The notes under the pieces were generated by a model. It saw nothing but the letters and a program-made list of their open reading frames with translations, made no database searches and was not told the origin of the DNA. Source: an uncultured Thermotogae bacterium (lineage in GTDB: Bacteria; Bipolaricaulota; Bipolaricaulia; UBA7950; UBA9294). Taken from it: a stretch of DNA of 64,000 bases. The stretch spans positions 114,130 through 178,129 of the forward strand of contig CAYXLR010000001.1 in assembly GCA_964466035.1 (NCBI GenBank). The letters run 5' to 3'. This document shows positions 1 to 64,000 of this stretch, piece after piece (positions within the stretch are counted from its first letter, which is position 1; every line of letters begins with the position of its first letter). The translations under genes were made by a program, and so were the position numbers.

Positions 1-1279
1 TGTAATCGAGCGCCCAGACGACCACGACGATCACGAAGATCACGGCCCCGACGTAGTTCCACGCCTCGGGGATCCTACCGACCTCGTTCTTGAAGTAGAA
101 CAGAAGCGTGCCGATCCCGCCGCCGCCGACGAGCGCGATGACCGTCGCCATCCGGATGTTGATGTCCCACCGGTACAGCGTGAACGCGAGGTAGGAGGGA
201 ATGATCTGGGGGATGACCCCGTACACGACGACCTGCCATCGACGGGCCCCGGTGGCGGCGATCGCCTCGAGCGGGCCGGGGTCGACGGCCTCGACCTGCT
301 CCGAGTAGAGCTTGCCGAGGGCGGCGATCGTGTGGAGGAAGAGGGCCAGCGCGCCGGCGAACGGGTTGCCGAAACCGACCCAGACGGCGAACAGAACCGC
401 CATCAGGATCGACTCGATCGAGCGGAGGACGTTGAACACGGTCCTCATGATCGAGTAGACGATCCAGCCGAGCGTGTTGAAGCCCATGATGTTCCGCGCC
501 CCGAGGAAGCTGATCGGGAACGCAACGATCGCACCGGAGACAGTAGCGAAGAAGGCCATGAAGATCGTCTCGAGCATGTAGTGAAGGATCGAGAAGGTCC
601 TGCCGGGGATGACGTTCTCCGTCAGGTAGGAGAAGTTCGGTGTGAAGAGGTCCCTCCAAATGTGCCCCGACTTCTCGATCCGTTCGACCAGCATCTGCAG
701 GTTGATCGCGGTGATCTTCCAGCCGAGCCAGAACGTCAGGCCGAGCAGTCCGGCGAGGAACAACCCGCGATAGGTCGTGTACCACTTCCTCGGCTTCTCG
801 GCCGGGAGCTCGTCCTTGACCTTGGCAATCCGGACCATCCGCCCGGTTCTTTCGGTGTCGTGGACGAGCGTTCCCAACGGTCGATCGGTGAACAGCACGA
901 GCGGCTGGAGAACGAGGCCGACGTGGATCGCGGCGAACCGCGCGAGCCGCTGTCGGAACGGCACCGGAGCGTATCCGGGTCCGTACAGCCGCAGACCGAA
1001 CAGGCCGAGCCCGATCGACTGGGCGAACGCGTGGGAAAGCACCGCCAGCTCGAACGTCGCAACGATCACGAGAGGCCAGCCCCAGCCTGGGAGCGTCAGG
1101 CGCCCGTAGAAGTTGACGTAGCGGACGTACCAGTACTTGTTCAGGAGGTACATCACGCCGTAGGCGACGAACCCCCACGACGCCCAATCGAGCAGGAAGG
1201 CGGCGAGGCGCGGACGAAGCGCTGCCAGGCGATCCGACAGCGGACGCCTAGCGAACTTCGACTTCTTCGGCCTCTTCAC
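1..1279 (-). CDS. phnE: Phosphonate ABC transporter permease PhnE with an N-terminal RDD-like membrane domain; C-terminal end runs off the window
   Basis: Absent from the ORF track (no stop inside the window); found by hand-translating the minus strand. GTG at 1279-1277 with AAGGAG 7 nt upstream. Reads VKRPKKSKFARRPLSDRLAALRPRLAAFLLDWASWGF (RDD-type start), then FMAFFATVSGAIVAFPISFLGARN...GPLEAIAATGARRWQVVVYGVIPQIIPSYLAFTLYRWDINIRMATVIALVGGGGIG (PhnE permease core). Lies directly downstream of phnD-phnC. Confidence 0.8.
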   Translation of the reverse strand, partial: MKRPKKSKFARRPLSDRLAALRPRLAAFLLDWASWGFVAYGVMYLLNKYWYVRYVNFYGRLTLPGWGWPLVIVATFELAVLSHAFAQSIGLGLFGLRLYGPGYAPVPFRQRLARFAAIHVGLVLQPLVLFTDRPLGTLVHDTERTGRMVRIAKVKDELPAEKPRKWYTTYRGLFLAGLLGLTFWLGWKITAINLQMLVERIEKSGHIWRDLFTPNFSYLTENVIPGRTFSILHYMLETIFMAFFATVSGAIVAFPISFLGARNIMGFNTLGWIVYSIMRTVFNVLRSIESILMAVLFAVWVGFGNPFAGALALFLHTIAALGKLYSEQVEAVDPGPLEAIAATGARRWQVVVYGVIPQIIPSYLAFTLYRWDINIRMATVIALVGGGGIGTLLFYFKNEVGRIPEAWNYVGAVIFVIVVVVWALDY

Positions 1280-2018
1280 CGTAGATCTCCTTGAACTTCG
1301 CCGCGTCGATCTCGGCCGGGAGCCCCTCGAACACGATCTCGCCGTCCTTCAGCGCGAGGATCCGCGTCCCGTACCGTCGGGCGAGCGAGAGGAAGTGGAG
1401 GCTGGCGATCACGGTGACCCCGTCCTCTTTGTTCATCAGCTCGAGGTACTGCATGATCGAGTGCGACGTCGCCGGGTCGAGCGCCGAGACCGGCTCGTCG
1501 GCCATCAGCAGGTCCGGCTTCTGCATCAGCGCGCGCGCGATCCCGACGCGTTGCTGCTGCCCTCCGGAGAGCTCGTCGGCCCGCTTGTACGCCTGCTCCG
1601 GGATCCCGACGCGCTCGAGGCACGCGATCGCGTCGTCGATGTCTTCTTTGGTGAACCTGTGGACCGCCGAGGCGGCCGGGTTCATGTACCCGAGACGGCC
1701 GGAGACGGTGTTCGTCAGGACGGACGACCGCTTCACCAGGTTGAACTGCTGGAAGATCATCGCCATCCGGCGGCGCAGGTGACGGAGCTGCCGCGCCGGC
1801 GCCTGGGTGACGTCGACCCCGTCATACAGGATCGTCCCCGCCGTCGGCTCGATCAGCCGGTTGATGCAGCGAAGGAGGGTCGACTTCCCCGACCCAGAAA
1901 GCCCCAGAAGAACGAGGAACTCGCCGCGCTTCACGGTGAAGCTGATGTCGTTCAAGGCGAGGACTTCGCCGCGCTCGTAGACCTTCGTCAGGTGCTCGAC
2001 GCGGATCAGTTCGTCCAT
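1248..2018 (-). CDS. phnC: Phosphonate ABC transporter ATP-binding protein
   Basis: Walker A GLSGSGKST, signature LSGGQQQRV, Walker B LLMADEP; PhnC-like over its full length. ATG 2018 with AGGAGC upstream. Its 3' end overlaps the phnE start by 32 nt. Confidence 0.9.
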   Translation of the reverse strand: MDELIRVEHLTKVYERGEVLALNDISFTVKRGEFLVLLGLSGSGKSTLLRCINRLIEPTAGTILYDGVDVTQAPARQLRHLRRRMAMIFQQFNLVKRSSVLTNTVSGRLGYMNPAASAVHRFTKEDIDDAIACLERVGIPEQAYKRADELSGGQQQRVGIARALMQKPDLLMADEPVSALDPATSHSIMQYLELMNKEDGVTVIASLHFLSLARRYGTRILALKDGEIVFEGLPAEIDAAKFKEIYGEEAEEVEVR

Positions 2019-2035
2019 GGCGGGTCGCTCCTAGG

Positions 2036-2070
2036 TATAGAAACGCGGGAGGGAGAGATCCCTCCCGCGT
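2036..2070 (-). terminator. Intercistronic GC hairpin plus U-tract between phnD and phnC (attenuator/mRNA stabiliser)
   Basis: Perfect 10-bp stem CGCGGGAGGG / CCCTCCCGCG (2044-2053 / 2061-2070). On the minus strand it is followed by UUUCUA. Located between the binding-protein gene and the ATPase gene. Confidence 0.5.
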
Positions 2071-2098
2071 TGGATTCGATCCAGCGCTGCTGGCCCGC

Positions 2099-3103
2099 CT
2101 AGTCGCGATCCGGGATCGGAAGGCCGAGAATCTCGCGGTATCCGTCGTAGAAGGAGTCGTCGATGTCGGCGACGTCCGTCCACTCGTAGAAGTTCGGATC
2201 GCCCCACAGCGCGGCGCCCTCTTCGGTCGAGATGTGCTGCTTGACCGCCCAGACGATCAGGTCGGCGGTCTCTTCGTCGAAGTCCGGACCGAACGCCATG
2301 CAGTCGTTCGGGATCGGGCCGATGTTGTAGACGACGGCGATCTCGCGCAGGACCGTGTCGAAGTCGTACGTGTCACGGACGGCGCGGCGCAGGTCGAGAC
2401 AGGTCCCGCGGAACTCCGGACGGAACAGGTCGTTGTTCCAACGGTCCCAGAGCCACAGCTCCGGGTCGTCGCCGAAGTCCCACTTCAGGTCGCAGCCGGC
2501 GGGCGCGGCAGGCGCCGAGCCGTAGCCGGTGCAGAAGTCGCCCTGGCCCTCGATCAGCGCGACCATCGAGTTGGTGTGACCGCCGGAAGTGACGACGCCG
2601 GCGAGATCGATCCCTTCCCGCTCGAAGATCATGTTCGGGAAGACGTAGCCGGACGTCGAACCGGTGTCGTTGTAGATCCAGACCTTCCCGTTGAGGTCGT
2701 CGAGCGTCTCGATTCCGCTGTCGCGGCGGGCGTAGAGGCTCGCGTAGTACCAGGCGTAGCCGTAGCGCACCGAGCCGAGGCGCGGGGAGACGTCTCCGCC
2801 GGTCCGCTCGTAGATCCGGATGTACTGGTCGGTCGTCGGGAGGCCGAACGTGTCCCCCTCGGACGCCGCGAACGCCTCGATCATCGCCGTGTAGTCCGCC
2901 TGCAGGCTGGAGACGACGTAGATCCCGGTCAGATCGTAGATCGCCTCGGCGATCGCCTGACCGATCTCTTCCACGGTTGCACCTTCGGTCGACGGGACAA
3001 GAAGCATGTAAACCGGCTCGTCCGGGCTGTCCCCGGGCTTGCCGAAACCGATGACGCCGATGGCCAACACGGCCACCAGTGCCAGAGCCAGGACCTTACG
3101 CAT
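2099..3103 (-). CDS. phnD: Phosphonate/phosphite ABC transporter periplasmic binding protein
   Basis: ORF track gives 2099..3220. Trimmed to ATG 3103 (CAGGAGG upstream), which yields signal peptide MRKVLALALVAVLAIGVIGFG. The NDTGSTSGYVFP motif is typical of the PhnD family. Confidence 0.85.
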   Translation of the reverse strand: MRKVLALALVAVLAIGVIGFGKPGDSPDEPVYMLLVPSTEGATVEEIGQAIAEAIYDLTGIYVVSSLQADYTAMIEAFAASEGDTFGLPTTDQYIRIYERTGGDVSPRLGSVRYGYAWYYASLYARRDSGIETLDDLNGKVWIYNDTGSTSGYVFPNMIFEREGIDLAGVVTSGGHTNSMVALIEGQGDFCTGYGSAPAAPAGCDLKWDFGDDPELWLWDRWNNDLFRPEFRGTCLDLRRAVRDTYDFDTVLREIAVVYNIGPIPNDCMAFGPDFDEETADLIVWAVKQHISTEEGAALWGDPNFYEWTDVADIDDSFYDGYREILGLPIPDRD

Positions 3104-3191
3104 GGTGCACCTCCTGTGCGACATACACCTCCGGGATTGCGCGGCCGAGTCCGTCTCGACCGGCGCGCTCCGATGTGATCCCCATAACGGT

Positions 3192-3220
3192 ATCGTAGAC
3201 ACTCGTGATCTACGAGTCAA
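3192..3220 (-). promoter_or_regulatory. Putative sigma70-type promoter of the phn operon
   Basis: Minus strand TTGACT (3220-3215), 17-nt spacer, TACGAT (3197-3192), about 90 nt upstream of the phnD ATG. Confidence 0.4.
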
Positions 3221-3230
3221 CCAGAACCTG

Positions 3231-4124
3231 TCATTCTCGTTTGTACGGCACCCCGAGCGACTTCGGGAACCGGACGCGTCCGATCGCGCCGGACACGACC
3301 AACAGCGTGATGATGTAGGGGAGCATCGACACGAACTCGCCCGGGATCGGCTTGGACGGAAGGGTCTTCACCCACTCGGCGAGCGCTTGGAAGAACCCGA
3401 AGATGAACGCCCCGAGGAGGGCGAGGAGCGGATTCAGTCCGCTGAACACCACGCACGCGAGCGCGATGAACCCCCGCCCGGCGGAGAGGTCCTTGGTGAC
3501 CAGCCCTAGCCACGCGACGCTCATGTACGCCCCGCCGAGTCCGGCGAGGGCGCCGCCGAAAACCGCGGCGAGGAGCCGGATCCGGTTGATGTTGATCCCG
3601 GCGACGTCGGCCGCCTCGGGCGTCTCGCCGGCCGCCTTGAGCATCAGCCCGGCCCGCGTCCGCTGGAGGAACCAGTGGATGACGACCGGCGCGATCAGTG
3701 CGAGGAGGATCATCGGGCTCATCAGCCCCATCGGCGTCCGGAGCTTCGCCAGCTCGACGGCCTTCGGGACGTCGTGGAACCCCGGCGCTCCGAGTTGAAT
3801 CAGGCCGAACGCGACGAACCCGACCGCGAACAGGTTGATCCCGATGCCGGTGACCATCTGGGTCCCTCTCCAGTAGGTGTTGATCACCGCGAAGACGAGC
3901 GATACGGTGCCGCCGATTCCCATGCCGACCAACAGGCCGACGCCCGGTCCACCGAACTCGGCGGCGAGCGCGCCGCCGAACGCGCTGAGAAGGAGGATCC
4001 CCTCGAGGCCGATGTTGAACAGACCGGCCGTCTCGCCGACGATCTCGCCGGCGGCGGTCAGCGCAAGGGGAACCATCGCGTGCAACGAGATCCGCAACAG
4101 GCTGAGGATGTCGTTAAAGCTCAT
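3231..4124 (-). CDS. ABC transporter permease, BMP/nucleoside-type system (NupQ/YufQ-like)
   Basis: ORF track 3231..5249 has an Arg/Pro-rich false N-terminus. Trimmed to ATG 4124, which forms an ATGA overlap with the upstream permease stop. MSFNDILSLLRISLHAMVPLALTAAGEIVGETAGLFNIGLEG..., polytopic membrane protein. Confidence 0.85.
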   Translation of the reverse strand: MSFNDILSLLRISLHAMVPLALTAAGEIVGETAGLFNIGLEGILLLSAFGGALAAEFGGPGVGLLVGMGIGGTVSLVFAVINTYWRGTQMVTGIGINLFAVGFVAFGLIQLGAPGFHDVPKAVELAKLRTPMGLMSPMILLALIAPVVIHWFLQRTRAGLMLKAAGETPEAADVAGININRIRLLAAVFGGALAGLGGAYMSVAWLGLVTKDLSAGRGFIALACVVFSGLNPLLALLGAFIFGFFQALAEWVKTLPSKPIPGEFVSMLPYIITLLVVSGAIGRVRFPKSLGVPYKRE

Positions 4125-5281
4125 GCGGATTCCCTCTTCTCCGAACGTCGCGTCCATCGTTTCAGCGGCTCGATCAGCTCCTCCCCGCGCTTCTTGATCA
4201 TCGGGAAGAGCCGGATCAGTTCGGGGATCGACATCACAAGCACGATCGCTCCCATCACGACGCGGACCATCTCCAACGGAACCGGGTTCGACCCGTAGAA
4301 CTGCATCACGCGTCCTCCGGCGTTCAGTCCGCCGAAGAAGAGCGCCGCGACGAGGATCCCGATCGGGTGATTCCGCCCGACCATCGCCACGGCCATCCCG
4401 TCGAAACCGAGGTTCATCAGCTGCGGGAGGCCGCCTCCGCCGTAGATGGCGTAGGTCGGCGGCAGCCCCATCACGATCGTCGCCCCGGCGAGCCCGGCGG
4501 CGATCCCGCCGAGGACGAAGCTCAGGAACATCGTCCGCTTGTTGCGGATCCCCCCGTACCGCGCGGCGGTCGGGTTCAGCCCGGCAGCGCGGACCTCGTA
4601 GCCGATCGCGGTGTGCCAGAGGAGGAAGTAGACGACCAGCGCAAACGCGATCGAGACGAAGATCGCGTACGAGAGGTCGGTTCCCCGCACGAGAACCGGG
4701 AACCGCGCCGTCATCGGAATGCTCAACGTCTTCTCCGGTCTGAGGGGGTCGACGACCACGAAGATCGCCAGGTACAGCGCCAGCCACCGGGCGATCCAGT
4801 TGAACATGATCGTCGAGATGACCTCGTGAACCCCTCGCGTCAGCTTGAGGAACGCCGGGACGAGGCTCCAAACAGCGCCGGCGAACGCGGCGAAGATCAG
4901 GCCGGCGATCTGGTGGAGACCGGTCGGAAGGATGAAGTAGGCGACGAGGACGGAGGCGATTCCGCCGATGTACATCTGCCCCTCGGCGCCGATGTTGAAC
5001 ATCCCCGATCGGAGGCAGATGGAGAACGTCAGCGCGGTCAGGATCAACGGCGTCGCTCGCGCCAACGAACTGGCGATCTCGTACGAGCCGCCGAAGGCGC
5101 CCTTGATCAGGCCGGCGTACGCCTTCCACGGGTCGAACCCGTAGAGATACATCAGGATCGCCCCGACGAGGAGCCCGACGACCGCCGCGAGGAGCGATTC
5201 GAGCGCCGGATGGAGTCCGGTCAGCGTCCGGTGAGCCCCTCGGAGCCATCGGGATCGCACGGTCGATTCGTCGCCGCTCAT
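4121..5281 (-). CDS. ABC transporter permease, BMP/nucleoside-type system (NupP/YufP-like)
   Basis: 386-aa polytopic protein containing ...FNIGAEGQMYIGG.... ATGA overlap with the ATPase stop at 5278-5281. Confidence 0.85.
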   Translation of the reverse strand: MSGDESTVRSRWLRGAHRTLTGLHPALESLLAAVVGLLVGAILMYLYGFDPWKAYAGLIKGAFGGSYEIASSLARATPLILTALTFSICLRSGMFNIGAEGQMYIGGIASVLVAYFILPTGLHQIAGLIFAAFAGAVWSLVPAFLKLTRGVHEVISTIMFNWIARWLALYLAIFVVVDPLRPEKTLSIPMTARFPVLVRGTDLSYAIFVSIAFALVVYFLLWHTAIGYEVRAAGLNPTAARYGGIRNKRTMFLSFVLGGIAAGLAGATIVMGLPPTYAIYGGGGLPQLMNLGFDGMAVAMVGRNHPIGILVAALFFGGLNAGGRVMQFYGSNPVPLEMVRVVMGAIVLVMSIPELIRLFPMIKKRGEELIEPLKRWTRRSEKRESA

Positions 5282-6879
5282 TCGGCCTCCCTCTTCGCTT
5301 TCGTCGCGCCGCCCATCAGCATCCCGACCCGCTCGCGATCGAGCCGATCGGGGGAGCAGACCTCCATGAATCTCCCTTCGTACATGATCCCGACCCGGTC
5401 GGCATGGGCGAGGACCTCATCGAGGTCGGCCGAGACGAGAAGGATCGCTCGACCGGCGTCGCGCATCTCGAGGAGCGTCTGGCGGATGTAGTGCGCCGCC
5501 CCGATGTCCAGACCCCGCGTCGGCTGCGAGGCGACGATGATCGCCGGGTCCTTCGCCAGCTCGCGCCCGACGATCAGCTTTTGCTGATTCCCGCCGGACA
5601 GGCTCTTCGCCGGGGCGTTCGGGCCGGTCGCTTGGATGTCGAACCGGTCCATCAGCCGCCGGACGTGCTGGGTGATCTTCCCCCGGCGCAGGATCGACAG
5701 CGGCCCGCGGAACTCCTCCCAGCGGTGGACGCCGAGGATCGCGTTCTCGGCGAGGGTGAACGGGAGGACTAGTCCGAGCTCCCAACGGTCCTCCGGGATG
5801 TGCGCGACGCCGAGGCGGTAGATCTTCCGCGGGTCGACGCCGAGGATGTTCGTCCCGTGGATCGTCGCGGTTCCGGAGACCGGAACGCGCAGGCCGGTCA
5901 GCGACTCGACGAGCTCGGACTGGCCGTTGCCTTCCACGCCGGCGATCCCGAAGATCTCGCCGCCGTAGACGTCGAACGAAACCCCGTCGACGGCGATCTC
6001 CCCGGTGTTCCCCTTCACGACGAGGTTCTCGACGTGAAGGACCCCCTCGCCGGTCCGCTCGACCTCGTCCCGAGCCCACTTGTGCGGGATCTCCTCGGTG
6101 CTGAGCTCGACCGCGTCGGCCTCCTCCTCCAGCGCCTGGCCGACCATCAGGCGGGCCAGCTGCTCGGTCGACGCCTCGGCCGTCTTCACGTCCCCGACCA
6201 TCTCCCCGCGCCGGAGGACGACGACGCGGTCGGTGACCGATCCGACCTCCTTCAGCTTGTGGGTGATCAGGATGATTGACTTTCCCTCGTCCCTCAGGCG
6301 GCGGAGAAGCGCGAACAGCTCGTCGACCTCCAGAGGCGTGAGAACGGAGGTCGGCTCGTCGAGGATCAACAGGTCGACGTCTCTTGATAAGACCTTCAGA
6401 ATCTCGACGCGCTGCTGCTCGCCGACGGCGAGCTTCTCCACCGGCACGTCGAGCGGGACGTGAAGCCCGCTCTCCTCCATCAGCGCCTCGAGCTTCCGGA
6501 GGGTCTCGGCGATTCGGATTCGGGCGAGCGGTCGGTCGTGGCTGAGCGCGACGTTCTCCGCCGCGGTGAACGTGCCGACCAGCGCGAAATGCTGATGCAC
6601 CATCCCGATCCCGAAGTCGAGCGCCTCCCGCGGACTGGCGAATCGGACGGTGCCCTTCGGCGAAACGACCCGCCCCCGCGTCGGCGGAAGAAGACCGGAG
6701 AGGATCTTGGTCAGCGTCGTCTTCCCCGCCCCGTTCTCCCCGAGCAGGCCGACGATTTCGTGCGGGCGGATCTCGAGCGTCGCCTCCTTCAGCGCGACGG
6801 TTCCGTCGGAGTAGACCTTGGTGATCCGGTCGGCCTTCAGGAAGAATCCGTTCTTGCTCGGTACGAGCTGATCCGTCAT
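5278..6879 (-). CDS. ABC transporter ATP-binding protein with duplicated ATPase cassettes (BMP/nucleoside-type)
   Basis: Cassette 1: GENGAGKTT, LAVGEQQRVEILK, LILDEPT. Cassette 2: GVEGNGQSE, LSGGNQQK. ATG 6879 (MTDQLVPSKNG) preferred over the ORF-track start 6912; the start is uncertain. Confidence 0.85.
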   Translation of the reverse strand: MTDQLVPSKNGFFLKADRITKVYSDGTVALKEATLEIRPHEIVGLLGENGAGKTTLTKILSGLLPPTRGRVVSPKGTVRFASPREALDFGIGMVHQHFALVGTFTAAENVALSHDRPLARIRIAETLRKLEALMEESGLHVPLDVPVEKLAVGEQQRVEILKVLSRDVDLLILDEPTSVLTPLEVDELFALLRRLRDEGKSIILITHKLKEVGSVTDRVVVLRRGEMVGDVKTAEASTEQLARLMVGQALEEEADAVELSTEEIPHKWARDEVERTGEGVLHVENLVVKGNTGEIAVDGVSFDVYGGEIFGIAGVEGNGQSELVESLTGLRVPVSGTATIHGTNILGVDPRKIYRLGVAHIPEDRWELGLVLPFTLAENAILGVHRWEEFRGPLSILRRGKITQHVRRLMDRFDIQATGPNAPAKSLSGGNQQKLIVGRELAKDPAIIVASQPTRGLDIGAAHYIRQTLLEMRDAGRAILLVSADLDEVLAHADRVGIMYEGRFMEVCSPDRLDRERVGMLMGGATKAKREAE

Positions 6880-6917
6880 GAAGTGCCCCCAACCCAGTGC
6901 CGCCGGTCTCAAGTCAC

Positions 6918-6952
6918 GAGAAAGGGAGAGAGGAAGCGGCTCCTCTCTCCCC
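6918..6952 (-). terminator. Intercistronic hairpin plus U-tract after the binding-protein gene
   Basis: 11-bp stem GGGAGAGAGGA / TCCTCTCTCCC (6925-6935 / 6942-6952), followed on the minus strand by UUUCUC. Same layout as the hairpin after phnD. Confidence 0.45.
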
Positions 6953-6976
6953 TCGCTGACTACCTACGTCTCACAC

Positions 6977-8146
6977 CTACTGGAGCGGGTACTGCGCCCG
7001 AATGGCGTTGATCTCGTCGTCGGTGTTCGCGGTCGGAACGACGATCGATCCGTCGAGAATCCCGGCCTCCAGCTCGTCGACCGCGTCCCAGATCCACTGC
7101 GCGACCGTCTGACGGTTCGCGGTCCAGTTGGCGATGACGAAGTTGCGGGCCTCGGTGGTGTCCTCGATCTGGCCCGCGTCGACGCCGAACTCGATGAACT
7201 CGATCAGGTCGGCGCGCTTGCTGATCCCGACGCCACCTTCGGTCAATCCGAGGCTGATTACGCCACCGGTGAAGGTCCCCTCAACGACTGCCTCGACAGC
7301 CATGTAGGTTCCGACGTCGACCCGCTTCATCCCGCTGGCCAGGGCGTGCATTCCGTCGCCCAACCAGTCCTGGTTCGCGTCGACACCGAAGTAGTACGGA
7401 GGACCGTAGGTCGTCCCGGCGGCGTCGTGGGCATCCACGACGGCCTCGTGGTCACCGACGCCGAGCGGGCCGGCGACGTTGTAGATGCCGACCGCGCCCT
7501 GGGCGAGCATCGCTTCCGACGCCGCCTTGCCGAGGGCGATGTCGCTGAACGTGCCGGTGTAGTTGTAGAGCATCGCGACGCTGGCTTCACTTCCGGTCAG
7601 CTCGGCGTACTTGTCGAGCCCCCAATCCATCCCGAAACGGAACCCGGCTTCGAAGTGATACAGCACCGGGATCGGGATCCCGAGGACGACGCCGGCCGCG
7701 GCGTAGCCGTGATCGGCGGCCGCCATTCCGGCGAGACATCCGATCAGTGCCGACATCTCGTTCTCGCGGAACACGATGTTCATGATGTTCGGCCCGGTGA
7801 TGTAATCGACGTCGATGATCGCGAACTTCTGGTCCGGGAACTCGGCCGAGGCGGTTGCGAGCGCGTCGCCGAGGAGGAACCCGACGGCGATGATCAGGTC
7901 GAAGTTTTGGGTTCGGGAAAGGTTGCGCAGGTTCGGCAGGTAGTCCGCCGCCGTGGCGCTCTGCACCTCGACCATCTCCAGCTCGAACTCCTCGACCGCC
8001 CTGTCGACCCCAACGAATCCCATGTCGTTGAACGAGAGGTCACCCCGTCCGCCGACGTCCAGCACGATGGCGATCTTCCCCTGCGCCGAAGCGATGAGGG
8101 AAACGCCCAGAACCAGCACACATGCTAGCACGAACAGCCTTTTCAA
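6977..8146 (-). CDS. BMP-family ABC transporter substrate-binding protein (PnrA/Med/TmpC-like, probably purine nucleoside)
   Basis: GKIAIVLDVGGRGDLSFNDMGFVG... and overall BMP-family similarity. ORF track starts at GTG 8152, which abuts the SD. TTG 8146 sits 6 nt after AGGAGG and gives MKRLFVLACVLVLGVSLIASAQG. Confidence 0.85.
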   Translation of the reverse strand: MKRLFVLACVLVLGVSLIASAQGKIAIVLDVGGRGDLSFNDMGFVGVDRAVEEFELEMVEVQSATAADYLPNLRNLSRTQNFDLIIAVGFLLGDALATASAEFPDQKFAIIDVDYITGPNIMNIVFRENEMSALIGCLAGMAAADHGYAAAGVVLGIPIPVLYHFEAGFRFGMDWGLDKYAELTGSEASVAMLYNYTGTFSDIALGKAASEAMLAQGAVGIYNVAGPLGVGDHEAVVDAHDAAGTTYGPPYYFGVDANQDWLGDGMHALASGMKRVDVGTYMAVEAVVEGTFTGGVISLGLTEGGVGISKRADLIEFIEFGVDAGQIEDTTEARNFVIANWTANRQTVAQWIWDAVDELEAGILDGSIVVPTANTDDEINAIRAQYPLQ

Positions 8147-8396
8147 CGGCACCTCCTAGAAGCTTGGCACATCCCCACCGGCTACCCGGTGCCCGTAATG
8201 ACTGTCACATTCTATACAGATCTGCGGCGCATTACAATTCGGGGCCGGGATCTTGAGAATCGGTGAAATAGCTGTTCAAAACAGGATTTTCGCAAACCTA
8301 ACGCGATGCTGTCTGTATGTCTGACAACCAAACACCTCGGGCGAGATCGACGGACGTGAGAGACGCGGCCGACCCGTTTTCGGTATCCTTAACGGC

Positions 8397-9152
8397 ATGC
8401 GAAGCCTCGGGATCGGCCTGGCGTTTCTCGCTGTCTTGACAGCGGCCTCGCTCGTCGTCGCCGGATCGCCGGCGCACCTCGGCTCCCGGTTCGCCGACGC
8501 CTACACGGCGTTCTCGCCGCTCGTTGCGTTGTACGTGTCATACCGCGACTACTTGTTCGACGGAACGACGGTCGAGATCCCCGTAAATCTGGCGGCCTCG
8601 TGCGAGCGGTTTTCCTACGAGCTGGCCCTGTTCCACCTCGACTACGTCGTCCAGACCGAGTCCGCGTCCGCTGGAGGGCTCGCGTACCTCGCCCGCCTGC
8701 GAGCGGTGTCGACCTCGTTCTGCGACACCTACGACGCGTGGATCCGCTCGCTCGACGAATCGGTCGAGGTCGAGACCGACCTCCTGAACGCCGCGAGCGA
8801 TGACGGCCTCTTCGCCGAGATCAAGCGGACCAACGAGCTGCTGGAGGTCGTCCTCGACGAGATCCTCGTCGGCCTCGGCGAGGGGGTCGAACGGTGGACG
8901 TTCGCGGTGTCGTTCTCGATGCGTTCCCTTCTCAACCAGACGGAGTTCGAGCGGATCGACGATACGTATGTCCGGGAGATCCTCTACGCGGATCCGGAAG
9001 GAGTCGCACCGCCGTTCGCCGTTCCGGACGAGATCGCTCTCGCGATGGAGCGGCTGGTCGACCTGAGCGGACGCGATCTCTCCAAGGACGAAGCCGATGA
9101 CGCCGTCCGACTGGCCACGGCGATCTACGAGCACTTCGTCGGGGAACCGTAG
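8397..9152 (+). CDS. Hypothetical exported protein
   Basis: 251-aa ORF with an N-terminal signal-like segment MRSLGIGLAFLAVLTAASLVVAG. Acidic, helix-rich remainder; no family recognised. Confidence 0.6.
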   Translation: MRSLGIGLAFLAVLTAASLVVAGSPAHLGSRFADAYTAFSPLVALYVSYRDYLFDGTTVEIPVNLAASCERFSYELALFHLDYVVQTESASAGGLAYLARLRAVSTSFCDTYDAWIRSLDESVEVETDLLNAASDDGLFAEIKRTNELLEVVLDEILVGLGEGVERWTFAVSFSMRSLLNQTEFERIDDTYVREILYADPEGVAPPFAVPDEIALAMERLVDLSGRDLSKDEADDAVRLATAIYEHFVGEP

Positions 9153-9170
9153 TCGGTCCCGAAAGGGGGC

Positions 9171-9204
9171 GGGAAGGCGAACCTGTTGCCGTGTTCGCCT
9201 TCCC
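9171..9204 (+). terminator. Hairpin downstream of the 8397..9152 gene
   Basis: 12-bp stem GGGAAGGCGAAC / GTTCGCCTTCCC with a 10-nt loop, 19 nt after the stop codon. No clear T-tract. Confidence 0.4.
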
Positions 9205-9572
9205 GGGGTAAGAACCGTAGGCTGTTTTCCCGTGTCCTAGCTCGTGCGCAGGCGGTCAGCCTCCGGTTCAGAGGGCTCTGTGCGTTCGGAGGGGGCACCG
9301 CGTCCGGTCCGGCCGCGGTGTGGAAGTTGGTAAGGAGGTACGATGGAAGCCTTCACGCTCGCGTGAATCCTTCCATCGATTTGTCCCCGCTCCCTTCGCA
9401 CGCACCTCCACCGCTTCTTGTCCAAAGCTGGGGAGAGGATACTCCGGGGACTCCGGCCCGGAGGCGGAACGGGAGACCCGGGCCGAGGTCCTTCGTGACC
9501 CGGGCCGGGAGCGCACCTCCCGCGGGAAGGAGACGGATGTCCGTGCGCTCCCGCTGGGCGGAAGGGCGAGCG

Positions 9573-10007
9573 CTACTTGGGGGCGATCCGGGCGATCTTC
9601 CAGTAGTCCTGAACCGTCTGGATCAACCGCTCGAAGTCCTTCGAGTCGACCGGTTTGGTCATGTAGCTGGCCGCGCCGCTGTCGTACGCCTTGACCATGT
9701 CCTCCTCCCGCTCGGAGATCGTCAGCACGATCACCGGGATCCGGCGGAGGCGCTCGTCCTCCTTGATCTTGGCGAGGACCTCCAGCCCGTTGATCTTCGG
9801 GAGGTTGATGTCCAGTAGGATCAGATCGGGACGCGGGGTGTCCTCGAACTCCCCCTTCTGGGCGAGCGTGTCGAGCGCCTCTTCCCCGTCCCGGGCGAAG
9901 TACAGCTCGCACTTCACGTCGCTTTTGCGCATGGCGCGCTTGATGATCGTGACGTCGTTGGGGTTGTCCTCGACGACCAAGACCTTCATCTTCTCGAGGC
10001 TATGCAT
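9573..10007 (-). CDS. Stand-alone response regulator receiver (CheY-like)
   Basis: KVLVVEDNPNDV..., DLILLDINLPK, YMTKP receiver motifs; no output domain. ATG 10007 has GAGGTGG 6 nt upstream and overlaps the kinase stop by 8 nt. Confidence 0.85.
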   Translation of the reverse strand: MHSLEKMKVLVVEDNPNDVTIIKRAMRKSDVKCELYFARDGEEALDTLAQKGEFEDTPRPDLILLDINLPKINGLEVLAKIKEDERLRRIPVIVLTISEREEDMVKAYDSGAASYMTKPVDSKDFERLIQTVQDYWKIARIAPK

Positions 10008-11946
10008 TGGTTTCCACCTCTCTTGCTCTGGGAATGGTAAAGTAGAACGTGCTCCCTCTGCCAACTTCCGAGTTGACCCAGATCTTTCCGCCGTGCTCCT
10101 CGACGATCCGCTTGCAGATCGCGAGGCCGGCCCCGGTCCCTTCGTAATCGTCCCGTGGATGCAGCTTCTGGAAGATGCCGAAGATCCGTTGTTGGTAGCG
10201 GGACTCGATGCCGATTCCGTTGTCCTCCACGAAGAACGTCGCCATCCCGTTGGCGGAGGGTTCCTGCGGCTGCCACCCGATGCGGACCATCGGGAGCGCC
10301 TTGTCGTTGTACTTGGTCGCGTTGACGATCAGGTTGCTGAACAGCTCGGTGATCCGAACCTTGCTCCCCTTCACCGGCGGGAGGCCGTCGGCGACCTGGA
10401 GGTTCACGCCGTGGAGGCGAACCTCGAGGTCCTCTCGGATCTCTTCGAGGAGCCGCTGGGTGTTGATCCGCTCGAACGACTTCGTGTCCATGTGGATGCT
10501 CGACAGGGAAAGGAGGTCGTTGATCAGCTGCCGCATCCGTGCCGACGTTCGCCGCAGGGTGTGGAGGTACTCGACCCCGTCCTTGTCCAGTTTGTCCTCG
10601 TAGTCCTCGAGCAGGAACCCGCTGAACGTCTCGACCGTGCGAAGCGGCTCCTTCAGATCGTGGGAGACGACGTGAGAGAACTCCTCGAGCTTCTCGTTGC
10701 TCCGCTCCAGGTTCTCCGATTCCTCGCGGAGGCTGTTCTCCAGCCGCTTCAGCTCGGTGATGTCGATGTAGTGATCGATCCGACCGCCCTTGTAGCGCTC
10801 CGTCTCGATCGGGATCGAACGGTACTCGAGGACCCGCTCGTCCCGCCCGAGGGTAGGGCGGACGCGGCAGGTAATCGAATCGATCCGCTCCCCCTTGTCG
10901 ACCGCCTCCTCGATCACCTTGGCGAGGGTCTGGGCGTCCTCGAACGCGCCGACGTAGCGGGACAGGGCGCGTTTCGCGTTGACGCCGATCAGTCGGTCTC
11001 GGTCGATTCCGAAGAAGCGCCCGATCGTCGCGTTGGCCCAGATGACCTCGCGTTTTCTGTCCGTGATGATGATCCCGGAGTCGAGGGTGTCGACTGCCTC
11101 CTCGATCAGGCGTCGATACCGCGCCTCGGTCTCCATCAACTGCCGCTCGAGCTCCGCCTCCCTGGACCGATTCCGCGCTTCGATCACCGCCGTCCGATCG
11201 TCGAGGCGGGTCCCCCGGATTTCGACCGGGAACGCCGTGCGGTCCTCGGCGACGAACCGGGTCTCGATGCCGCGGATCTCGCCTCGCTCGAACAGGCGGA
11301 TCAGCTCGGCCTTCACCTTGTTGATCTCTCCGGGATGGACGTACTCGGTCAGCGGGAGCGTCTGCCTCGTCGCGTGGCCGATCGACGCCCGGGATGCCTC
11401 GTTTCGGCGCTTGACCGTTCCTTCGCGATCGATGAAATGGAGGATGTTGAACGCGGGCTCGAAGATCTCTTCGTCGTGGCGATCCTTCAGCGACTTCGGC
11501 GGGTGCCACATCGCGCGTCGTGCCCGCCGGCGCTCGTTGTGCCAACCGAGCGCGAAGCCGATGCCGAGGTAAGCGACCGGGAAGAGGGCGATCGAGACGG
11601 GCGAGCGGATCCCGAAGAAGACCAGAAGGGCGACGCCGATCGCCGACAGCCCACCGGAGAGGAAGAGGGCCCCGCGCCGGCGAAGGGCCTGCGCCCCGAA
11701 GACGAGGGGGACCGCGAAGGTGGCGTAGACGAGAAACGTCAGTGGGACGGGAGGGACTCCCGTCCGGTGGAGCACGATGCTGATCACGAGAGCGACGATG
11801 GACGAAACCCCGACGAGGATCGTCCGTTCCGTCGGATTCAGCCCGTTTGCCAATGGCCACCCGTCCTTGAGCTCGCCAAGAGAACCCCGGTCAAGACGCC
11901 TGCCTGAGGGGAAGGTACGAACCGATCGGACGATCTCAAAGGACAC
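10000..11946 (-). CDS. Membrane-bound PAS-domain sensor histidine kinase
   Basis: N-terminal TM helices and two PAS-like segments. H-box FSHVVSHDLKEPLR, N-box NLIVNATKY, G-boxes DNGIGI and GTGAGLAICKRIV. GTG start at 11946 is uncertain. Confidence 0.85.
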   Translation of the reverse strand: MSFEIVRSVRTFPSGRRLDRGSLGELKDGWPLANGLNPTERTILVGVSSIVALVISIVLHRTGVPPVPLTFLVYATFAVPLVFGAQALRRRGALFLSGGLSAIGVALLVFFGIRSPVSIALFPVAYLGIGFALGWHNERRRARRAMWHPPKSLKDRHDEEIFEPAFNILHFIDREGTVKRRNEASRASIGHATRQTLPLTEYVHPGEINKVKAELIRLFERGEIRGIETRFVAEDRTAFPVEIRGTRLDDRTAVIEARNRSREAELERQLMETEARYRRLIEEAVDTLDSGIIITDRKREVIWANATIGRFFGIDRDRLIGVNAKRALSRYVGAFEDAQTLAKVIEEAVDKGERIDSITCRVRPTLGRDERVLEYRSIPIETERYKGGRIDHYIDITELKRLENSLREESENLERSNEKLEEFSHVVSHDLKEPLRTVETFSGFLLEDYEDKLDKDGVEYLHTLRRTSARMRQLINDLLSLSSIHMDTKSFERINTQRLLEEIREDLEVRLHGVNLQVADGLPPVKGSKVRITELFSNLIVNATKYNDKALPMVRIGWQPQEPSANGMATFFVEDNGIGIESRYQQRIFGIFQKLHPRDDYEGTGAGLAICKRIVEEHGGKIWVNSEVGRGSTFYFTIPRAREVETNA

Positions 11947-11990
11947 CGATCACCCGCCCGCGTGACCTTCTTCCTTCGGCGTCCCGATCG

Positions 11991-12665
11991 TCAGATGATC
12001 AGGTTCGGGTTGAGGTTGGCGAGGAACGGCTCGACGATCTTTTGCAGGTAGGCCTCGCGGAGGATCTTGATCTTGCGGCTCTCGATCGCGATGATCCCGC
12101 GGCTCTCGAGCTCGCTCAGTGTCCGGATCGCGGTCTTGGACGAGACGCCGGCCATCTCGGCGAGCTCGGCCCTCGACAGCTCGACACCGCTCCGGCCGAG
12201 GTGGAGGATCAACCGCGCGAGTCGCTCCTTGCTCGACGAGTAGGAGCGCTCCGCGAGCTTGTTCTGGAACGCCTTCAACTCCTCGGAGAGCTTCTCGTAC
12301 AGCCGGAAGATGGTCTTCGGGTGGCGCTCGAGGAAGTAGAAGAAGTCGCCCCGCTCGATGAAGCCGACCGTGACCACGTCGATGGTCTTGGCGTAGGCGT
12401 TGTGGCTTCCCTTGTCGAAGAGGGTCGTTTCACCGAGGATCTCGCCCGGTCCGGCGATCTTGAGGATTTGGCTCTTCGCCCGCATGCTTCGCTTGACGAG
12501 CTTGACCATCCCTTCGAAGATCAGATAGAAGCCGAACGCCGGTGCGCCCTCCTGGAAGATGATCTCTCCCCGCCCGTAGTTGATCGTGCGAATCGGCTCG
12601 CGAAGCTTGTCCAGCTCCTTGTCTTTCAGATCGGAAAAGATGCGGAAATCCTTGAGATCGGCCAT
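11991..12665 (-). CDS. Crp/Fnr-family transcriptional regulator
   Basis: cNMP-binding beta-barrel (IIFQEGAPAFGFYLIFEGMVKL) plus C-terminal HTH (SRAELAEMAGVSSKTAIRTLSELE). First gene of the crp-kinase-receiver operon. Confidence 0.9.
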   Translation of the reverse strand: MADLKDFRIFSDLKDKELDKLREPIRTINYGRGEIIFQEGAPAFGFYLIFEGMVKLVKRSMRAKSQILKIAGPGEILGETTLFDKGSHNAYAKTIDVVTVGFIERGDFFYFLERHPKTIFRLYEKLSEELKAFQNKLAERSYSSSKERLARLILHLGRSGVELSRAELAEMAGVSSKTAIRTLSELESRGIIAIESRKIKILREAYLQKIVEPFLANLNPNLII

Positions 12666-12766
12666 GCCACCCCCCTCTGGCGGTTGTCCTGTACGAAGCT
12701 CGTTACGCCTGTCCCTCCCACCCCTGACCTCACATCACCCATGGAACAGGGTCAGGCGTCCTGCAT

Positions 12767-12782
12767 TGTAATCGATATCACA
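12767..12782. promoter_or_regulatory. CRP/FNR-like palindromic operator upstream of the crp-family gene
   Basis: TGTAA-TCGATA-TCACA, one mismatch from TGTGA-N6-TCACA, about 100 nt upstream of ATG 12665. Confidence 0.4.
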
Positions 12783-12863
12783 TCCAACGCCAAGTCTTCT
12801 CTGCCGTTCGGCGAGCCGGCACTCGGAGGAGGACCGGCTGCGGCCGGGATCGCTGAACCCGTC

Positions 12864-12892
12864 TTGACACCCCGATCGAAGCCTCCTACACT
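12864..12892 (+). promoter_or_regulatory. Sigma70-type promoter of tRNA-Leu
   Basis: TTGACA (12864-12869), 17-nt spacer, TACACT (12887-12892), 12 nt before the mature tRNA 5' end. Confidence 0.6.
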
Positions 12893-12904
12893 CCGACCAC
12901 ACGC

Positions 12905-12990
<86 letters not shown>

Positions 12991-13082
12991 GAACGCTCGT
13001 CGCTCGATATCCCCCTTCAGCACGCTTCGACTCGCGAGGCGTCGCGGACGCTCCGCGAAAGCGCGGGACGGGCGACTCTTCC

Positions 13083-14075
13083 TTACACGCCGCGGCCCGC
13101 CCAGAGGGCGACGGCGACGAACAGCGCCTGCAGGAGCCAGAAACGGACGGTGATCTTCGCCTCCGGCCACTCGAACCCGCGGAGGAGGGGGGGAGTCCGC
13201 GCTCGGGTGGAGTCCTCGAAGTGGTGGTGAAGCGGGGCCATCTTGAACAACCGCACCCCGGCGATCCGGTACGACGCGACCTGGGCGATCACCGACCCGG
13301 CTTCGAGCACGAGGACACCGGCAACGAGCGGGAGGAAGAAGACCGTCCCCGTGAGGAGCGAGACAGCAGCGACGATCCCGCCGAGGCCGAAGGAGCCGAC
13401 GTCGCCGAGGATCAGCCGGGCGGGATGAACGTTCGTCCACAGGAAGCCGATCAGCGCGCCGAGCAACGGAAGGACGAGAACGAGGATCGATCTCGAAGGC
13501 GTCAGGACGAGAAGCCCGATCAGGGCCAGAACCGCGACGCCGCCCGCCAGTCCGTCGAGGCCGTCGGTGAGGTTCATGCTGTTCGTCGTCGCGAGGAGGG
13601 ACACCCAGAGGAGGGCGAAGGTCGCGATCGGCGGCAGCGTGACGGTCCCCGCCGAGAACGGAATCCGCTGTGGAACGGAGAGGACGTCGCGGTACAGGAA
13701 GAAGAGGGCGATCGCGGCGAGGCTTCCGAGGACGAGCTTCCACGGGGCGGTCAACCCGAGCGACCGGCGGCGCTGTAAGGACCGGACGTCGTCGAGGAGA
13801 CCGATGCCGCCGTGCAGCGCGCCGGCGGCGAGGACGAATCCGATCGGGCGGGCCCATTCGGCGATCGGCCAGAGGGAGAGGACGGCGATCGCCCAGAAGG
13901 CCAGGACGAGGAGTCCGCCCATCGTCGGCGTGCCGGCTTTCTCCGCGTGCCCCTGGGGCCCGATGTCCCGGATCTGTTGGCCGACACCGCGCCGTCTCAT
14001 CCACCGCGAGAAGGCGGCGCAGCAGAACGCGGCGATCGGGGCGAGGGCGATCGAGACCGGGACGAGCGCCTTCAC
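13083..14075 (-). CDS. mraY: Phospho-N-acetylmuramoyl-pentapeptide transferase
   Basis: ORF track 13083..15284 trimmed to GTG 14075 (GTGA overlap with the upstream stop). VKALVPVSIALAPIAAF..., NLTDGLDGLAGG, GDVGSFGLGG, APLHHHFE motifs. Confidence 0.9.
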   Translation of the reverse strand: MKALVPVSIALAPIAAFCCAAFSRWMRRRGVGQQIRDIGPQGHAEKAGTPTMGGLLVLAFWAIAVLSLWPIAEWARPIGFVLAAGALHGGIGLLDDVRSLQRRRSLGLTAPWKLVLGSLAAIALFFLYRDVLSVPQRIPFSAGTVTLPPIATFALLWVSLLATTNSMNLTDGLDGLAGGVAVLALIGLLVLTPSRSILVLVLPLLGALIGFLWTNVHPARLILGDVGSFGLGGIVAAVSLLTGTVFFLPLVAGVLVLEAGSVIAQVASYRIAGVRLFKMAPLHHHFEDSTRARTPPLLRGFEWPEAKITVRFWLLQALFVAVALWAGRGV

Positions 14076-15415
14076 GCAGCGTCCACTCGCCGCAGCTCCC
14101 CGTCGCACTCCAGCAGGAGTCGGCGCAGGTCGGCGTGATCGGCGTCCCTCGGGGCGCCGAGGACGCGTTGGACGAGCTTGAACAGCTGGTAGGTCGTGAT
14201 CAGACAGAATCCCTGCGCCTGACAGCCGCGCAGGACTTCGGGGGCGAACTGCGTCGGACGGCGCTTCGGGTCGAGTTCCCGCGATCCGCCGACGACGAGG
14301 ATTCCCTTCCGCGGTCCCTCTCCCTCGGTGACCGAACGGTCGACCGCGTTCAGCAGGCGGCGATACGGCGGAAGCCCGACCGCCTCGGCCTCGGTCGCCT
14401 CGACGACGACGAGCGCGTCTCCTTCGTCCGAGCGGAGCTCGATGGAACGATCGCCGCGCTCGACGTCGAATCCGAGGGCGCGGAACGCGTCGGCCGCCGC
14501 GGGGAGAAGCGTGAACCGGCCCCGGGTGTAGAGAAGCCGCTTGATGCGCGTCTTCTCGCTCAGCCGGTCGGAGACCTCGTCGATCTTCGCCGACAGCGTC
14601 GCGTGTCGTTCGCGCAATCCGGCCAGCTCGTCGACGAGGCCTTCCTCTCCGGGGACGGGGTACGCGGGGAGCCAGTCGGGCTCGGAGGCGAACGCCGGTC
14701 GCTCGGCGGCCCGCTCGACCGCCTCGAGGAGCGCGATCGCCTCCTGCGACGGGGCGACGCCGGCGAGCGGCGGGACGAGGACCAGCCGACCTTCGCCGAA
14801 CGGGATCTCGAGCGCGACGGCGTCGCCGACCCGATTGCGGGCGAGGACGGTCGCGAACCGGTCGATCGGCGTCGACAGGAGATCCTGATACACCGCGTCG
14901 TAGACGAGGCGCCCCTCGAATCGACGGAGGTACCCCTCGAACGGGCTTCCGGACCCTTCGAAGACGATGTCGTCCCCGTGGCGTGGGACGAACCGCCCGT
15001 TCGACGGGAAGGAGAACTGATGTTGGCGGTCGACGAGCGAGACGGAAGGCAGCCAGCTGTACCGATCGAGACGCTCCGGCGGCTCCTCGCCGGACGAAAT
15101 CTCCAGTGGCTCCCCCCGCGAGCGGAGACGACAGACGAGGAGGCCCCCCCCCTTGAGGAGCAGGTCCTCCGCCTCCGCCCGGCGGCGCCCCATCCAGGCG
15201 CTCACCGTCCGGCCGAACCCGCGATCCCGATGCGGATCCGTTCGACGGATCCCGTCGCCGCCGGGGGCGACGTCGGAGGTCCAACGATCGGAGATGCTCA
15301 GCGGGTCGAGGAGGACGGCGTCCGACCCCGCGAGGGACGACCGGCCGAAGAACTCTTCCCGTTCGATGCTCGGATGATCGAGCCGCCAGTCGACGGACAG
15401 AAGACGATACCCCAT
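14072..15415 (-). CDS. Uncharacterised 447-aa protein: alpha/beta N-domain, coiled-coil linker, C-terminal PD-(D/E)xK/HsdR-N-like fold (probably degenerate)
   Basis: Clean ORF with ATG 15415. Central LVDELAGLRERHATLSAKIDEVSDRLSEKTRIKRLLY (coiled coil). C-terminus AFRALGFDVERGDRSIELRSDEGDALVVVEATEAE...KGILVVGGSRELDPKRRPTQF...GFCLITTYQLFKL resembles the restriction-endonuclease-like fold, but T replaces the usual K of the ExK motif. Confidence 0.6.
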   Translation of the reverse strand: MGYRLLSVDWRLDHPSIEREEFFGRSSLAGSDAVLLDPLSISDRWTSDVAPGGDGIRRTDPHRDRGFGRTVSAWMGRRRAEAEDLLLKGGGLLVCRLRSRGEPLEISSGEEPPERLDRYSWLPSVSLVDRQHQFSFPSNGRFVPRHGDDIVFEGSGSPFEGYLRRFEGRLVYDAVYQDLLSTPIDRFATVLARNRVGDAVALEIPFGEGRLVLVPPLAGVAPSQEAIALLEAVERAAERPAFASEPDWLPAYPVPGEEGLVDELAGLRERHATLSAKIDEVSDRLSEKTRIKRLLYTRGRFTLLPAAADAFRALGFDVERGDRSIELRSDEGDALVVVEATEAEAVGLPPYRRLLNAVDRSVTEGEGPRKGILVVGGSRELDPKRRPTQFAPEVLRGCQAQGFCLITTYQLFKLVQRVLGAPRDADHADLRRLLLECDGELRRVDAA

Positions 15416-15512
15416 GGCGGGACGATCTTACCCCTCGCCTCGATCCGGGAGCAACTCCGAATGAAAACGGAGGGACCGCAGGGTGTGCGGTCCCTCCTTC
15501 GGCTTTTCGTCC

Positions 15513-17888
15513 CTACGGGCTCTCCAGGTTGGAGATCGTGGTGGTCCAGTAGACGAACCGGGTCGTCGCGGTGTAGCTGATCGCGTTGCCGATCCGGAAG
15601 TCGAGGCTCGGCGTGAGCTCGGCGCTGCTTCCGCTCGGAAGCCCGACGACGAACGGCGAGGTCGGTGGATTCACCATCGAGTATCGCAGGTACACGAAAC
15701 CGGACGACGTCTCCAGGTCTCCGTCGCCGTCGATGTCCAGCTCCAGGTGGAGCCACATGCTCTTCGAGTCGGGAATCCGGAACGTGTGATCGATGTACCC
15801 GGCCTGGAGCGAACCCTCGTAGACCAGGGTCTTTCCGCCTTCGGTCGGCGTGGGGACGATCCCCATCGGGGCGGCCTGTCCGGATCCGCTGCCGCTCGTC
15901 TGCCCGACGTTCTGGAAGGAACCGTCGGTCCGAAGCTCGATCCGGTAGTCGTGCGGCCCGGTCCAGCCGGCGCCGGCGTTGACGGTGACGTGCCAGCTGT
16001 CGGTCCCCCACACGAAGAAGCCGGGGATCGACCCCATCGGCGGCTGGCCGCCGGGCGACGCTCCGCCGCTCGACACGACGATCGGCTGCGTCACGCTGGA
16101 CGAGAGGCCGTCGTTGTCGATGACGGTCAGTCGGACGAAGACGGTACCGACCGACGGGTAGGTGACCTGGCCGAGGGAGCCGCTCATGTCGTCCGTCCCG
16201 TTCCCGTCGAGGTCCCAGAGGTACGACACGATCGTGCCGTCCGGATCGAAGGACGACTGAGCGTTCAACAGGATCGGCTGTCCGACGGTGGGCGTTAGCG
16301 GGGAGTAGGTGAACGCGGCGACCGGTGGCTGCCCGGTCGCTCCGACGACGATCGTGTGCGAGGTCGAGTCGGTAGACGCGTCGTCGTCTTGGACGGTCAG
16401 CGTCACGACGTACGTCCCCGGCGCGGCGAACTGGTGGTAGACGATGCTCCCTCCGACGGGCCCGGTCCCGTCGCCGAACGACCAGGTGTAGCTGGCGATC
16501 GTGCCGTCCGGGTCGGACGAGCCGGTCCCGTCGAACCGGACCCACTCCGCGACGCCCGGGCTCGCCGGTGAGTACGTGAACGCGGCGTTCGGCGGCAGGT
16601 TGGTCGCCCCGACCTGGATCGCCCGAGACGTCGAGTCGCTCGCCCCGTCGTTGTCGAGGACGGTCAGGGTGACCACGTACGTGCCCGGGGCGGAGAACCG
16701 GTGCCAGGCGACGACGCCGGTGCTGCTCGTCCCGTCGCCGAAGCTCCACGAGTACGAGGCGATCGTGCCGTCCGGGTCGGACGAGGCGGATCCGTCAAAC
16801 TGGACCCAGCCGTTGACCGCGGGGTTGGTCGGGGAGAACGCGAACGCGGCCGTCGGGGCCTGGTTGGTCGGCCCGATCTGGATCGTTTGAGAGATCGAGT
16901 CGGACGCCCCGTCGTTGTCGGTGACGATCAGGGTGACGGTGTAGGTCCCGGAAGACATGAAGCGCTGCCACGCGGTGCTCCCGTAGGCGGTCGATCCGTC
17001 GCCGAAGTTCCACGAGTACGACGTGACGGTGCCGTCCGGGTCGACGGACGCCGACCCGTCGAACTGGATCCACTCCCCGACGCCCGGGCTGCCCGGCGAG
17101 TAGGTGAACAGCGCCGTCGGAGGCGTGTTCACGGGGACGAGCGGCTCGAGCGTGACGTTGATCGTTCTCGTCAGGCCGCCGATGGTGAAGATCGCGGCGT
17201 TCCACCCGCTGTATCCCGGCTTGGTCACCGAGAGGCGGTGAAATCCTTGCTCGACGAACAGCGTCCGCGGCGTGTAGCCGGCGTACTGCCCGTCGAGGCT
17301 GATCAGCGCGCCGGACGGGGTCGAGTTGATCGTGACGATGCCGTAGGAGGGAGGCGTCCCGGAGACGATCTCGAAGCTCGTGAAGTCCCAGCTCCGTTCC
17401 TCGACCGGTAGGATCCCGAGGATCTGGGCCTCGATGCTCTGCTGGAAGACCTCCGGGTCCTGCGACATGTACGCGAACGGCTGAACCGGACTCGTCGTGG
17501 CGAGGATCTGGAGGTATTCGGTCCCCGTCGGAGGGGCGACGATCCACCGGCTGCTACCGGGAGGAGGGCCGAGGGTGTGTTCGCCCGCCTGGACGAAATT
17601 GTTCGGCGTTCCTGCCGAAGGATACGGGAAGAGCTGGTTCGCGATCCCGTCCGGCTGGATGTCCCAGACGTAGACGTAGGCCGGTTTGTTGACGGAGTAG
17701 TAGATGGTGATCGCTTCGCCGATGGCATAAGCGCCCTTGTCGACCCAGATTCTCACCTCGAGCTCGCTCTCCGGCGGCGTGGGGATGATCCCCTTGGGGG
17801 CCACGGGCGCCTGCGCCGCGCCGAGGACAGCGGCGAGTGCGAGGATGGACAAGAGGACGACTCCGGTCCTCCGGGTTCTCGCTTTCAT
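15513..17888 (-). CDS. Secreted multidomain surface protein: DUF4384-like + PEGA + 4 PKD domains + unknown C-terminal domain
   Basis: Signal peptide MKARTRRTGVVLLSILALAAVLGAAQA. VRIWVDKGAYAIGEAITIYYSVNKPAYVYVWDIQPDG (DUF4384-like). TINSTPSGALISLDGQYAGYTPRT (PEGA). Four repeats of FDGSxSxDPDGTIxSYxWxFGDG...GTYxVTLTVxDNDG (PKD). Confidence 0.8.
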   Translation of the reverse strand: MKARTRRTGVVLLSILALAAVLGAAQAPVAPKGIIPTPPESELEVRIWVDKGAYAIGEAITIYYSVNKPAYVYVWDIQPDGIANQLFPYPSAGTPNNFVQAGEHTLGPPPGSSRWIVAPPTGTEYLQILATTSPVQPFAYMSQDPEVFQQSIEAQILGILPVEERSWDFTSFEIVSGTPPSYGIVTINSTPSGALISLDGQYAGYTPRTLFVEQGFHRLSVTKPGYSGWNAAIFTIGGLTRTINVTLEPLVPVNTPPTALFTYSPGSPGVGEWIQFDGSASVDPDGTVTSYSWNFGDGSTAYGSTAWQRFMSSGTYTVTLIVTDNDGASDSISQTIQIGPTNQAPTAAFAFSPTNPAVNGWVQFDGSASSDPDGTIASYSWSFGDGTSSTGVVAWHRFSAPGTYVVTLTVLDNDGASDSTSRAIQVGATNLPPNAAFTYSPASPGVAEWVRFDGTGSSDPDGTIASYTWSFGDGTGPVGGSIVYHQFAAPGTYVVTLTVQDDDASTDSTSHTIVVGATGQPPVAAFTYSPLTPTVGQPILLNAQSSFDPDGTIVSYLWDLDGNGTDDMSGSLGQVTYPSVGTVFVRLTVIDNDGLSSSVTQPIVVSSGGASPGGQPPMGSIPGFFVWGTDSWHVTVNAGAGWTGPHDYRIELRTDGSFQNVGQTSGSGSGQAAPMGIVPTPTEGGKTLVYEGSLQAGYIDHTFRIPDSKSMWLHLELDIDGDGDLETSSGFVYLRYSMVNPPTSPFVVGLPSGSSAELTPSLDFRIGNAISYTATTRFVYWTTTISNLESP
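16071..17126 (-). repeat. Four tandem PKD-domain coding repeats (~260-270 nt each) inside the 15513..17888 gene
   Basis: Protein residues ~255-606 form four consecutive PKD units with recurring AAFTYSP...FDGSxSSDPDGTIASYxWSFGDG...GTYVVTLTV.DNDGASDSTS. Confidence 0.8.
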
Positions 17889-17934
17889 GTTTTCCTCCCT
17901 TTCATCTTCTTCGTGTTCATCGATTATCGCCTCA

Positions 17935-18633
17935 TCACGTGACAGCGGAAAGGGCGACCCGTGTCATGTCCGCCGGTTCGAGCCGCTTCAGCACGAGATC
18001 GACGTCCGCGGGGTTCAAAGTCGCTCCCTCGAGCGACGTCAAGCGGAAACGGACTTCCTGGTACACCGTCTGCCCCTCGAACGGGCTCCCCCCGCCCTCG
18101 AGGTAGTCGGCGATGGTGTCGGAGATGTGGGTCACGAGCAGGTTGAAGCGTGGGGTCGGAACGGCCGTGGGCACCGATTGGGGGCTGCCCGGGGCGACGG
18201 AGAAGATCCCCTTCGCGTAGAGCAGGTCGCGGGTCTCCACGAGGAGGGTCAAGCGCTGGCGCAGGCTCTGTTCGATCTGCTGCAGCGAGACTCCGCGGGC
18301 GATTCCTTCGAGCCCTTTCGTGACGAGACCGCCGACGGGAAGGCCCTCTTCCATCGCGACGAAGACGTGGACCAGAACCGCCTCCTTCTCGGGGGCGGAA
18401 TACGCCGTCGACGCGAGGCGTTCGATGAACTGAAGGACCTCGACCGCCGGGAAGTCCGACTGGCTCATCCCGAGTTCGACCGCGGCGACGAAGCGATTCA
18501 CGTCCGAGACGGGGATCGCCCCGAGGGCCTGCTCGAAATCGGAGATCGGGACCTGCGCCAGCGCGGACGCCGCGACCCAAACGAGTAGTAAAGCGATCAG
18601 GCTCGGCTTTCGCGCCGGAGCGAAGCGGATCAT
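17935..18633 (-). CDS. Hypothetical exported protein (third gene of the ECF operon)
   Basis: Signal peptide MIRFAPARKPSLIALLLVWVAASALAQ. ATGA overlap with the anti-sigma stop. No family recognised. Confidence 0.6.
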   Translation of the reverse strand: MIRFAPARKPSLIALLLVWVAASALAQVPISDFEQALGAIPVSDVNRFVAAVELGMSQSDFPAVEVLQFIERLASTAYSAPEKEAVLVHVFVAMEEGLPVGGLVTKGLEGIARGVSLQQIEQSLRQRLTLLVETRDLLYAKGIFSVAPGSPQSVPTAVPTPRFNLLVTHISDTIADYLEGGGSPFEGQTVYQEVRFRLTSLEGATLNPADVDLVLKRLEPADMTRVALSAVT

Positions 18634-19211
18634 GCGCCGTCACCCCCTCCGACGTACCGCACCGAGCTGTACTCGCCGAAGCTCTGCACGTACTCGTCGG
18701 CCAACGGGTCCTGTCCCCACCAGCGGCCGTCGATGACGAAGGCGTATTCGTACCGTCCCGGCGGAAGCGGAATGCTCACCGTCCAGATCCCGTCGTTGTC
18801 GTCGTCCGACAGGGCGGTCGGCTCCCACGCGTTGAAGTTGCCGACGACCGACACGTCGGTCGCGTCGAGCGCGGGCAAAACGAACAGGACCTCCTGGCCC
18901 CCGTCCGCGGCCCGCGACGGGGTGAGCCGGATCCCCGGCGCGTTGCCGGTGAACCCGAACTGGTTGGCGATGAGGACGCCGACCAACAGGCAGATCGCCG
19001 CCGTGGCGCCGACGACGGAGAGCTGTCCGATCCGCCCTCCGCGCGTCGGTGCGAGCAGCTGCCTCAGCCAATCGGAGACCCGCAGGCGCGGGCGACGCTC
19101 GCCGAGCTCAACGGCGATCCGCTCTTCGAGGCCGACCAATCCGCTCTCCGTCTCCGCGACCTCTTGCCGAAGCGTGTCTCGCAGGACGTCGTCGAATTCG
19201 TCCGGTCTCAC
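18630..19211 (-). CDS. Putative anti-sigma factor: cytoplasmic N-domain, one TM helix, extracytoplasmic CBM48/E-set-like domain
   Basis: GTGA overlap with the sigma gene stop. TM segment LSVVGATAAICLLVGVLIANQF. C-terminus VSVVGNFNAWEP...DGIWTVSIPLPPGRYEYAFVIDGRWW resembles the AMPK-beta/isoamylase N-terminal glycogen-binding fold. Confidence 0.6.
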   Translation of the reverse strand: MRPDEFDDVLRDTLRQEVAETESGLVGLEERIAVELGERRPRLRVSDWLRQLLAPTRGGRIGQLSVVGATAAICLLVGVLIANQFGFTGNAPGIRLTPSRAADGGQEVLFVLPALDATDVSVVGNFNAWEPTALSDDDNDGIWTVSIPLPPGRYEYAFVIDGRWWGQDPLADEYVQSFGEYSSVRYVGGGDGA

Positions 19212-19753
19212 GATCGATCACGCTCCTCCATCCGTTGTTTCAGCATGGCCTTTCCTCTATGAATCCTCGTTTTCACGGTTCCTTCCGGGATCGCCAGGAT
19301 CTCGGCGATCTCCCGATACGGGAGGTCGTTGTAGTACCTGAGTACCAGCGGAGCGCGGTACCCGTACGGGAGGCGCGTGAGCGCTTCGCGGACTTCGGCG
19401 TGCCGGTCGTCCCTCGCCACGATCGTCGCGGGGTCCGCGCCGCCGCGGATCTGCGCCGGAAGCTCCGCGACCGGGTGGTTCCGGCGGTAGCGAAGCCGAT
19501 TCCGACACAGGTTCGCGGCGATCGTGAACAGCCACGTCGAGAACCGCTTCTCCAGGTTGTACCGGCGCAGATTGACGTACGCACGGATGAACGCGTCGTG
19601 CGTGATGTCCTCCGCGTCGGCGCGGTTCCGCAGAAACCCGAGGCAAAGGCCGAACACCGCGTCTTTGTAGCGCGTGATGATCTCTCCCCAGGCTTCCGTC
19701 TCTCCTTCGAGCGAGGCTCTCAACAGACTCACCTCATCCTGCACACGGTACAC
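19208..19753 (-). CDS. ECF-type RNA polymerase sigma factor
   Basis: Region 2 (ITHDAFIRAYVNLRRYNLEKRFSTWLFTIAANLCRNRL) and region 4 (YNDLPYREIAEILAIPEGTVKTRIHRGK). ORF track starts at 19948. GTG 19753 chosen because GAGGAGG lies 11 nt upstream and an ECF-like promoter precedes it. Confidence 0.8.
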   Translation of the reverse strand: MYRVQDEVSLLRASLEGETEAWGEIITRYKDAVFGLCLGFLRNRADAEDITHDAFIRAYVNLRRYNLEKRFSTWLFTIAANLCRNRLRYRRNHPVAELPAQIRGGADPATIVARDDRHAEVREALTRLPYGYRAPLVLRYYNDLPYREIAEILAIPEGTVKTRIHRGKAMLKQRMEERDRS

Positions 19754-19780
19754 GTTTCCCGCTGCCTCCTCGGTCACCAA

Positions 19781-19808
19781 TATACACGGTTTTCCGCGCG
19801 GAAGTTTC
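19781..19808 (-). promoter_or_regulatory. Putative ECF-type autoregulatory promoter
   Basis: Minus strand GAAAC (19808-19804), 15 nt, CGTGTATA (19788-19781). Resembles the TGAAAC-N16-CGTATA class of ECF promoters. Confidence 0.35.
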
Positions 19809-19965
19809 GGTCCGACATTGGTCACCTCGGCCCGGGACGAACCCTCCGATTCGAGTTGCCCGTCGTCCCGGAAGTTCGCTTTGGAACAGCGGTAGACTCG
19901 AGCATGCGCCTTCATCGATGGGCCATGAGTACTTGTGAATCGCCTCATGCAAGGAGGTCGACGAG

Positions 19966-21267
19966 ATGTCCGCGACAGGAAACGTTGCTGGACTCGACAA
20001 ACGAAGGCTTGTGACCGCTCTTCTCCTGGTGGCGCTTCTTGGAGCGGGACTCGCCGCGTGCAGAGGGTTCTTCGGCCAGGCGCCGATCGCGCTGCTGACC
20101 GCCGGCGCAGGAGGAGACGGAGAGGTCCCGGTGACGATCACGTTCGACATCAGCGGTTCGAACGATCCGGACGGGGTGATCGCGACGTACACGCTCGATT
20201 TCGGGGACGGGTCGACGGCCGCGACCGGGACCGACGTGACGGTGCCGATCGTGCACGAGTACGAGGAAGCCGGGACGTTCACGGCCGTGCTGACGGTCAC
20301 CGACAACGACGGGCGGATCGGCATGGCGAACGCCGTCGTGACGATCGGGCCGGTGATGATCACGTTCGCGTCGGACCGGCTCGGCAACCACGACATCTAC
20401 CGGATGGAGGCCGACGGGACAAATCTCGTCTCCGTCTACGGTTCGGCAAACGATGAGCTGTTCCCGGATCTCAGGCAGAAGGTCCGGGATCGGATCGCCT
20501 ACGCGGCCGAAGACGGCGCGGATTGGAACATCTGGACGATGACCGTCGCCGGAGGAAGCCGGACGCAGCTGACGCAAACCGCGTCGAATCAGATCCAACC
20601 GGACTGGTCCGTCGACGCATCGACGATCGCGTACGCGTCGAACGAATCGGGCGAGTGGGAGATCTACACGATGACCTCGCTCGGCACGAGCCAGCAGAAG
20701 GTGACGTCGCAGAGCCCTTCCTGGGCGATCGCGCCGGTCTTCTCACCGGCGAACGACGACTTCCTGTTCGTCTCCGATAAGAACGCGACCGGCGGAAGCT
20801 CGATCTGGCTGTGGGACGACTCGGCCGGAGCACCGAGCGAGCTGTACGACGGGACCGGCCGCGACGGCGACGCGTCCCCGGCGCTGGCGACCGCTCCGGC
20901 GACGGCGCTCGACCTCCCGGCGGAGGCGGGGTTCTCACGGCCCACTTGGTCGCCCGATGGGGCGAAGATCGCGTTCACGCGGGAGCGGACGGCCGGCGGC
21001 GTCCTCGACGTCTACGTGATGGACGCGGACGGAAGCGGCGCGCAGTCGCTCGAGGAGTACGTCGACGAACTCGGCGTGACCAACACGAACATCACGACGA
21101 ACGACGACGAGTTCGCTCCGTTCTGGCTGGAGGACGACAGCGGGATCGCGTTCGTCAAGGAGGACGCCAGCGGCGACTTCCAGATCTACAAGGTCGACTT
21201 CGCGACCGGCGTGATCACGGCGCTGACCGGGACGGAGAACAACATCCTGCCGGCCTCGAAGCGGTAA
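19966..21267 (+). CDS. Lipoprotein with one PKD domain and a TolB-like (PD40) beta-propeller
   Basis: AAGGAGG 8 nt upstream of the ATG. Lipobox LLGAGLAAC. PKD unit FDISGSNDPDGVIATYTLDFGDG...GTFTAVLTVTDNDG. Repeated xIAYxS..G.W.IY / PxWSPDGxKIAF propeller blades. Confidence 0.8.
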   Translation: MSATGNVAGLDKRRLVTALLLVALLGAGLAACRGFFGQAPIALLTAGAGGDGEVPVTITFDISGSNDPDGVIATYTLDFGDGSTAATGTDVTVPIVHEYEEAGTFTAVLTVTDNDGRIGMANAVVTIGPVMITFASDRLGNHDIYRMEADGTNLVSVYGSANDELFPDLRQKVRDRIAYAAEDGADWNIWTMTVAGGSRTQLTQTASNQIQPDWSVDASTIAYASNESGEWEIYTMTSLGTSQQKVTSQSPSWAIAPVFSPANDDFLFVSDKNATGGSSIWLWDDSAGAPSELYDGTGRDGDASPALATAPATALDLPAEAGFSRPTWSPDGAKIAFTRERTAGGVLDVYVMDADGSGAQSLEEYVDELGVTNTNITTNDDEFAPFWLEDDSGIAFVKEDASGDFQIYKVDFATGVITALTGTENNILPASKR

Positions 21268-21286
21268 GCGGCGAGGAGGCCTCTGC

Positions 21287-21318
21287 GGGGAGTGAGACGC
21301 GTCTCACTCCCCGTTTTG
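21287..21318 (+). terminator. Rho-independent terminator of the 19966..21267 gene, overlapping the lnt 3' end
   Basis: Perfect 26-nt palindrome GGGGAGTGAGACGCGTCTCACTCCCC (21287-21312) followed by GTTTTGC. Confidence 0.65.
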
Positions 21319-22794
21319 CTTCCTCCGTCGAATCCAGCAGTCGAGGGCGAGAAGGATCGCGGCCGCGCAGCCCATCAGGGCGAGGAACGGCGCGTTGCCC
21401 CATCGCGTGTGGATCGATCGCGCCGTCGAGAGCCGGACCGCCCCGAAGGAGACCGTCTCTTCCGCGGTCTCCGACCGGATTCTTCCGCGCGGATCGACGA
21501 ATCCGGAGATCCCCCCGTTGGCCGCCTGAACCACGAACCGGCGGTTCTCCACCGCGCGGAAGACGGCGGTGGCGAAGTGGGCCCGCAGCTCGGAGCTCCC
21601 GGCGAACCACGCGTCGTTGGTCACCGTGATGAGGAGCGAGGCGCCGGCCTGCGTCAGCCGCCGGGAGGCCGTCGGGAACGTCGACTCGAAGCAGATCGGC
21701 GTCCCGATGCCGTCGAGCGGCTCGTAGACCGTCCCCCGACTCAGGTCGACGGGGAGGAGGGCGCGGGCCCACGGTCCGAGACCGACCGCCTCGAGCAGCC
21801 ACCGCCCGGGGATGTACTCCCCGAACGGCACCGGACGGACCATGTCGTAGGCGGCGACCACGCGGCCGTCGACGTCGACGAGGACGGTGGAGTTGAAGAT
21901 CCGACCGTCGCGATAGGTACCGGTTCCGAAGAGGAGCCTCGTTCCCCCGCGGTCGGCCAGATCGACCAGCCGGGAGAAGACGTCGGCGTCGCTCAGGATG
22001 TAGGCCGGGAGGAACGACTCGGGGAAGACGACGAGATCGGGTGCGGCGGCGATCGCGTTCTCGCCGAGGCGAAGGAACCGTTCGGTGAGGGCGTCGAGGT
22101 TCCGCCCGTCGAGCTTCACTTCCAGGTCGACGTTCGACGACACGACGGCGACGGCGAGAGACGGCGCGTCGCGATCCGCACCCGCGGGCAGGAACCAGAA
22201 CGCCGCTTGGACGGCGAGGAGGCCGACCGCGAGGAGGGCGAAGCGAAGCCGCCTCTCGCGCCAAGCGACGAACAGCGCGGCGTTGATCGCCACCACGAAG
22301 CCGGTGACCGACCACGAGCCGAGGACGGCGGACGGCTGGATCAGCCACGGGACGCGGTACAGGGCCTGGTGGAGCGTCGAGAACCCCATTCCCAGCGGTC
22401 CGAGCGTCCGGGCGTACTCCGCGAGGACGAACAGCGCCGGGGCGAGAAGGATCCACCTCGCGATTCCCGTCTTCTTCGATCGCCACGCCATCAGCGCCCC
22501 GATCAGGCCGAACGGAACGGCGAGGTAGGCGACGAGGAGGACGTACCCGGGGACGACGAATGGATTGAACCGGATCAGCGTCAGGACCCAACGGACGTCG
22601 ATCGCGAAGAACGCCAACCCGAACAGGTAGCCGTGCAGGAAACCGCGCCCTCTCCCCAGGGCGAGGAAGAGCGGGATCAACGCGACGAAGACGAGCGGCG
22701 CGGCGCCGAATCCGGGCATCGACAGCGCGGCGAGGACGCCGCCGCCCACGGCGAGCCACGTTTCCCTCCGACGGAACCAGTTCATATACTGCAC
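21304..22794 (-). CDS. lnt: Apolipoprotein N-acyltransferase
   Basis: N-terminal polytopic membrane part plus C-terminal CN-hydrolase domain (VVFPESF..., ICFEST...). Start is ambiguous: GTG 22794 or ATG 22785. Confidence 0.85.
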   Translation of the reverse strand: MQYMNWFRRRETWLAVGGGVLAALSMPGFGAAPLVFVALIPLFLALGRGRGFLHGYLFGLAFFAIDVRWVLTLIRFNPFVVPGYVLLVAYLAVPFGLIGALMAWRSKKTGIARWILLAPALFVLAEYARTLGPLGMGFSTLHQALYRVPWLIQPSAVLGSWSVTGFVVAINAALFVAWRERRLRFALLAVGLLAVQAAFWFLPAGADRDAPSLAVAVVSSNVDLEVKLDGRNLDALTERFLRLGENAIAAAPDLVVFPESFLPAYILSDADVFSRLVDLADRGGTRLLFGTGTYRDGRIFNSTVLVDVDGRVVAAYDMVRPVPFGEYIPGRWLLEAVGLGPWARALLPVDLSRGTVYEPLDGIGTPICFESTFPTASRRLTQAGASLLITVTNDAWFAGSSELRAHFATAVFRAVENRRFVVQAANGGISGFVDPRGRIRSETAEETVSFGAVRLSTARSIHTRWGNAPFLALMGCAAAILLALDCWIRRRKQNGE

Positions 22795-22820
22795 ATCATA
22801 TCGCGCGAGAGGGGGACGCG

Positions 22821-23600
22821 ATGCATCCCATTCTGCTTCAGATCGGTCCGGTGACGATCCGCTACTACGGCCTGATGTACGTCATCGCGATCGCGGTCGG
22901 TTTCCTCCTGCTGGTCCGGGAGACCCGGAGGAAGGGACTCCCGCTGGCGACGGAGAACCTGCTCGACCTGTTGCTGTGGACCGTTCCGATCGCGATCGTC
23001 GGCGCGCGCCTCTACTACGTCGCGTTTCATTGGGACTACTACGTGTCGCATCCGCTGGACATCGTCAAGATCTGGGAGGGCGGGCTGGCGATTCACGGCG
23101 GGGTTCTCGCCGGTGCCGCGGTCGTCTTCTTCTACGCCCGGGCGAAGAAGGTGCGATTCTGGGCGCTCACCGACGCGCTGGTCCCGAGCCTGATCCTCGG
23201 CCAGGCGATCGGCCGGATCGGCAACCTGATGAACGGGGACGCGTTCGGCACGCCGACGACGCTTCCGTGGGGGATCCGGTTTCCCGCCGATTCGCCGGCG
23301 GGAATGGCGTATCCGGGACAGGCGACGCATCCGTCGATGATCTACGAGATGTTGCTCAATCTCGCGATCTTCGCCTTCCTGTGGTGGTGGGTCCGGAAGC
23401 GAAGCTTCAAGGACGGCTTCGCCACCGCGATCTACTTCATCCTCTACGCGATCGCCCGCTCGATCGTCAGCGTCACCCGCGGCGACTCCCTCTGGCTCGG
23501 CCCGATCCGGGCGGCCCACGTGATCAGCGTCCTGTTCGTCGTCGGGTTCGGGCTGTTGATCTGGCGGCGCCGCCTGTGTCGAAGGGGGCCTACGGGCTGA
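22821..23600 (+). CDS. lgt: Prolipoprotein diacylglyceryl transferase
   Basis: IRYYGLMYVIAIAVG, GGLAIHGG, GRIGNLMNGDAFG motifs. GAGGGGG 5 nt upstream of the ATG. Divergent from lnt with only 26 nt between ORF starts. Confidence 0.9.
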   Translation: MHPILLQIGPVTIRYYGLMYVIAIAVGFLLLVRETRRKGLPLATENLLDLLLWTVPIAIVGARLYYVAFHWDYYVSHPLDIVKIWEGGLAIHGGVLAGAAVVFFYARAKKVRFWALTDALVPSLILGQAIGRIGNLMNGDAFGTPTTLPWGIRFPADSPAGMAYPGQATHPSMIYEMLLNLAIFAFLWWWVRKRSFKDGFATAIYFILYAIARSIVSVTRGDSLWLGPIRAAHVISVLFVVGFGLLIWRRRLCRRGPTG

Positions 23601-24306
23601 ACCCCTCTCCCAGGTAGACCCGCCGCGCCTCGGGATCGGCGAGGATCTCCTCGGGGGTCCCGGCGGCGATCTGACGCCCCTTGTCGATCAGGACCGCGTG
23701 GTCGGTGATCTTCAGGGTGTCCCGGACGTTGTGATCGGTGACGACGACGCCGATCCCACGCTCCTTCAGGGAGACGATCTCCTGCTGGAGATCGGCGATC
23801 GAGATCGGGTCGATCCCCGAGAACGGCTCGTCGAGGAGGACGTAGCGCGGCGACGTGGCGAGCGTCCGCGCGATCTCGAGCCGCCGTCGCTCCCCGGAGG
23901 AGAGCGTCTTCGCCTGCTGGGCTCGAAGCGCCTCCAGGCCGAACTCGGCCAGGAGCTGCTCGCGGAGGTGCGATCGCTCCTTCGCGGTCGGGAACCACTC
24001 GAGCGCCAGGTCGAGGTTCTCGATGACGGAGGCGCGGGTGAAGACGGACGGCTCCTGGGGGAGATACCCGATCCCGAGGCGGGCCCGGCGGAAGAACGGA
24101 AGCCCCGAGATGTCCTCGTCGTCGAGGAGGACCCTCCCGCCGTCGGCGGCGATGAAGCCGATCATCATGTGGAACGTCGTCGTCTTCCCGGCTCCGTTCG
24201 GCCCGAGGAGGCCGACGATCCGGCCCGGCTCGACCTGCAGAGCGAGCCGGTCGACGACGGCGCGGCGCTGATACACCTTGACCAGTTCTTCGGCTCTAAG
24301 TGCCAT
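23590..24306 (-). CDS. lptB: LPS-export-type ABC transporter ATP-binding protein
   Basis: GPNGAGKTTTF, LSSGERRRLEIAR, VLLDEPFSGIDP. LptB-like length and C-terminus. ATG 24306 (GAGGGAG upstream) preferred over the TTG 24327 used by the track. Confidence 0.8.
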   Translation of the reverse strand: MALRAEELVKVYQRRAVVDRLALQVEPGRIVGLLGPNGAGKTTTFHMMIGFIAADGGRVLLDDEDISGLPFFRRARLGIGYLPQEPSVFTRASVIENLDLALEWFPTAKERSHLREQLLAEFGLEALRAQQAKTLSSGERRRLEIARTLATSPRYVLLDEPFSGIDPISIADLQQEIVSLKERGIGVVVTDHNVRDTLKITDHAVLIDKGRQIAAGTPEEILADPEARRVYLGEGFSP

Positions 24307-24994
24307 CCGACTCCCTCGATCCCCCAAGGTCGAGCCGCGCCTCGACGCCGCCGACGGCCAGGATCCCGTCTTCGTCCAGTCGGACCGACTCGGCCCGCAC
24401 GCGGCCCTCCTCCGAGCCGACGGTCACGCCCCCGAGGAAGGTCACGACGCCGTCGCGCTCCTCCGCCCGTTCGGCACGGATCGCCCACTCCGTCTCAAGG
24501 CGCGCCGTCGCCTCGACGCCGCCTTCGAACACCGCCGTCTCGGCCCGAAGATCGTACCCGAACCGGGCGGCCGACAGGCGCAGATCGTCGGTGGAGAGGC
24601 CGATCGGACCGGCGTCGAGGCGCTCTTCGGCTTCGTTCCAGGTCAGGGTTTCGACCTCCATTCGGAAGTCGCCGCTCTGCTCGATCCGAACGTCCCCGGA
24701 CAAGCGGCCGACGCCGTCGGTCCGCTCGAGGCGGTCTCCCCGGGCGCGCATCGCCGAGCCGTCCTCGTTGTGAAAGTCGACCGCGACGTCGGTCAGAGTC
24801 TGCGTCGATCCGTCGAGCCGACCCTCTCTGGCGCGGATCTCCCACAGGGGGGCACCGTCGTCGGCGTAGCCGTACAGCGCGATCTCGCGGGCGACCGTCG
24901 TGTCGCTCGCCGGATTCCTCCCGCGCGGCAGGAAGACGAGCCCGACGAGGATCGCTACGACGAGGATCGCGAGGAGGCCTTTGGCTCGAGACAT
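24296..24994 (-). CDS. LptC/OstA-like periplasmic protein with N-terminal membrane anchor
   Basis: ORF track 24296..26656 trimmed to ATG 24994 (MSRAKGLLAILVVAILVGLVFL anchor). Beta-rich repeats of the G.V.....D..L.A....Y type. The start lies 40 nt inside the pyrG 3' end. Immediately upstream of lptB. Confidence 0.55.
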   Translation of the reverse strand: MSRAKGLLAILVVAILVGLVFLPRGRNPASDTTVAREIALYGYADDGAPLWEIRAREGRLDGSTQTLTDVAVDFHNEDGSAMRARGDRLERTDGVGRLSGDVRIEQSGDFRMEVETLTWNEAEERLDAGPIGLSTDDLRLSAARFGYDLRAETAVFEGGVEATARLETEWAIRAERAEERDGVVTFLGGVTVGSEEGRVRAESVRLDEDGILAVGGVEARLDLGGSRESDGT

Positions 24995-26577
24995 GATCGC
25001 ACGAACCCGCAGAACAGCGGGTGGGGAGAGAGGAAACGCGACGAGAATTCCGGATGGAACTGGACCCCGACGAACCACGGGTGATCGATCAGCTCGACGA
25101 CCTCGACGAGCCGGTCGTCGAGCGACGTCCCCGCGATCCGCATGCCGGCCGACTCGACGCGGTCCCTGTAGGTCGGGTTGAACTCGTAGCGGTGGCGGTG
25201 CCGCTCCGCGATCCGCCGGGCCCCGTAGCAGGCGGCGGCGATCGATCCTTTGACCAGGTTCGTCTCGTAGACGCCGAGGCGCATCGTCCCGCCCTTGAGG
25301 GCGACGTCGACTTGCTCTTCGAGGAGGCTGATCACCGGGTGGGGCGTCTCCGGATCGAACTCCGAGCTGTTCGCTCCGGAGAGACCGAGGACGTTGCGCG
25401 CGAACTCGATGATCGCGCACTGAAGCCCGAGACAGAGCCCGAAGTACGGGGTCCGTTGCGTCCGGGCGTACTCGACCGCCTCGATCTTCCCCTCGATCCC
25501 CCGATCGCCGAACCCGCCGGGGATCAGGACGCCGTCGAGAGGAGCGAGACGCGGTGTCGGCCCCTCCTGTGCGATCGCGTCGGACGGGATCCACTCGATG
25601 TCGACACCGACGTCCTCGGCCGCGCCGGCGTGAAGCAGGGCCTCTCGGATGCTGATGTACGAATCGCGCAGTTCGACGTACTTGCCGACGATCCCGATGC
25701 GGACCCTGGAGGCGGGGGACTCGATCCGGCGCACCCTCGAGACCCACTCCGACAGGTCGGGCGAACGCTCGACGTCGAGCCCGAGCCCGGTCGCGACGCG
25801 GCGGGTCAGCCCGTGCTCGTCCAACCGGAGCGGCGCGTGGTAGATCGTCGGGTAGTCGGGGTTGTCGATGACGTTCTCGATCGGGACGTCGCAGAAGAGG
25901 GCGATCTTTCGCTTGACGGGGTCCGGCGGCGGCACGTCGCACCGGGCGACGATCGCGTCGGGCTGGATGCCGATCGCCCGCAGCTCCTTGACGGAATGCT
26001 GGGTCGGCTTCGTCTTCAGCTCGTCCGAGGTCGTCAGCCGAGGGAGGAGGGTGACGTGGACGAAGAAGGTGTCCTCCCTCGGGAGCTCGTCCTTCATCTG
26101 GCGGAGCGCTTCGAGGAACGGGAGGGACTCGATGTCTCCGACCGTGCCGCCGACCTCGATCACGCCGATCTCCGCGTCCGTCTCGTCCAGCGGAAGGCGG
26201 ATCAGGCGCTTGATCTCGTCGGTGACGTGCGGGATGACCTGGACCGTCCGTCCGAGGTACTTCCCGGCGCGCTCCTTCCGGATGACGTTCCAGTAAATCT
26301 GCCCCGTCGTCAGGTAGTTCGCGGCGGAGAGCTCTTCGTCGAGGAAGCGCTCGTACCGGCCGATGTCGAGGTCGGTCTCCCGCCCGTCGTGGGTGACGAA
26401 GACCTCGCCGTGTTCGTACGGATTCATCGTCCCGGCGTCGACGTTGACGTAGGGGTCGATCTTTTGCAGGCTGACGCGATATCCTTGAAGCTTGAAGAGA
26501 AGGCCGATTGACGCGGAGACGACCCCCTTCCCGAGTCCGGAAAGCACGCCCCCCGTGATGAAGACGAACTTGTGCAC
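24955..26577 (-). CDS. pyrG: CTP synthase
   Basis: MHKFVFITGGVLSGLGKG..., DPYVNVDAGTMNPYEHGEVFVT, and glutaminase domain YFGLCLGLQ. Confidence 0.95.
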   Translation of the reverse strand: MHKFVFITGGVLSGLGKGVVSASIGLLFKLQGYRVSLQKIDPYVNVDAGTMNPYEHGEVFVTHDGRETDLDIGRYERFLDEELSAANYLTTGQIYWNVIRKERAGKYLGRTVQVIPHVTDEIKRLIRLPLDETDAEIGVIEVGGTVGDIESLPFLEALRQMKDELPREDTFFVHVTLLPRLTTSDELKTKPTQHSVKELRAIGIQPDAIVARCDVPPPDPVKRKIALFCDVPIENVIDNPDYPTIYHAPLRLDEHGLTRRVATGLGLDVERSPDLSEWVSRVRRIESPASRVRIGIVGKYVELRDSYISIREALLHAGAAEDVGVDIEWIPSDAIAQEGPTPRLAPLDGVLIPGGFGDRGIEGKIEAVEYARTQRTPYFGLCLGLQCAIIEFARNVLGLSGANSSEFDPETPHPVISLLEEQVDVALKGGTMRLGVYETNLVKGSIAAACYGARRIAERHRHRYEFNPTYRDRVESAGMRIAGTSLDDRLVEVVELIDHPWFVGVQFHPEFSSRFLSPHPLFCGFVRSCLEPKASSRSSS

Positions 26578-26663
26578 GGTTCGAAGCCACCCGCCTTTCG
26601 AGCTCCGCTCCGCACAGGATACGGGAACCGCGAAATCCGCGCAAGCCCGCGAGCATTGGGCTA

Positions 26664-26692
26664 TTGAGGCCCCATACCCTTTGTGCTATAAT
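26664..26692 (+). promoter_or_regulatory. Sigma70-type promoter of secG
   Basis: TTGAGG (26664-26669), 17 nt, TATAAT (26687-26692), 48 nt upstream of the secG ATG. Confidence 0.55.
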
Positions 26693-26740
26693 CGGCCGAC
26701 TCCAGACCCCTCAAAGGAATTGAGAAAGGACCAGCGAGTT

Positions 26741-26965
26741 ATGTGGCGAGTCATCCTCGAGGTTCTGTTTTTCTTCGACTGCCTGGCGCTGATGGGGATC
26801 ATCCTGCTTCAAATGAGCGAGCATTCCGGACTCGGCGGCGCGTTCGGATCCGGGATGTCGAGCACGGTTTTCGGACGCGACGAGGTCAGGGACCCCAAAC
26901 GGACGCTCACTGTCGCACTGGCCGTTGCATTCATGCTGCTCGGCTTCGTACTATCGATCCTTTAG
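26741..26965 (+). CDS. secG: Preprotein translocase subunit SecG
   Basis: Internal ATG 26741 of ORF 26492..26965 with GAGAAAGGA upstream. MWRVILEVLFFFDCLALMGIILLQMSEHSGLGGAFGSG...: two TM helices flanking a Gly-rich loop, 74 aa. Confidence 0.8.
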   Translation: MWRVILEVLFFFDCLALMGIILLQMSEHSGLGGAFGSGMSSTVFGRDEVRDPKRTLTVALAVAFMLLGFVLSIL

Positions 26966-26989
26966 TGTTACGACGAGGAGGGAGGACCG

Positions 26990-27970
26990 GTGCCGCTAAT
27001 CGAGGTCAGAGGTCTGAAGACGTACTTCTACACGGAGGACGGCGTTGTCCGGGCCGTGGACGGCGTCGACTACGTGATCGAGCAGGAGAAGACGCTCGGG
27101 GTCGTCGGCGAGAGTGGATGCGGAAAATCGGTCACGGCCCTGTCGATCATGGGGCTGGTCCAGATCCCGCCGGGGAAGATCGAAGCGGGTGAGATCCTCT
27201 TCTACCGCGACGGCAAGGTCATGGACCTGACGAAGTTCGACCCCAAGGGCCGCGAGATGCGATCGATCCGAGGCAACGAGATCGCGATGATCTTCCAGGA
27301 GCCGATGACCTCCCTCAATCCCGTCTACACGATCGGCAACCAGATCATGGAAGCGATCATCCTCCACCAGAAGCTCAACAAGGCGAAGGCGAAGCAGAAG
27401 GCGATTGACATGCTCCGCGAGGTGGGGATCCCCCTTCCCGAGCAGCGGGTCAACGAGTACCCGCATCAGCTGTCCGGAGGCATGCGGCAGCGCGCGATGA
27501 TCGCGATGGCCCTCTCCTGCAACCCGTCCCTTCTCATCGCCGACGAGCCGACGACCGCGCTCGACGTGACGATTCAGGCGCAGGTCCTCGAGCTGATGAA
27601 CGAGCTGCGCCGGGAGTTTCATGCGGCGATTCAGTTCATCACGCACGACCTCGGCGTGATCGCTGGAATGGCCGACGACGTGGTCGTCATGTATCTCGGG
27701 CGGATCGTGGAGGGCTCGACCGTCGGCGAGGTGTTCCACAACCCGAAGCATCCGTACACCCAAGGGCTGATGAACTCGATTCCGTCGCTGGCGTCTCGGA
27801 AGGATCGACTGGAGCCGATCAAGGGCGTCGTGCCCGATCCGTTCGAGGTCCCGCCGGGGTGCGGATTCGAGCCGAGATGCCCCCACGCGATGGAGATCTG
27901 CAAGACGAGGATGCCGGACCTGAAGGAAGTGGCACCGGGCCACATCGCGGCCTGTTGGCTTTACGAGTGA
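26990..27970 (+). CDS. oppD: Oligopeptide/dipeptide-type ABC transporter ATP-binding protein (OppD/DppD family)
   Basis: [33 protein letters not shown]-terminal oligopeptide-ABC extension ending CPHAMEICK. Confidence 0.85.
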
Positions 27971-27987
27971 CAGCGAGGTGATCGAGT

Positions 27988-29027
27988 TTGCCGTCCGATA
28001 ACATCCTGCTAGACGTCAAGGGGCTCGTGAAGTACTTCCCGGTTCGAAAAGGGATCTTCCGGCGAACCGTGGCCCACGTCAAGGCAGTCGACAACGTCGA
28101 CATGTTCATCCCCGAGGGGGAGACGCTCGGTCTGGTCGGGGAGAGCGGCTGCGGCAAGACGACCGCCGGCCGGACCATCCTTCGGCTGATCGAACCGACG
28201 GCCGGAGACATCCTCTTTCGGAGCAAGAAGCTCGCGCCTCCGGGCGAGGAGGCGGCCGAGATCGACGTGGCCAAGGTCTCCCGCAAGGAGCTGAAAGCGC
28301 TCCGGCGCGAGATGCAGATCATCTTTCAGGATCCGTATTCCTCGCTCAACCCGCGGATGACGGTCGGGGCGATCGTCGGCGAGCCGCTTCTCGTCCACGG
28401 GATGGCGAAGGGCGCCGAACGGGAGGATCGCGTCAAGGCGCTCCTCGCCGCGGTCGGGCTGAAGCCGGATCACATGAAGCGGTACCCGCACGAGTTCTCC
28501 GGCGGACAGCGGCAGAGGATCGGCGTCGCCCGCGCGTTGGCGCTCGACCCGCAGCTGATCATCTGCGACGAGCCGGTCTCGGCGCTCGACGTGTCGATTC
28601 AGGCCCAGGTCATCAACCTGCTGGAGGACCTGCAGGGCGAGTTCGGCCTGACGTACCTGTTCATCGCGCACGACCTCTCCGTCGTGCGGCACATCAGCAC
28701 GCGCGTCGCCGTGATGTACCTCGGCAAGATCGCTGAGCTGGCGCAGACCGAGGAGCTGTTCACGCACCCGAAGCATCCGTACACCGAGGCGCTGATGTCG
28801 GCTGTCCCGGTGCCGGACCCGTCCTGGGCGGTCGAGCGGATCCTCCTCGAGGGGGACGTGCCGAGCCCGGTCGCTCCGCCGCCCGGCTGCTATTTCCATC
28901 CGCGGTGCCGGTACGCGAAGGACATCTGCAAGACCGAAGAACCGGAGTATCGGAACCTCGGTGGCCTGCACTTCGCCACGTGCCACTTCGCCGACACGCT
29001 CGATCTCCAACCGATCAAGAGCGAGGC

Positions 29028-29031
<4 letters not shown>
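27988..29031 (+). CDS. oppF: Oligopeptide/dipeptide-type ABC transporter ATP-binding protein (OppF/DppF family)
   Basis: [33 protein letters not shown]-terminal [18 protein letters not shown] start with GAGGTGA upstream. Confidence 0.85.
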
Positions 29032-30742
<1,711 letters not shown>

Positions 30743-30750
30743 TCACACGT

Positions 30751-30932
30751 CTACTTCTCGTCGTACTCTGCATCGATGTCTGCGCCGTCTTTCGACGGCG
30801 TCTCGCCCTTTGTCGTCGCTTCGTCGGTCGGCTCCGTCCGTTTACTTCTCGTCGTACTCCGTGTCGATGTCTGCGCCGTCTTTCGACGGCGTTTCGCCCT
30901 TTGTTGTCGCTTCGCCGGTCGGCTCCGTCCGT
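30751..30932 (-). repeat. Two 91-bp tandem units in the dnaK-dnaJ spacer, each a copy of the dnaK 3' terminus plus a GNRA hairpin
   Basis: U1 30751-30841 and U2 30842-30932 differ at 7 of 91 positions. In mRNA sense each ends ...GADID(A/T)EYDEK-stop, copying the dnaK end [13 protein letters not shown] at 30933-30965. Each has CGCCGTC-GAAA-GACGGCG (30783-30800, 30874-30891). Confidence 0.9.
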
Positions 30933-32780
30933 CTACTTCTCGTCGTACTCCGCATCGATGTAGTCGCCGTCGTCCTCGTCGTCCGAGCCCGTCTCGCCGC
31001 CGCCCGGCGCGGCGCCTCCGGTGGCCTTCTGGGTCTCCTTGTACGCCTCGGCGGCGATCTCCTGCGACGCCTTGGCGAGCTCGTCGGTCTCCCTTCGGAT
31101 GTCCGCGATGGAGGCGTTCTTGTCGAGCTTCTCCCGCAGGCGTCGGACCCGATCCTCGATGTCGGATCGCTTGGCCGCGTCGACCTTCTCGCCCAAATCG
31201 GAAAGCGCCTTCTCCACCGAGTAGATCAGTTGATCGGCCTGGTTGCGGGCCTCGACCAGCTCGCTCTTCCGCTTGTCCTCCTCGGTGTGCTCCTCGGCCT
31301 CCACCCGCATCCGCTCGATCTCGGACTCGTCGAGCCTCGAGGAGTCCTGAATCGTGATCGACGAGCTCTTCGACGTCGCCTTGTCCTTCGCGGTGACGTG
31401 AAGGATCCCGTCGGCGTCGATGTTGAACGACACGTCGATCTGCGGGATCCCGCGCGGGGCCGGAGGGAGCCCGGTCAGCTGGAACTTGCCGAGCGACTTG
31501 TTGTCGGCGGCCATCTTCCGTTCTCCCTGCACGACGTGGATCTCGACCGCCGGTTGGTTGTCCTCGGCGGTGGTGAACGTCTTCGCCTTCTCGGTCGGGA
31601 TCGTCGTGTTCCGCTCGATCAGCGGCGTCGCGACGCCGCCGAGCGTCTCGATGGAGAGCGTCAACGGCGTGACGTCGAGGAGGACGATCTCGTCGACCTC
31701 GCCGGCGAGGACGCCGCCCTGGATCGCCGCGCCGGCGGCGACGACCTCGTCGGGGTTGATCTCCCGGTTCGTCTTCTCCGGGACGCGGCTGGCGATCAGC
31801 TGTTGGACCTTCGGGATCCGCGTCGACCCGCCGACGAGAACGACCTGGTCGATGTCGTCGGGGCCCTTCCCCGCCTCGCGGAGCGTCGCGTCGACGACGT
31901 TGATCGTCCGCTGGAGGTAGTCGTCGATCATCCCCTCGAACTTGGCCCGCGACAGCTTCTTCTCGAGGTGCTTCGGCCCGCTCGCGTCCGCGGTGATGTA
32001 CGGAAGGTGGATCGTCGTCTCCATCCGGGTCGACAGTTCCTTCTTCGCCGCCTCGCTGGCGTCCTTCAGTCGCTGCAGCGCGCTCGGGTCCTTTGACAGA
32101 TCGATCCCCGTGTCCTTGCGGAACTCCTCGACGAGCCAGTCGATGATCCGCTGATCGAAGTCGTCTCCCCCGAGGCGCGTGTCGCCGTCGGTGGCGAGGA
32201 CGTCGAAGACGCCGTCTCCGATCTCGAGGATCGAGACGTCGAACGTGCCGCCGCCGAGATCGTAGACGAGGATCGTCTGATCGTGCTCCTTGTCGAGGCC
32301 GTAGGCGAGGGCGGCCGCCGTCGGCTCGTTGATGATCCGCATGACCTCGAGGCCGGCAATCCTCCCCGCGTCCTTCGTCGCCTGTCGCTGCGAGTCGTTG
32401 AAGTAGGCCGGGACGGTGATCACCGCCTTGACGACCTTCCCTCCGAGGTGCGCCTCCGCGTCGCTCTTCAGCTTCTGAAGGATCATCGACGAGATCTGCT
32501 CGGGGGTGTACGTCTCCTCCTTTCCGTCGGTCGAGATGTGCACGCGATGGTCGGTTCCCATCTCGCGCTTGATCGAGGCGACGGTGTTCTTCGGGTTGGT
32601 GATCGCCTGGCGCTTGGCGAGCCGCCCGACGAGACGCTCACCGGTCTCGGTGAACGCGACGACCGACGGGGTGACGCGTTCCCCTTCCGCGTTGGTGATC
32701 ACCTCCGGCGTGCCGGCCTCGAGAACGGCGACACACGAGTTGGTCGTCCCCAAATCGATCCCAATGATCTTCTCCTTCAT
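30933..32780 (-). CDS. dnaK: Molecular chaperone DnaK (Hsp70)
   Basis: ORF track 30933..33212 trimmed to ATG 32780 (AGGAGG upstream; ATGA overlap with the grpE stop). [19 protein letters not shown]..., [12 protein letters not shown], full-length Hsp70. Confidence 0.95.
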
Positions 32781-33295
32781 GCTTTCTCCTCCTGTACGGC
32801 GGGCCCTCGGCTGACGGTGACTTTGCTGACGCGCAGGACCCGTCCGTTTCTTCGATAACCGGGTGAGAATTCCTCGATGATCGTGTTCTTCTCCTCTTCG
32901 CTCGGCGCCGCAAGCAGCGCCTCGTGAAGCGTGGGGTCGAACGGAGTCCCGACGGACGGGATCCTTTCGACGCCGCGCTGCTCGAGGATCCGTGCGAACT
33001 GGGCGAAGATCTGCTCCACGCCGGCGACGAACGCCTCCACGTTCTGGTCGTCCGCGTAGCTGCGGAACGCCCGCTCCAGGTTCTCGTAGGGCGTCAGGAA
33101 CTCGAGGAGCGCCTGATCGACGACCCGCTCTTCCAGCGTCGCGATGTCTCGCGCCGTCCGCTTCTTGTAGTTCTCGAACTCGGCCTGCAATCGCCGAAGC
33201 CGGTCGATGCACGACGAGAGCTCGGTCGCTTCCTGTTCGACCGGCGCCTCGGCCGGCTCCTCGACCCGGTCGTGGTTTTTCTTCTCTTCGCTCAT
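32777..33295 (-). CDS. grpE: Nucleotide exchange factor GrpE
   Basis: Trimmed to ATG 33295 (ATGA overlap with the hrcA stop). [15 protein letters not shown]..., [20 protein letters not shown]. Confidence 0.9.
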
Positions 33296-34365
33296 TCGCC
33301 TATCCTTTCGGAGCTCTGGGCCCCCGAGCTCACCAGCAGCCCCTCCAGTCGGTTGGCGACGTAGCTCGCGGTGGAGAGCGCCCGCCCGTAGTCCATCCAC
33401 AGCGGTCCGATCACGCCGAGGGCCCCCGCGTGGGGGCGGTAGCTGCAGCTGACGACGGAGAATTCGTCCAATCCGGGCAACGGGAAGTCCCCGATGTTGA
33501 CGACGAGGCCCTCCCTTTCCGCGCGGGCCTTTGACAGCGCCTCGATGAACCCGGTCTCGTCCCGGACGGCGTGGCTGAAGCTGACGAAGTGGGCCATCGC
33601 GCGATCGGGCGCCGTCTGCTTCAACGCGTCGGTCAGGTTCAGCAGACCGTCGAATCGAACCGACCGCTGCGTCCGGCGCTGCAGGAGCCGCTGCAGGACG
33701 AGAATCGCCTGCCGGACCGGGCGCTCGTACCATCCCTCCGATTCGTCGGCGTCGGGGAGCGTGCGGACTTCCGAGAGATGTACCCCGTGGAGGTTCTCGT
33801 TGATCAGCTGCATGATGTGATCGATCTCGACCGGCGACAGATCGTCGTCCAACGGGACGAGGCCGTGCTCGACGATCCCGATGTCGGAGAGGATCAACAG
33901 GAACGCCAAACGCTCGTCCATTCTCAGCAATACGACCCGATCGAGCTTCGTTTCGTCCGGCCGTGGCGGGACGACGAACGACGCGCAGCCGGTGATGTTC
34001 CCGAGGAGAAACGCCGTCTGGCGGATCGTTTCCTCCACGTCGAGACACCGCGATTCGGCCAGCTCGACGATCTCGAGGCGTTCCTCGCGCGTCAGTTCCG
34101 ACAGATCGAGCAGCCACTCGACGAAGAACCGGTACCCTTCCTTGGTCGGGATCCGCCCCGAAGACGAGTACGGCTTCTCGATGTAGCCGGCGGCCTCGAG
34201 GTCGTTCATGTCGTTTCGGACCGTGGCGGAGCTGACCGCCAGGCCGTAGTCCTCGAGGATCATCCGAGACGAAACGGGTTCGCGGAGCCGGATGTACCGG
34301 TCGACGATTTCCTTCAGAATCAGCCGCTGTCTCTCGGGGAGATCCCTATCATTAGCACTCTGCAT
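33292..34365 (-). CDS. hrcA: Heat-inducible transcription repressor HrcA
   Basis: [63 protein letters not shown]... Heads the grpE-dnaK-dnaJ operon. Confidence 0.9.
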
Positions 34366-34378
34366 GTTAGTTTGCTAA
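34352..34378. promoter_or_regulatory. CIRCE-like HrcA operator overlapping the hrcA start codon
   Basis: TTAGCACTC-N9-GTTTGCTAA versus consensus TTAGCACTC-N9-GAGTGCTAA (2 mismatches in one arm). The hrcA ATG (34365-34363) lies in the 9-nt spacer. Confidence 0.7.
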
Positions 34379-34406
34379 TGGTAGTCCGTGGGACAGGATC
34401 TGTCAA
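34378..34406 (-). promoter_or_regulatory. Sigma70-type promoter of the hrcA operon
   Basis: Minus strand TTGACA (34406-34401), 17 nt, TACCAT (34383-34378). The -10 element abuts the CIRCE element. Confidence 0.55.
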
Positions 34407-34481
34407 CAGAGACACGTGATCTTTGGACTGAAATCGCGTCGGCGGACCGCTCCGGGTGGAGCTTCGGCCCCGGGGCTCACC

Positions 34482-37067
<2,586 letters not shown>

Positions 37068-37085
37068 GAAGGATCACGCGGTCAG

Positions 37086-37504
37086 TATAGGGGCGAGCTT
37101 GATTCCCGCAAGAGATTGGGATGGGAAGACGCAACTGGAGTGCAGTTAGGGTGTTGGCTCTGTCCTGTTGCTCGGCTCTCCGAGCCTCGCAGTAGGGGCG
37201 AGCTTTCTTCACGCAAGGGACTGGAACAGGAATGCGTGTTGGGAACGTAGCACGGCGTCTTGCCTGTCCTGTTGCTTGGCTCTTCGAGCCTCGCAATAGC
37301 CACGGATTCCTGCGACTGAAAGGCTGCCATGCGGCGGGCGACACGCGACTCCGCGGAGGTAGTTCCGTCAGGCTGCTGCTTCGGCGCTACACGCCTCGCA
37401 GTAGGAGCGAATTTCATTACCACAAGGAGCTGGGACGGGAAAGCGGACGTGGGATGTGATCCGAACGCTGGTCGTGTCCTGTTGCTTGGCTCTTCGAGCC
37501 TCGC
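37086..37504. repeat. Tandem array of four ~104-nt structured units between the Wzy/TPR gene and secA
   Basis: Units at approx. 37086-37192, 37193-37296, 37297-37400 and 37401-37504. Units 1, 2 and 4 share TAGGGGCGAGCTT...TGTCCTGTTGCT(T/C)GGCTCT(T/C)CGAGCCTCGC. Unit 3 keeps only the ends. No credible ORF. Confidence 0.85.
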
Positions 37505-37520
37505 GCGGAATTCCGCCGCT

Positions 37521-39635
37521 TCAGGGAGAGTCGGCGGGGGGGAGCCCTTCGAGCCTCTCCAGAACGGTGTCGCGCTCCTGCCGGAGGCGCTCGATGTCGG
37601 TGCGAAGCTTGCCGTACTCCTCCGCGGTGATGGTCTCCTGCCTCGCGAGGCGTTCCTGGGCGTCGGCCAGCTTGTCGTCGATCGTCCGAAGCGCCGTCTC
37701 GAACGCACGTCGGGCCTCGTTCGGCATTCCGCGTGCCTCGTAGACCAAGCCGAGCCCGATGTGCGCCGCTTCGAACCGTGGCGCGTCGGCGATCAGCTGC
37801 TCGAACAGGCCGGTCGCTTCGAGGCGGTCGCCGACTTGCGCGGTGATGACCGCCTTGAGGTAGCGGGACCGGACGGCGACTTCCTCCCGGGGATGCGTGG
37901 CCAGAAGCAGGTCGATCGTCTCGAGTGCCCGGTCGAACTGACGCGCGTTCGTCGCTAGGTTCGCGTAGTTGAGATACACCGTCTCGTCGACGAAGCGGGT
38001 AGAGCAGCGCTCGAGGTTCGCCCACGCCTCGTCGTAGGCCCCGAGCTCGATCTGCACCACGGCGAGGTGGTAGTAGGTCTGGCGCGGGGCGAAGTCGAGG
38101 TCGAGGCTCCGCTCGAGAAGCGATTCCGCTCCGCGGAGGTTGCCGAGCTGCGCCTGCTCGATCCCCTTGCTCATGAGGAGGTTCGCGCTGATGTCGCGTA
38201 CGGCGACGACGGACACGATCAGCCCGATCACGGTGACGGCGGCCAGCGCGCCCTTCAGCTTCCAGCCGACCAGCTCCACGCTCCGCAGCGCCGCATCCCC
38301 GTAGGCGCGCGAGAAGGCCAGGCCGCCGACGACCACGAGGACGAGGGACGACGCGGGCAGGTGCGCGGGAAAGCTGACGAGGCCGTGGACCAGAAACGCG
38401 ACGATCCCGCACGAGAAGAGAAGGAGGTCGAGCCGGTTCGTCTCGTCGTTCGATCGCGTTCGCTTCCAGAGGGAGACGACGAGGACAACGAGGAACGACG
38501 CGGCGGCGAGGACCCCCAGGATGCCGAGCTCCGCGAGGACCTGTACGTATTCGTTGTGGGCCTGCGCCGCTCGATCGATGTAGAAGTCGTAGGCCTCTCC
38601 GCGGGACGTGGCGAGAAACTCCGCCTTGTACGGGATGAAGTTCAGCTTGTAATTGCCGAGGCCGACGCCGGTCATGGGGTGGTCCTTGAACATCTCCCAG
38701 CCGATCCACCAGTCCCACGATCGAACGGCACCGGAGTTCCGCTCCCACCATCGTGCGATCCGCGACGAATCGGACCTCGAGAGGCCGACGATCGAGTTCA
38801 ACGGGCCGGACGGCGCCTCGACCAGGAACGTCACGACGAGCGCGCCGATCAGGATCAAAAGCCAGACCCGATTCCGGCGAGTCGGCTCGATCGGTCGGAA
38901 GATCAACCATCCGAGGAGGAACGCGACGGCGGCGACGATCAGCGCGGCCACCGTGCCGGCCTGCTGGACGATCAGGACCATCCCGAAGCAGAACGCGATC
39001 AGAAGAATCGAGGACAGCTTCACCCAGCGGGAGCGGGGCCGGACGACGAGAACGACCGCCGGGAAGAGCAGGTAGGCCAGGAATCCGCCGAGGTAGTTGC
39101 GGTTTCCCATCGTGGAGATCACCGCGTTCAGCCCGCTCGTTCCCGCGGGGCCGCGCATGACCCCGAGGTACTGGAGCATCCCGTACAACGCCACGAGGAA
39201 CCCGGACGCGAGGAGCGCAAAGAGCAACAGGTTGGCGTCCCGCTGATCCCGGGCGGCGTTGGCGATGATGAGCATCAGCAACAGGAAAAAGACGATCAGC
39301 ACCAGGCTCTGCACGACGACGCGGCCGTTCGTCGCGTACAGCAGAGAGAGAAGCGACGCGGCGACGAACCCGAGAACGGGGAACGCGATCCACGGAAGGC
39401 GGATCGACCACGTCCCTTTCTGCCACGCCGAGAGCCCCCACAGGACCGCGAGGACGGAGACGCCGATCAGCGCAACGATCGTCTTCCCGTATCCGTACTC
39501 CGAGATCCCGGGCCAGATGAACAGCGGCAGCGCGAAGACGAGGAACAGCACGGCGTAGAAGAGGACCCGATCGAGCGGGACGGACGGCGTGGCAAACGCG
39601 GGCTGTTTCTTCCGTTTCCCCCTCTTCTTGGCCAT
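37521..39635 (-). CDS. O-antigen ligase/polymerase-like (Wzy_C) membrane protein with C-terminal TPR domain
   Basis: About 10 TM helices, with GNRNYLGGFLAYLL and HNEYVQVLAELGILG (Wzy_C-like loop). Followed by TPR-like repeats (YYHLAVVQIELGAYDEAWANLERC...) and a coiled-coil tail. Confidence 0.75.
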   Translation of the reverse strand: MAKKRGKRKKQPAFATPSVPLDRVLFYAVLFLVFALPLFIWPGISEYGYGKTIVALIGVSVLAVLWGLSAWQKGTWSIRLPWIAFPVLGFVAASLLSLLYATNGRVVVQSLVLIVFFLLLMLIIANAARDQRDANLLLFALLASGFLVALYGMLQYLGVMRGPAGTSGLNAVISTMGNRNYLGGFLAYLLFPAVVLVVRPRSRWVKLSSILLIAFCFGMVLIVQQAGTVAALIVAAVAFLLGWLIFRPIEPTRRNRVWLLILIGALVVTFLVEAPSGPLNSIVGLSRSDSSRIARWWERNSGAVRSWDWWIGWEMFKDHPMTGVGLGNYKLNFIPYKAEFLATSRGEAYDFYIDRAAQAHNEYVQVLAELGILGVLAAASFLVVLVVSLWKRTRSNDETNRLDLLLFSCGIVAFLVHGLVSFPAHLPASSLVLVVVGGLAFSRAYGDAALRSVELVGWKLKGALAAVTVIGLIVSVVAVRDISANLLMSKGIEQAQLGNLRGAESLLERSLDLDFAPRQTYYHLAVVQIELGAYDEAWANLERCSTRFVDETVYLNYANLATNARQFDRALETIDLLLATHPREEVAVRSRYLKAVITAQVGDRLEATGLFEQLIADAPRFEAAHIGLGLVYEARGMPNEARRAFETALRTIDDKLADAQERLARQETITAEEYGKLRTDIERLRQERDTVLERLEGLPPADSP

Positions 39636-39647
39636 GGCCGCCTCCGA

Positions 39648-40865
39648 TTATAGGGACGCGGGGGGCGTGGAGACAACGGGGGTTCGATCGGGCGGTTCAG
39701 CAGTCTCGCGTATCGCGATGTGCGGAAGGAGGCGGAGGACCTTCCCCCACATCTGCGGGCGCGCGGCCAGCTCGTCCGGGAGCCGGTGGAACCGGTCGAT
39801 GTCCGCGTGCACGGCGAGGAACGAGAGGAGGTCGGGATCGTCCAACGCGTCGATCATCGCGTCGAGCTCCCGATCGGAAAGCGCTCCGTAGATCCTTCGG
39901 AGCGACCGCCCGAACGCGATCTCGCGCCCGATCGCCGATTTCCACTCGGACTCGTAGGCCGCCGCCCGCCGCTTCGACGCACCGGAGAGCGCCATCCCGG
40001 CGGCGGTCCGCCCTGCGATCCGCGCGCAGATCCCGCCGAGGAAGAGCCCCCCTCCCGACAGCGGCTTCACCTGTCCGGCGGCGTCCCCGACGAGAAGGAC
40101 GGAATCGGCGGCCGTCCGCGGTGCCGGGGCAACGGGGATCCATCCGCCCGTCCGGGAGAGGACTTCGCACCCCGGGAATCGCGCCGACAGGAGGCGGTCG
40201 AGGTGCTCCGACGGATCGAACGGCGGGACGACGCCGAGCCCGACGCGCAGCCTCCCCTCCTCGGCCGGGACGGCCCACGCGAAGAAGCCGGGCGCGACCG
40301 CCTCGCCGAGGACGACCTCGATCCGGTCCGCAGGGATCGCCGAATCCGTCTCGACGACGGCCTGCGCGGCGTGGACGAACCGCTCCGGCGGCGGAAGACC
40401 GAACCACTGGGCGACCCGGCTGCGCGGCCCGTCCGCCCCGATCACGACGGGCGCGCTCACCTGCGTCGGCCCGTCGTCGGATGCCAGGACGATCGCATGG
40501 CGCGACGCCGACACGGCTTCGGTCGCGAGGCGAACGTCGACCCCCGCCGCCCGGGCGCGCTCGTGGAGCTCCCGCTCCACGCGGGTCCGATCGATGACGA
40601 GCGCCTTCGTGTGATCGGCGGAGAGTTCGAGCCGGTGTCCGTCGGGACCACGGACCGTAACGCCTCGGATCTCGCGTAGGACGCTCTCCGTCGAAACGCC
40701 GAGCGTCGCGAGCGTTCGGGGGCTGACCAAACCGGTGCAACAGGAAGAACGGTTCAGTTCGTCTCGGCGCTCGACGAGGAGGACCGACGCTCCCGCCTCG
40801 GCGGCGCACCGCGCGGCGACCGCACCGATCGGTCCTCCCCCGACAACCACCACCTGGGCGTGCAC
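39648..40865 (-). CDS. Geranylgeranyl-reductase-family FAD-dependent oxidoreductase
   Basis: VVVVGGGPIGAVAA dinucleotide fold, GADGPRSRV, FFAWAVP, LLVGDAAGQVKPLSGGGL. ORF track starts at TTG 40880; GTG 40865 follows GGAGGAAGG. Start uncertain. Confidence 0.75.
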   Translation of the reverse strand: MHAQVVVVGGGPIGAVAARCAAEAGASVLLVERRDELNRSSCCTGLVSPRTLATLGVSTESVLREIRGVTVRGPDGHRLELSADHTKALVIDRTRVERELHERARAAGVDVRLATEAVSASRHAIVLASDDGPTQVSAPVVIGADGPRSRVAQWFGLPPPERFVHAAQAVVETDSAIPADRIEVVLGEAVAPGFFAWAVPAEEGRLRVGLGVVPPFDPSEHLDRLLSARFPGCEVLSRTGGWIPVAPAPRTAADSVLLVGDAAGQVKPLSGGGLFLGGICARIAGRTAAGMALSGASKRRAAAYESEWKSAIGREIAFGRSLRRIYGALSDRELDAMIDALDDPDLLSFLAVHADIDRFHRLPDELAARPQMWGKVLRLLPHIAIRETAEPPDRTPVVSTPPASL

Positions 40866-40876
40866 CCTTCCTCCCC

Positions 40877-41869
40877 TCAAATCCCTTCGCGCTTCGGAGC
40901 ACGTGTCATGATCTCTTCCACCAAGGATAGCGGATCGGCTTCACCGTTGAGAAGCCGGACCACGGCCTCGGTGATCGGCATCTCGATCCCCCGTCCCTGG
41001 GCGATCTCGTGGACGACGGTCGTGGCGTGGACGCCCTCGGCGACCATGTCCATCTCGCCGAGGATCTCCTCGAGGCTCTCGCCGCGACCGAGCCGGCTGC
41101 CGACGTACCGGTTCCGGCTGTGCCGGCTGGTGCACGTCGCGACCAGATCGCCGAGCCCGGACAGCCCGAAGAACGTCGCATCGCGGACGCCGAACGTTCG
41201 GCCGAAGCGGACCATCTCGGCGAGTCCGCGCGTGATCAGGGCCGCGCGGCTGTTGTCCCCGTACCCGAGTCCGTCGGAGATCCCGGTCGCCAGCGCGATG
41301 ATGTTCTTCACCGTCGCGCAGAGCTCGACGCCGCGGATGTCCTCGGATAGATAGACGCGAAACCGGGGGCCGGCGATCTCCCGCTGCAGGCGGCTTCCCG
41401 TTTCGAGGTCGGCGCCGGCGAGGACGACGGCCGTCGGCACGTCCTTCCCGACCTCCTCGGCGTGGCTCGGCCCGGACAGCGTGAAGACGTTCGCCTCCGG
41501 GAGCGCCTGCCCGATCAGCTCGGACATCGTCCGTTTCGACGCGCGATCGATCCCCTTGGCGAGGTTGATCGCGATCGGAGACGGTGGGGCCACCGGGGCG
41601 AGCCGTTCCAGCAGATCGGCCATCCCGAACGACGGGACGGCGAGGACGAGGACCTCTCGATCGACGACCTCCGCGAGGTCGGCCGTCACGCACAGGCGCT
41701 CGATCGGCAGCTCGACGTCGGGAAGGTACTTGGCGTTCCGCCGGTCCCTGGCGATCGCCTCGGCCAGCTTCGCATCCCGGGCCCAGAGGGCGGTGTCGTG
41801 TCCGCCGATCGCGAGGAGACGGGCGATCGCGGTTCCCCATCCGCCGGCCCCGATGACGGCGAACCTCAT
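40877..41869 (-). CDS. gpsA: NAD(P)H-dependent glycerol-3-phosphate dehydrogenase
   Basis: ORF track 40877..44281 trimmed to ATG 41869 (ATGA overlap with the ctpA stop). MRFAVIGAGGWGTAIA..., NLAKGI, SGPSHAEEV, LGDLVATCTS. Confidence 0.9.
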   Translation of the reverse strand: MRFAVIGAGGWGTAIARLLAIGGHDTALWARDAKLAEAIARDRRNAKYLPDVELPIERLCVTADLAEVVDREVLVLAVPSFGMADLLERLAPVAPPSPIAINLAKGIDRASKRTMSELIGQALPEANVFTLSGPSHAEEVGKDVPTAVVLAGADLETGSRLQREIAGPRFRVYLSEDIRGVELCATVKNIIALATGISDGLGYGDNSRAALITRGLAEMVRFGRTFGVRDATFFGLSGLGDLVATCTSRHSRNRYVGSRLGRGESLEEILGEMDMVAEGVHATTVVHEIAQGRGIEMPITEAVVRLLNGEADPLSLVEEIMTRAPKREGI

Positions 41870-43044
41870 GGAGCCTGCGCCGTCTCCGCGTCGAGGTCGA
41901 TCGGCATCCGGACGCCGGCGTGTGCCCGGATCCATTCGATCGCGACGTCGACCGGGTCCTGCCCCTCCTCGACGACGATGTCCGGCGTCAGTCCGATCCC
42001 GTTGACGACCTTCCGGTCGGGGGTGAAGTACTCCCCCGCGGTGATCTTCAGGGCCGAACCGTCGGGGAACTCGATCAGCTGCTGGTAGACGCCCTTGCCG
42101 AACGACGGCTCGCCGATCAGGATCCCCATGTCGTTGTCGCGGATCGCGCCGGCGGTGATCTCCGACGCGCTCGCCGAACCGCGGTTGATCAGAACGGCCA
42201 ACGGGACGTTCGGGATCCGGTTCCCCCGCGCGTAGTACTCCTTTTCGTCGCTCAGCCGATCCTGGGTGATCAGGAGGACGCCCTCGTCGACGAACCGGCT
42301 GGAGACGGAGATCGCCTCGTTCAGGAGGCCGCCCGGGTTGTTCCGGAGGTCGAGGATGAAGCCGGTGAGGGCGTCGAGATCGAACGACAGAAGGGCCGCG
42401 TCGAGCTCGGTCGTCGTGTCCTCCTCGAACCGGTACAGGCGGATGTAGCCGATCGTTCCGTCGCCGTGAAGCTCGCTCTTGACCGGCTCGAGGACGATCG
42501 TGTCGCGGACGATCGGGACGTCCTCGATCGATCCGTCTTCGTGCCGGACGGTGAGCGTCACCGTCGTGCCGATCTCGCCGCGGATCCGCAGCGCCGCCTC
42601 GGTGAGCGTCATGCCCTCCGTCGACTCCCCGTCGATGTTGAGGATCTGATCGCCGGCTTCGACGCCCGCCGCCTCGGCCGGCGTTCCGACCAGCGGCGTG
42701 ATCACGGTGATCACGTTGTCGACGATCGACAGCTCGATCCCGACGCCGGAGAACTCGCCTTCGAGGGACTCGTCGAAACGTCGCCGGTCGTCCGGGTCGA
42801 GGAACTCGCTGTACGGGTCGTCGAGATGCTCGACCACGCCCTTCATCGCGCCGTAGAGCGCCTTCTGGTCGTCGATCCGATCCGGCTGATAGAAATAGCT
42901 CTTGATGTACTGGTAGATCTGGTAGACGGGGGCGAACAGGTCGCCGCTCGATTCCTGGGCTCCGCCGACACCGAGCGCGAGGACGAGGAGGATCGCCGGG
43001 ATCAGGACGGCGAGGCCCTTTCTCCACATTCTCCGGTTTGCCAT
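41866..43044 (-). CDS. ctpA: Carboxyl-terminal processing protease (S41 family, PDZ domain)
   Basis: FSGVGIEL..., PDZ (GTPAEAAGVEAGDQILNIDG), LDLRNNPGG, GSASASEI, FGKG. ATG 43044 or GTG 43053. Confidence 0.85.
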   Translation of the reverse strand: MANRRMWRKGLAVLIPAILLVLALGVGGAQESSGDLFAPVYQIYQYIKSYFYQPDRIDDQKALYGAMKGVVEHLDDPYSEFLDPDDRRRFDESLEGEFSGVGIELSIVDNVITVITPLVGTPAEAAGVEAGDQILNIDGESTEGMTLTEAALRIRGEIGTTVTLTVRHEDGSIEDVPIVRDTIVLEPVKSELHGDGTIGYIRLYRFEEDTTTELDAALLSFDLDALTGFILDLRNNPGGLLNEAISVSSRFVDEGVLLITQDRLSDEKEYYARGNRIPNVPLAVLINRGSASASEITAGAIRDNDMGILIGEPSFGKGVYQQLIEFPDGSALKITAGEYFTPDRKVVNGIGLTPDIVVEEGQDPVDVAIEWIRAHAGVRMPIDLDAETAQAP

Positions 43045-43098
43045 GCGTCTCACCCCTGGGGATCGGATTGTACTGTACCGACGGCGCGATATCCGAGG

Positions 43099-44319
43099 TC
43101 AGTCGGCCTCGAGGCCGAGGTACTCCCGCTGCGCGGGGGTGAGGGCGTCGATGGCGACCCCGAGCGTCTCGAGCTTCCATCGGGCGACCCGATCGTCGAT
43201 CTCCGACGGAACGGCGTAGACGTCGGGCGGGAGCGGGGCGTTCGCGAGCAGGTGTCGGAGCGTCAGCGCCTGGATCGCGAACGACAGGTCCATGATCTCC
43301 ACCGGATGGCCGTCGCCGAGCACGAGGTTGACGAGCCTCCCCTCGCCGAGGAGGTAGAGGCGTCGGCCGTCCGGGAGTGCGTACTCCTCGACGCCCTCCC
43401 GGACCGTTCTCTGGGATCGCGCGAGGCCGGCGAGCGCCTCCGGGCGGACTTCGACGTTGAAGTGCCCGGCGTTGGCGAGGACGAGTCCGTCCTTGGCGTT
43501 GGGAAGCGCCGATTCGGGGACGGCGTCGGCGCACCCCGTGGCGGTGATCACGAGGTCGGCGTGGCGAATCGCTTCGGCGATCGGCGCGACGGCGAAGCCT
43601 TCCATCCATGCTTCCAGAGCGGCGATCGGGTCGACCTCGCAGATCGTCACCCGTGCGCCGAGGCCCCGCGCGCGCTGAGCGATCCCCCGGCCGCACCAGC
43701 CGTAGCCGACCACGACGACCGACTTCCCGGCGATCAGGAGGTTCGTCGACCGGAAGATCCCGTCCCACACCGATTGCCCCGTGCCGTAGCGGTTGTCGAA
43801 CAGGGTCTTCATCTTCGCGTCGTTCACCGCGAACATCGGGAAGCGGAGCTTCTTCTCCCGCGCCAGGATGCGCAGCCGGGCGACGCCGGTCGTCGTCTCC
43901 TCGCACCCGCCGATCACGTCCTCCTGCGGCGCCTCCTGGAGGAGCGCGACCAGGTCTCCGCCGTCGTCGAGGATCAGGTGCGGGTGACAGGCCAGCGTGC
44001 TCGCGAGGTCCTCCGCGTACTCCGCCTTGGAGGCGCCGTGCCTCGCGTGGACGGCGATCCGATCCTCCTGCGCCAGCGCCGCGGCGACGTCGTCCTGGGT
44101 CGACAGCGGGTTGCTCCCGGTGACCCAGACGTCGGCCCCGCTGTCGCGGAGGAGGATCGCGAGGCAGGCCGTCTTCGCCTCCAGGTGAATGCTCATCGCG
44201 ATCCGCTTGCCGGCGAACGGCCGCTCGTCGCGAAACGCGGTTTGCAATCGATTGAGCAACGGCATGCGGGTCGCGGCCCAATCGATCCTCGCGCGGCCCC
44301 GCTCAGGATTCGGTGCCAT
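43099..44319 (-). CDS. ahcY: Adenosylhomocysteinase (short form)
   Basis: DDGGDL, EETTTGV, NDAKMKTLFDNRYGTGQS, VVVGYGWCGRGIA. GAGGAGG 6 nt upstream of the ATG. Confidence 0.9.
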   Translation of the reverse strand: MAPNPERGRARIDWAATRMPLLNRLQTAFRDERPFAGKRIAMSIHLEAKTACLAILLRDSGADVWVTGSNPLSTQDDVAAALAQEDRIAVHARHGASKAEYAEDLASTLACHPHLILDDGGDLVALLQEAPQEDVIGGCEETTTGVARLRILAREKKLRFPMFAVNDAKMKTLFDNRYGTGQSVWDGIFRSTNLLIAGKSVVVVGYGWCGRGIAQRARGLGARVTICEVDPIAALEAWMEGFAVAPIAEAIRHADLVITATGCADAVPESALPNAKDGLVLANAGHFNVEVRPEALAGLARSQRTVREGVEEYALPDGRRLYLLGEGRLVNLVLGDGHPVEIMDLSFAIQALTLRHLLANAPLPPDVYAVPSEIDDRVARWKLETLGVAIDALTPAQREYLGLEAD

Positions 44320-45184
44320 ACGGTGCCTCCTCGCTTCGCAGGCTGAGATAGATGCCGACGAGTATGATGGCCGCTCCGAGGAGGTTCAACCCTCCGGGAA
44401 CCTCGCCGAAGATGCCGATCGCGAGAAGCGTCGAGCAGACCGGCTCGCCGAGGACGAAGACGGAGACCCTCGACGCCGACAGCCGCCGGAGGGCCCAGTT
44501 GATCGTCGAGTGACCGATGAGCTGCGGAACGACGGCGAGCAGGACGAGGTACGCGTAGGTGGTCGGGGCGTACCCGATCACCGGCGTGCGCGTCGCCAGG
44601 CAGAGGAGCAGGACCAGCACGGCCGCCGTCCCGTAGCTGACCGCGGCGTATTCGAACAGCGACACGGTCCGCCGAACGCGGCGGCCGATCAGGAAGTAGA
44701 CCGCGGCCATCAGCCCGCCGCCGAGCGCGAGGAGATCCCCCCGAAGGGCCGGTCCTCCGAATCGGAGGTCGCCGAACCCGATCAGCGCGCCCCCGACGAC
44801 GGCGAGGACGATCCCCACCGACAGGATCCCGGAGGGCCGCTCGCGGAGGAAGAGGATCGAGCCGAGCCCGACGAAGACGGGATGGGTGGACACGAACAGG
44901 ACCGAGCTGGCGACCGTCGTGTGCTCGAGGGAGGAGATCCAGAGGACGAAGTGAGCCGCCAGCACGGCGCCGCTGACGACCGACCAGAGCGCGGTCCGCC
45001 GATCGAACGACCGCTCCTTACGGAACGCGGCGATCGGCACCAGAACGAGCGCCGCGATCGTCAGCCTCCACGCCGCGACGGCGAACGGGGAGGCCTCGTT
45101 GGCGAGCCGGGCGAAGATCGCCCCGAACGAGACGGCGACGATGCCCAGCGCGATCCGAGGGTAGAGACCATCGTTGGCACGCAT
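44303..45184 (-). CDS. EamA/DMT-family transporter
   Basis: 293 aa, ten predicted TM helices in two EamA repeats. The 3' end overlaps the ahcY start by 17 nt. Confidence 0.8.
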   Translation of the reverse strand: MRANDGLYPRIALGIVAVSFGAIFARLANEASPFAVAAWRLTIAALVLVPIAAFRKERSFDRRTALWSVVSGAVLAAHFVLWISSLEHTTVASSVLFVSTHPVFVGLGSILFLRERPSGILSVGIVLAVVGGALIGFGDLRFGGPALRGDLLALGGGLMAAVYFLIGRRVRRTVSLFEYAAVSYGTAAVLVLLLCLATRTPVIGYAPTTYAYLVLLAVVPQLIGHSTINWALRRLSASRVSVFVLGEPVCSTLLAIGIFGEVPGGLNLLGAAIILVGIYLSLRSEEAPYGTES

Positions 45185-45208
45185 GTCGGCTCCTGGGCGA
45201 ATGGTATC

Positions 45209-46087
45209 TCAGCGTCCGAGGGCTCGCTCGATCTCGGGAAGCGCTTGCCGGGCGGCCGCTTCGCCGGCCTCGATCCCGCAGCCGACATCGGAGTAGCAGG
45301 GGGGATCGGCGGAGAAATCGGGGCGGATCAGGACGTCCGGCGGGTGGGCCGTGAGGAGGAGGTCGGAGAGGCGCTTCTGGAAGACGGTCGACATCTGGAA
45401 GAGGACCGAGAAGACGCTCGGGTGGAATCTGCGGCCGTTGTGGGACGGCGGGTCCAGCTCCTTCGCGATGCCGAGGACGCGCTCCCGCGCCCCGAGGTAC
45501 GGAAGGCCGGAGAGCTCGACCTCTCCCGGGTCGACGAGGACGTCGACGCCGATGACCACGTCGGAGCCGAGCCGGCGGGCGACGTCGACCGGCATGGGAT
45601 TGGAGACGCCTCCGTCGATCAGCAGGCGGCCGTCGAGCCAGACGGGATTGAACAGGCCGGGGACCGAGATGGACGCCCGGATCGCCTCGACGAGCGATCC
45701 GCACCGGATCGGGAACGGTTCGCCGGACCGAAGATCCGTCGCCACGGCGGCGTACTCCGTCGCCAGATCCTCGATGAGAGGATCCCCGATCAGCTTCTGC
45801 AGGAAGTGCGTGATCCCGTTCCCCGAGCTCCAACCGGACCATGGGATCGTGGGGAAGAGGGTCCTGAAGACGTGGCCGAACGAGCTCGACCGCCACAACG
45901 CTTCGAGTTTGTCGAGACCGACGCCGGAGGCGTAGATTCCGCCGACCTGCGCCCCCATGCTCGATCCGGCGATCACGTCAGGCTCGATCCCGTTCTCCGC
46001 GAGAACCTTGAGGACCCCGACGTGTGCCGCTCCCCGCGCTCCCCCGCTGGAGAGCGCCAACCCGATCCTCCGCTCACCCAAGCTCAC
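45209..46087 (-). CDS. Patatin-like phospholipase
   Basis: LSSGGARGAAHVGVL (oxyanion GGxRG), GSSMG nucleophile elbow, DGGVSNP catalytic Asp motif. GTG start. Confidence 0.85.
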   Translation of the reverse strand: MSLGERRIGLALSSGGARGAAHVGVLKVLAENGIEPDVIAGSSMGAQVGGIYASGVGLDKLEALWRSSSFGHVFRTLFPTIPWSGWSSGNGITHFLQKLIGDPLIEDLATEYAAVATDLRSGEPFPIRCGSLVEAIRASISVPGLFNPVWLDGRLLIDGGVSNPMPVDVARRLGSDVVIGVDVLVDPGEVELSGLPYLGARERVLGIAKELDPPSHNGRRFHPSVFSVLFQMSTVFQKRLSDLLLTAHPPDVLIRPDFSADPPCYSDVGCGIEAGEAAARQALPEIERALGR

Positions 46088-46197
46088 TCACCGCGTCTAT
46101 CCTAACCGGAAAGGGAATTCACGCCAATCGGCAAACCGGCGCTTCCGCCGCGGACGCGGCACGCCGCCGGAGAACGCGCCGGTCACTCCGAGACGAA

Positions 46198-46229
46198 CAC
46201 GGGGAACGCTCGAAACGACGTTCCCCGTG
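46198..46229 (-). terminator. Terminator hairpin downstream of the ferredoxin gene
   Basis: 11-bp stem CACGGGGAACG / CGTTCCCCGTG with a 10-nt loop, 10 nt after the stop. On the minus strand it is followed by UUCGUCU. Confidence 0.55.
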
Positions 46230-46239
46230 AGAACCGAAC

Positions 46240-46410
46240 CTAGGCGCTGATCGCGCCGACCGGGCACTGATCGACGGCGTCCTGGATGCAGTCAGCGGTC
46301 GCACCCTCGATGGCGACCGCCTTGCCCTCGGCGTTCATCTCAAACGCGTCGGCGCAGATCTGCGTGCACAGCCCGCATCCGACGCAAAGGTCCTGATCGA
46401 CCTTGGCCAT
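46240..46410 (-). CDS. Small [4Fe-4S]/[3Fe-4S] ferredoxin
   Basis: Internal ATG 46410 with AGGAGG upstream. MAKVDQDLCVGCGLCTQICADAF...CIQDAVDQCPVGAI (CxxCxxC...CP). Confidence 0.85.
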   Translation of the reverse strand: MAKVDQDLCVGCGLCTQICADAFEMNAEGKAVAIEGATADCIQDAVDQCPVGAISA

Positions 46411-46581
46411 GGGACCCTCCTCCTTTCCTGGATGGATGCATGAGAACTCCGACGGTGCGAAGGATATCACACGCTCCTAGGCGTTCCAACCCGCCTGCAG
46501 TTTGGGTGACGCGCGGAGGTTTGTTCGGCCGGAACCGTTTCAGTATAGTGGGCCGCATCAGCCCCTAGGAGGTCGGAGAGG

Positions 46582-47532
46582 ATGAGGAGACTCCTGCTGT
46601 TCACGGTGTTGGCGATGCTGGTCGGTGGCGGAACCGCTCTGGCGATCACGGTCGACGAGGCGCTCGGTCTGTTCCAGGGAAGCGACATCATGATCCCCTA
46701 CAGCGAAGAGGGGAGGGCGACGCTCGATGAGATGATCGCAGTGTTCCGAGGGGCGCTCGGGGTCCCACACGAGCTCGATGAGACGAACGAAGACGCCGTC
46801 ATGGCGTTCAACGTGGACGCCGGCCTGATCGATCTTATCAACAAGCTGTCACAGACGTACTACACGCTCGCCGACGCGTTCCTCGGAGGCCAACCGGAGG
46901 AGCGGCCCACGTATCTGCGCGGGAAGCACTGGGGTCTGAAGGCGCTACGGATGATCCCCGAGTTCACCGCCGCGGAGTCGTCCGACGGCTTCGTCGCGGC
47001 GGTCGCCACCGCGGGGGACGTCGAAAGCCTGTATTGGGCGTCGGCGAACTGGCTCCGCGCGGCGGAGTTCAATCCGCTCGAGGCCGTCTTCGCCGGCGTG
47101 CCGGAGAAGACCGACGCGATGTCGCTCCGGGGTCTCGAACTGGACGAGACGTACATGAACTACGGCTCCTATCGAGCCCTCGCTGCGTTCTGGGCCGGTC
47201 TGCCCAAGCTCCCCGCCGGCTACTACCGGAAGAACTGGAGCCGGTCTCTCGGCTACTTCTGCCACATCGTGGACGAGCCGGAGATCTGCGCCGATTCGGA
47301 CTGCGACGTCTGCCCGGAGCTCGGCGAGTACGATCCCGTGCACGACGAGTACTTCGAGAACCGGGTGTTCTTCGTCGAGTTCTACTTGATCCCGCGGGAC
47401 ATGTGGGAAGACGCGAAGCGGATCCTCGACGGCGTTCTCGCCGAGCCGATCGGCGAGCGGTACCCGCTGTACAACGCGATCTCGCAGGAGAAGGCGGTCG
47501 GGTTCCTCGGAGAGGTCGAGGAGCATCTATAG
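46582..47532 (+). CDS. Exported helical-repeat protein, possibly TatT (TRAP-T accessory) family-like
   Basis: TAGGAGG upstream. Signal peptide MRRLLLFTVLAMLVGGGTALA. The helical, Tyr/Trp-rich pattern (LYWASANWLRAAEF...) recalls TatT-like TPR proteins. Family assignment is from memory only. Confidence 0.45.
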   Translation: MRRLLLFTVLAMLVGGGTALAITVDEALGLFQGSDIMIPYSEEGRATLDEMIAVFRGALGVPHELDETNEDAVMAFNVDAGLIDLINKLSQTYYTLADAFLGGQPEERPTYLRGKHWGLKALRMIPEFTAAESSDGFVAAVATAGDVESLYWASANWLRAAEFNPLEAVFAGVPEKTDAMSLRGLELDETYMNYGSYRALAAFWAGLPKLPAGYYRKNWSRSLGYFCHIVDEPEICADSDCDVCPELGEYDPVHDEYFENRVFFVEFYLIPRDMWEDAKRILDGVLAEPIGERYPLYNAISQEKAVGFLGEVEEHL

Positions 47533-47724
47533 CGCAGTGATCCAGCTTACAGCTGGATCACGCGCTTTGGACGAAGGGCTCAGCGGAAGCTGAGCCCTTC
47601 GTCGTTGATCTCACTCGCGTGGTTTGCCCAAGAGCCAGTTGCTTGGCTCGCCAGACCAGACGAAGGCGCCGGATTCACATCGAGGCGCCTTCGTCCGTGC
47701 TAGCACCGCTGAAGCGGTGCTAGC
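47532..47724. terminator. Cluster of four near-perfect GC hairpins filling a convergent spacer (bidirectional terminator region)
   Basis: H1 47532-47565 (15 bp with one bulge, then TTT). H2 47570-47603 (15 bp, GGAA loop). Small hairpin 47632-47649. H3 47659-47695 (12 bp). H4 47699-47724 (11 bp, TGAA loop). The stop codons of both flanking genes lie inside H1 and H4. Confidence 0.7.
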
Positions 47725-48544
47725 CAGAACGCTTCAACCTCCCGGTCCGCTTCGCGAACCGCTCGACGTACCGGAAGATGAACAGCCCGATCACGATGAT
47801 CGCCACGCCGACGCCGATCAGCGTGAACACGTTCGGCAACAGCTTCACCGTCGACTCGCCCTCGAGCAGGCAGGCGCGCATCCCCTTGATCACGTACGTC
47901 GCCGGCGAGACGGCCGCGATCCGCTGCAGCCAGCCGGGCAGCGTCTCGATGGGATAGTAGACGCCCGAGATCAGAAGCAGGATCGCCGCGACCGCGTTCG
48001 TCATCTGCGCGCCGCGCTCCGGGTAAAGGAGCGGGAGGACCGCGGCGAGGATCCCGAGGCCGACGAACGACACGGACCCGGCCAACAGCATCAGCACCGT
48101 GCCGACGATGTTTGCCCCGCCGAGGTTCAGGCGGAAGAAGGCGACGACGATCCCGAGGATGGCGAGCGTGCGGACGATCCCGTAGCCGATCGCGAACAGC
48201 GTCGTGCCGACCAGGTGCGTCGGCCGGGAGACGGGCGCCATGAACGTGTACTCGATCGTCCCCTCCCAGCGCTCCCACGCGATCATCTCGCTGATCGCGT
48301 AGAAGATCACCGACAGGTACTGCCAGATCAGCGCGCCGACGAGCAGGTACGTCACGACGTACTGGGTGTCGATCTCCTGCCCGGAGATCGCGCTCATCCC
48401 TTTGCCGATGTAGGTGATCGCGAGCGCGTTGGTCAGCGAGTAGATCAGCCAGACGAGCTCCCAGCCCCAGTAGCGCTTCATCAGGTTGACGTTCCGCTCG
48501 ACGAACGCGTACGCACCGCGCATCTCCCGAACGAACGTGCTCAT
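47720..48544 (-). CDS. ABC-2 type exporter permease
   Basis: ORF track 47720..48718 trimmed to ATG 48544 (ATGA overlap with the ATPase stop). MSTFVREMRGAYAFVERNVNLMKRYWGWELVWLIY..., six TM helices. Confidence 0.8.
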   Translation of the reverse strand: MSTFVREMRGAYAFVERNVNLMKRYWGWELVWLIYSLTNALAITYIGKGMSAISGQEIDTQYVVTYLLVGALIWQYLSVIFYAISEMIAWERWEGTIEYTFMAPVSRPTHLVGTTLFAIGYGIVRTLAILGIVVAFFRLNLGGANIVGTVLMLLAGSVSFVGLGILAAVLPLLYPERGAQMTNAVAAILLLISGVYYPIETLPGWLQRIAAVSPATYVIKGMRACLLEGESTVKLLPNVFTLIGVGVAIIVIGLFIFRYVERFAKRTGRLKRSG

Positions 48545-49383
48545 GCTCCCACCTCCTCCTCGACCTCGGCTTCCTCGAAGCCGCGTCCGGTCAACGCGAT
48601 GAACACGTCCTCGAGCGTCGGCTTGTCGCTGTTGTTCGACGGGACAAGCGCCTTCAGCCCTTCGGGCGTGTCGAGGGCGACGATCCGCCCCTCGTCGATG
48701 ATCGCGATGCGGTCGCACAGCTTGTCGGCCTCGTCCATGTCGTGCGTCGTCAGCAGGACGGTCGCGTCGTGCGTCGCGCGGATCTCGCGGACGAACGCCT
48801 GGACGTCCCGCTTCGAGTGCGGGTCGAGACCGGTCGTCGGCTCGTCGAGGAGCAGGAGGATCGGCGAGGTCAGGAATCCGCGCGCCACCGCGACCTTCTG
48901 CTGCATCCCACGCGACATCTGCTCCATCGGGTTGTTGAACGTCTCCTCCTTCAGCCCGAGGCGCTTCATGATCTGGCGCATCTTCGCACGGGCCTCCTTG
49001 GGTTCGAGGCCGTAGAGGCGCGCGGCGTACATCAGGTTCTCGATCGGCGAGAACTTCTTGAAGAACGCGGCGTCGACCGACACGCGGTTGATCATCCGCT
49101 TGACGGCGAACGGGTCGTGCTCGACGTCGTGGCCGAAGACGCGCAGCGATCCGCCGTCGGGGAGAAGGAGCGTCGAGACGAGGCGGATCAGCGTCGACTT
49201 CCCCGACCCGTTCGGGCCGAGGACGCCGAACACCTCGCCGCGCTCGATCCTCAGGTCGATCTCTCTCAGCGCGACGACTTCTTCTTTCCTTCGGGTTCTA
49301 CGAAGCCAACGGCGCCGCTTGGTGCGGTTCTTGCGGACGAACACCTTGCGCACGCTCTCGGCTTCGAGCGCATACGTACGCAT
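48541..49383 (-). CDS. ABC-2 type exporter ATP-binding protein
   Basis: GPNGSGKST, MSRGMQQKVAVA, LLLDEPTTGLD, TTHDMDEA. Confidence 0.85.
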   Translation of the reverse strand: MRTYALEAESVRKVFVRKNRTKRRRWLRRTRRKEEVVALREIDLRIERGEVFGVLGPNGSGKSTLIRLVSTLLLPDGGSLRVFGHDVEHDPFAVKRMINRVSVDAAFFKKFSPIENLMYAARLYGLEPKEARAKMRQIMKRLGLKEETFNNPMEQMSRGMQQKVAVARGFLTSPILLLLDEPTTGLDPHSKRDVQAFVREIRATHDATVLLTTHDMDEADKLCDRIAIIDEGRIVALDTPEGLKALVPSNNSDKPTLEDVFIALTGRGFEEAEVEEEVGA

Positions 49384-49433
49384 GACGACTCCCTAGCTAT
49401 GGCTCTTGGGACGATGGAACAAACCGGCCGACT

Positions 49434-49584
49434 GAGAACTCTTCGAGTTCTTTGGCAGAACCTCCGGTTCTGCTGCCGACATGAAAGCCGACGAACAACT
49501 CTCCGAGTTATTGAGCGGAACTTGGTTCCGCGGGCGACAACGGGCGGCTCTGCGAGCCGCTTGGCAGAACCTTCGGTTCTGCTT
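49434..49584. repeat. Direct repeats of paired tri-loop hairpins in the glnA upstream region
   Basis: GAACTC-TTC-GAGTTC (49436-49450) with GCAGAACC-TCC-GGTTCTGC (49455-49473). Repeated as GGCTC-TGC-GAGCC (49546-49558) with GCAGAACC-TTC-GGTTCTGC (49564-49582). Also AACTC-TCC-GAGTT (49497-49509). Confidence 0.75.
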
Positions 49585-49811
49585 CCGAAGATCCCACCGT
49601 GGCCGTCGAACGGCGGGCCGCGAGGGCCTTAGGTGCTTAGAATCCTCATCGTTTCGCAACCTCCCGAGAAGGCCCGGAAGGGCCGGTTTGATTGGAAGGC
49701 ATTGTAGCAAGCCGGGTGCCGCAATGCAACGGCAGGTCTTGGATTGCTTGCTATCGGACCGCAGTCGACCTAAACTGCCTCCATCCCAACAGCGTACGCA
49801 GGAGGTGAGCT

Positions 49812-51131
49812 ATGGCGGAGAGGAAGACGGCCGAGGTGCTGGCCAGGGTGAAGGAAGCGAAGGTGCAGTTTGTCCAGCTGTGGTTCACCGACCTGCTGGG
49901 CAACCTCAAGAGCCTTGAGATCCCGGCGAGCGAGCTGGAAACGGCGCTCGACGAGGGGATCGGCTTCGATGGCTCGTCGGTTCACGGCTTCGCGCGGATC
50001 GATGAGAGCGACATGCTCGTCCGCCCGGACCCGGACACGTTCGTCGTCCTGCCCTGGGAGAACGTCGGGCGGCTGATCTGTGACATCGTCCAGCCTGGCG
50101 GCGAGTCGTACAAGGGCGACCCGCGCTGGATCCTGAAGCAGGCGCTCGCCCGCGCCGCCGACCGCGAGCTGAGGATGCTCGTCGGCCCCGAGCTGGAGTA
50201 CTTCTATCTCCGATCGGATCGATCGCTCGACACGCTCGATTCGGCCGGATACTTCGACCTCTCCCCTCCGGACGTGTCGACCGAGATCCGGCGGGAGACC
50301 GTCCTCGCGATCGAGTCGATGGGCATCCCGGTCGAGGCGGCGCACCACGAGGTCGCCCCGAGCCAGCAGGAGATCGACCTGCGGCACTGCGACGCGCTGA
50401 GCATGGCCGATCGCCTGATGACCTGCCGCTACGCGATCAAGGAGGTCGCCCGGCGCCGCGGCGTGCACGCGACGTTCATGCCGAAGCCGCTCAACGCCGA
50501 GAACGGGTCGGGGATGCACACCCACATGTCGCTCGCCGGCCTCGACGGGTCGAACGCCTTCTTCGACGCCGAGGATCCGCTGCACCTGTCGGCGCTCGCC
50601 CGCGGCTACATCGCGGGGATCATGCGCCACGCCAAGGAAATCACCGGCGTCTGCGCGCAGTGGGTCAACTCGTTCAAGCGGCTCGTGCCCGGGTACGAAG
50701 CGCCGGTTTACATCACGTGGGCGCGGCGGAACCGCAGCAACATGATCCGCATTCCGATGTACAAGCCGGGCCAGGAATCGACGACGCGGATCGAGTTTCG
50801 CGTGCCGGACTCGGCCTGCAATCCGTACCTCGCGTTCGCCGTGCTCCTGCACGCCGGGCTCGAGGGGATCGAGCAGGGCTACCCGCTGCCGGACCCGGTC
50901 GAGGTCGACGTCTACCACCTGACCGACGAGGAGCGGGACGAACTCGGGATCGAGACCCTGCCCGGCAGCCTCAACGAGGCGATCGCCTGCATGCGGGAAA
51001 GCGAGCTCGTGCGACGGGCGCTCGGCGACCACATCTTCGACAAGTTCATCGAGAACAAGCAGATCGAATGGGACGCCTACCGCTCGCAGGTGCATCAATA
51101 TGAAATTGATCGATATCTACCGATCTTGTAG
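49812..51131 (+). CDS. glnA: Glutamine synthetase, type I
   Basis: AGGAGG 6 nt upstream. FTDLLGNLKSLEIP, GFDGSSVHGF, HHEVAPSQQEIDL, NGSGMHTHMSL, SACNPYLAFAVLL. 439 aa. Confidence 0.95.
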   Translation: MAERKTAEVLARVKEAKVQFVQLWFTDLLGNLKSLEIPASELETALDEGIGFDGSSVHGFARIDESDMLVRPDPDTFVVLPWENVGRLICDIVQPGGESYKGDPRWILKQALARAADRELRMLVGPELEYFYLRSDRSLDTLDSAGYFDLSPPDVSTEIRRETVLAIESMGIPVEAAHHEVAPSQQEIDLRHCDALSMADRLMTCRYAIKEVARRRGVHATFMPKPLNAENGSGMHTHMSLAGLDGSNAFFDAEDPLHLSALARGYIAGIMRHAKEITGVCAQWVNSFKRLVPGYEAPVYITWARRNRSNMIRIPMYKPGQESTTRIEFRVPDSACNPYLAFAVLLHAGLEGIEQGYPLPDPVEVDVYHLTDEERDELGIETLPGSLNEAIACMRESELVRRALGDHIFDKFIENKQIEWDAYRSQVHQYEIDRYLPIL

Positions 51132-51249
51132 CCATCGCCCAAGGTCGGCTGCTCGCCAACTCAGGGGAATGCTCCGTGAGGAGCATTCCCCAAGGGACCG
51201 GCCCGGAAGGGGACGGTCCCCGATCGATCGGTATCTACCGGTGTTGTAG
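51108..51249 (+). repeat. Direct repeat of the glnA 3' terminus flanking a hairpin-rich ~90-nt insert
   Basis: The 27-nt codon-aligned tail is copy 1 at 51105-51131 (ATT GAT CGA TAT CTA CCG ATC TTG TAG = IDRYLPIL*) and copy 2 at 51223-51249 (ATC GAT CGG TAT CTA CCG GTG TTG TAG = IDRYLPVL*). Between them: GGGGAATGCTCC-GTGA-GGAGCATTCCCC (51164-51191) and GGGACCG...CGGTCCC with a GGAA loop (51194-51220). Confidence 0.85.
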
Positions 51250-51255
51250 GTCCGG

Positions 51256-51350
51256 CCGGGGACCATCAGGTGATCGAAGCCTCGGAGACGCTCGGCGTCT
51301 TCGGTGGTTGCGGGTCGCGACGTGAAGCCTTCAGGCAACCGATGAGTCAT
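51256..51350 (-). pseudogene. Orphan 5' fragment resembling the start of a GNAT acetyltransferase gene
   Basis: Strong SD (TTAGGAGGCTAG-ATG at 51350), then MTHRLPEGFTSRPATTEDAERLRGFDHLM, a typical GNAT N-terminus. The rest of ORF 51117..51350 runs antisense through the glnA-tail copy and the hairpins, and looks non-coding. Confidence 0.4.
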
Positions 51351-51636
51351 CTAGCCTCCTAAGGGTATGGGAGGCCAGCGGCCGCTACCCGTTGGATAGC
51401 TCGAGAAGAAACTCAGGACGTCCGGAGATCGAACGCTGCTATGCGATTCGTCTCTCGGGAGCGACCGCTGGCACTCGGTTGTTTGCCATACGGATCACCC
51501 CCTTTCGCCCCTGAGGGACGGTCAGATGGGGCGATTCTATCTCGGGGATCGAAGAAGGCAAGCGAGGGCCCTCTGGACTCCGCGTGCATCCGCCGCCGTC
51601 CCCATCGACGCCTGGCCTGCCGCTACCCTGGCCCTC

Positions 51637-52854
51637 CTAGCGCCTCCGACGGCCGCCGTGGCTCGAGTACGAGCGGCCGCGTCCTGCGGAGCTTCGACGA
51701 ACGGCGGGGAACTGCCGCTCGGGTTCGAACCCCGCCCCATAGTTGAAGTCCGGAAGGCGGCGCCGTTCCAGCGCGGTTCCGAGCGCCTTCTCGATCTGGC
51801 GGACCATCAGTCCGTCTCCCCGAACCGCGAGCGTGAAGGCCTCTCCCGTGCGCTCGGCTCGGCCGGTGCGCCCGATCCGGTGGGTGTAGGCATCGACCGT
51901 GTTGGGCATGTCGAAGTTGACCACGTGAGAGATCTCGGACACGTCGATCCCGCGGGCCGCGATGTCCGTCGCCACAAGCACGTCGATCCTTCCTTTGCGG
52001 AAGCCGTCAATCGCCTGCTGTCGCTGACTCTGGCTCATGTTCCCCTGAAGCGCGGCCGCGCGATGTCCGTGCTTCTTCATGTGGTCGGCAAGGTTGCGGG
52101 CGCGGTGCTTGGTGCGCGTGAAGACGAGAACGCGGCCGGTCGACGTCCGTTGAAGCATCGCGATGAGAAGCTCCTTCCGGCGGTCATCCGGCACCGGATA
52201 CAGCGCGTGCGAGACCGTGTCCACCGGAGTCATCGATCCGATCTGCACCGTCTCCGGATCTCCGAGGATCCTGTCGGCGAGGACGCGGATGTCCTTGGGC
52301 ATGGTCGCCGAGAAGAACAGGGTCTGCCGCTTCTCGGGGACCTGCCGGATGATCCGACGGACGTCGGGAAGGAATCCCATGTCGCACATGCGGTCGGCCT
52401 CGTCGAGAACCAGTACCTCCACGTGTGACAGGTCGATCCCGCGTGCGTCGACGTGATCGAGCAACCGCCCCGGGCACGCGACCACGATCTCCGCTCCTCG
52501 CCGCAGTGCCGCGAGCTGTGGCCCCTTGCTCACACCGCCGTAGATCGCGACGCTGCGGATCCCCGTGTCGCGGCCCAACTTGACGATGTCCTGGTGGATC
52601 TGCTCGGCCAGCTCGCGGGTCGGCGCGACGATAAGCCCACGGACCACGCCGCGCGGCCCTTGGCTGAGACGCTGGAGAATCGGCAGCACGAAGGCGGCCG
52701 TCTTCCCCGTTCCTGTCTGGGCGATGCCCAGAAGATCGCGCCCCTGCAGGATGACCGGGATGGCCCTCTCCTGAATCGGTGTGGGGACGCTGAAACCGAT
52801 GGACTTCACTCCGGCGGCAATGCGCCGGTCAAAGCGAAACCGTTCGAAACTCAA
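51637..52854 (-). CDS. DEAD-box ATP-dependent RNA helicase
   Basis: [37 protein letters not shown]; Arg-rich C-terminal tail. TTG 52854 (AAGGAG 8 nt upstream, giving MSFERFRFD...) preferred over the track start 52884. Confidence 0.9.
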
Positions 52855-53189
52855 TAGGTACACTCCTTGGCTCCGTTGAGCCAAGTCGCACGCTCAGCTC
52901 GGGTCAACCGCAATTCTCGTTTGGGTTGGTATGCGATGGAATTGCTGACGAAACTGGTGCCAAGTATACCGGGTCTGTCTCTGCATCACCAGGTAACTCG
53001 TCCCTGTAGGGAAGCTGAACAGTGAAGCACAGAAGGTCGAGCCCGGCAGAGGCGACAAACGATATGGCCAGTACCGGTGCGCCGGGCGTTGATCAGGGCG
53101 CTGTCGAGTCGATCGCGAGAATGGAGTTCCCCCGCTCCTCCCGCGGGACGCCCACATAGGTCCGGAGGGCTGTGCCCCGGCAGCGAGCC

Positions 53190-53630
53190 TCACTCCGGTG
53201 GGTCCCAGGCGCGGATCCAATCGAACGTCTGGCCATCGAACGTGACGGTGAGTTCGAGAATGTAGTACCGCATGTCCTCTCCGACCAGGATCCACCCCTC
53301 GGCGCCGCCGGTCTGCCGGACGTGCGTCGGTTCGCCGGGGCCGGCCTCCGGATTGGTGATGTCGCGATGAAAGCTCTCTTCCCAGCGGACGCAGGCGGAG
53401 AAGGCCCCCCGCGCCCAGTCGGGGAAGGCCGCGTCGTCCAACGCCCCGACGAGGCGATCCCCTTCGTCCCACGTCACGCGACGGTACAGGTTGTACTCCA
53501 GGCCGGGCTGCATGGCGTAGGCGCGCAGGAGGTCCTGACCGATCCGGATGTACTGGTCGGCATCGGAGGAGGAGCACGCCGCCAGGAACCAGACCGAGAG
53601 CAGCACGAGCGCGAGAGCCGGTCGCTTCAC
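53190..53630 (-). CDS. Hypothetical lipoprotein
   Basis: MKRPALALVLLSVWFLAAC lipobox. 146 aa. No family recognised. Confidence 0.6.
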   Translation of the reverse strand: MKRPALALVLLSVWFLAACSSSDADQYIRIGQDLLRAYAMQPGLEYNLYRRVTWDEGDRLVGALDDAAFPDWARGAFSACVRWEESFHRDITNPEAGPGEPTHVRQTGGAEGWILVGEDMRYYILELTVTFDGQTFDWIRAWDPPE

Positions 53631-53724
53631 ACGAACCTCCTTGCCGATCGTCGCGCGGATCGTCTCGGCTCCGCAGCGGGACGGTGCACGGCGAACTTGT
53701 TCCCGGCGCCGGATTCCCGGCTCC

Positions 53725-54207
53725 CTACCCCTTGTACCCGATTGTCCGGAGGAACGCCTTCCGCTGGGCGATGTCGTCCGGGCCTTCGACGCCCTTCGGC
53801 CTGTCGCCGTCGATGACGCCGAGGATCCCTCGGCCGGATTTGGTCTCCGCGACGACTACTTCGAGAGGATTCGCCGTTGCGCAAAAAATCCGGCAGACCT
53901 CGGGGACCCGCTTCACGGCGTTCATCACGTTGATCGGGAAGGCGTCCTTGAGGAAGACGATGAACGCGTGGCCGGCGCCGATCGCCTCGGCGTTTCGGAT
54001 CGCGAGCGCCTCGAGCTCCTCGTTCGTCCCGGCGTGGCGGATCAGGCACGGCCCGGACGCCTCGCAGAAGGCGAGGCCGAACTGGATCCCGGGGATCGCG
54101 GTGACGAGCGCCTCGTGGAGGTCCTCGACCGTCTTGATGAAGTGCGACTGCCCGAGGATCAGGTTCAGCTCGGCCGGCTTCTCGATCGGGATCAACTTCA
54201 GCTCCAT
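53725..54207 (-). CDS. Adenosine-specific kinase family protein (PF04008-like)
   Basis: GQSHFIKTVEDLHEALV...FGLAFCEASGPCLIRHAGTN...GAGHAFIVFLKDAFPINVMNAVKRVPEVCRIFCATANP matches my recollection of this small conserved family. Confidence 0.6.
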   Translation of the reverse strand: MELKLIPIEKPAELNLILGQSHFIKTVEDLHEALVTAIPGIQFGLAFCEASGPCLIRHAGTNEELEALAIRNAEAIGAGHAFIVFLKDAFPINVMNAVKRVPEVCRIFCATANPLEVVVAETKSGRGILGVIDGDRPKGVEGPDDIAQRKAFLRTIGYKG

Positions 54208-54208
54208 C

Positions 54209-55468
54209 TCACCCTCCTTGGACGGCGTTGACGAGCGCGTCGACGGTCAGCGCGACCTCCCGCTCCTCGCCGGAGTCCATCTCCTTCAATGATGCGCGCG
54301 AAGCGCGCACTTCGTCCTCGCCGGTGACGAGGAGGTATTGGGCGCCGAGCCGGTTCGCCTCGGAGAGCTGCTTGCGGAGCCCGCGATCCCGGTGGTCGAG
54401 CTCGACCGAAAGGCCGGCCCTCCGGAGCTTCTCGGTCAGCTCGAAGGCGAATCGCCGCCCCGCGTCGCCGATCGACGCGAGGAACAGATCGAGCCGGTCC
54501 GGTTCGGGCTGCTTCCCCCGCTCCTCCAGCACCATGACGAGCCGGTCGGTCCCGCCGGCGAAGCCGACGCCTGGGGTCGGCGGCCCGCCGAGCGCCTCGA
54601 CGAGCCCGTCGTACCGGCCGCCGCCGAGGAGGGAGTCCTGGGCGCCGAGGTCGTCGGAGATCAGCTCGAACACGGTCCGGGTGTAGTAGTCGAGACCGCG
54701 GACGAGGTGCGGGTCGATCTCGTAGGAGAGCCCGAGGCGGTCGAGCAGCGCGCGCACTTCGGCGAAGTGCTTGGAGCAGTCCGCGCAGAGGCGGTCGGCC
54801 GAGCCGGGCGCGGTCTCGATGAACGGACGGCACATCGGCTCCTTGCAGTCGAGGATCCGCAGCGGGTTCTCGTCGTAGCGGCGCTGGCAGTCGGCGCACA
54901 TCGAGCCGATCGAATCGGCGAAGTGGGCCCGGAGCGCGGTCTGGTACGCCGCCCGATCGCTCGGGCAGCCGATCGAATTGAGGCGGAGCGACAGCCCGCC
55001 GAGGCCGAGATCGGTCATTAGCGCCCAGGCGAACGCGATCACCTCGACGTCGAGGCTCGGGTCGAGCGAGCCGATCGCCTCGATCCCGTACTGGTGGAAC
55101 TGGCGATACCGGCCCTTCTGCGGCTTCTCGTAGCGGAACATCGGACCGAGGTAGAACCACTTCTGGAACGGCGCGTTCGTCTGGAGCCCGTGTGACAGGT
55201 AGGCGCGGGCGGCCGACGCGGTTCCCTCGGGGCGGAGCGTCAGGGAGCGCCCCTTCTGATCGGGGAAGGTGAACATCTGCTTGGTGACGATCTCGGTCGC
55301 CTCCCCGATCCCGCGGGTGAACAGCTCGGTCTGCTCGACGATCGGGAAGCGGATCTCGCGGTAGTTGTACCGCCGCGCGGTCTCGCGGATCGCTTCCTCC
55401 ACGAGGCGCCACCGACCGATCTCCTCGGGGAGGACATCGTTCATCCCGCGAACGAGCTCGTAGCTCAT
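54209..55468 (-). CDS. hisS: Histidine--tRNA ligase
   Basis: RGMNDVLPEE, LRPEGTASAARA, FRYEKPQKGRYRQFHQ, GGGRYDGL. ATGA overlap with the ribH stop. Confidence 0.95.
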   Translation of the reverse strand: MSYELVRGMNDVLPEEIGRWRLVEEAIRETARRYNYREIRFPIVEQTELFTRGIGEATEIVTKQMFTFPDQKGRSLTLRPEGTASAARAYLSHGLQTNAPFQKWFYLGPMFRYEKPQKGRYRQFHQYGIEAIGSLDPSLDVEVIAFAWALMTDLGLGGLSLRLNSIGCPSDRAAYQTALRAHFADSIGSMCADCQRRYDENPLRILDCKEPMCRPFIETAPGSADRLCADCSKHFAEVRALLDRLGLSYEIDPHLVRGLDYYTRTVFELISDDLGAQDSLLGGGRYDGLVEALGGPPTPGVGFAGGTDRLVMVLEERGKQPEPDRLDLFLASIGDAGRRFAFELTEKLRRAGLSVELDHRDRGLRKQLSEANRLGAQYLLVTGEDEVRASRASLKEMDSGEEREVALTVDALVNAVQGG

Positions 55469-55932
55469 TGCACTTCGCGGAGGACGTTGACCATCTCGAT
55501 CAGGCTCTCGGCGGCCTGGGCGCCTTTGTTGCCGGCCTTCGTCCCGGCCCGCTCGATCGCCTGATCGACGGTGTCGGCGGTGATCACGCCGAACGTCACC
55601 GGGACCGACGCGTCGAGGTTGACGCGGGCGAGCCCCTTGCTCACCTCGCTGGCGATGTACTCGAAGTGCGGCGTCGCCCCGCGGATGACGGCGGCGAGCG
55701 CGATGACCCCGTCGTACCGACCGGTGTCGGCCATCACCTTGGCCGCCTTCGGGACCTCGAACGCGCCGGGGACGCGGCAGACGTCGACCGCGTCGTCGGC
55801 CACGTTCGAGCGACGGAGCCGATCGAGCGCCCCCTCGAGCAGGCGCTCGGTGATCAGGTTGTTGAATCGGCTGACGGCGATGCCGACGCGGAGGCCGCTG
55901 CCGTCGAGCTTCCCTTCGTAGACCGCTCCCAT
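55465..55932 (-). CDS. ribH: 6,7-dimethyl-8-ribityllumazine synthase
   Basis: GIAVSRFNNLITERLLEGA..., VPGAFEVP, IRGATPHFEYIA. 155 aa. Confidence 0.95.
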   Translation of the reverse strand: MGAVYEGKLDGSGLRVGIAVSRFNNLITERLLEGALDRLRRSNVADDAVDVCRVPGAFEVPKAAKVMADTGRYDGVIALAAVIRGATPHFEYIASEVSKGLARVNLDASVPVTFGVITADTVDQAIERAGTKAGNKGAQAAESLIEMVNVLREVQ

Positions 55933-55968
55933 GGCTCCCTCCTCGGGATTCCTCTTGCTGCGTAGGCT

Positions 55969-57168
55969 TCAGACTTCGGTTAACTGGTGACCGAGCTTCT
56001 CCTTCTTGGTCCTGAGGTACTCACGATTGTACTCGTTGGGCGGGATCTCGATCGGGATCTGCTCGACGACGGTCAGCCCGTAGCCGGAGAGGCCGACGAC
56101 CTTCTTCGGGTTGTTCGTCAACAGGCGGATGGTCGAAAGGCCGAGCTCGCAGAGGATCTGCGCGCCGATCCCGTAGTCGCGCAGGTCGGCGTCGAAGCCG
56201 AGGTGCTCGTTCGCCTCCACCGTGTCGAGCCCCCGATCCTGGAGCTGGTAGGCGCAGACCTTGTTCTTCAGCCCGATCCCGCGCCCCTCCTGGCGCATGT
56301 AGACGACCACGCCGAGCCCTTCCTCCTCGATCCGTTCCAGGGCGTGTTGGAGCTGGGCGCCGCAGTCGCAGCGGAACGAACCGAAGACGTCGCCGGTCAG
56401 ACACTCGGAGTGGACCCGGACGAGGACGTTCTCCTTCCCGGAGACGTCCCCCTTCACCAGGGCGACGTGCTCCTCGTCCTCGATCGGGCTGGTGTAGCTG
56501 ACGATCTTAAACGTCCCGAACCGGGTCGGGAGCGCGGCCTCGGCGACCCGCTCGATCAGCCGCTCGGTCCGCTTTCGATACGCGATCAGATCGGCGATGT
56601 TGACGAGCGAAAGGCCGTGTTTCTCGGCGAACGGCTCCAGCTGCGGCAGCCGGGCCATCGTTCCGTCGTCGTTCAGGATTTCGCAGAGGACGGCCACCGG
56701 CTTCAACCCGGCGAGCCGCGCCAGATCGACGGTCGCCTCGGTGTGCCCCGCCCGTCGGAGGACGCCGCCGTCCCGGGCGGTCAGCGGAAAGACGTGGCCG
56801 GGAAGCGCGAGGTCGTCGGGGCGGGTCGCCTCGTCGGTCAGCAGACGGATCGTGTGGGCGCGGTCGTAGGCGGAGATCCCGGTCGCGATCCCGTTCTTCG
56901 CGTCGACCGAGACGGTGAAGTGCGTCCCGTGCAGCGCGGTGTTCTCCGGACACATCGGGCCGAGGCCGAGGGCGCGGGCCCGCTCCTCGGTGATCGGCAT
57001 GCAGACGAGACCTCGACCGTGCGTGATCATGAAGTTGACCGCGTCCGCGGTGGCGTGCTCGGCGGCGATCACGAGGTCGCCTTCGTTCTCGCGGTTCTCG
57101 TCGTCGACGAGGATCAGCATCTCGCCGGCGCCGTACTTCCGGATCGCTTCCTTAATCGTGATGAACAA
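55969..57168 (-). CDS. ribBA: Bifunctional 3,4-dihydroxy-2-butanone-4-phosphate synthase / GTP cyclohydrolase II
   Basis: [22 protein letters not shown] (DHBP synthase half). [28 protein letters not shown] (GCH II half). Confidence 0.95.
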
Positions 57169-57742
57169 ACGGCATCATCCTTTCGACGTACTTCGCCAGG
57201 ACATCGAACTCGAGGTTCACCGGATCCCCGCTCTTCCGATCCTGCATCGTCGTCTTCTCGTAGGTCTCCGGGACGATCGAGCACCGGAACGAGTTTCCGT
57301 CGATCCCGTAGCTCGTCAGGCTGATCCCGTCGACCGCGATCGAGCCCTTCTCGACCACGTACCGGAGGTACGCCCCCGGGTACGAGACGATCAAGATCCA
57401 GTCCCTCTCCCCCCGGTACAGCGCGCCGATCCGCCCGACCGCGTCGACGTGCCCGAGGACCCAGTGCCCGTCGAGGCCGTCGCCCGGTCGTACCGGGAGC
57501 TCCAGGTTGACCCGCGCGCCGGCGCGCAGCCCGCCGAGCGTCGTCCGCGCCGCCGTTTCTCTCGACAGGTCGGCGCGAAAGGCAACGTCGGCCAGCTCGC
57601 GGACCGTCAGGCAGACCCCGTTCACCGCGACGCTCGCCCCGATCTCGAGGCGATCGCACATCCGATCGGGGAACTCGATCTCCATCGCCCCGGCGCGCGA
57701 CGACCGGAGTTGTCCGAGGCCTTGCACAACGCCCGTAAACAT
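57152..57742 (-). CDS. ribE: Riboflavin synthase alpha chain
   Basis: [10 protein letters not shown]..., two lumazine-binding repeats ([13 protein letters not shown] / [11 protein letters not shown]). 17-nt overlap with ribBA. Confidence 0.9.
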
Positions 57743-57833
57743 CGGCGAGGCGCAGTGTACCGCGGTCGAACCCCCTGTTCAACGGAGTTGCGCGCGTTTC
57801 TCGCCCACGATACCCTTTTCGAAGGAGGTCATC

Positions 57834-59414
57834 GTGGGAACGAAGCCAGTACGCTATGGAACGGTAGCGGTTCTTTTTCTTTTCCTGTCGCTTTGCGCCG
57901 CCGCGGCCGAGTTGGAGATCACCTTCGACGTCACCGAGCGGGAGGGGTACCGGGAGCTGATCGTCGTGACGCCCCTCGCCAACTACCTCTTCTCCGAGGA
58001 CGGCGGCACGCTTCGGAGCGTCCTACTGACGTTCGCCCCGTACGGCTCCGACGTCGAGGAGCTGGTCTACGGGACGACGTCCGACACGACGACCTTCGCC
58101 CGGCGGTACACGGTCGACGCGGAGTTCCCGTTCAACCTGAGCGGTGAAGGTTCCGAGGGGACGTACACGCTCCACGAGCCCGAGCGGACCGACTCCAACG
58201 CGCTCGTCGTCACGTTCACCGGCGAGCTGGACGGCTACACGGTGATCAAGCGGTTCACGATCGAGCCGGACGCGCTGTACGACATGAGCGTCGAGGTCGA
58301 GATCGCGCCACGGGCGCCGGCCGGAGAGGACGCCGCCGTGCCCGAGCTCGCGATGACCGTCCATAAGTACATCCTGCAGGAGAAGGGGCGGCAGCTTCAC
58401 TACCTGTTCGACGGCGAGCCTTCGCCGGCGATGCTCGCGCCCGGCTCGTACTTCTCGTTCGACGGGCTCGGCCTGATGGACAACGAGATCGTCTTCTTCC
58501 TCATCCCGGACGAGGGCACGGCGGTCGATCCGTTCGCCGAGGCGACGGCGTCGGGAAGCTGGCGGTTCGGCGTGAAACTTCCGGCGACGGAGGGGACGTC
58601 GACCTACCGGTTCACGCTGTACGGCGGGCGCCGCCGCTTCCTGCTGATGGAGGCCGTCGGGATTGAGGCGCTCGACGAGCCGGGCATCGGCGCGCGGGCG
58701 ATGGTGCTCGTGATCCGGTTTCTCGACCTCCTGTATCGCCACACCGGCAACTACGGATGGGCGATCATCCTGTTCACCCTGATGACCCGGATCGTCCTCT
58801 TCCCGTTGATGCGGAAGCAGTACCACTCGATCGCGAAGACCCAGCGGATCCAGCCGCGGCTGAAGCGGATCCAAGAGCGGTACAAGGACGACCGCCAGCT
58901 GATGCAGCAGAAGGTCCTCGAGGTCTACAAGAAAGAGGGCGTCAACCCGATGGGCGGCTGCCTCCCGATGCTGATCCAGCTTCCGATCATCTTCATCATC
59001 TGGCGCGCGCTGCTGTACGCGAGCCCGCAGATCCACATCTCGCCCAGCTTCCTCTGGATCCCGGACCTGAGCGTTCACGACCCGTACTTGATCCTCGTCA
59101 TCCTGACGACCCTGATCATGCTCGTCCAGCAGCGATTCATGTCCCCGATGCCGACCGGCGACGCGAAGGGGATCCAGAAGTACATGGGCTACTTCTTCCC
59201 GTTGATCATGGGCGTCCTGTTGTGGCGCTTCCCGGCCGGCCTTTGGCTGTACTACCTCCTGACCACCGCGGCCCAGGTCGGGCAGCAGGCGTTCGTCAAC
59301 TGGGAGCTGGCGCGGGCCGAAGGCGGGACGTTCGCCGCTCCGGTCGAGGACGTCCTGGACGTGGAGGAAGCCGAGGAGAGCGATGGAGACGAAGGCGCTT
59401 CAGCAGGAGGTTGA
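57834..59414 (+). CDS. yidC: Membrane protein insertase YidC
   Basis: ORF track 57507..59414 trimmed to GTG 57834 (GAAGGAGG 5 nt upstream). Large periplasmic domain, then YGWAIILFTLMTRIVLFPL, NPMGGCLPMLIQLPI. Confidence 0.9.
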   Translation: MGTKPVRYGTVAVLFLFLSLCAAAAELEITFDVTEREGYRELIVVTPLANYLFSEDGGTLRSVLLTFAPYGSDVEELVYGTTSDTTTFARRYTVDAEFPFNLSGEGSEGTYTLHEPERTDSNALVVTFTGELDGYTVIKRFTIEPDALYDMSVEVEIAPRAPAGEDAAVPELAMTVHKYILQEKGRQLHYLFDGEPSPAMLAPGSYFSFDGLGLMDNEIVFFLIPDEGTAVDPFAEATASGSWRFGVKLPATEGTSTYRFTLYGGRRRFLLMEAVGIEALDEPGIGARAMVLVIRFLDLLYRHTGNYGWAIILFTLMTRIVLFPLMRKQYHSIAKTQRIQPRLKRIQERYKDDRQLMQQKVLEVYKKEGVNPMGGCLPMLIQLPIIFIIWRALLYASPQIHISPSFLWIPDLSVHDPYLILVILTTLIMLVQQRFMSPMPTGDAKGIQKYMGYFFPLIMGVLLWRFPAGLWLYYLLTTAAQVGQQAFVNWELARAEGGTFAAPVEDVLDVEEAEESDGDEGASAGG

Positions 59415-59844
59415 GGCCTACCTCCGAGAGCTTCTCACCGTCCTCGAAGAGGACGCGACGTTCAAGGTCGAACCGTCGTCCGATCCCGAGGGGCTCTACG
59501 TCAATCTCGAGGGGAGCCTGTTCTCGCTTCCGGAGGACCGGGCCGCCCTCACGGCGTTGGAGCTTCTCCTCCGCGGCGCGCTCCGCCGGAAGTCGGGTCA
59601 GGAAATCGAGATCGTCCTCGACGTCAACGGGGCGGTGAAGCGGCGTCGGGCGGAGCTCATCCGATTCGCGTTGACCAAGGCGGAGGACGTCCGGCGCGAC
59701 CGGAAGCGGATCCGCCTGAACCCGATGCCGGCCCACGAGCGGCGAACGATCCACGTCACGTTGGCCAACGTCCCCGGCGTGCAGACGCGGAGCATCGGCG
59801 AAGGGGACGAGCGGCGGGTGTTGATCGAGCCGGAAGACGCCTGA
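59383..59844 (+). CDS. jag: Jag/KhpB RNA-binding protein (KH + R3H domains)
   Basis: Follows yidC with a 32-nt overlap. C-terminal LNPMPAHERRTIHVTLANVPGVQTRSIGEGDERRVLI (R3H). Confidence 0.85.
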   Translation: METKALQQEVEAYLRELLTVLEEDATFKVEPSSDPEGLYVNLEGSLFSLPEDRAALTALELLLRGALRRKSGQEIEIVLDVNGAVKRRRAELIRFALTKAEDVRRDRKRIRLNPMPAHERRTIHVTLANVPGVQTRSIGEGDERRVLIEPEDA

Positions 59845-61202
59845 TGGGCGAAGGCACCATCGCCGCGGTTTCCACCCCCCTCGGCGAGGGGGGGATTGGG
59901 ATCGTCCGGCTGACCGGTCCGGACGCGATCGGCATCGTCGCCGGCCTGTTCCGTTCCGCCCAGGGCGACGCTCTGCAGGACGCGCCGAGCCACACCCTTC
60001 ACTACGGCAGGATCGTCGTCGGGGATCGCCCGATCGACGAGGCCCTCGTTTCGGTCATGCGGGCGCCGCGAACGTACACGCGGGAGGATGTCGTGGAGAT
60101 CAACTGCCACGGCGGGATCGTCGCGACGCGAGCGGTCCTCGACGCCGTCCTCGCCGCCGGGGCGCGGATGGCCGAGCGGGGCGAGTTCACCAAGCGCGCG
60201 TTCCTCAACGGCCGGATCTCGCTCGACCAGGCGAAGGCGGTCCTCGACGTGGTGCGGGCGCGGACGATCCTCGGCCTCGAGGCGGCCGTCGATCGGCTCG
60301 GCGGGCGATTCTCGGACGCGCTGGAGGAGATCCGGGGCGAACTCGCCGGAATCCTCGCCGACCTCGAGGTCGAGATCGACTACCCGGACCTCGACGTCGA
60401 CGTCGAGTCCGCCCTCCCGCGGATCGAGGCGCTCTCCCGGCGCGTCGGTCGGCTCCTCGCCCGGGGCGAGCAAGGACGGATCCTCCGCGAGGGACTGACG
60501 ATCGCGATCGTCGGTCGCCCGAACGTCGGGAAGTCGACGCTCCTGAACGCCCTCCTCGCGGAGGAGCGTGCGATCGTGACGCCGATCCCAGGGACGACCC
60601 GCGACACGGTCGAGGAGGAGGCGTCGCTGCACGGAATCCCGGTCCGCTGGATCGACACGGCCGGCCTCAGGGAGCCGGGCGATCCGGTCGAGGCGGAGGG
60701 GGTTCGGCGGACGCAGGGAGCGATCGATCGGTCCGACCTCGTCCTCTGTCTCGTCGACCGGAGCGAACCGCTCACCGAGGAGGATCGGGAGATCCTCGGC
60801 CGGGAATGGGGCGTCCCCTCGATCCTGGTCGTCAACAAGGTCGACCTGCCGGACCGCCTCGGCGAGCCGGTCGCGGGCCCGTGGTTCGAGCGTCTCGACG
60901 TCTCGGCGAAGACCGGAGACGGGATCGACGGGCTGCGGGACGCGATTCTCGAGCGGCTGGTCGGCGGGGAGCTGCCGACCCGCAACTCGGTCCTCCTTCT
61001 GGGCTCTTGGGAGCGCGACCTGATCCGGCGGGCCGGCGAAGCGCTCCGCCGGGCGGCGGAGACGGCGCGCGTCGGGCACACGCCGGACATGATCGCCGAG
61101 GAGCTGCGCACCGCCTATCGGACGGCCGGCGAGATGCAGGGGATCGACGTCGGCGAATCGATCCTCGACGCCGTCTTCTCCCGCTTCTGCGTCGGCAAGT
61201 AA
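59844..61202 (+). CDS. mnmE: tRNA modification GTPase MnmE
   Basis: IAAVSTPLGEGGIGIVRLTG, GRPNVGKSTLLNAL, DTAGLR. C-terminal FCVGK (the conserved C-[IV]-G-K end). TGATG overlap with the jag stop. Confidence 0.95.
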   Translation: MGEGTIAAVSTPLGEGGIGIVRLTGPDAIGIVAGLFRSAQGDALQDAPSHTLHYGRIVVGDRPIDEALVSVMRAPRTYTREDVVEINCHGGIVATRAVLDAVLAAGARMAERGEFTKRAFLNGRISLDQAKAVLDVVRARTILGLEAAVDRLGGRFSDALEEIRGELAGILADLEVEIDYPDLDVDVESALPRIEALSRRVGRLLARGEQGRILREGLTIAIVGRPNVGKSTLLNALLAEERAIVTPIPGTTRDTVEEEASLHGIPVRWIDTAGLREPGDPVEAEGVRRTQGAIDRSDLVLCLVDRSEPLTEEDREILGREWGVPSILVVNKVDLPDRLGEPVAGPWFERLDVSAKTGDGIDGLRDAILERLVGGELPTRNSVLLLGSWERDLIRRAGEALRRAAETARVGHTPDMIAEELRTAYRTAGEMQGIDVGESILDAVFSRFCVGK

Positions 61203-61690
61203 CCCCGGCTCTCGCTGAGCTCGCAGAGTTCGCAAAGAAAAACTCAGAGTGGAAACCCGTCGGCTTCCCCTTGGCGCCCTCTGCGTCTTTGCGAGAGGTG
61301 GGGAAACCGTCCCGGTCTCTCGCCAAGCTCGCCAAGGCGCAGAGCAGAACCCAGATCACCTGCCGCACAAATGAAAAGGGTTGAGCTTGTCTTGGCGTCC
61401 TTTGCGCCTCTGCGAGAAGTAGGGAAACCATCTCAGCCTCTCGCCAAGCTCGCCAAGGCGCAGAGCAGAACCCGGGGGTACTCACCTCGTGAATGGGGAA
61501 GCTCAAGCCTCCCTTGGCGTTTGGCGTTCTTCGCGCCTTTGCGAGAGGTAGGGAAACCGTCCCAGCCTCTCGCCAAGCTCGCCAAGGCGCAAAGCTGCCC
61601 CCGGATCGCCTGCCGTGTGAATGGGAAGTATTAAGCTTTCCTTGGCGCCCTCTGCGCCTTTGCGAGAGATGCCTTTCCTTGGTGGCTCTA
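61203..61690. repeat. Tandem array of ~4.5 structured ~120-nt units filling the mnmE/recJ convergent spacer
   Basis: Units at approx. 61203-61268 (partial), 61269-61390, 61391-61511, 61512-61640 and 61641-61690 (partial). Shared core CTTGGCG..C(T/C)TTGCGAGAGGT(A/G)GGGAAACCGTCCC.GCCTCTCGCCAAGCTCGCCAAGGCGCA(G/A)AGC. No credible ORF. Confidence 0.85.
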
Positions 61691-63424
61691 GAAGGAGGGC
61701 GATTCGGCGACGAGGTCGATCCCCTGGATCTGGACGCTTCCGCGCCAATCGTCGAAGCCGGCGTGACCGACGAGGCCGATCGGCTCGGCCCGCTCGAACG
61801 CGTCGAGGTACTTCGCCATCCGGAACGCGATGAACGGAAGCGACGCGCCGTTCTGGGTCACCTGCCCCTTGAGGTGCTGCTTCCGGTTCCCGACGAGCGT
61901 CAGATCCGAGAACGTGCAATCCGAGAGGAGGAACCGCGGCCTGGGGTTTCCCGGGCCGAACGGACCGAGGGAGATCAGGTCGGCGTGGAAGCGGGAATCG
62001 ACGTCGCCGATGGCGAGCCGCGCGTCGACCTCCTCGGCGGCGAGGTTCGTCAGCTCCTCGCGCCGCGCGGCGCCGTACGCGTACAGCCGCTCCTCCAGTC
62101 GCGGAAGGTTCTCGTTGGCGACGGAGAAGCCGGCGGCCATCCGATGCCCGCCGTACTGGAGCAGCAGGTCGCCCTGCGCCTCGAGACAGGCGCTGATGTC
62201 GAACTCGCCGACGGACCGGCACGACCCGCGGCTGACGCGATCGCCCCGGGAGACGACGACCGAGGGCACGCGGAACCGCTCGGTGAGGTACGACGCGACG
62301 AGGCCGAGGATCCCCTCGTTCCAGTACTTCCCCGTGACGAAGACGAACCCGTCCTCCTGCGGGTTCAGCGCCTCCTCGCGGATGAACTCCTCCGCCTGGG
62401 CGATCAGGTCGTTCTGCGCGATCTCCCGATCGCGGTTGTAGTCGAGGAGGATCTCGGCGAGGTACTCCGCCTGATCCGGGATCTCGGTGATCAGAAGGAG
62501 GAAGGCGACCTTCGGGTCGCCGGCGCGATTCGCCGCGTTCAGCTTCGGGGCAACGAGGTAGCCGATGTCCGAGGTGTTGATCTTCTTCGGGTTGACGGAG
62601 AGCTTCTCGAACAGGACGCGGAGGCCCTGGGACGAACCCTCTCCCCTTCCGATCAGCGAGAACGCCTCGCGGACGAAGGCGCGGTTCTCGCTCTCGCCGT
62701 CGGACGACAGCGGGACGAGATCGGCGACCGTCCCGAGCGCGACGAGGTCGAGGAACTGCGTCGGGGCGGGCTTCCCGAGGCGCTCGTAGAGGGCGCGGAC
62801 GAGCTTGTACGCGACCCCCACGCCGGCGAGCTGCCGGTTCGGGTAGGACTCCCCTTCGCGGTGGGCGTCGATGATCGCCAGCGCACTGGGAAGCGGCTCC
62901 GGGGGGAGGTGATGATCGGTGACGATCGTGTCGATCCCCGCCTCGTTGAGGGCGTCGATCTCGGCGTGGTTGGTCACGCCGCAGTCGGTCGTGATCACCA
63001 GGCCGAACTCCTCCTCGATCGCGCGGAGGACGAACGGTCGCGAGATGCCGTGTCCGCTCGTCCGGTCCCCGACGTCGACCTTCAGCGTGTTCTGCGGGAG
63101 AAGAGGTCGGAGCCCGCGGTAGAGGACGGCCGCCCCGGTCAGCCCGTCGACGTCGAAATCGCCGTGGATGAAGATCCGCTCTCCGGACTCGATCGCCGTC
63201 TTGACGCGGTCGACCGCCCGCTCCATGTCGGAGAAGAGAAACGGGGAATGGAAGCTGCGGACGCCGGGATCGATGAGGGACTCCCACGTCGTACCACCGC
63301 GCTGGGCGAGGAGGACGGCGAACGGACGGGCGCAGCTGAGCGACGAGCGGATCCCTTCGACGAGGGCTTCGTCCGGCCCGGGAGCGAGTCTCCACGCTCT
63401 CCCGGGCCGAAGGAGGGACCTCAT
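61688..63424 (-). CDS. recJ: Single-stranded-DNA-specific exonuclease RecJ
   Basis: ORF track 61688..63916 trimmed to ATG 63424 (ATGA overlap with the secF stop). IFIHGDFDVDGLTGAAVL, ITTDCG, IVTDHH, GGHRMAAGF. Confidence 0.9.
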   Translation of the reverse strand: MRSLLRPGRAWRLAPGPDEALVEGIRSSLSCARPFAVLLAQRGGTTWESLIDPGVRSFHSPFLFSDMERAVDRVKTAIESGERIFIHGDFDVDGLTGAAVLYRGLRPLLPQNTLKVDVGDRTSGHGISRPFVLRAIEEEFGLVITTDCGVTNHAEIDALNEAGIDTIVTDHHLPPEPLPSALAIIDAHREGESYPNRQLAGVGVAYKLVRALYERLGKPAPTQFLDLVALGTVADLVPLSSDGESENRAFVREAFSLIGRGEGSSQGLRVLFEKLSVNPKKINTSDIGYLVAPKLNAANRAGDPKVAFLLLITEIPDQAEYLAEILLDYNRDREIAQNDLIAQAEEFIREEALNPQEDGFVFVTGKYWNEGILGLVASYLTERFRVPSVVVSRGDRVSRGSCRSVGEFDISACLEAQGDLLLQYGGHRMAAGFSVANENLPRLEERLYAYGAARREELTNLAAEEVDARLAIGDVDSRFHADLISLGPFGPGNPRPRFLLSDCTFSDLTLVGNRKQHLKGQVTQNGASLPFIAFRMAKYLDAFERAEPIGLVGHAGFDDWRGSVQIQGIDLVAESPSF

Positions 63425-64000
63425 CTCCCCTTCTTCGCTTTGTCCGCCCGAAGGCTCCAGGCGTAGAGGATCGGGTTGGCGATGTACATCGACGAGTAGG
63501 TCCCGACGATGACGCCGATCAGCAGGGCGAGGGAGAACCCTCGCAGGACGCTGCCTCCGAACAGGAAGAGGATGATGACCGGAATGAAGGTCGTGATCGA
63601 CGTGTTCAGCGTCCGGGACAGCGACTGGTTCACGCTGTGGTTGATGATCTCGAAGACCGACCGGCGGCGCTCGATCTTCAGGTTCTCGCGGATCCGGTCG
63701 TAGATGACGATCGTGTCGTTCAGCGAGTACCCGACGATCGTCAGGAACGCGGCGATCGTCGCCAGGTTGACCTCGACCTGAAAGATCGAGAAGACGCCGA
63801 GCGCGATGACCACGTCGTGGAGGATCGCCGCGACGGCGCCGATCGCGTAGCGGAGGCGGAACCGCCACGAGATGTAGACGAGGATCGCCACGAGTGCGAG
63901 CAGGACGGCCTGCCACCCCTTCTGCGCCAGCTCCTGGCTGACCTGCTGACCGATCAGGCGGCGGGAGATGTCCTCGACGGGAAAGTCGGCGCGGAGGGTC
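63421..64000 (-). CDS. secF: Protein-export membrane protein SecF (or SecDF); N-terminus lies beyond the window end
   Basis: The frame stays open to position 64000 (…LIGQQVSQELAQKGWQAVLLALVAILVYISWRF...). AFLTIVGYSLNDTIVIYDRIREN, ITTFIPVIILFLFGG. Confidence 0.85.
   Translation of the reverse strand, partial: TLRADFPVEDISRRLIGQQVSQELAQKGWQAVLLALVAILVYISWRFRLRYAIGAVAAILHDVVIALGVFSIFQVEVNLATIAAFLTIVGYSLNDTIVIYDRIRENLKIERRRSVFEIINHSVNQSLSRTLNTSITTFIPVIILFLFGGSVLRGFSLALLIGVIVGTYSSMYIANPILYAWSLRADKAKKGR

Follow-up and report, generated by a model that had tools for sequence, protein, structure and literature searches.

In the 64,000-nt window analyzed in this study, which derives from a Candidatus Bipolaricaulota genome, and in related genomes, a few housekeeping genes were found to have their last 70-120 bases, stop codon included, duplicated head-to-tail right behind the gene. 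A tandem duplication of the gene 3' end that spans the stop codon, generated by slippage or unequal exchange, is the best explanation of these structures and is probably the correct one. On this reading the structures are neither a new mobile element nor an integration scar but the outcome of an ordinary accident of replication, and the protein stays unaltered. The original prediction had described tail copies at four loci of the window; those at dnaK and glnA were borne out, whereas those at the Wzy/TPR gene and mnmE were at chance level. The cross-locus pattern recurred in related genomes with a bias to 3' ends, but its premise of a hairpin inserted between long target-site duplications was wrong: the "inserted material" and the "target duplications" of 27-33 nt were a misreading, since duplication involved the entire unit, 71-118 nt in length.

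On the minus strand of the window, dnaK, which was identified by a Pfam HSP70 match, ends in YIDAEYDEK followed by TAG (30933-30962; source copy T1), and two tandem units of 91 nt lie behind it. Unit 1 (30842-30932, minus strand), delineated by TRF, repeat search, alignment, and folding, consists of decayed codons of the C-terminal linker, a predicted hairpin CGCCGTC-GAAA-GACGGCG (30874-30891) with a 7-bp stem and a GAAA loop, and the tail copy T2 (30842-30871, minus strand), which reads DIDTEYDEK, ends in TAA, and matches the gene tail at 26 of 30 positions. Unit 2 (30751-30841, minus strand; repeat search and alignment) has the same layout, with a predicted 7-bp GAAA hairpin (30783-30800) and the tail copy T3 (30751-30780, minus strand), which reads DIDAEYDEK, ends in TAG, and matches at 28 of 30 positions. 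The ribosome-binding region of dnaJ follows directly, with the GTG start at 30733. TRF reported a 91-nt period, 2.4 copies, and a 91% match, and the units are direct, head-to-tail, in register, and gapless. Of the three tail copies claimed for dnaK, two thus stood, each forming the last nine codons and the stop of one 91-nt unit, while the third was the gene's own tail. In some 45 related genomes dnaK and dnaJ are separated by 16-37 nt, compared with 110 nt in L011 (one unit), 126 nt in L014 (one 102-nt unit), and 200 nt in the window (two units); the number of units among relatives is accordingly 0, 1, or 2, empty sites included. In both the window and L011, an overlapping ORF of 38 codons starts at an ATG within the dnaK tail, crosses the spacer, and closes at the stop of the second tail, and this ORF may represent a minor variant of the functional reading of the modules considered below.

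On the plus strand, glnA (Pfam Gln-synt matches) ends in IDRYLPIL and TAG (51105-51131), and its 3' untranslated region (51132-51222, plus strand) carries two predicted hairpins, HP1 (51164-51191) and HP2 (51194-51220). The 27-nt tail copy, IDRYLPVL and TAG (51223-51249, plus strand), lies 118 nt after the original and matches it at 23 of 27 positions, the next-best match being 13 of 27 and the maximum among shuffled sequences 17. This copy is single; the count of two in the original prediction included the gene's own tail. The copy was present in the window, in L114 as an ortholog, and in L116 as related copies, and was absent in L115 and L086. L116 retains a second HP1/HP2 module behind the tail copy, the whole 3' module being duplicated in tandem. 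HP1 is ancestral, as relatives lacking the tail copy also carry it, and its stem showed compensatory changes across L115 and L116. The hairpins had also been described as GNRA-capped, which was true in the window, but the loop of the glnA hairpin was GCGC, AGAT, or TGCA in relatives.

Comparison of the 30-nt tails of 42 genes in the window with the 400 nt behind each gene gave only two scores above the control maximum of 20, those of dnaK (28/30) and glnA (23/30). In the wider test of 781 gene ends, seven scored at least 22/30, six of which were tail copies and one, the 22/30 match, was not. The reverse-complement and internal-30-mer controls did not exceed 21, and five scores above 21 among pairs of tails with other downstream regions were attributed to the duplicate locus L024/L025. 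The sample of about 950 gene ends was heavily redundant, representing the same roughly 20 genes across many genomes rather than a genome-wide census. A search of gene 5' ends for equivalent copies found no genuine ones, and no tail copy was found in reverse orientation (reverse-complement control maximum, 21/30).

Mis-assembly of repeats in metagenome contigs would be consistent with the break of contig L006 exactly within the first dnaK tail copy, and with the masked or scaffolded N runs near the repeats in L011 and L056. The 250-nt dnaK-dnaJ region, however, showed the two-unit structure alike in four separately assembled samples, two of them identical and two with 1-2 SNPs, and the 550-nt glnA region was identical in four further contigs. 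Moreover, 7 substitutions distinguish the two dnaK units of the window, and homologous structures exist in other species. As independent metagenome assemblies carry the structures, an artefact was rejected, and we assign it next to no probability.

The arrays at the two other loci were rejected as tail duplications and are unrelated intergenic tandem repeats; a comparison of the two arrays also showed them to be unrelated to each other. The interval between the Wzy/TPR gene and secA holds a tandem array (37068-37520, minus strand) of about 4.3 units, each roughly 105 nt long. The units repeat a conserved secA-adjacent segment (37071-37112) and number from 0 to about 6.5 in relatives. The full Wzy/TPR tail scored 17/30, which is chance level, and the "14-nt core" said to be shared with the array units was a 13/14 match situated 21-39 nt ahead of the stop. 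A match as good was obtained in 2.4% of mismatched tail/downstream pairs, about one being expected per window, and hisS showed one as well. The gene end and the array also lacked covariation, because relatives keep the unit motif though the gene's own sequence differs. The array between the convergent genes mnmE and recJ (61269-61668, plus strand) comprises 3.2 copies of a 121-nt tandem unit, and every unit forms a long, imperfect palindrome. The mnmE tail, of which a segment had been claimed in the units, scored 15/30, again at chance level.

Tail-copy structures recurred in relatives at dnaK, secA, dnaJ, ahcY, and glnA. The number of secA units was 0 in L054, 1 in L049, and 4 in L052, where the 71-nt unit matches about 53 nt of the last 71 nt of the gene. 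Four 34-nt units were found at dnaJ in L049, and the 92-nt ahcY unit of L050 is about 65% identical to the last 92 nt of the gene, across both halves. The in-register stop was kept in all copies seen, two TAG-to-TAA changes included, except for the third ahcY copy in L050. Possible microhomology was noted at the boundaries in L049 (CCGGTCGC versus CCGATCCG) and L052 (AGCGGC), in what are old events or heavily remodelled arrays.

The spacers, 29-90 nt long and specific to each locus, are of local origin. They are not foreign DNA: judged by sequence, they are what decay has left of the upstream portion of the duplicated gene end itself. At the nucleotide level, the dnaK spacer was colinear with the coding sequence just upstream in L014 (p = 0.007 and 0.003) and L011 (p = 0.08 and 0.02), and weakly so in the window (shuffling, p = 0.30; comparison with other windows, p = 0.026). 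Its translation in the frame of the tail aligned with the DnaK linker in L011 (p = 0.01) and L014 (p = 0.026), with p = 0.08 in the window, and the tail frame was the best of the three in 4/4 cases. The secA spacers, which are very short, gave p values of about 0.1-0.5. No dispersed copies of the dnaK, glnA, or secA spacers were found in the window and related loci (about 1.2-1.4 Mb), and a search against Rfam 15 at gathering score matched only a tRNA-Leu in the window (12905-12990) and nothing at the repeats. The hairpins arose inside the decayed spacer; stable stems were predicted at dnaK and glnA, and by eye no T run followed any stem in the sequences read, the terminator scan itself covering the secA-upstream region only. 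Terminal inverted repeats were not found, the inverted repeats present being internal hairpins only.

Within a genome, a gene tail and its own copy share synonymous states. The window and L114 share the glnA spacer, yet gene and copy have TAT, CTA, and TTG in common in the window and TAC and CTG in L114, and gene and copy have their Ile and Val states interchanged. The dnaK copies likewise carry AAG in the window and L011 and CAG in L014, each as in its own gene, and a GCG/GCA polymorphism in the dnaK gene tail corresponds to the state of copy 3. Between the window and L014, the dnaK tail copies are about 85% identical, similar to the flanking coding DNA (84.8%), whereas the spacer is about 60% identical. 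These comparisons indicate that tail copies track the synonymous changes of their own gene, which would reflect concerted evolution by conversion. The differences between tail and copy were mostly silent, as had been predicted, with 45/81 at third codon positions (p = 3e-5; p = 5e-4 with one pair per event). Since this share (56%) is somewhat higher than the roughly estimated 44% or so that a constrained gene and a neutral copy should show, it leaves room for direct selection on the copies.

Based on these observations, we propose that a segment at the gene end was copied head-to-tail, with replication slippage or unequal exchange as the most likely route. The duplicated segment begins 70-100 nt inside the gene and finishes 0-3 nt past the stop codon at dnaK, secA, and ahcY; at glnA it begins 27 nt inside the gene and finishes beyond the hairpins of the 3'UTR. 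Because the first copy still carries the intact tail and stop, the protein stays the same and the duplication is tolerated even in essential genes. The second copy turns into untranslated spacer or 3'UTR. The arrays would later gain and lose whole units, and the real tail and the copy would exchange sequence by gene conversion or expansion-contraction, so that the copy would track the selected gene tail, differ from it mainly at synonymous sites, and keep its stop. The stretch copied from the fast-evolving linker would decay, and GC-rich near-palindromes within it, such as GAC/GTC runs, would become stable hairpins that may serve as intercistronic or 3' stem-loops. Among the four explanations originally offered, only slippage-driven growth of terminator modules came close to this evidence.

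The copies might instead be footprints left when DNA of related strains replaced the homologous stretch, a single illegitimate junction leaving the old or donor terminus behind. The window glnA copy encodes PVL, as do the gene tail of the closest relative and the commonest variant of the family, the copy occurs in a lineage that has also lost the neighboring acetyltransferase gene, and the differences between tail and copy resemble those between orthologs. Nevertheless, the glnA spacer and copy are common to the window and L114 while the synonymous states are shared within each genome, the units of dnaK, secA, and ahcY are colinear with the end of their own gene and stand in multi-unit arrays, and L116 has its entire glnA 3' module tandemly duplicated. 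Such within-genome sharing points to intragenomic conversion, so allelic replacement is not needed, and we consider it very improbable.

Integrative elements leave direct repeats that include a gene 3' end, and repeats of this kind are a general expectation if the copies were att-like scars of site-specific integration or the product of a small non-autonomous element making long target-site duplications. This origin is already largely refuted and has, in our judgment, only a minute chance of being correct. The absence of transposase and integrase, as originally stated, held in that no such Pfam domain was present in any scanned ORF of the window. Furthermore, the short spacers differ at every locus, have no other copies in about 1.4 Mb of related sequence, and derive from the gene itself, the duplicated stretches measure anywhere between 15 and about 90 nt, and terminal inverted repeats and reverse-orientation copies are absent. 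Both the scars and the target-end-copying element proposed earlier are contradicted by the locus specificity of the spacers, their homology to the gene's own coding sequence, and the growth of arrays by whole units. In comparison with attL/attR at the ends of tRNA, tmRNA, and protein genes, which likewise show a direct repeat of the last bases and stop behind an intact gene, the present loci have no integrase and no island, the intervening 29-90 nt are gene-derived, arrays reach up to four identical units, and relatives show simple empty sites. A MITE or REP-type element was rejected on the absence of dispersed copies in the window and related loci, on the lack of terminal inverted repeats, and on the variable duplicated length (15 to about 90 nt).

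The stop-codon-spanning tandem duplication most closely resembles slippage/VNTR arrays, which also consist of head-to-tail direct units of tens of bases, differ in unit number among close relatives (0, 1, 2, or 4), have units that are homologous to adjacent unique sequence and evolve in concert, and require no element-encoded machinery. The tail-copy units were likewise gapless in-register tandems of variable number with homology to adjacent sequence, this homology being weaker for dnaK in the window (p = 0.08-0.3). Unlike typical VNTRs, however, the unit here starts in a conserved coding tail and holds a stop codon, which makes it protein-silent, recognizable "ghost" C-termini are left behind, copies occur at 3' ends only in this sample, and the decayed part became hairpins. 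Reportedly, work by Ripley and Lovett describes quasi-palindrome correction and template-switch mutagenesis; similarly, near-palindromes in the duplicated coding sequence, such as the secA sequence TCCTTGCGGCAGCGGCAAGAAG and the GAC/GTC runs of dnaK, are perfect stems in the untranslated copy, but this process would account for hairpin maturation only and not for the duplication. CRISPR-like arrays from off-target spacer integration share repeats of about 27-42 nt and spacers of about 29-90 nt, whereas the spacers here are homologous to the gene and, within an array, to one another, neither repeats nor spacers have a fixed length, and cas genes were not seen. MIRUs are tandem repeats of about 40-100 nt between co-oriented operon genes that touch the stop/start codons of their neighbors, as the present units do; they are described as inserting at start codons and as containing an ORF that is coupled to the gene (PMC12548453). 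MIRUs form one dispersed, apparently mobile family with a common consensus. Each unit here, in contrast, copies the end of the gene beside it and is specific to its locus, with no conserved reading phase and no dispersed relatives in the window and related loci, and a MIRU-like dispersed repeat was rejected as no single consensus occurred at many loci of that sequence.

Whether the modules are selectively maintained or merely tolerated is a separate matter that leaves their origin by duplication unchanged, and we regard maintenance as unlikely. The hairpin would then be a candidate intercistronic attenuator, terminator, or stabilizer, and the tail copy would restore the native sequence ahead of the site where ribosomes bind for dnaJ or act as an identity-dependent decoy. 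Consistent with this, tail copies evolve slowly like coding DNA while the neighboring spacer diverges, the in-register stop is nearly always kept, and third-position changes slightly exceed the neutral-copy expectation. Hairpin stems are also preserved, through an A-to-G change retained as a G-U pair in the secA copy of L049 and the compensatory changes in glnA HP1, and three dnaK-type stops shut all three reading frames ahead of dnaJ in the window. On the other hand, gene conversion is the simplest account of the synonymous-site co-variation, the same genes lack modules in closely related genomes, the hairpins show no U-tract by eye in the sequences read, and unit lengths of 91, 102, 71, and 118 nt span all three phases, with no conserved reading-frame logic.

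The earlier designation of an undescribed mode of evolution was an overstatement, for these duplicated gene ends are a fresh example of an already known type of event, namely ordinary tandem duplications of a class that is silent for the protein. Of about six independent events, three had their right-hand boundary 0-3 nt from the stop, which is closer than expected under simple neutrality, and it is conceivable, though improbable, that a stop-codon-anchored process recurrently builds modules of a hairpin and a "ghost C-terminus" behind highly expressed genes, with selection on their identity. If so, identity with the real tail could matter because the copy serves as a decoy, capturing a factor specific for the coding end of the mRNA, or because it maintains the sequence context in which the next cistron initiates translation.

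By Pfam assignment, the window (66% G+C) carries dnaJ (29627-30733), dnaK (ending at 30933), hrcA (33292-34365), secA (34482-37067), a Wzy_C/TPR gene (37521-39635), a DEAD-box helicase gene (51637-52884) and recJ (61688-63916) on the reverse strand, glnA (49812-51131) and mnmE (59844-61202) on the forward strand, together with grpE, hisS and yidC. An exact-protein look-up of HrcA placed this strain in several metagenome assemblies from JGI and Logan, and an HrcA scan of GTDB genomes furnished a set of 74 loci that belong almost entirely to Candidatus Bipolaricaulota (Acetothermia); L011 was the nearest, with 93% HrcA identity (L numbers denote loci from other assemblies, mostly relatives). A surface-protein gene (15513-17888, -) with four PKD domains, DUF4384 and PEGA domains contains 264-nt in-frame tandem repeats (16198-17129; 65-76% identity), which are ordinary domain repeats.

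The original prediction held that degenerate copies of a gene's last codons, stop codon included, recur downstream of that gene at four loci. When the terminal 30 nt of 42 window genes were compared with their own 400 nt downstream, with the downstream regions of other genes as the control, only the tails of dnaK (28/30) and glnA (23/30) exceeded the control maximum of 20. The proposal stood for these two loci, and fell for the Wzy/TPR gene and mnmE, whose tails scored 17/30 and 15/30, respectively, the level of chance. The 14-nt core claimed for the Wzy gene was a 13/14 match without the stop codon; matches as good arise in 2.4% of mismatched tail/downstream pairs, and hisS has one as well.

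In a wider test of 781 gene ends from 75 loci, a redundant sample in which the same roughly 20 genes recur across genomes, seven ends reached at least 22/30; six of these were tail copies, at dnaK (three genomes), secA (L052 and L049) and glnA (window), and a 22/30 match in L052 was not one. The secA gene of L055 scored 20/30. Reverse-complement and internal-30-mer controls gave a maximum of 21, and five higher scores among tail-versus-other-downstream pairs (one of 23, four of 30) were attributed to L024 and L025 covering one and the same region. The mirror test at gene 5' ends yielded no genuine copies, the top matches being mis-called starts overlapping tail copies and one scaffolding artefact. 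A further 219 kb of related loci from metagenomes contained a sole tail copy, the orthologous glnA one of L114. Tail copies are, in this redundant sample, rare (<1% of gene ends), far above chance and biased to 3' ends; the excess over controls holds both in the window and among the 781 gene ends, and the copies recur in the phylum.

The concern that these repeats might be assembly artefacts was removed by independently assembled samples. The 250-nt dnaK-dnaJ junction showed its two-unit structure in four of them, being identical in two and differing by one or two SNPs in the other two, and the 550-nt region downstream of glnA was identical in four further contigs. One junction SNP is a synonymous GCG/GCA difference in the real dnaK tail, GCA being the state of copy 3 (the real tail counted as 1). 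Repeats often break contigs, and contig L006 ends inside the first dnaK tail. The dnaK and glnA repeats are not an assembly artefact. Elsewhere, a run of N beside a 126-nt repeat (L056 2528-2710) seems to be a product of scaffolding and not a genuine duplication.

At the dnaK-dnaJ junction, the real tail (30933-30962, -) is followed by two 91-nt tandem units, the first with a tail copy ending in TAA (30842-30871, -) and the second with one ending in TAG (30751-30780, -), so that the predicted copies were confirmed with their stops kept. Each unit bears the hairpin CGCCGTC-GAAA-GACGGCG, and the last copy lies directly 5' of the ribosome-binding site and GTG start of dnaJ. The gap between the two genes is 16-37 nt in about 45 Bipolaricaulota loci, and a homologous unit widens it in three genomes, twice in the window and once each in L011 (91 nt) and L014 (102 nt); the duplications stretched this tight junction, otherwise about 20 nt long, to 110-200 nt. 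The spacers between tail and copy are homologous between L014 and the window (p = 0.0003), with an identity of only about 60% versus 84.8% for the flanking genes and about 85% for the tail copies. The ending of the copy matches that of its own genome, namely DEQ-TAG in L014 and DEK-TAG in the window and L011.

The origin of the spacers emerged when the units were set in register against the last N nucleotides of their own genes. At the nucleotide level, the dnaK spacer was colinear with the coding sequence just 5' of the tail in L014 (p = 0.007 and 0.003), and the same test gave p = 0.08 and 0.02 in L011 and p = 0.30 and 0.026 in the window. When translated in the tail-copy frame, the spacer aligned with the C-terminal linker of DnaK (p = 0.01 in L011, where 25 protein letters aligned to 27 of its own DnaK; p = 0.026 in L014; p = 0.08 in the window), and this frame was the top-scoring of the three in 4/4 cases. 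Because of this colinearity at both levels, the dnaK unit is a duplicate of the last 91-102 nt of the gene including the stop, and the hairpin arose within its decayed linker-derived part. The L014 spacer has an in-frame stop.

In addition, an ATG that spans two dnaK codons, GAT-GCG, begins a 38-codon ORF (37 protein letters) in the +1 frame (30933-30985 and 30842-30960, -), which crosses the spacer and terminates at the TAA of the second tail, and the three tails between them supply a stop in every frame before dnaJ, because the period of 91 is 3n+1. Both features are probably incidental.

At the 3' end of glnA, the real tail (IDRYLPIL-TAG, 51105-51131, +) and its copy (IDRYLPVL-TAG, 51223-51249, +) are separated by two hairpins, HP1 and HP2. 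The predicted duplication was thus borne out with the stop kept and with one downstream copy; no second copy was found downstream, the next best match being 13/27. The window shares spacer and copy with L114, its closest relative (GlnA 96% identical); in L115 and L086, HP1 is present and the copy absent. The stem of HP1 carries compensatory changes from genome to genome, which fits a genuine 3' stem-loop, and in L116 a second HP1/HP2 module comes after the tail copies (76% identity over 38 nt, offset 166 nt). At glnA the duplicated unit extended from 27 nt inside the gene to beyond the 3'UTR hairpins. Gene and copy carry like synonymous states within each genome (TAT, CTA and TTG in the window; TAC and CTG in L114), and the Ile and Val codons have traded places between gene and copy in the window versus L114. 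Together these features look like the signature of repeat-repeat exchange after the two lineages split.

The surroundings of glnA hold further features. L115 and L086 carry a convergent GNAT-type acetyltransferase gene 3' of glnA, intact also in L102 and deleted in the window and L114, the lineage with the tail copy; its remnant 5' end lies at 51304-51350 (-) in the window (MTHRLPEGFTSRPATT...). In the divergent intergenic region 5' of glnA (49440-49600), the hairpin GGCAGAACC(T/-)TCGGTTCTGC occurs twice, 109 nt apart (49454-49473 and 49563-49582), each preceded by a small palindrome, GAGAACTCTTCGAGTTCT or CAACTCTCCGAGTTATTG. These twin hairpins gave no Rfam match and may constitute a repeated regulatory module.

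A census of local repeats identified further cases: secA of L052 (four 71-nt units), dnaJ of L049 (8129-8267; four 34-nt units starting in the last 15 nt of the gene), ahcY of L050 (1289-1570; units of 92 and 129 nt, the copies resembling one another in a mosaic fashion) and an actinobacterial gene of L082 (2603-2687; three 23-nt units). A small ORF 5' of hrcA in L035 has a 36-nt stop-spanning duplication (6005-6074). The whole 92-nt ahcY unit is about 65% identical to the last 92 nt of its gene, and about 53 of the 71 nt of the L052 secA unit match the gene end in ungapped register; the colinear nucleotide test for secA spacers gave p = 0.1-0.5. The perfect L052 secA hairpin CTTCTTGCCG/CGGCAAGAAG corresponds to a coding near-palindrome, TCCTTGCGGCAGCGGCAAGAAG.

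The arrays at the other two predicted loci are of a different make. In the Wzy-secA intergenic region (37068-37520, -), a unit of roughly 105 nt is repeated about 4.3 times, and in relatives the gap of 38-727 nt accommodates 0 to about 6.5 units (L011 6578-7301, L013 7030-7281, L015 6941-7310; also L025 and L059). Each unit repeats a conserved secA-proximal segment, CTTGCGGG-N14-CCTATACTGACCGCGTGATC, which stands alone beside secA in array-free relatives, and also contains a small GGCTC-GAA-GAGCC hairpin. Relatives keep the array motif while the Wzy gene sequence differs. The units form a tandem array that belongs to the 5' flank of secA and are not duplicates of the Wzy tail. The segment is possibly a promoter or leader, its conservation being the sole basis for reading the units as promoter copies; a consensus scan called no sigma-70-type promoter in the array. 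Between the convergent genes mnmE and recJ, the array (61269-61668; 3.2 units of 121 nt) is made up of long imperfect palindromes, each unit having a stem of about 20 bp, CTCTGCGCCTTTGCGAGAGG ... CCTCTCGCCAAG(CTCGCCAAG)GCGCAGAG, and a GGGAAACCGTCCC hairpin inside it. Relatives lack this array: the hairpins present there in L089-L092 are unrelated, and L091 has just about 25 nt between the genes. Kinship of the secA-upstream and mnmE-recJ arrays was not significant (p = 0.11 and 0.61).

Several other origins were considered for the dnaK and glnA structures. That the spacer combines old intergenic DNA with the 5' end of dnaJ found no support in local alignments of low power (p = 0.80, 0.36 and 0.69). 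An inverted or "tandem inversion" duplication was rejected, since the reverse complement of tails scored at most 21/30 against their own downstream regions among the 781 gene ends and only the short hairpin arm is inverted. The absence of a transposase or integrase, upheld by Pfam (no such domain in the scanned ORFs), speaks against the scars of site-specific integration or the small element invoked originally. The spacers are locus-specific and derive from the gene's own end, and blastn-short of spacers against the window and other loci, about 1.2 Mb in all, performed for a dispersed mobile element, returned only the spacers themselves. As for a known RNA, Rfam at gathering thresholds detected one tRNA and nothing else. 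No U-tract followed the hairpins, which may now serve as attenuators or stabilisers, by eye in the sequences read.

The substitution pattern bears on how the repeats evolve. Third codon positions accounted for 45 of 81 tail/copy differences in 13 pairs (p = 3e-5), and for 28 of 49 with one pair per event (p = 5e-4). A constrained gene and a neutral copy alone would give a third-position excess, the expected share being roughly estimated at about 44%, and conversion with the selected tail explains the remainder, so that translation of the copies is unneeded; the unit lengths of 91, 102, 71 and 118 nt cover all three phases. In the proposed mechanism, slippage or unequal exchange would generate a stop-spanning tandem duplication that leaves the protein intact, units would then be gained and lost, gene conversion would operate between the real tail and its copies, and the linker-derived part would decay into hairpins. 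That only stop-spanning events are seen is presumably due to selection, since intragenic duplications, or truncated starts added upstream, are likelier to be harmful. The right-hand boundary lies 0-3 nt after the stop in the dnaK, secA (L049/L052) and ahcY events, a proximity that this mechanism leaves unexplained. Taken as a whole, the dnaK and glnA pattern is most readily interpreted as tandem duplication of gene ends that is silent for the protein and accompanied by concerted evolution, rather than as integration scars or a new element. The kind of event is already known, and dnaK and glnA are new examples; full-text literature searches turned up no account that treats stop-spanning tail duplications as a class.

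For practical purposes, such repeats break short-read assemblies, as at L006, mislead gene callers, as in the spurious long ORF starts that tail copies made under naive gene calling (L014 13475-14674 and L050 1416-2822), and are easily mistaken for att sites or mobile-element footprints. They offer a clean natural case in which a coding tail and its non-coding copy, just 27-42 nt in length, evolve in concert. Because this class of small duplications is invisible to the protein, it can accumulate even at essential, highly conserved genes such as dnaK, secA and glnA, where it supplies raw material for new 3'UTR and intercistronic hairpins.

Follow-up and report, generated by a model that had tools for sequence, protein, structure and literature searches.

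The region immediately upstream of secA in Escherichia coli is a leader-peptide control region, secM-secA. Elsewhere in enterobacteria, the REP/BIME elements line up stable hairpins in the untranslated RNA between genes, with protection of upstream mRNA and the pausing or termination of transcription as proposed roles, and REPs constitute a genome-wide family with hundreds of copies. The IGS of eukaryotic rDNA carries spacer promoters or promoter-derived enhancer repeats stacked upstream of the real promoter, and their enhancer function is documented. The tandem-repeat structure of this IGS has been described (PMC6589552). MIRUs are intergenic minisatellites of 40-100 bp found between co-oriented genes with a variable copy number; they occur at numerous loci, and the short ORFs they contain are coupled to the start of the downstream gene (PMC12548453). 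In Mycobacterium tuberculosis, promoter tandem repeats (PTRs/VNTRs) lie upstream of dop, lpdA-glpD2 and cysG-efpA (PMC12817950), and the length of a variable repeat upstream of fpg1 correlates with expression (PMC2734929).

The window analysed here, a 64-kb stretch of a 1.96-Mb Bipolaricaulota genome, contains a tandem array upstream of secA, an unusually old representative of a type of bacterial repeat that is already known. Its closest counterparts are the M. tuberculosis PTRs. Both are head-to-tail, built from a promoter region and placed, in GC-rich bacteria, just ahead of a promoter that gives a short leader or none; their copy number changes from one close relative to another, and perhaps within populations as well. 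The features by which promoter tandem repeats are recognised, namely head-to-tail intergenic units, promoter elements inside them and a copy number varying among relatives, are all found at secA. On other aspects the secA array differs from the PTRs. Its units are longer (~105 nt against 54-58 bp) and old, having diverged to 65-80% similarity, and species share orthologous units; the units also include part of the upstream gene's coding end and a covarying hairpin, and all the internal -10 boxes are damaged.

The resemblance to other systems is more limited. The secA unit is intergenic and variable in copy number like a MIRU, but it occupies one locus and has no conserved ORF: neither dispersal nor an in-unit ORF overlapping the flanking stop and start was found with nhmmer, blastn and a comparison of frames. 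A conserved stable intergenic hairpin is shared with REP/BIME, although the secA hairpin is part of a single-locus duplication rather than of a genome-wide family. The genome has few further CTC-GNA-GAG hairpins, and these have unrelated flanks; only 39 CTCGNAGAG sites genome-wide show at least two extra stem pairs, most of them apparently coding and with flanks that are unrelated. The rDNA IGS likewise has partial or complete promoter duplicates upstream of the real promoter, in another domain of life and with another polymerase. Finally, the secM region and the array both adjoin secA upstream, but the array has no conserved upstream ORF or arrest peptide and is not a member of that system.

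Architecture of the array

The genes flanking the array (Table 1) have kept their synteny across the family. The 453-nt spacer between the Wzy/TPR stop codon (37521-37523) and the secA ATG (37067-37065) is made of four head-to-tail units of ~104-107 nt each, starting at 37504, 37399, 37294 and 37190 on the secA-sense (minus) strand. A repeat search of the spacer yielded a 36-nt repeat family in four copies, spaced by 104, 105 and 105 nt, and an nhmmer profile generated from three units recovered the units with E = 1e-27 to 1e-28. TRF did not detect the array because its units, only ~65-79% similar to each other, are too diverged. Positions 36800-37800 were matched with zero differences in Logan contigs from three independent salt-marsh DNA runs. 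The four-unit array announced in the preliminary description is real, its sequence being identical in independent assemblies. One unit is indeed divergent; the "unit 3" of that description corresponds to our unit 2 (37399-37295), a B-type that is present in relatives too.

Table 1. Features of the Wzy/TPR-secA region, with positions in the window
Feature	Position	Strand	Basis	Details
Wzy/TPR gene: O-antigen-ligase-like (Wzy_C) membrane protein with C-terminal TPR repeats	37521..39635	-	Pfam	Wzy_C E=1.6e-14, plus TPR families
In-gene copy of the unit start	37544..37560	-	14-mer count, alignment	GAGAGGCTCGAAGGGCT; codons E-R-L-E-G-L
"Zeroth" promoter remnant P0	37505..37527	-	comparison with relatives	CCCTGAAGCGGCGGAATTCCGC
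Unit 1, A-type, 105 nt	37400..37504	-	repeat search and alignment	hairpin 37488-37500; AGCAACAGGA 37477-37486; -35-like CCTTGTGG; damaged -10, CCTACT
Unit 2, divergent B-type, 105 nt	37295..37399	-	repeat search and alignment	hairpin GGCGU-GUA-GCGCC 37383-37395; damaged -10, GCTATT
Unit 3, A-type, 104 nt	37191..37294	-	repeat search and alignment	hairpin 37278-37290; damaged -10, CCTACT
Unit 4, terminal A-type, 107 nt	37084..37190	-	repeat search and alignment	hairpin 37174-37186; 3' end is the predicted live promoter
Predicted secA core promoter, sigma-70-type	37084..37111	-	conserved in ~30 family members	-35 TTGCGG (37106-37111), 16-nt spacer, -10 TATACT (37084-37089)
Conserved discriminator and short leader	37068..37083	-	family alignment	GACCGCGUGAUCCUUC
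secA, 861 aa	34482..37067	-	Pfam	SecA_DEAD E=4.9e-112, SecA_PP_bind, SecA_SW, SEC-C

Mechanical ORFs of 95 and 208 aa run across the array. No conserved reading frame was found in the units, and frames, stops and unit lengths vary between units and species, in agreement with the initial view that the spacer contains no credible ORF. A coding region or an arrest peptide was likewise rejected, three-frame translations not being conserved. At its end, each unit has a -35-like CCTTGCG followed, after a spacer of 16-17 nt, by CCTA(C/T)T, which is homologous to the conserved terminal promoter. The AGCA(A/G)CAGG block is nearly invariant in units between genera, internal junctions retain the -35-like CTT(G) with a conservation of 90% or more, and the unit middle is scrambled across genera.

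The core hairpin first described as GGCTC-TYC-GAGCC occurs in all four units (GGCUC-GRA-GAGCC) and covaries across relatives. It is paired in 93.6% of cells, with three pairs changed on both sides, and none of 500 shuffles was as good; compensatory changes from UA to GC occurred in at least 3-4 separate units. Each unit has kept a stable C(GNA)G tri-loop hairpin, whose compensatory changes and G-U wobbles fit the secA-sense strand alone. The pairing of CTCGC with GCGAG across junctions, also proposed initially, is possible in this genome but is not kept in relatives, where it does not exceed shuffles (66% of cells paired). A stem between the -35-like CCUUGC and GCGAGG, paired in 87% of cells, is uninformative because it shows no covariation. 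For a long-range helix between purine (AGGAC...) and pyrimidine (..GUCC) stretches around the variable middle, cognate and non-cognate duplexes did not differ in energy (p ~0.10). The search for covariation therefore supports the 5-bp hairpin, beyond which RNAalifold found nothing, and fails for the three other candidate helices.

Several known RNA elements were discarded. No Rfam family matched at the gathering threshold, and matches with E up to 10 were noise. The secA-sense strand is devoid of intrinsic terminators, two weak matches on the opposite strand are within chance, and the hairpin itself is not an intrinsic terminator because it has no U-tract. CsrA and Hfq are absent from all eight genomes of the genus, control genomes being positive, which eliminates a CsrA sponge (CAGGA motifs) and an Hfq (ARN)3 site (AGC-AAC-AGG). 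A sigma-54 or sigma-32 reading of the internal boxes, assessed by eye only, was abandoned with no GG-N10-GC motif in sight; RpoH is not expected outside Proteobacteria.

The predicted secA promoter and its short leader

Throughout the family, secA is preceded by a common pattern: CCTTGCG/CCTTGAAA, 16-18 nt, TATACT, then GACCGCGTGATCC, 3-5 nt and the ATG. Among ~30 family members, the promoter is retained even at loci with another upstream neighbour, and in most genera it makes up the whole spacer before secA, just 40-90 nt. Here, it forms the 3' end of the terminal unit, 16 nt before the ATG, so that the array lies upstream of the predicted start site. Other promoters in the genome fit TTGnnn-N16-18-TAnAnT, the tRNA promoter reads TTGACA-N17-TACACT, and start codons often have a sigma-70-like promoter 6-12 nt in front of them. 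A generic promoter scan did not report the secA promoter because its -35 matches the consensus at just three of six positions.

In the arrays examined across relatives, TATACT is kept in 10/10 terminal units and at 0/29 internal junctions. The internal -10 boxes are damaged in every copy, reading CCTACT, CCTATT or CCTCTT, and all 29 lack the T at position -7.

As initially observed, secA has no recognisable Shine-Dalgarno sequence: a GGAGG-type motif is absent before the gene, though such motifs are used in the genome. The leader contains GUGAUCC (37071-37077), the exact complement of the 16S rRNA 3' tail GGAUCAC, and the 16S 3' end GGATCACCTCCTTTCT was found on contig C28. In this family, secA appears to produce a short-leader mRNA from a strictly conserved promoter, without a canonical ribosome-binding site, which changes the annotation of the gene.

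Origin and evolution of the units

The unit goes back to an ancient tandem duplication, since diverged, of the stretch that extends from the last ~12 Wzy/TPR codons through the secA core promoter, including the -35, the spacer and the first half of the -10. The internal copies are "promoter fossils" in which the -10 has lost two bases (CCTA--CTG or CCTAT--TG); the intact -10 (TATACT) and the family-wide short leader exist only in the last copy.

The preliminary description had noticed that a 14-nt core of the array recurs in the 3' end of the Wzy/TPR gene. With at most one mismatch, the window contains four occurrences of this core where chance alone predicts 0.19; three lie in the array and the fourth inside the gene, at 37544-37557. 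In 5/5 species, the ...L-E-R-L-E-G-L... codons can be aligned with the beginning of the unit, always in the same register; local alignment p values are 0.0005 for the present genome and 0.02 for G003. The unit start also tracks the gene end of its own species, GAGAGG going with GCGAGG and GACAAG with GCAAGG. Additionally, P0, which overlaps the Wzy/TPR stop codon, was recognised as a decayed copy of the ancestral -35 CCTTGAAAG when set beside G005, G003, L142 and relatives that have no array, for instance L114 (CCTTGAAAGCGCGGAACGGCGTTCCTATACTG).

These observations support the seeding of the array from the upstream gene's 3' end, one of the two directions envisaged at first. The other, a mobile repeat that donated the gene terminus, is rejected because the C-terminus is conserved as protein in array-less relatives and because the unit occurs at one locus. 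Searches of the whole genome with nhmmer and blastn revealed no units outside the secA locus, and of 67 pattern matches in metagenomes just the five secA-linked contigs contained real units. We are highly confident in this origin and in the architecture of the array as a locus-specific minisatellite. The array offers a clear, datable case of growth of bacterial intergenic DNA, in which a gene end and a promoter were duplicated, upstream promoters were silenced by two-base deletions, and the array expanded and contracted over speciation time.

Comparison of the secA upstream region in relatives, drawn from species of the genus and metagenome contigs, revealed arrays ranging from 0 to at least 7 units. 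The array is completely absent from two species of the same genus (G001, G006). One unit is found in G003 and L142, two in G005, three in G002 and L171, four in the present genome and L124, at least six in G004 and seven in L143; run X15 contains a possible 2-unit allele. Units have been gained and lost via unequal recombination or slippage. A unit resembles its ortholog in another species more closely than it resembles the paralogs of its own array: unit 1 corresponds to the third unit of G004 (89% identity), the B-type unit 2 has orthologs in G004, G002 and L143, and unit 4 corresponds to the single unit of metagenome contig L142 (89% identity). Judged by sequence, the array looks neutral between close species (79% identity between the present genome and G004; four-fold-site divergence 67-81%). 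Other genera have promoter-derived arrays upstream of secA with 44-nt (L102) and ~62-68-nt units (L109/L101/L115), whose unit boundaries differ from those of the present array.

Possible roles of the array

Our preferred explanation, a spacer grown as a locus-specific minisatellite from gene end and promoter and insulating secA, is taken as a whole close to an even call, just short of it. The insulation against upstream read-through is itself proposed tentatively. Transcription of secA would start at the terminal promoter, giving a leader of ~9-10 nt and placing the array upstream of the start site. RNA polymerase would meet the array only as the untranslated tail of Wzy/TPR read-through transcripts, and such transcription from the upstream gene is possible; a search for RNA runs containing the locus retrieved none. 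There, the hairpins and the C-rich, G-poor tracts that follow them could serve as 3' barriers of the REP/BIME type, as Rho loading zones, or as both; the sense strand of the array has 34% C against 26% G, with a C/G ratio of up to 2.1, and a Rho gene is present in the genome. The array would in this manner space and insulate the secA promoter, the unit number providing a slow tuning knob as in the mycobacterial promoter tandem repeats. Against this explanation, relatives that have no array carry their promoter right at the stop codon of the gene upstream, and insulation is therefore not required in them. The three-of-six match of the -35, the missing U-tract and the neutral look of the array between close species also count against it. 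Should secA output depend on the number of units, tuning by promoter VNTRs would extend from mycobacteria to an uncultured phylum. If it has no effect, the locus would serve as a warning that conserved hairpin-bearing upstream repeats need not be RNA leaders.

On a separate aspect, the near-invariant AGCA(A/G)CAGG block and the -35-like CTTG retained in internal units are left unexplained by an insulator role. Retention of the -35-like box across genera, next to a scrambled unit middle, is what would be expected of a promoter-dosage or decoy array, whose internal boxes would bind RNA polymerase/sigma or a putative transcription factor and raise or buffer secA, expression being set by copy number as in M. 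tuberculosis (PMC12817950, PMC2734929). The 104-105-bp period corresponds to ~10 helical turns, so that the sites would share one face of the DNA, and the arrays with other boundaries in L102 and L109/L101/L115 point in the same direction. The T at position -7 is nevertheless missing from every internal box, no candidate factor or binding motif was found, and two species of the genus dispense with the array, leaving this role unlikely.

We also consider improbable that the array is a junk minisatellite without function, reflecting a tendency of the lineage to tandem duplication at gene boundaries. Its variable copy number and complete absence in two species, its divergence from the G004 array at the four-fold-site rate, and the analogous arrays that the same genome has at guaA, atpG, dnaK-dnaJ and mnmE/recJ would all fit neutrality. 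The conserved blocks would then owe their persistence to recent shared ancestry, or to gene conversion templated by the live promoter and by the gene end under selection. However, the compensatory changes in the hairpin stem and wobbles on one strand only argue against it, as does AGCA(A/G)CAGG, which has no counterpart in the gene end or live promoter and stays near-invariant between genera that approach saturation at their four-fold sites. Moreover, gene conversion templated by the live promoter would repair the -10, which was never seen.

The long structured secA leader or intergenic RNA put forward initially, regulating secA through processing, sensing or translation control, would agree with a hairpin selected on the secA-sense strand, with the missing canonical Shine-Dalgarno sequence and with the absence of an intrinsic terminator on that strand between the two genes, so that in a read-through transcript secA would be preceded by the array; it is very unlikely as stated, given a conserved promoter and short leader downstream of the array, a single covarying 5-bp hairpin with no Rfam match, the failure of the long-range, junction and -35/GCGAGG helices, no conserved upstream ORF, a genus lacking Hfq and CsrA, and unit numbers from 0 to 7.

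It would be equally surprising, to our mind, if the junction block (-35-like box, crippled -10, C(GNA)G hairpin and AGCA(A/G)CAGG) proved to be a factor-recognised module produced by lineage-wide array-building. The array would then be a multi-site, copy-number-tunable regulator of the essential secA, and Bipolaricaulota would build gene-boundary arrays at housekeeping genes (secA, guaA, atpG, dnaK), possibly seeded by stable mini-hairpins and co-opted for expression control.

Anatomy and authenticity of the array

Read in the secA sense, the 453-nt spacer that separates the Wzy/TPR stop codon from the secA ATG is made up of a short remnant, four units and a leader. A repeat search recovered four in-register copies at spacings of 104, 105 and 105 nt, in agreement with the tandem array of the preliminary description, and Pfam assigned Wzy_C and TPR domains to the upstream product and SecA to the downstream one. 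The array is missing from TRF output because its units are only ~65-79% alike. Three independent salt-marsh DNA runs gave contigs across the region with zero differences, so the array is not a misassembly. A profile of three units matched the array units at E ~1e-27, with zero matches beyond the array in the 1.96-Mb, 42-contig genome; adding a metagenome scan to this search for further copies likewise placed units upstream of secA only.

Features of the secA upstream region and other sites discussed (C1, C3, C6 and C10, contigs of the same genome)
Feature	Position	Strand	Remarks
Wzy/TPR gene	37521-39635
Post-stop remnant		minus	16 nt, 5' part of the spacer
Unit 1	start 37504	minus	105 nt
Unit 2	start 37399	minus	105 nt, divergent B-type
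Unit 3	start 37294	minus	104 nt
Unit 4	start 37190	minus	107 nt, counted up to TATACT
Predicted secA promoter	37111-37084	minus	TTGCGG-N16-TATACT
Leader		minus	16 nt, after unit 4, before secA ATG
GUGAUCC	37071-37077	minus	in the leader
secA	34482-37067
Unit 3/4 junction hairpin	37184-37202	plus	antisense to secA
glnA upstream hairpins	~49438-49560 (C1:163567-163676)	minus	three
Long-period repeat	16465-17124		period 264 nt
Long-period repeat	C3:55912-56999		period 297 nt
Long-period repeat	C10:61505-62782		period 279 nt
Promoter before long ORF	C10:56691	minus
Promoter before long ORF	C6:1310	minus

Origin of the units and their number in relatives

Each unit ends 3' in a promoter copy, in which a 16-17-nt spacer separates a -35-like CCTTGCG from CCTA(C/T)T. 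Over ten arrays, TATACT occurs in none of 29 internal junctions, which instead carry CCTACT, CCTATT, CCTCTT and similar, while all ten terminal units have it, followed by the conserved leader. The 5' end of each unit, GCGAGGCTCGAAGAGCC, aligns to GAGAGGCTCGAAGGGCTCC of the upstream gene (codons E-R-L-E-G-L), in the same register across five species (p = 0.0005 in this genome, 0.02 in the relative G003). A search of the 64-kb window for the 14-nt core, allowing one mismatch, gave just four matches where 0.19 would be expected; the fourth lies inside the upstream gene. The unit start also tracks each species' own gene end (GAGAGG with GCGAGG, GACAAG with GCAAGG), and a decayed promoter copy is retained immediately 3' of the upstream stop codon in each species, as CCTTGAAGGGGGAAATCCCGTTCCTCCCTG against the ancestral CCTTGAAAGCACGGATAGCCGTTCCTATACTG in G005. 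The promoter copies, the gene-end homology and the post-stop remnants argue, from sequence comparison, that the unit is a tandem duplicate of the upstream gene end and the secA promoter. The duplicate probably arose by joining at a CTG microhomology and later gained a ~45-nt insertion. Seeding from the upstream gene, one of two origins proposed previously, is thus supported; the other, a mobile repeat donating the gene terminus, is not, since the protein's C-terminus is conserved in array-less relatives.

Unit number varies from zero (G001, G006) through one (G003, L142), two (G005), three (G002, L171) and four (this genome, L124) to at least six (G004) and seven (L143), G and L denoting genomes and secA-locus contigs of relatives or metagenomes. 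In a sister genus (G019, G052), homologous units number 3-4. The arrays of G004 (L089) and G052 (L096) contain 100-N scaffold gaps where assemblies broke on the repeat, making copy numbers lower bounds. Orthologous units of different species are more alike than paralogs within an array (our unit 1 and G004 unit 3, 89%; unit 4 and the L142 unit, 89%; unit 2 and G004 unit 4, 81%), and some arrays hold very recent duplicates, such as L143 units 2 and 3 at 98%. Run X15 includes a Logan contig in which unit 3 directly adjoins the sequence flanking unit 1 on its upstream side (37294/37505 junction), with zero depth across units 1-2, suggesting a 2-unit allele or possibly an artefact of the assembly graph at an exact repeat of 30 nt. 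Promoter-region VNTRs are a kind already known, of which this array is an unusually old and diverged variant.

Other genera carry promoter-derived arrays with different unit boundaries upstream of secA, so promoter reiteration at this site appears recurrent. Those of L102 (G074) have 44-nt units, each with TTTCAC-N15-TACACT; those of L109, L101 and L115 (G017, G046, G047) have ~62-68-nt units with CCTTACT and a CTCGC-GCCA-GCGAG hairpin. The long-period TRF repeats of this genome (2.5-4.6 copies) are probably coding.

Hairpin and sequence constraint

In the unit alignment across relatives, the hairpin GGCUC-GNA-GAGCC is maintained in 93-94% of cells. Three pairs changed on both sides, UA being replaced by GC at the fourth of the pairs in A- and B-type units alike. 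Several G-U wobbles would turn into A-C mismatches if read from the opposite strand, and shuffled and slid controls score far below. The hairpin core seen earlier is therefore borne out. RNAalifold found no structure beyond these 5 bp; for a long-range purine/pyrimidine helix, cognate pairs did no better than swapped ones, the formerly suggested CTCGC/GCGAG junction stem is not conserved in relatives, and the CCUUGC/GCGAGG pairing is uninformative because it is invariant and hence yields no covariation signal.

Conservation runs in blocks, unbroken over junctions (-35-like box, damaged -10, hairpin, AGCA(A/G)CAGG), around a scrambled ~30-nt unit middle. Array identity with G004 is 79%, equal to that of four-fold sites (67-81%). 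In comparisons with G002 and other genera the blocks persist despite near-saturated four-fold sites, which points to some constraint.

The glnA upstream region has three CTC-GNA-GAG tri-loop hairpins that have the same C(GNA)G core as the secA units; their flanks are unrelated to those of the units and differ among themselves, each being complementary (GGCTCGCAGAGCC, AACTCGGAGAGTT, GAACTCGAAGAGTTC). On the plus strand, the unit 3/4 junction hairpin followed by CTTTCTTC is terminator-like; such matches are within chance (2 found, 0.8 expected).

The secA promoter and the possible role of the array

The order TPR gene-spacer-secA is conserved family-wide. In most genera the spacer is 40-90 nt long and made of one motif: (T)CCTTGCG or CCTTGAAAG, 16-18 nt, (C)CTATACT, GACCGCGTGATCC, 3-5 nt, ATG. 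The -35 overlaps the upstream stop codon in some relatives, and the motif is kept even with a tRNA cluster as upstream neighbour. Promoters of this genome match sigma-70 expectations (TTGACA-N17-TACACT for the tRNA promoter), with many TTGnnn-N16-18-TAnAnT sites 6-12 nt upstream of start codons. Based on this conservation and these promoters, TTGCGG-N16-TATACT is the predicted secA promoter, leaving an mRNA leader of ~9-10 nt. A generic scan gave no match there because the -35 fits consensus at only 3/6 positions.

As this conserved promoter lies downstream of the array, the array would not be a leader of promoter-derived secA mRNA; only read-through from the Wzy/TPR gene would transcribe it, as an untranslated tail. 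Its sense strand is rich in C and poor in G (34% vs 26%, C/G up to 2.1), its stable hairpins, C(GNA)G tri-loops, lack U-tracts, and the genome has a Rho gene. On the best reading, the array is a putative barrier of REP/BIME-like hairpins, a zone of Rho entry, or both, which would space and insulate the secA promoter; its unit number would be a tuning variable that changes slowly. A rival is a promoter-dosage or decoy role, as for promoter tandem repeats of M. tuberculosis (PMC12817950, PMC2734929). Another is a neutral minisatellite, favoured by similar arrays of this genome at guaA, atpG, dnaK-dnaJ and mnmE/recJ. The long structured secA leader first proposed, a third rival, is unsupported, given the promoter position and the single supported hairpin. 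Sponge and chaperone-site roles fail because the genus lacks CsrA and Hfq, and a SecM-like peptide because the array has no conserved ORF.

Promoters so close to the start codons of long ORFs, with C10:56691 and C6:1310 as examples, suggest widespread leaderless or short-leader mRNAs in this genome; SD motifs are enriched too, at -8 to -13. The conserved GUGAUCC of the secA leader, which includes an in-frame TGA 9 nt 5' of the ATG, is perfectly complementary to GGAUCAC in the 16S rRNA 3' tail (GGATCACCTCCTTTCT, end of contig C28), directly 5' of the anti-SD, and may let ribosomes dock in an unconventional way at a gene without GGAGG. The array-less G001 (L094) belongs to the same genus; its -10, TAAACT, is just 6 nt upstream of the ATG, and its secA looks truly leaderless.

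Follow-up and report, generated by a model that had tools for sequence, protein, structure and literature searches.

A second copy of the glnA gene end in a Bipolaricaulota genome, probably left over from a tandem duplication that spanned the stop codon

The glnA locus of an uncultured Bipolaricaulota bacterium raises the question of why the last codons of a gene, stop codon included, are present again a short distance downstream. The window, which is the whole stretch of 64,000 nucleotides analysed here, contains glnA on the forward strand (49812..51131), an open reading frame (ORF) encoding a type I glutamine synthetase of 439 amino acids with the Pfam domains Gln-synt_N (E = 1e-31) and Gln-synt_C (E = 1.7e-125). 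The functional tail of this gene (T1; 51105..51131, forward strand) encodes IDRYLPIL followed by TAG, ATTGATCGATATCTACCGATCTTGTAG, and is a quasi-palindrome, GATCGATA-TC-TACCGATC. Sequence comparison shows an echo of this tail (T2; 51223..51249, forward strand), encoding IDRYLPVL followed by TAG, ATCGATCGGTATCTACCGGTGTTGTAG, which lies 118 nt downstream of T1 and is identical to it at 23 of 27 positions. An earlier note on this DNA had described the glnA end, the echo, two hairpins and an opposite-strand ORF, and all its statements on the sequence hold, save the length of the GNAT-like segment. The explanation considered probable here is that T2 is left over, untranslated, from a tandem duplication of about 100 bases that spanned the stop codon and was later shortened by a deletion of about 1 kb; T2 is thus read as what probably remains of a second 3'-end unit, namely its tail.

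Anatomy of the glnA 3' end and the acetyltransferase remnant

The segment between T1 and T2 contains, on the forward strand, a spacer and two hairpins, the latter recognised from sequence and folding. The spacer (S, 51132..51163), of the type named S2, is homologous to the spacer of the second unit in the related allele G004 and to those of the single-unit alleles L191 and L189. H1 (51164..51191) shows a perfect 12-bp stem and a GUGA loop, and H2 (51194..51220) is a 7+3-bp hairpin with a GGAA or GGAAG loop, according to register. The fold of 51100-51270 has a z-score of -3.9 against shuffled sequences. Across alleles, the H1 stem is conserved with compensatory changes (97% of cells paired, three pairs changed on both sides) and its loop is hypervariable; the outer stem of H2 shows a compensatory change in L102, from GGGACCG/CGGTCCC to GGAACCG/CGGTTCC. 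The forward (glnA) strand showed no U-tract terminator, and an Rfam scan of 49000-53000 gave two sub-threshold chance matches and nothing else. H1 and H2 may act as a 3'-end stabiliser or terminator.

Beyond T2, a junction filler of 39 nt (51250..51288) stands where G004 has 1,038 nt, which comprise the spacer of the second unit, its hairpins H1b and H2b, and codons ~22-335 of a double-GNAT gene. Downstream of the filler, on the reverse strand, local alignment to the 335-aa gene of G004 identifies the first ~21 codons (62 nt) of this gene, of 335-340 aa in relatives, together with the region upstream that holds its Shine-Dalgarno sequence (remnant, 51289..51350; GGAGG at 51355-51359). The GNAT-like N-terminus described earlier is therefore real, and the gene is intact in relatives, but homology extends over ~21 residues and not ~29. 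The intact orthologues match Acetyltransf_1 (E = 4e-17 to 1e-21) and are weakly MshD-like, the MshD match being only under the curated cut-off. The suggestion that a deletion had removed the body of the GNAT gene is borne out: its left edge lies at most 39 nt from the echo, and homology to the GNAT gene of G004 resumes at codon ~21. Local alignment of the filler to the G004 and L023 loci gave no significant source, that is, nothing convincingly above shuffled sequences. The left deletion edge is suspiciously near the end of T2, which sits uneasily with a simple history.

The opposite-strand ORF of 77 aa (51117..51350) reads through the GNAT remnant and then, in antisense, through the filler, T2, H2, H1 and S. 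It shows no Pfam match and, looked for as a conserved protein, is not conserved: its start codon is mutated in at least four of the other five alleles with the deletion (ACG in L021 and L185, ATT in L022 and L190, ATA in L186), in a region rich in indels. This ORF is the GNAT remnant extended by chance and not a gene. It should not be annotated as one; the region between the genes contains a GNAT pseudogene fragment.

The allele series and the proposed history

The comparison set comprises thirteen related alleles from one uncultured Bipolaricaulota population, and the copy-number comparison covers 14 alleles, with GlnA 83-96% identical to that of the window. Close relatives vary in copy number: they contain no unit, one unit, one unit plus a tail, or two units. 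Four alleles (L023, L187, L188 and L191) show one unit, tail-spacer-H1-H2, followed by an intact, convergent GNAT gene of 335-340 aa; the synteny that the earlier note asked about, an intact GNAT gene downstream of glnA with a single copy of the tail, is thus found in relatives. G004 (= L101) contains two full tandem units, T1-S1-H1a-H2a-T2-S2-H1b-H2b, and then an intact GNAT gene, and L102 also has two units (two H1/H2 modules), with a partly decayed T2. The GNAT deletion is present with one unit and T2 in the window, L021, L185 and L022, and without any unit in L186 and L190. The T2 of the window is identical to that of G004 at 25 of 27 positions.

The series shows the features of a tandem repeat of the gene tail: head-to-tail units in G004, copy-number polymorphism, and hybrid units in L190 and in the H2 of the window, which is intermediate between H2a and H2b of G004. 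The glnA tail of L190, ATCGAC|CGGTACCTGCCGGTGTTGTAG, is an exact hybrid of nt 1-6 of T1 and nt 7-27 of T2 of G004, which is the product expected of a crossover between T1 and T2. The flanks of the locus are mosaics of two haplotypes, and for the close group the glnA tree forms an unresolved star, which does not polarise the events. To judge from these sequences, the glnA 3'-end locus is recombinogenic.

In this population the native glnA 3' end is a unit of about 100-119 nt, containing the last eight codons plus TAG (T), a variable S, H1 and H2, and the H1-H2 3' UTR of this unit faces the convergent double-GNAT gene. Head-to-tail duplication of the unit, probably by slippage or unequal crossing-over, would have given T1-S-H1-H2-T2-S-H1-H2-GNAT, a state still present in G004, whose two full units point to a tandem duplication of the whole unit. 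The duplication would be harmless, since the first stop codon still terminates an unchanged GlnA. The lineage of the window would afterwards have lost about 1 kb, comprising the second spacer, the second hairpins and GNAT codons ~22-335, by a deletion that left T2 beside the 39-nt filler and the GNAT start. This is the order of events that we infer; the idea that a single event both created the echo and deleted the GNAT gene fails on G004, where the echo and an intact GNAT gene coexist.

As short direct repeats, T1 and T2 also recombine with each other. Some strains have probably lost the unit in this way, with T2 now serving as the end of their gene, and spacer and hairpin alleles are probably shuffled between strains by the same process. 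The first unit of the window (spacer and H1) is like the second unit of G004, and its H2-T2 junction is like the first of G004; to account for this mixed resemblance, one further unequal exchange, or else an allelic replacement, is needed at the minimum. The alleles without units, L186 and L190, could in principle show the earlier condition of the lineage that carries the deletion.

T2 would still look coding because a functional tail allele was copied and has scarcely changed since, at a neutral divergence of only ~9-16% within this group, and most differences between T1 and T2 would be synonymous or Ile/Val changes of kinds also seen segregating in functional tails. Both residues of the Ile/Val position do occur in functional tails, valine being encoded by GTC in L185 and by GTG in L189 and L190. 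That the echo was once the functional glnA terminus, as proposed earlier, is a fair statement in the wider form of a former or alternative end, matching the tails in which glnA of L190, L186 and L189 ends.

Other origins and the question of constraint

According to a first alternative, which is unlikely, T2 is the original end of glnA, and an inserted T1-S-H1-H2 cassette with a substitute tail pushed it out of the gene; the cassette would come from a mobile hairpin element or from illegitimate recombination with foreign DNA. This agrees with L186 and L190, where glnA ends with a T2-type tail adjoining the GNAT remnant, without hairpins, and with the fact that the same T2-deletion junction has S1-H1a upstream in L022 and S2-H1b in the window, L021 and L185. 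The exact hybrid tail of L190 is, however, a signature of unit loss through recombination, and the two full units of G004 fit a tandem duplication and not a single insertion. The single-unit alleles contradict the earlier proposal of a hairpin insertion: L023, L187, L188 and L191, with their intact GNAT gene, already have tail-spacer-H1(-H2), so that S-H1-H2 is an ordinary 3' UTR, native to glnA and not a foreign insert.

Mobility of the hairpins could be suspected from H1-like hairpins (GGAGAATG...CATTCTCC) at unrelated loci, namely the atpA-atpG spacer of this genome, G006 and G064, and from a mild enrichment of H1-like arms in the genome (12 occurrences, where permuted arms average 2.5). 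This enrichment is borderline, since 1 of 60 permutations is equally high, and 4 of the 12 matches belong to one local array. A dispersed family of H1-like hairpins was rejected on covariance-model and pattern searches, which gave few, low-copy matches, and on the borderline permutation test. The 91-nt segment between the tails (51132-51222) occurs once in the genome: whole-genome BLAST of this segment and of each hairpin returned, besides itself, only chance matches of 11-17 nt. MITE or REP elements are expected in multiple copies, with a short target duplication and empty sites lacking only the element, and here the segment is unique and the repeat is 27 nt long; we know of no transposition chemistry that a target duplication of 27 nt would match.

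A second alternative, very improbable, is that T2 is kept for a function, as a C-terminus reached by read-through or frameshift, as an RNA clamp pairing with T1, or as a protein-binding palindrome. The stop codon is retained in all five full copies of T2, and in G004 and L022 T2 is in frame with glnA (105 nt), with no intervening stop codon in G004 by eye. The distance between T1 and T2 in the five full copies is 118, 101, 119, 105 and 105 nt (modulo 3: 1, 2, 2, 0 and 0), and 99 nt in L102, so that T2 falls in all three frames relative to glnA and follows no translation logic. This inconsistency of frame largely refutes a function of T2, and neither a fixed frame nor coding-type conservation of T2, as expected of a read-through or frameshift extension, is found among the alleles. 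T2 of L022 shows a non-synonymous R-to-W change, that of L102 has lost its first 10 nt and shows a Y-to-H change, and many alleles have no T2 at all. The quasi-palindromic tail enables T1 to pair with T2, as in the minimum-free-energy fold of the window, but this clamp is absent from the predictions for most alleles, and Rfam gives no match. The long-range T1:T2 RNA clamp was rejected on this inconsistency.

The rate of change of T2 is that of the neighbouring pseudogene. Between alleles, T2 shows 3-5 differences per 27 nt and is not slower (P = 0.18-0.62) than the adjacent GNAT remnant, with 18-20% mismatch when gaps are excluded; the four-fold sites of glnA diverge by 9-16%. A divergence of T2 below neutrality had first been suggested by 7 of 27 differences between T1 orthologues and 2 of 27 between T2 orthologues, and was rejected since the four-fold and pseudogene rates indicate neutral change. 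The 17-nt remnant of T2 in L102 has one difference, against 38% in the spacer, in a post hoc comparison that ignores the lost 5' part. T2 is therefore read as a probable neutral relic and recombination substrate, given its occurrence in all three frames, its non-synonymous change, its truncation and its pseudogene-like divergence.

Of the 2,564 probable gene ends in this genome, six have an echo of at least 22 of 27 nt within 400 nt; among 12,813 mismatched pairs of tail and downstream sequence used as a control, only two reach 21 of 27 and none is higher. Exact repeats of 55 nt with a spacing of 155 nt, found in a first genome scan, were left out, as they flank scaffold gaps of 100 Ns. Although 27 nt is a short match and such artefactual 55-mers do exist on either side of 100-N gaps, chance similarity or an assembly artefact is already refuted, with next to no probability left, because 23 of 27 exceeds every one of the 12,813 control comparisons, no Ns are near the glnA locus, the tail and 290 nt downstream are identical across four independent assemblies from different samples, and the echo is also found, diverged, in four other alleles and in part in a fifth.

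Related repeats and biological meaning

The layout of tail and stop, hairpin, and again tail and stop that the earlier note had compared with the dnaK region is real, and so is the parallel. The dnaK-dnaJ spacer (30748..30961, reverse strand) contains 2.4 tandem copies of a 91-nt unit formed by the DnaK tail (IDAEYDEK or IDTEYDEK), the stop codon and a GAAA hairpin. As in glnA, the last eight codons, the stop and a spacer with a GNRA-loop hairpin are repeated head to tail, and the copies differ mostly by silent changes. The younger of the two is the dnaK-dnaJ array (91% identical), whose flanking genes run in the same direction. In the glnA array, which the deletion has truncated in this genome, the copies are diverged and the flanking genes converge. 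The two units have no sequence relationship. Duplications of the same kind straddle the stop codon of dnaK and of a handful of other gene ends, and the other tail echoes C15, C17, C9 and C3 show no sequence or hairpin in common with the glnA unit.

Elements that integrate at gene 3' ends duplicate the att site and restore the gene end. The glnA locus is similar in that a non-gene segment lies between two copies of the last codons, of which the upstream one completes the ORF, but the copies are 91 nt apart, with no cargo and no recombinase, and native 3' UTR lies between them. The locus also resembles bacterial minisatellites (VNTR), which arise by slipped-strand mispairing or unequal crossing-over and include intergenic examples such as mycobacterial MIRU-VNTR loci: the glnA repeat is also an intergenic head-to-tail repeat of about 100 nt, with 0, 1, 1.2 or 2 mosaic, recombining units in close relatives, and since its boundary overlaps the gene end, the ORF stays intact. 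It differs in that the copies are old enough that their spacers scarcely align. Mycobacterial MIRUs carry an ORF translationally coupled to the downstream gene (PMC12548453). The glnA unit, unlike these, is confined to its locus without a dispersed family (whole-genome BLAST), and its neighbour is convergent, so that there is no downstream start to couple. In Enterobacteriaceae, the small RNA GlnZ is processed from the glnA 3' UTR, which varies from strain to strain through inserted sequences, among them a REP hairpin (PMC9731577; bioRxiv 10.1101/2022.04.01.486790). Both 3' UTRs are structured, evolutionarily plastic and located right after the glnA stop codon. The one in the window resembles GlnZ neither in sequence nor by Rfam and shows no forward-strand U-tract terminator and no evident conserved single-stranded seed; its H1 loops are hypervariable and some strains have no module.

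Two related readings go further and are improbable. One is that the recurrent duplications of hairpin and gene boundary of ~90-120 nt, in dnaK and glnA, reflect one hairpin-driven mechanism peculiar to this lineage. The other is that the duplicated tail is a spare gene end, a safe recombination handle in the last codons of an essential gene; if so, strains could drop, regain and swap the structured glnA 3' UTR, between no unit, an S1-type unit, an S2-type unit and two units, without harming GlnA, and recombination would tune mRNA stability or termination dependent on the 3' UTR.

The glnA tail echo is best read as an ordinary evolutionary scar, which alone requires no new mechanism. The locus offers a natural allele series in which an essential gene tolerates a tandem duplication across its stop codon, in which an orphaned tail can later return as a working gene end, and in which such repeats would seed further deletions, here the loss of the neighbouring acetyltransferase gene. 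The set of hairpin and gene-boundary duplications in this Bipolaricaulota genome may inform on replication or repair in the lineage.

The 3' end of glnA and its second copy

The window comes from a 2-Mb metagenome-assembled genome (66% G+C) of an uncultured Candidatus Bipolaricaulota and contains glnA (49812-51131, plus strand), which encodes a 439-aa type I glutamine synthetase, as assigned from its ORF and Pfam domains. The last codons of this gene, ATT GAT CGA TAT CTA CCG ATC TTG TAG (T1, 51105-51131), show a second copy 118 nt past T1, ATC GAT CGG TAT CTA CCG GTG TTG TAG (T2, 51223-51249), identical at 23 of 27 positions. Between both tails there are a 32-nt spacer (S), a perfect 12-bp hairpin with a GUGA loop (H1, 51164-51191) and a 7+3-bp hairpin (H2, 51194-51220), and the whole stretch folds much more stably than shuffled sequences (z = -3.9). 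On the minus strand, a 77-aa frame starts at an ATG at 51350, with a GGAGG Shine-Dalgarno ahead of it, and no Pfam match was found for this frame. Every sequence statement that the earlier note made on this locus was correct, so its observation stands; its interpretation is partly supported. T1 also contains a quasi-palindrome at 51108-51125 (minus strand), GATCGGTAGATATCGATC and then AATTTCATAT, flagged as terminator-like on that strand; lying inside the last codons of glnA, it could act on convergent-side transcripts.

Alleles of related loci and the origin of the unit

Thirteen further alleles were obtained from whole-genome relatives, metagenome and genome scans, and the 90%-identity GlnA cluster (L, related loci; G, genomes). 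L023, L187 and L188 lack an echo; in them the tail, spacer version S1, H1 and half of H2 run straight into the stop codon of a convergent gene, which is intact and encodes 340 aa. L191, also without echo, shows the tail, spacer version S2, H1 and another hairpin before the same intact gene. G004 contains two complete tandem units, 105 nt apart (T1-S1-H1a-H2a-T2-S2-H1b-H2b), and next to them the intact convergent gene, here of 335 aa; its GlnA is 94% identical. L102, whose GlnA is 89% identical over the C-terminal 120 aa, carries two H1/H2 modules, and its T2 has shrunk to ACCTGCCCGTGTTGTAG. In the window, L021, L185 and L022, one unit and then T2 are followed by no more of the convergent gene than its first ~21 codons. 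In L186 and L190 the hairpin unit is absent and the glnA stop codon directly adjoins the remnant of the convergent gene. Only one unit, next to a different neighbour, is present in L189 and G002, and the more distant L024-L026 and G005 show neither H1/H2 nor echo. In L102 (G031:C69), ~99-140 nt past the glnA stop, a mini-duplication (ACCTGCCCGTGTTGTAGAGACGGTCG / ACCTACGTTGTAGAGTCGAACG) lies behind the decayed T2, which indicates that the tail region was duplicated more than once.

Since S-H1-H2 is present in single-copy alleles with an intact neighbour, this segment is read, from the allele comparison, as glnA's own 3' UTR, common to glnA and the convergent gene, and not as an insert. H1 is structurally constrained: among its nine distinct versions, standard pairs fill 97% of pair cells, and both sides have changed in three pairs, for example GCTCC/GGAGC to GCCCC/GGGGC (L191) and G-C to A-U (L102). 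Its loop is hypervariable (GUGA, GCGC, UUGC, ACA, AGAU and others), and the outer stem of H2 shows a compensatory change in L102. No U-tract terminator was found behind H1 or H2 on the glnA strand, and an Rfam search gave no match for the hairpin region. We infer that H1-H2 is a putative 3'-end stabiliser or factor-independent terminator, although two natural alleles, L186 and L190, dispense with it.

The most probable history, for which confidence is good though not full, is a tandem duplication of a tail-plus-3'-UTR unit straddling the stop codon, after which, in the proposed order, a 1-kb deletion in the window lineage would have cut short both the second unit and the GNAT gene. T2 would then be a neutral relic that also serves as a substrate for recombination. 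The earlier note had proposed that an insertion of the hairpins displaced the glnA tail, an unlikely event. It agrees with the existence of alleles without the unit, with two unit types upstream of one T2 junction, and with weak H1-like hairpins at other loci (the atpA-atpG spacer of this genome, G006 and G064), whose arms are borderline enriched (12 versus a mean of 2.5; equalled in one of 60 permutations; a single array accounts for four of the 12). However, single-copy alleles with an intact GNAT gene already hold the hairpins, G004 has two complete units, and the BLASTN search proposed in that note showed that the 91-nt segment between T1 and T2 (51132-51222) has no further copy in the genome.

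The atpA-atpG spacer (C7:44592-44970 of the same genome, outside the window) shows four hairpins with GGAGAAYG/GAAGAACG...CRTTCTYC stems, like the H1 outer stem, within an array in which the start region of atpG is repeated. At ~490-560 (minus strand) of L193 (G006:C6:50900-51900), a small conserved ORF appears to be broken by an H1-like hairpin, GGAGAATGCGCGAAGCGCATTCTCC, and the ~100 nt of DNA that flank it; this may represent a hairpin-element insertion. A hairpin with the same arm type, GGGGAACGCTCGAAACGACGTTCCCC, is found at 46201-46226, 5 kb upstream of the glnA echo.

The convergent GNAT gene

The intact convergent gene matches Acetyltransf_1 (E = 4e-17 to 1e-21), and its match to mycothiol synthase MshD falls short of the curated cut-off; it encodes a double-GNAT acetyltransferase. 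The N-termini MNYPLPDGITCRPATTADAERV (G004) and MTYRLPDGFTARPATTDDAG (L187) align with MTHRLPEGFTSRPATTEDAERL of the window, which bears out the orphan GNAT-like start recognised in the earlier note over its first ~21 codons. Nucleotide homology between the window and G004 extends from the upstream region through the Shine-Dalgarno to codon ~21 (51289-51350) and then ends, and a 39-nt filler (51250-51288) takes the place of 1,038 nt of G004; local alignment of this filler to the G004 and L023 loci gave no convincing source. The start codon is mutated to ACG (L021/L185), ATT (L022/L190) or ATA (L186), and the remnants of the deletion alleles differ by many indels, so that the 77-aa ORF is a pseudogene fragment whose frame happens to stay open across the antisense strand of the echo and of the hairpins. 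Two 40%-identical paralogues of the GNAT gene are found elsewhere in the genome.

Upstream of the lost gene, a 16-aa ORF (51439-51489, minus strand), MANNRVPAVAPERRIA, has a very strong Shine-Dalgarno, AAGGGGGTGATCC. Its counterparts, MTNSSRSAVAPCAGSA (G004) and MTKSTRSAVAPERRIA (L022), retain the Shine-Dalgarno, ATG, length and ...AVAP... core, and the ORF may encode a small protein or leader peptide.

Recombination and fate of the second tail

The glnA tail of L190 is exactly nt 1-6 of G004 T1 plus nt 7-27 of its T2, the product expected from unit loss by a T1 x T2 crossover, T2 then becoming the real gene end. The 3' twelve bases of T2 in L021 are those of its own T1, and T1 of L022 has T2-like 5' bases, which suggest conversion in both directions. 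S and H1 of the window resemble the second unit of G004, and its H2-T2 junction resembles the first. The flanks are mosaics of two haplotypes only 72-78% identical, and in the glnA tree the close group forms an unresolved star. With the hybrid tails, these features indicate that the locus acts as a small minisatellite undergoing recombination and that the population itself recombines. The two haplotypes extend over the 130 nt past the GNAT start (51363-51500, with the corresponding stretches in L021, L022, L101 [the G004 locus, also L002], L186 and L190); the window, L022 and L190 show one, and L021, L185, L186 and G004 the other. They are freely combined with different glnA 3'-end types, which points to frequent recombination in the population.

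Preservation of T2 for a function is very improbable. It was suggested by the window and G004 orthologues, in which T1 differs at 7/27 and T2 at 2/27 positions, but this impression of unusual conservation was overturned by substitution rates: glnA four-fold sites differ by 9-16% within the close group and aligned columns of the GNAT pseudogene remnant by 18-20%, and T2 shows 3-5 differences per 27 nt (P = 0.18-0.62), evolving as neutral DNA would. T1-to-T2 spacings of 118, 101, 119, 105 and 105 nt, and 99 in L102, place T2 in all three frames relative to glnA, which excludes a conserved read-through or frameshift product. T2 of L022 has CGG changed to TGG (Arg to Trp), and that of L102 has lost its first 10 nt and shows Tyr to His. 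The T2 consensus is ATC GAT CGG TAC CTG CCG GTG TTG TAG, whose first 18 nt equal those of the glnA-ending tails of L024 and L186, and functional tails likewise have a Val codon at its position, GTG (L189, L190) or GTC (L185); T2 thus reproduces a functional allele almost without change. The unusual GAC AGG TAT or ATT..CGA variants are found in T1 copies, where synonymous change alone is allowed, so most T1/T2 differences come from the constrained copy or are allelic.

Chance similarity or an assembly artefact can be practically dismissed. For 2,564 likely genes, the final 27 nt were compared with the 400 nt downstream of the same gene, after removal of exact 55-mers at 155-nt spacing (flanking 100-N scaffold gaps). 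Six genes, including glnA and dnaK, had echoes of at least 22/27; of 12,813 control comparisons with other genes' downstream regions, two reached 21/27 and none went higher. The glnA locus has no Ns, the exact GlnA protein is on 15 contigs, and all four independent assemblies examined match the window exactly over the tail and the 290 nt that follow it. The removed duplicates, exact on both sides of the gaps (for example C1:22038-22247, C3:4564, C23:6003, C28:4603, C2:131324, C22:4116, C17:15538 and C11:56486), are unmerged k=55 overlaps, an assembly artefact that imitates perfect echoes at spacing 155.

The other gene-end echoes of the scan have no sequence in common with the glnA unit. The dnaK-dnaJ spacer of the same window contains 2.4 copies of a 91-nt unit, each with the DnaK tail, stop codon and a GAAA hairpin. 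MIRUs, unlike the glnA unit, form a dispersed family and are coupled to the starts of genes downstream (PMC12548453). In enterobacteria, the glnA 3' UTR gives rise to the sRNA GlnZ and also differs by insertions (PMC9731577; bioRxiv 10.1101/2022.04.01.486790), a functional analogy only. The closest known category is that of locus-specific bacterial minisatellites or VNTRs, and the glnA echo is an ordinary, well documented evolutionary scar of a category already known.

Follow-up and report, generated by a model that had tools for sequence, protein, structure and literature searches.

The mnmE gene (plus strand, 59844–61202), which encodes the tRNA modification GTPase (Pfam TrmE_N, MnmE_helical, and MMR_HSR1; C-terminus RFCVGK*), and the recJ gene (minus strand, 61688–63424; 578 aa; Pfam DHH, DHHA1, and RecJ_OB) converge near one end of the window, as we call the whole 64-kb stretch of DNA analyzed here. 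The yidC-jag-mnmE gene neighborhood was confirmed, and the exact MnmE protein was present on 17 public contigs. Between the two stop codons lies a spacer of 485 nt (61203–61687), slightly shorter than the 488 nt given in the original prediction, and it is filled end to end by an array of three full units (121, 129, and 120 nt) and two half-units, which amounts to about 4.0 unit-equivalents (half + 3 + part) rather than the approximately 4.5 units claimed there. Tandem Repeats Finder placed the array at 61269–61668 (period 121, 3.2 copies, 72% matches, score 434), with a further row inside it at 61514–61528. A unit profile used with nhmmer matched the three full units with E values from 6e-39 to 7e-37, the 5' part-unit at 61641–61670 with E = 1.7e-4, and the 3' half-unit at 61196–61251 with E = 7.5e-3. 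Three independent metagenome assemblies gave one and the same sequence for the array over 600 nt, and three of the six contigs examined broke inside the array. We concluded from the repeat search, the unit profile, and the three assemblies that the predicted tandem array is real. As the results below show, what fills the mnmE/recJ spacer of this Bipolaricaulota-like bacterium is an inverted-repeat module amplified in tandem, which is non-coding and varies in copy number. The taxonomic placement is based on named homologues that are 67–71% identical. The same window has further intergenic tandem arrays, whose periods are 91–118 nt.

The basic module is one long imperfect hairpin, in which a linker joins a 3'-type arm (A') to a following 5'-type arm (A); it begins 6 nt past the mnmE stop codon and reaches across the gap to recJ. 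The window has this basic module plus three extra internal units, each made of A, a short linker, A', and a long linker; the overall chain is A', then A-A' three times, then A, i.e., eight mutually complementary arms of 28–29 nt in alternating orientation, separated by short linkers of 19 nt and long linkers of 32–54 nt. On the plus strand, half-unit u0 (61203–61268; profile E = 7.5e-3) consists of CCCCGG, the 3'-type arm A'0 (61209–61237, CTCTCGCTGAGCTCGCAGAGTTCGCAAAG), and linker L0; its local alignment to the units was better than that of 497–500 of 500 shuffles. Full unit u1 (61269–61389, E = 7.7e-38) comprises the 5'-type arm A1 (61270–61297), a 19-nt apical linker, the 3'-type arm A'1 (61317–61344), and a long linker. 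The arms of u2 (61390–61518, 129 nt, E = 6.8e-37), which like u1 was also found by Tandem Repeats Finder, are A2 (61391–61418) and A'2 (61438–61465), and its long linker terminates in an additional TTGGCGT duplication; those of u3 (61519–61638, E = 6e-39) are A3 (61520–61547) and A'3 (61567–61594), again followed by a long linker. Part-unit u4 (61639–61687, E = 1.7e-4) contains the 5'-type arm A4 (61641–61668), which is complementary to A'0 (inverted repeat I1), and a 19-nt tail up to the recJ stop codon. In agreement with the original prediction, the 9-mer CTCGCCAAG occurs twice, as a direct duplicate, in each full unit. The 25-nt core CTCTCGCCAAGCTCGCCAAGGCGCA, which includes positions left unpaired by hairpin models, is without variation across all three full units, and within the array the arms and apical loop were far better conserved than the long linkers (81% invariant columns in the hairpin part, 35% in the long linkers).

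The spacer had been described as free of ORFs. Read literally this is incorrect, as ORFs of 41–87 aa exist within it; read as a statement about coding it holds, because the GC3 of these ORFs (0.61–0.70) is far below that of real genes (0.91–0.92). The 87-aa ORF gave 0 matches among 1.84 billion protein representatives, and with lengths of 121, 129, and 120 nt, not every one divisible by 3, the units do not share a single reading frame. A protein-coding repeat was rejected on the combined evidence of GC3, frame, and the empty protein-representative search.

Folding and pairing of the array

Compared with shuffled sequences, the whole spacer folded far better on both strands (z = −4.0 to −5.6). 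Individual units gave −40.6 kcal/mol (z = −3.0) for u1, −32 kcal/mol (z = −1.5) for u2, which is the weakest hairpin, and −44 kcal/mol (z = −4.0) for u3. Every A' x A arm combination, within and between lineages, formed a duplex of −19 to −45 kcal/mol. Both strands folded about equally well, with G·U pairs on the mnmE-sense strand only in the outer stem of the related lineage L144. About 25 heptamers of the form CGCNNAG/CTNNGCG, spaced 8–9 nt apart, are found in the spacer, and for every heptamer of the 5' arm the 3' arm contains a perfect partner; the partners follow one another in the same and not the reversed order, an arrangement kept in the window and in L144.

The pairings a, b, and c named in the original prediction were present as claimed, and the perfect heptamer partners did occur in crossing order (a b c c' a' a'' b'). 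The pseudoknot or mutually exclusive folds deduced from that order fared less well: a plain nested long hairpin paired 96.2% of the cells and the crossing model 97.5%, and neither the nested nor the crossing model showed covariation above shuffles. This ambiguity exists because the arms consist of near-identical heptamers 8–9 nt apart, which pair in any register. In the covariation tests, which have low power as only four full units exist (L144 unit included), changes on both sides occurred at 0–1 pairs and were equalled by 324–500 of 500 shuffles. The single column (G/G/A) that had been put forward as a compensatory change paired equally well with two 5' columns and was equalled by 324–338 of 500 shuffles, and in the homologous L144 unit the pair is broken by a C·A mismatch, which is the outcome that the original prediction itself had named as its refutation. 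The RNAalifold covariation term with the L144 unit added was +0.19, i.e., none. We concluded that no special RNA fold is supported for the array.

At gathering thresholds the only Rfam match in the window was a tRNA at 12905–12990, and a permissive Rfam search of the spacer yielded only sub-threshold chance matches, the best being mir-2954 with 25 bits relative to a gathering score of 96; the units were assigned to no known family. There were 0 terminator-like sites (hairpin plus T-run) on either strand between 60900 and 62000, no promoter or terminator consensus was found at the array, and the spacer did not show Rho-binding (rut) composition, there being no C>G skew. Across the window, stable hairpins just 3' of genes were not generally enriched (mean of −26.8 kcal/mol vs −25.2 kcal/mol in coding controls), and the idea that GC-rich hairpins are a general follower of genes in this genome was rejected for lack of enrichment relative to those controls.

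Two further proposals about the ancestry of the units, that they had been seeded from the mnmE gene tail and that they are kin to an array upstream of secA, also failed: the units were no more similar to the mnmE tail than 158, 214, and 857 of 1000 shuffles, which is chance level, and the profile had no match at the secA-upstream array at E <= 10. What survives of the structured RNA or repeat originally envisaged is a hairpin-forming non-coding repeat, without the pseudoknot, the compensatory pair, the seeding from a gene tail, or the secA kinship. The start of the array just 6 nt past the mnmE stop codon is observed even though seeding from the gene tail is statistically unsupported.

Variation of the spacer among relatives

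The element was present in 3 of the 11 sampled lineages (the window, L140, and L144), always in the same place with respect to the mnmE stop codon. Examination of the same spacer in relatives, a check proposed in the original prediction, showed that eight of the ten relatives, including the conspecific L130, were without the element; the spacers of these eight lineages (15–365 nt) contained hairpins unrelated to the element or were nearly nonexistent. Spacer lengths in the relatives were 15, 123, 124, 126, 136, 210, 223, 243, and 365 nt, and the L144 contig ends 354 nt into the spacer. L140 has just the two outer half-units, joined as one long hairpin with no internal units. Its spacer corresponds to u0 joined to u4, with u4 as the ortholog of its 3' half, and 92 of 102 positions (approximately 90%) are identical to the window. 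Between the two, mnmE is 83% identical and its third codon positions are 66% identical; with synonymous sites at 66%, so high an identity of the spacer is improbable under neutrality (P = 1.4e-8). L144 contains a variant array: A'0 occupies the corresponding position, and there is a single complete unit homologous to those of the window (E = 1.5e-15), in which hairpin c and its apical loop are not conserved; the contig then ends within the array. The number of internal units at the same locus is three in the window, none in L140, and at least one in L144, and the array has the properties of a VNTR or tandem-repeat locus, namely homologous head-to-tail units that vary in number between related genomes. 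As judged by comparison of the sequences of these relatives, the array of the window is an expansion of a simpler element.

In L130, which is of the same species and 97.2% identical in mnmE, with a synonymous divergence of 5.5% from the window, the array is altogether absent. The breakpoints between the two are no more than about 7 nt from the mnmE stop codon, with the first mismatch falling in the Gly codon, and some 35 nt into recJ; outside the breakpoints the sequences are 95–100% identical. Identity across recJ was likewise 95–100% per 100-nt block except for the first block after the stop codon, in which the first ~35 nt are unrelated, and the last ~12 recJ codons (about 35 nt before the stop codon) are part of the replaced segment. 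The differences between units far exceed the 5.5% synonymous divergence of the window and L130, and therefore the array was not made recently in place. Because L130 is without the array, a conserved structured ncRNA at the spacer is unlikely. L137 manages with a spacer of only 15 nt, and therefore the element is dispensable. Three relatives without the repeat, L130, L131, and L133, have spacers packed with other perfect GC-rich hairpins (z = −4.5 to −7.0), and folding of the L136, L138, and L139 spacers was not significant (z = −0.5 to −1.9). Local alignments between the units and the spacers of the eight relatives without the array were no better than those of shuffles (the best was equalled by 5/300), and homology was rejected; the units and those spacers have in common only short motifs, e.g., GCGCCCTCTGCG and GCGAGAAG.

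No second copy of the element was found elsewhere in the 64-kb window, and the related loci that were scanned had none beyond their mnmE-recJ spacers. The 18-mer CTCGCCAAGCTCGCCAAG, which encodes LAKLAK and was too permissive, gave at least 120 matches when 185,579 species genomes were scanned; among the matches listed, only five were non-coding (L024, L063, L078, L094, and L096), and these have just a short (CGCCAAG)n motif in common with the array. The 23-mer core had three matches in JGI metagenome contigs, a collection without the source contigs; this is chance level. None of the 49 ORFs of the window had a transposase, integrase, or reverse transcriptase domain. Integron attC sites, CRISPR, and retrons were rejected on architecture, as their spacers or cassettes do not fit the 121-nt period and genes for reverse transcriptase, integrase, or Cas proteins are missing from the window. 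Readings as oriC, DnaA-box, or parS sites were also rejected, because conspecifics lack the array, the GC content of the spacer is 61%, and there is no GC-skew turn in a coarse profile.

Comparison with known repeat systems

By its architecture the array resembles the REP/BIME palindromic arrays of E. coli, and it is a real and fairly ordinary feature of its kind. Like BIMEs, it is strictly extragenic and at gene 3' ends (here between the stop codons, 61203–61687), has imperfect palindromic arms of about 30 nt (28–29 nt here, within the 20–50 nt of REP units) in alternating A'/A orientation with alternating short and long linkers, has a period within or near the range of roughly 100–120 nt, varies in presence and copy number between strains, lacks an adjacent U-tract, and can form hairpins on either strand. 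A well-known BIME, REP325, lies between yjdM and yjdN and has 12 alternating Y/Z2 units. In contrast to REPs, which are dispersed, with 355 annotated REP elements in E. coli, the present element is at one locus in 64 kb, and no dispersed motif was seen in the window or in the related loci scanned. The array has no sequence similarity to Y, Z1, or Z2 units, its arms are built of heptamers 8–9 nt apart with perfect partners in non-palindromic (crossing) order, and its host is an uncultivated Bipolaricaulota bacterium and not a proteobacterium. Also unlike BIMEs, it has no conserved GTAG or CGTC tag; these motifs occur only in the apical region, where u1 has GTGG and u2 CATC, and neither flanks the stems.

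Mycobacterial MIRUs are intergenic VNTRs with tandem repeats of about 50–100 nt that occupy the spacers of housekeeping genes at ~40 dispersed loci; they lie within operons between co-directional genes and often contain small ORFs overlapping the flanking stop and start codons. Like MIRUs, the array consists of tandem repeats restricted to a housekeeping-gene spacer, its copy number differs between close strains, and the repeats adjoin the upstream stop codon; its units, however, are made up mostly of long inverted repeats, and the genes on either side are convergent. Canonical bidirectional hairpin terminators have A- and T-tracts flanking a short stem of about 8–12 bp. The array, and the L140 state in particular, resembles them in being a GC-rich symmetric hairpin between converging stop codons that is usable from both strands, and differs in its imperfect stem of about 29 nt, its lack of a T-run, and its tandem amplification. 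REPINs, or REP dimers, are head-to-head or tail-to-tail REP doublets with 20–100-bp spacers, and an unpaired GTAG/CGTC tag at one end of the palindrome marks the super-families of REP elements (Di Nocera et al. 2013, PMC3733652). The array shares with REPINs two inverted palindromic arms with a 20–100-nt spacer, the possibility of one large stem-loop, a location mostly between convergent or unidirectional genes, and spacers that differ between copies; it lacks the tag motifs, and the high copy number and RAYT tyrosine transposase by which REPINs are defined were not seen for it in the window.

Proposed function of the array

We propose, at a probability of about one-half, that the spacer holds a fast-evolving hairpin array in the shared 3' region of two converging genes, which would insulate mnmE and recJ from each other and stabilize their 3' ends; more broadly, the array probably acts as a terminator, insulator, or stabilizer. 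This role is modeled on E. coli REP/BIME arrays such as REP325. REPs are located in 3' UTRs, their presence between convergent genes is correlated with increased expression of the pair, and REP325, with its 12 palindromic units, is a partial Rho-dependent terminator and mRNA stabilizer (bioRxiv 10.64898/2026.03.23.713779). Transcripts from either converging gene would fold into stem-loops, each unit contributing about −32 to −44 kcal/mol, that may pause or terminate RNA polymerase without a U-tract and may block 3'->5' exonucleases, which would shield mnmE and recJ from mutual read-through and stabilize both 3' ends. Copy number would shift by unequal recombination or replication slippage between the near-identical arms, and the whole spacer cassette may also be swapped between lineages by recombination in the conserved gene ends. 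In favor of the proposal are the alternating complementary arms, the stable folding of the spacer on both strands, its non-coding nature, the copy-number series, the rapid turnover and replacement of the cassette, the constraint on the hairpin part, and, as a common theme, the hairpin-dense spacers of L130, L131, and L133. Against an insulating role stand the lack of a consensus intrinsic terminator, of rut-like skew, of covariation, and of a general enrichment of stable hairpins just 3' of genes in the window, the dispensability of the element in L137, and the divergence between units, which exceeds that between the window and L130.

The same distribution can be viewed as that of a neutral or selfish by-product, in which hairpin-prone DNA grows and shrinks by slippage, unequal crossing-over, or template switching and is tolerated, functionless, in a gap free of constraint. 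Such an explanation, which we hold to be unlikely though it deserves serious consideration, is in line with the patchy occurrence in 3 of 11 lineages and the absence from a conspecific 97% identical in mnmE, the range of spacer lengths from 15 to 485 nt, the absence of covariation, and the other intergenic arrays of 91–118-nt period, which suggest a genome-wide leaning to local tandem duplication. It does not account well for an outer hairpin that is 90% identical between the window and L140 when synonymous sites are only 66% identical, for the conservation of arms and apical loop over long linkers, or for the hairpin-dense spacers retained by three relatives that lack the repeat. Insertion of a non-autonomous mobile element, the A'...A module being REPIN- or MITE-like, mobilized in trans (e.g., by a RAYT-type transposase), and multiplied after insertion, would explain why the arms behave as terminal inverted repeats (CTCTCGC.../...GCGAGAG), why the distribution among relatives is sporadic, why the window and L140 are more alike in the element than in the flanking genes, and why contigs break at the array. 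With no second copy in the window or in the non-spacer parts of the related loci, no transposase, integrase, or reverse transcriptase among the 49 ORFs, no evident target-site duplication, and no conserved GTAG or CGTC tag, we judge it improbable; the fixed position relative to the mnmE stop codon in the three carriers fits vertical descent and homologous exchange better than transposition.

We regard as very improbable a protein-binding array acting at the DNA level, with the phased heptamers as iterated putative sites for a nucleoid protein, gyrase (as for BIME-2), or an initiator, the last being a candidate because mnmE is in the origin-proximal yidC-jag-mnmE gene cluster. The confirmed gene neighborhood agrees with it, as do the invariance of the 25-nt core even at positions unpaired in hairpin models and the near-confinement to the spacer, within the window, of CGCNNAG/CTNNGCG runs at 8–10-nt spacing (15 of 17 adjacent pairs, the other two isolated). 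The array is missing in close relatives, including members of the same species, as an essential site such as oriC could not be; the spacer, with 61% GC, is not AT-rich, and the coarse profile has no GC-skew turn here; and the heptamers bear no likeness to the DnaA-box and parS consensus sequences. Finally, we give almost no credence to a discrete structured ncRNA of about four repeats in which helices a/a' and b/b' form a pseudoknot or switch between exclusive folds. The crossing order is real and recurs in the L144 unit (a as CTTGGCG and a' as CGCCAAG in all four units), and the loop lengths would allow an H-type pseudoknot; a nested model is no worse a fit, covariation as measured by RNAalifold is nil, the compensatory pair is broken in L144, where hairpin c and the apical loop are not kept either, neither an Rfam family match nor a promoter or terminator consensus was found, and most close relatives lack the element.

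A more far-reaching possibility, which we find doubtful, is that a REP/BIME-like system, of unusual construction and foldable as pseudoknots or as a register-shifting "zipper" between neighboring units, is described here for the first time in the candidate phylum Bipolaricaulota. If so, copy number (0, at least 1, and 3 internal units so far) would tune the strength of insulation of the converging genes. The array itself demonstrates no new mechanism and opens no long-standing question. If the proposed insulating and stabilizing role holds, an uncultivated deep-branching phylum uses a device like that of enterobacteria for converging transcription, and expandable extragenic palindrome arrays arose independently from a different sequence. 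The copy-number series from the single hairpin of L140 through the variant array of L144 to the expanded array of the window constitutes a natural experiment in array growth. As the array breaks short-read assemblies (three of the six contigs examined), such spacers will be under-represented in MAGs; where it is assembled, the array is a potential strain marker in salt-marsh and sediment metagenomes.

Extent and layout of the array

The convergent genes mnmE (59844-61202, plus strand) and recJ (61688-63424, minus strand), whose identities are backed by Pfam, leave 485 nt between the mnmE stop codon at 61200-61202 and the recJ stop codon at 61688-61690 (minus strand). Tandem Repeats Finder detected in this spacer a 121-nt unit at 61269-61668 (3.2 copies, 72% matches, score 434), with an exact 9-nt duplication, CTCGCCAAG CTCGCCAAG, present in each unit. 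A profile search of the 64-kb window, based on the three full units, recovered those units at E = 6e-39 to 7e-37. Positions 61196-61251 matched as a 3' half-unit (E = 7.5e-3) and positions 61641-61670 as a 5' part-unit (E = 1.7e-4); no further copies were found elsewhere in the window. From these matches we deduced a layout of half-unit, three units (121, 129, and 120 nt), and part-unit. The two methods thus agree with the original prediction of tandem ~120-nt units, each carrying a 9-nt direct duplication, although the count comes to about 4.0 unit-equivalents rather than the ~4.5 proposed. An invariant 25-nt core was common to all three full units.

The array is real and not an assembly artefact, with its copy number as read from the assemblies; the same 600 nt were 100% identical across three independent assemblies (contigs L001, L002, and L005). 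The other three of the six contigs examined with exact MnmE (L003, L004, and L006) end within the array, at ~61345 or ~61389, which is the expected behavior of a repeat, and repeats of this sort fragment short-read assemblies of the source organism.

Arms, folding, and coding potential

Each full unit consists of a 5'-type arm, A (e.g., CTTGGCG CC CTCTGCG TC TTTGCGAGAG), an apical linker of 19 nt, a 3'-type arm, A' (CTCTCGCCAAG CTCGCCAAG G CGCAGAG), and a long linker of 45-54 nt. The half-unit supplies an A' arm after mnmE and the part-unit an A arm before recJ; therefore, the spacer reads A' / A-A' / A-A' / A-A' / A. Each arm can pair with either neighboring arm, the duplexes of all A' x A combinations having predicted energies of -19 to -45 kcal/mol, and the predicted fold of a single full unit is a long, imperfect hairpin (-32 to -44 kcal/mol). 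On either strand, the whole spacer folded better than its shuffled versions (z = -4.0 to -5.6). Both arms are made of near-identical heptamers, CTNNGCG / CGCNNAG, at a spacing of 8-9 nt; 15 of the 17 adjacent heptamer pairs in the window lie inside this spacer, and the remaining two are isolated.

All three pairings originally proposed (CTTGGCG with CGCCAAG, pair b, C(T/C)(C/T)TGCG with CGCA(G/A)AG, and the local hairpin c, GCGAGAG with CTCTCGC) were present in the units, and the perfectly complementary heptamers do cross in the order described. A crossing model paired 97.5% of cells versus 96.2% for a fully nested one, slid controls dropped to 30-50% for both alike, and covariation above shuffles was found under neither. 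The supposedly compensatory column is G, G, A in units 1-3, and, because the arms are internally periodic, two different 5' columns pair with it equally well. When the unit from the related contig L144 was added, the candidate pair became C.A (RNAalifold covariation term, +0.19); by the refutation criterion originally set, the compensatory change in pair b is thus not sustained. A pseudoknot may form, yet no observation requires one; a reading that combines ordered, non-palindromic heptamers with a pseudoknot or "zipper" that has a function is, in our view, quite unlikely.

ORFs 41-87 aa in length run through the array. A protein-coding array was rejected, since third-position GC is low (0.61-0.70 versus 0.91-0.92 in mnmE and recJ), units of 121, 129, and 120 nt do not keep one frame, and a search of 1.84 billion protein representatives with the 87-aa ORF gave no match at E <= 0.001. 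The Rfam search suggested earlier assigned the units to no known RNA family at gathering thresholds, with chance-level matches only at E <= 10. No sigma-70-like promoter was found at the array.

The spacer across relatives

MnmE homologues at 67-71% identity carry the name Candidatus Bipolaricaulota in public records, and the contigs originate from sediment and salt-marsh metagenomes. We compared the mnmE-recJ spacer of ten further lineages with MnmE identities of 81-97%. Nine had lengths of 15, 123, 124, 126, 136, 210, 223, 243, and 365 nt; in L144, the tenth, the contig stops 354 nt into the spacer, which leaves its far end open. Unit homology was undetectable in eight of the ten. In L137 (MnmE 84% identical) the converging stop codons are 15 nt apart (5360-5374), showing that a long spacer is dispensable. 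The spacers of L130 (6219-6428), L131 (11360-11582), and L133 (11366-11608) lack the repeat; in its place stand several other hairpins, all perfectly paired and rich in GC (z = -4.5 to -7.0). Three to four different ones occur in these spacers, two being of the form (A/G)CGAGAAGC-loop-GCTTCTCG(T/C) about 100 nt apart; a GCGAGAAG / CTTCTCGC stem motif is common to them and to window hairpin c, a similarity not significant as homology.

Judged by the mnmE/recJ locus, L130 is the same species as the window (mnmE 97.2% identical, third-position differences 5.5%), and it lacks the array despite this conspecific-level mnmE. The two sequences are 95-100% identical up to a point no more than about 7 nt from the mnmE stop codon and again from about 35 nt inside recJ; between these breakpoints they are unrelated. 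Comparison of the recJ tail (61688-61725 of the window) with L130, L131, L133, L136, L138, L139, and L140 revealed two C-terminal forms, of 578 aa (...DLVAESPSF) or 574 aa (...LDLVTS), distributed as a mosaic independent of MnmE similarity; the window's tail resembles those of L136 and L138, and that of L130 those of L131, L133, and L139. This mosaic suggests that recombination has had breakpoints within the final ~35 nt of recJ. With matching flanks, unrelated interiors, and shared tail types, the spacer behaves as an exchangeable cassette.

Two lineages carry the element in other states. In L140 (MnmE 85% and mnmE DNA 83% identical to those of the window), the 126-nt spacer consists of the window's first half-unit followed at once by its last part-unit, and the two fold together as a long hairpin of -44 kcal/mol; 92 of 102 positions are identical to the window, versus 66% of mnmE third codon positions (P = 1.4e-8 if neutral). 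Purifying selection or recent exchange may have caused this high spacer identity. The element is absent from L137 and L143, the closest sampled relatives of L140. In L144 (MnmE 86% identical) the same A' arm lies 6 nt after the stop codon, followed by a second A'-like arm, a full unit (window profile E = 1.5e-15) with arms and long linker conserved and apical hairpin not, and the contig end. From these states we concluded that the element varies in copy number: the window array, with three internal units, is one of its states, and the smallest is a single hairpin that spans the spacer.

Invariant columns within the array made up 81% of the hairpin part and 35% of the long linkers. Because unit-to-unit divergence far exceeds window/L130 synonymous divergence, the array was not recently duplicated in place; it is either old and arm-constrained, or imported by recombination, or both.

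Possible role and known analogues

The element is a tandem repeat that varies in copy number at this locus, and it belongs with the extragenic palindromic tandem arrays, an already known kind. Going by its anatomy, hairpins in the shared 3' region would insulate and stabilize the two converging transcripts, and the array would grow and shrink through unequal recombination or slippage between arms. We favor this role because the REP/BIME clusters of E. coli are the closest experimentally studied analogue, and the element may work in the BIME manner. REP325, a 3' UTR cluster in which 12 palindromic units alternate, is a partial Rho-dependent terminator and stabilizes upstream mRNA, the presence of REPs between two convergent genes is correlated with stronger expression of each, and REP positions vary among strains (bioRxiv 10.64898/2026.03.23.713779); REP dimers with 20-100-bp spacers fold into a single large stem-loop and are often found where genes converge (PMC3733652). 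Two traits that define REPs are missing: no second copy turned up in the 64 kb of the window or at the related loci, and neither GTAG nor CGTC is conserved as a tag. No transposase, RAYT or other, was found among the window's 49 ORFs. Against a strong claim, the array has no T-run, no hairpin-plus-T-run terminator, and no C>G skew, hairpins after genes are not generally enriched in the window, and one relative manages with a 15-nt spacer.

Gene tails and other repeats

The half-unit begins directly 3' of the mnmE stop codon and resembles the units' 3' half with a score reached by only 0-3 of 500 shuffles. The last 40 nt of mnmE matched the units no better than shuffles (158, 214, and 857 of 1000 reached the score), leaving the suggestion that the units were seeded from the gene tail unsupported at this locus. 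Kinship with the array upstream of secA (37068-37520; ~105-nt unit, about four copies, e.g., CTGTCCTGTTGCTTGGCTCTTCGAGCCTCGCAGTAG) likewise found no support, as the unit profile had no match there.

Several gene ends in the window show repeats with periods of 91-121 nt. The dnaK-dnaJ spacer is nearly filled by a 91-nt tandem repeat (30748-30961; 2.4 copies, 91% matches) overlapping the last ~9 codons of dnaK (30933-33212, minus strand); here, unlike at mnmE, a duplication taking in the gene tail looks real. Two short-range duplications flank glnA: at 49439-49588 and 51105-51249. Upstream of the gene, a 41-nt segment, which includes a GGCAGAACC...GGTTCTGC hairpin, has a second copy 109 nt away, and downstream, the last 27 nt of the gene, TAG stop included, are repeated 118 nt on at 85% identity. 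The ordinary PKD-domain repeats of a coding gene account for a 264-nt tandem repeat (2.5 copies) at 16465-17124. Five unrelated MAGs, whose labels include two Opitutales and one Gammaproteobacteria, match an array-derived 18-mer through the motif only; they contain intergenic 9-nt-spaced runs, (CGCCAAG)n, (CGCAAAG)n, and (CACAAAAGG)n, some of them arranged as inverted pairs, located, among the matches listed, at L024 2280-2370, L063 5980-6130, L078 3540-3580, L094 2030-2095 and 2780-2850, and L096 160-200. Such 9-nt-period intergenic sequences look like a widespread class.
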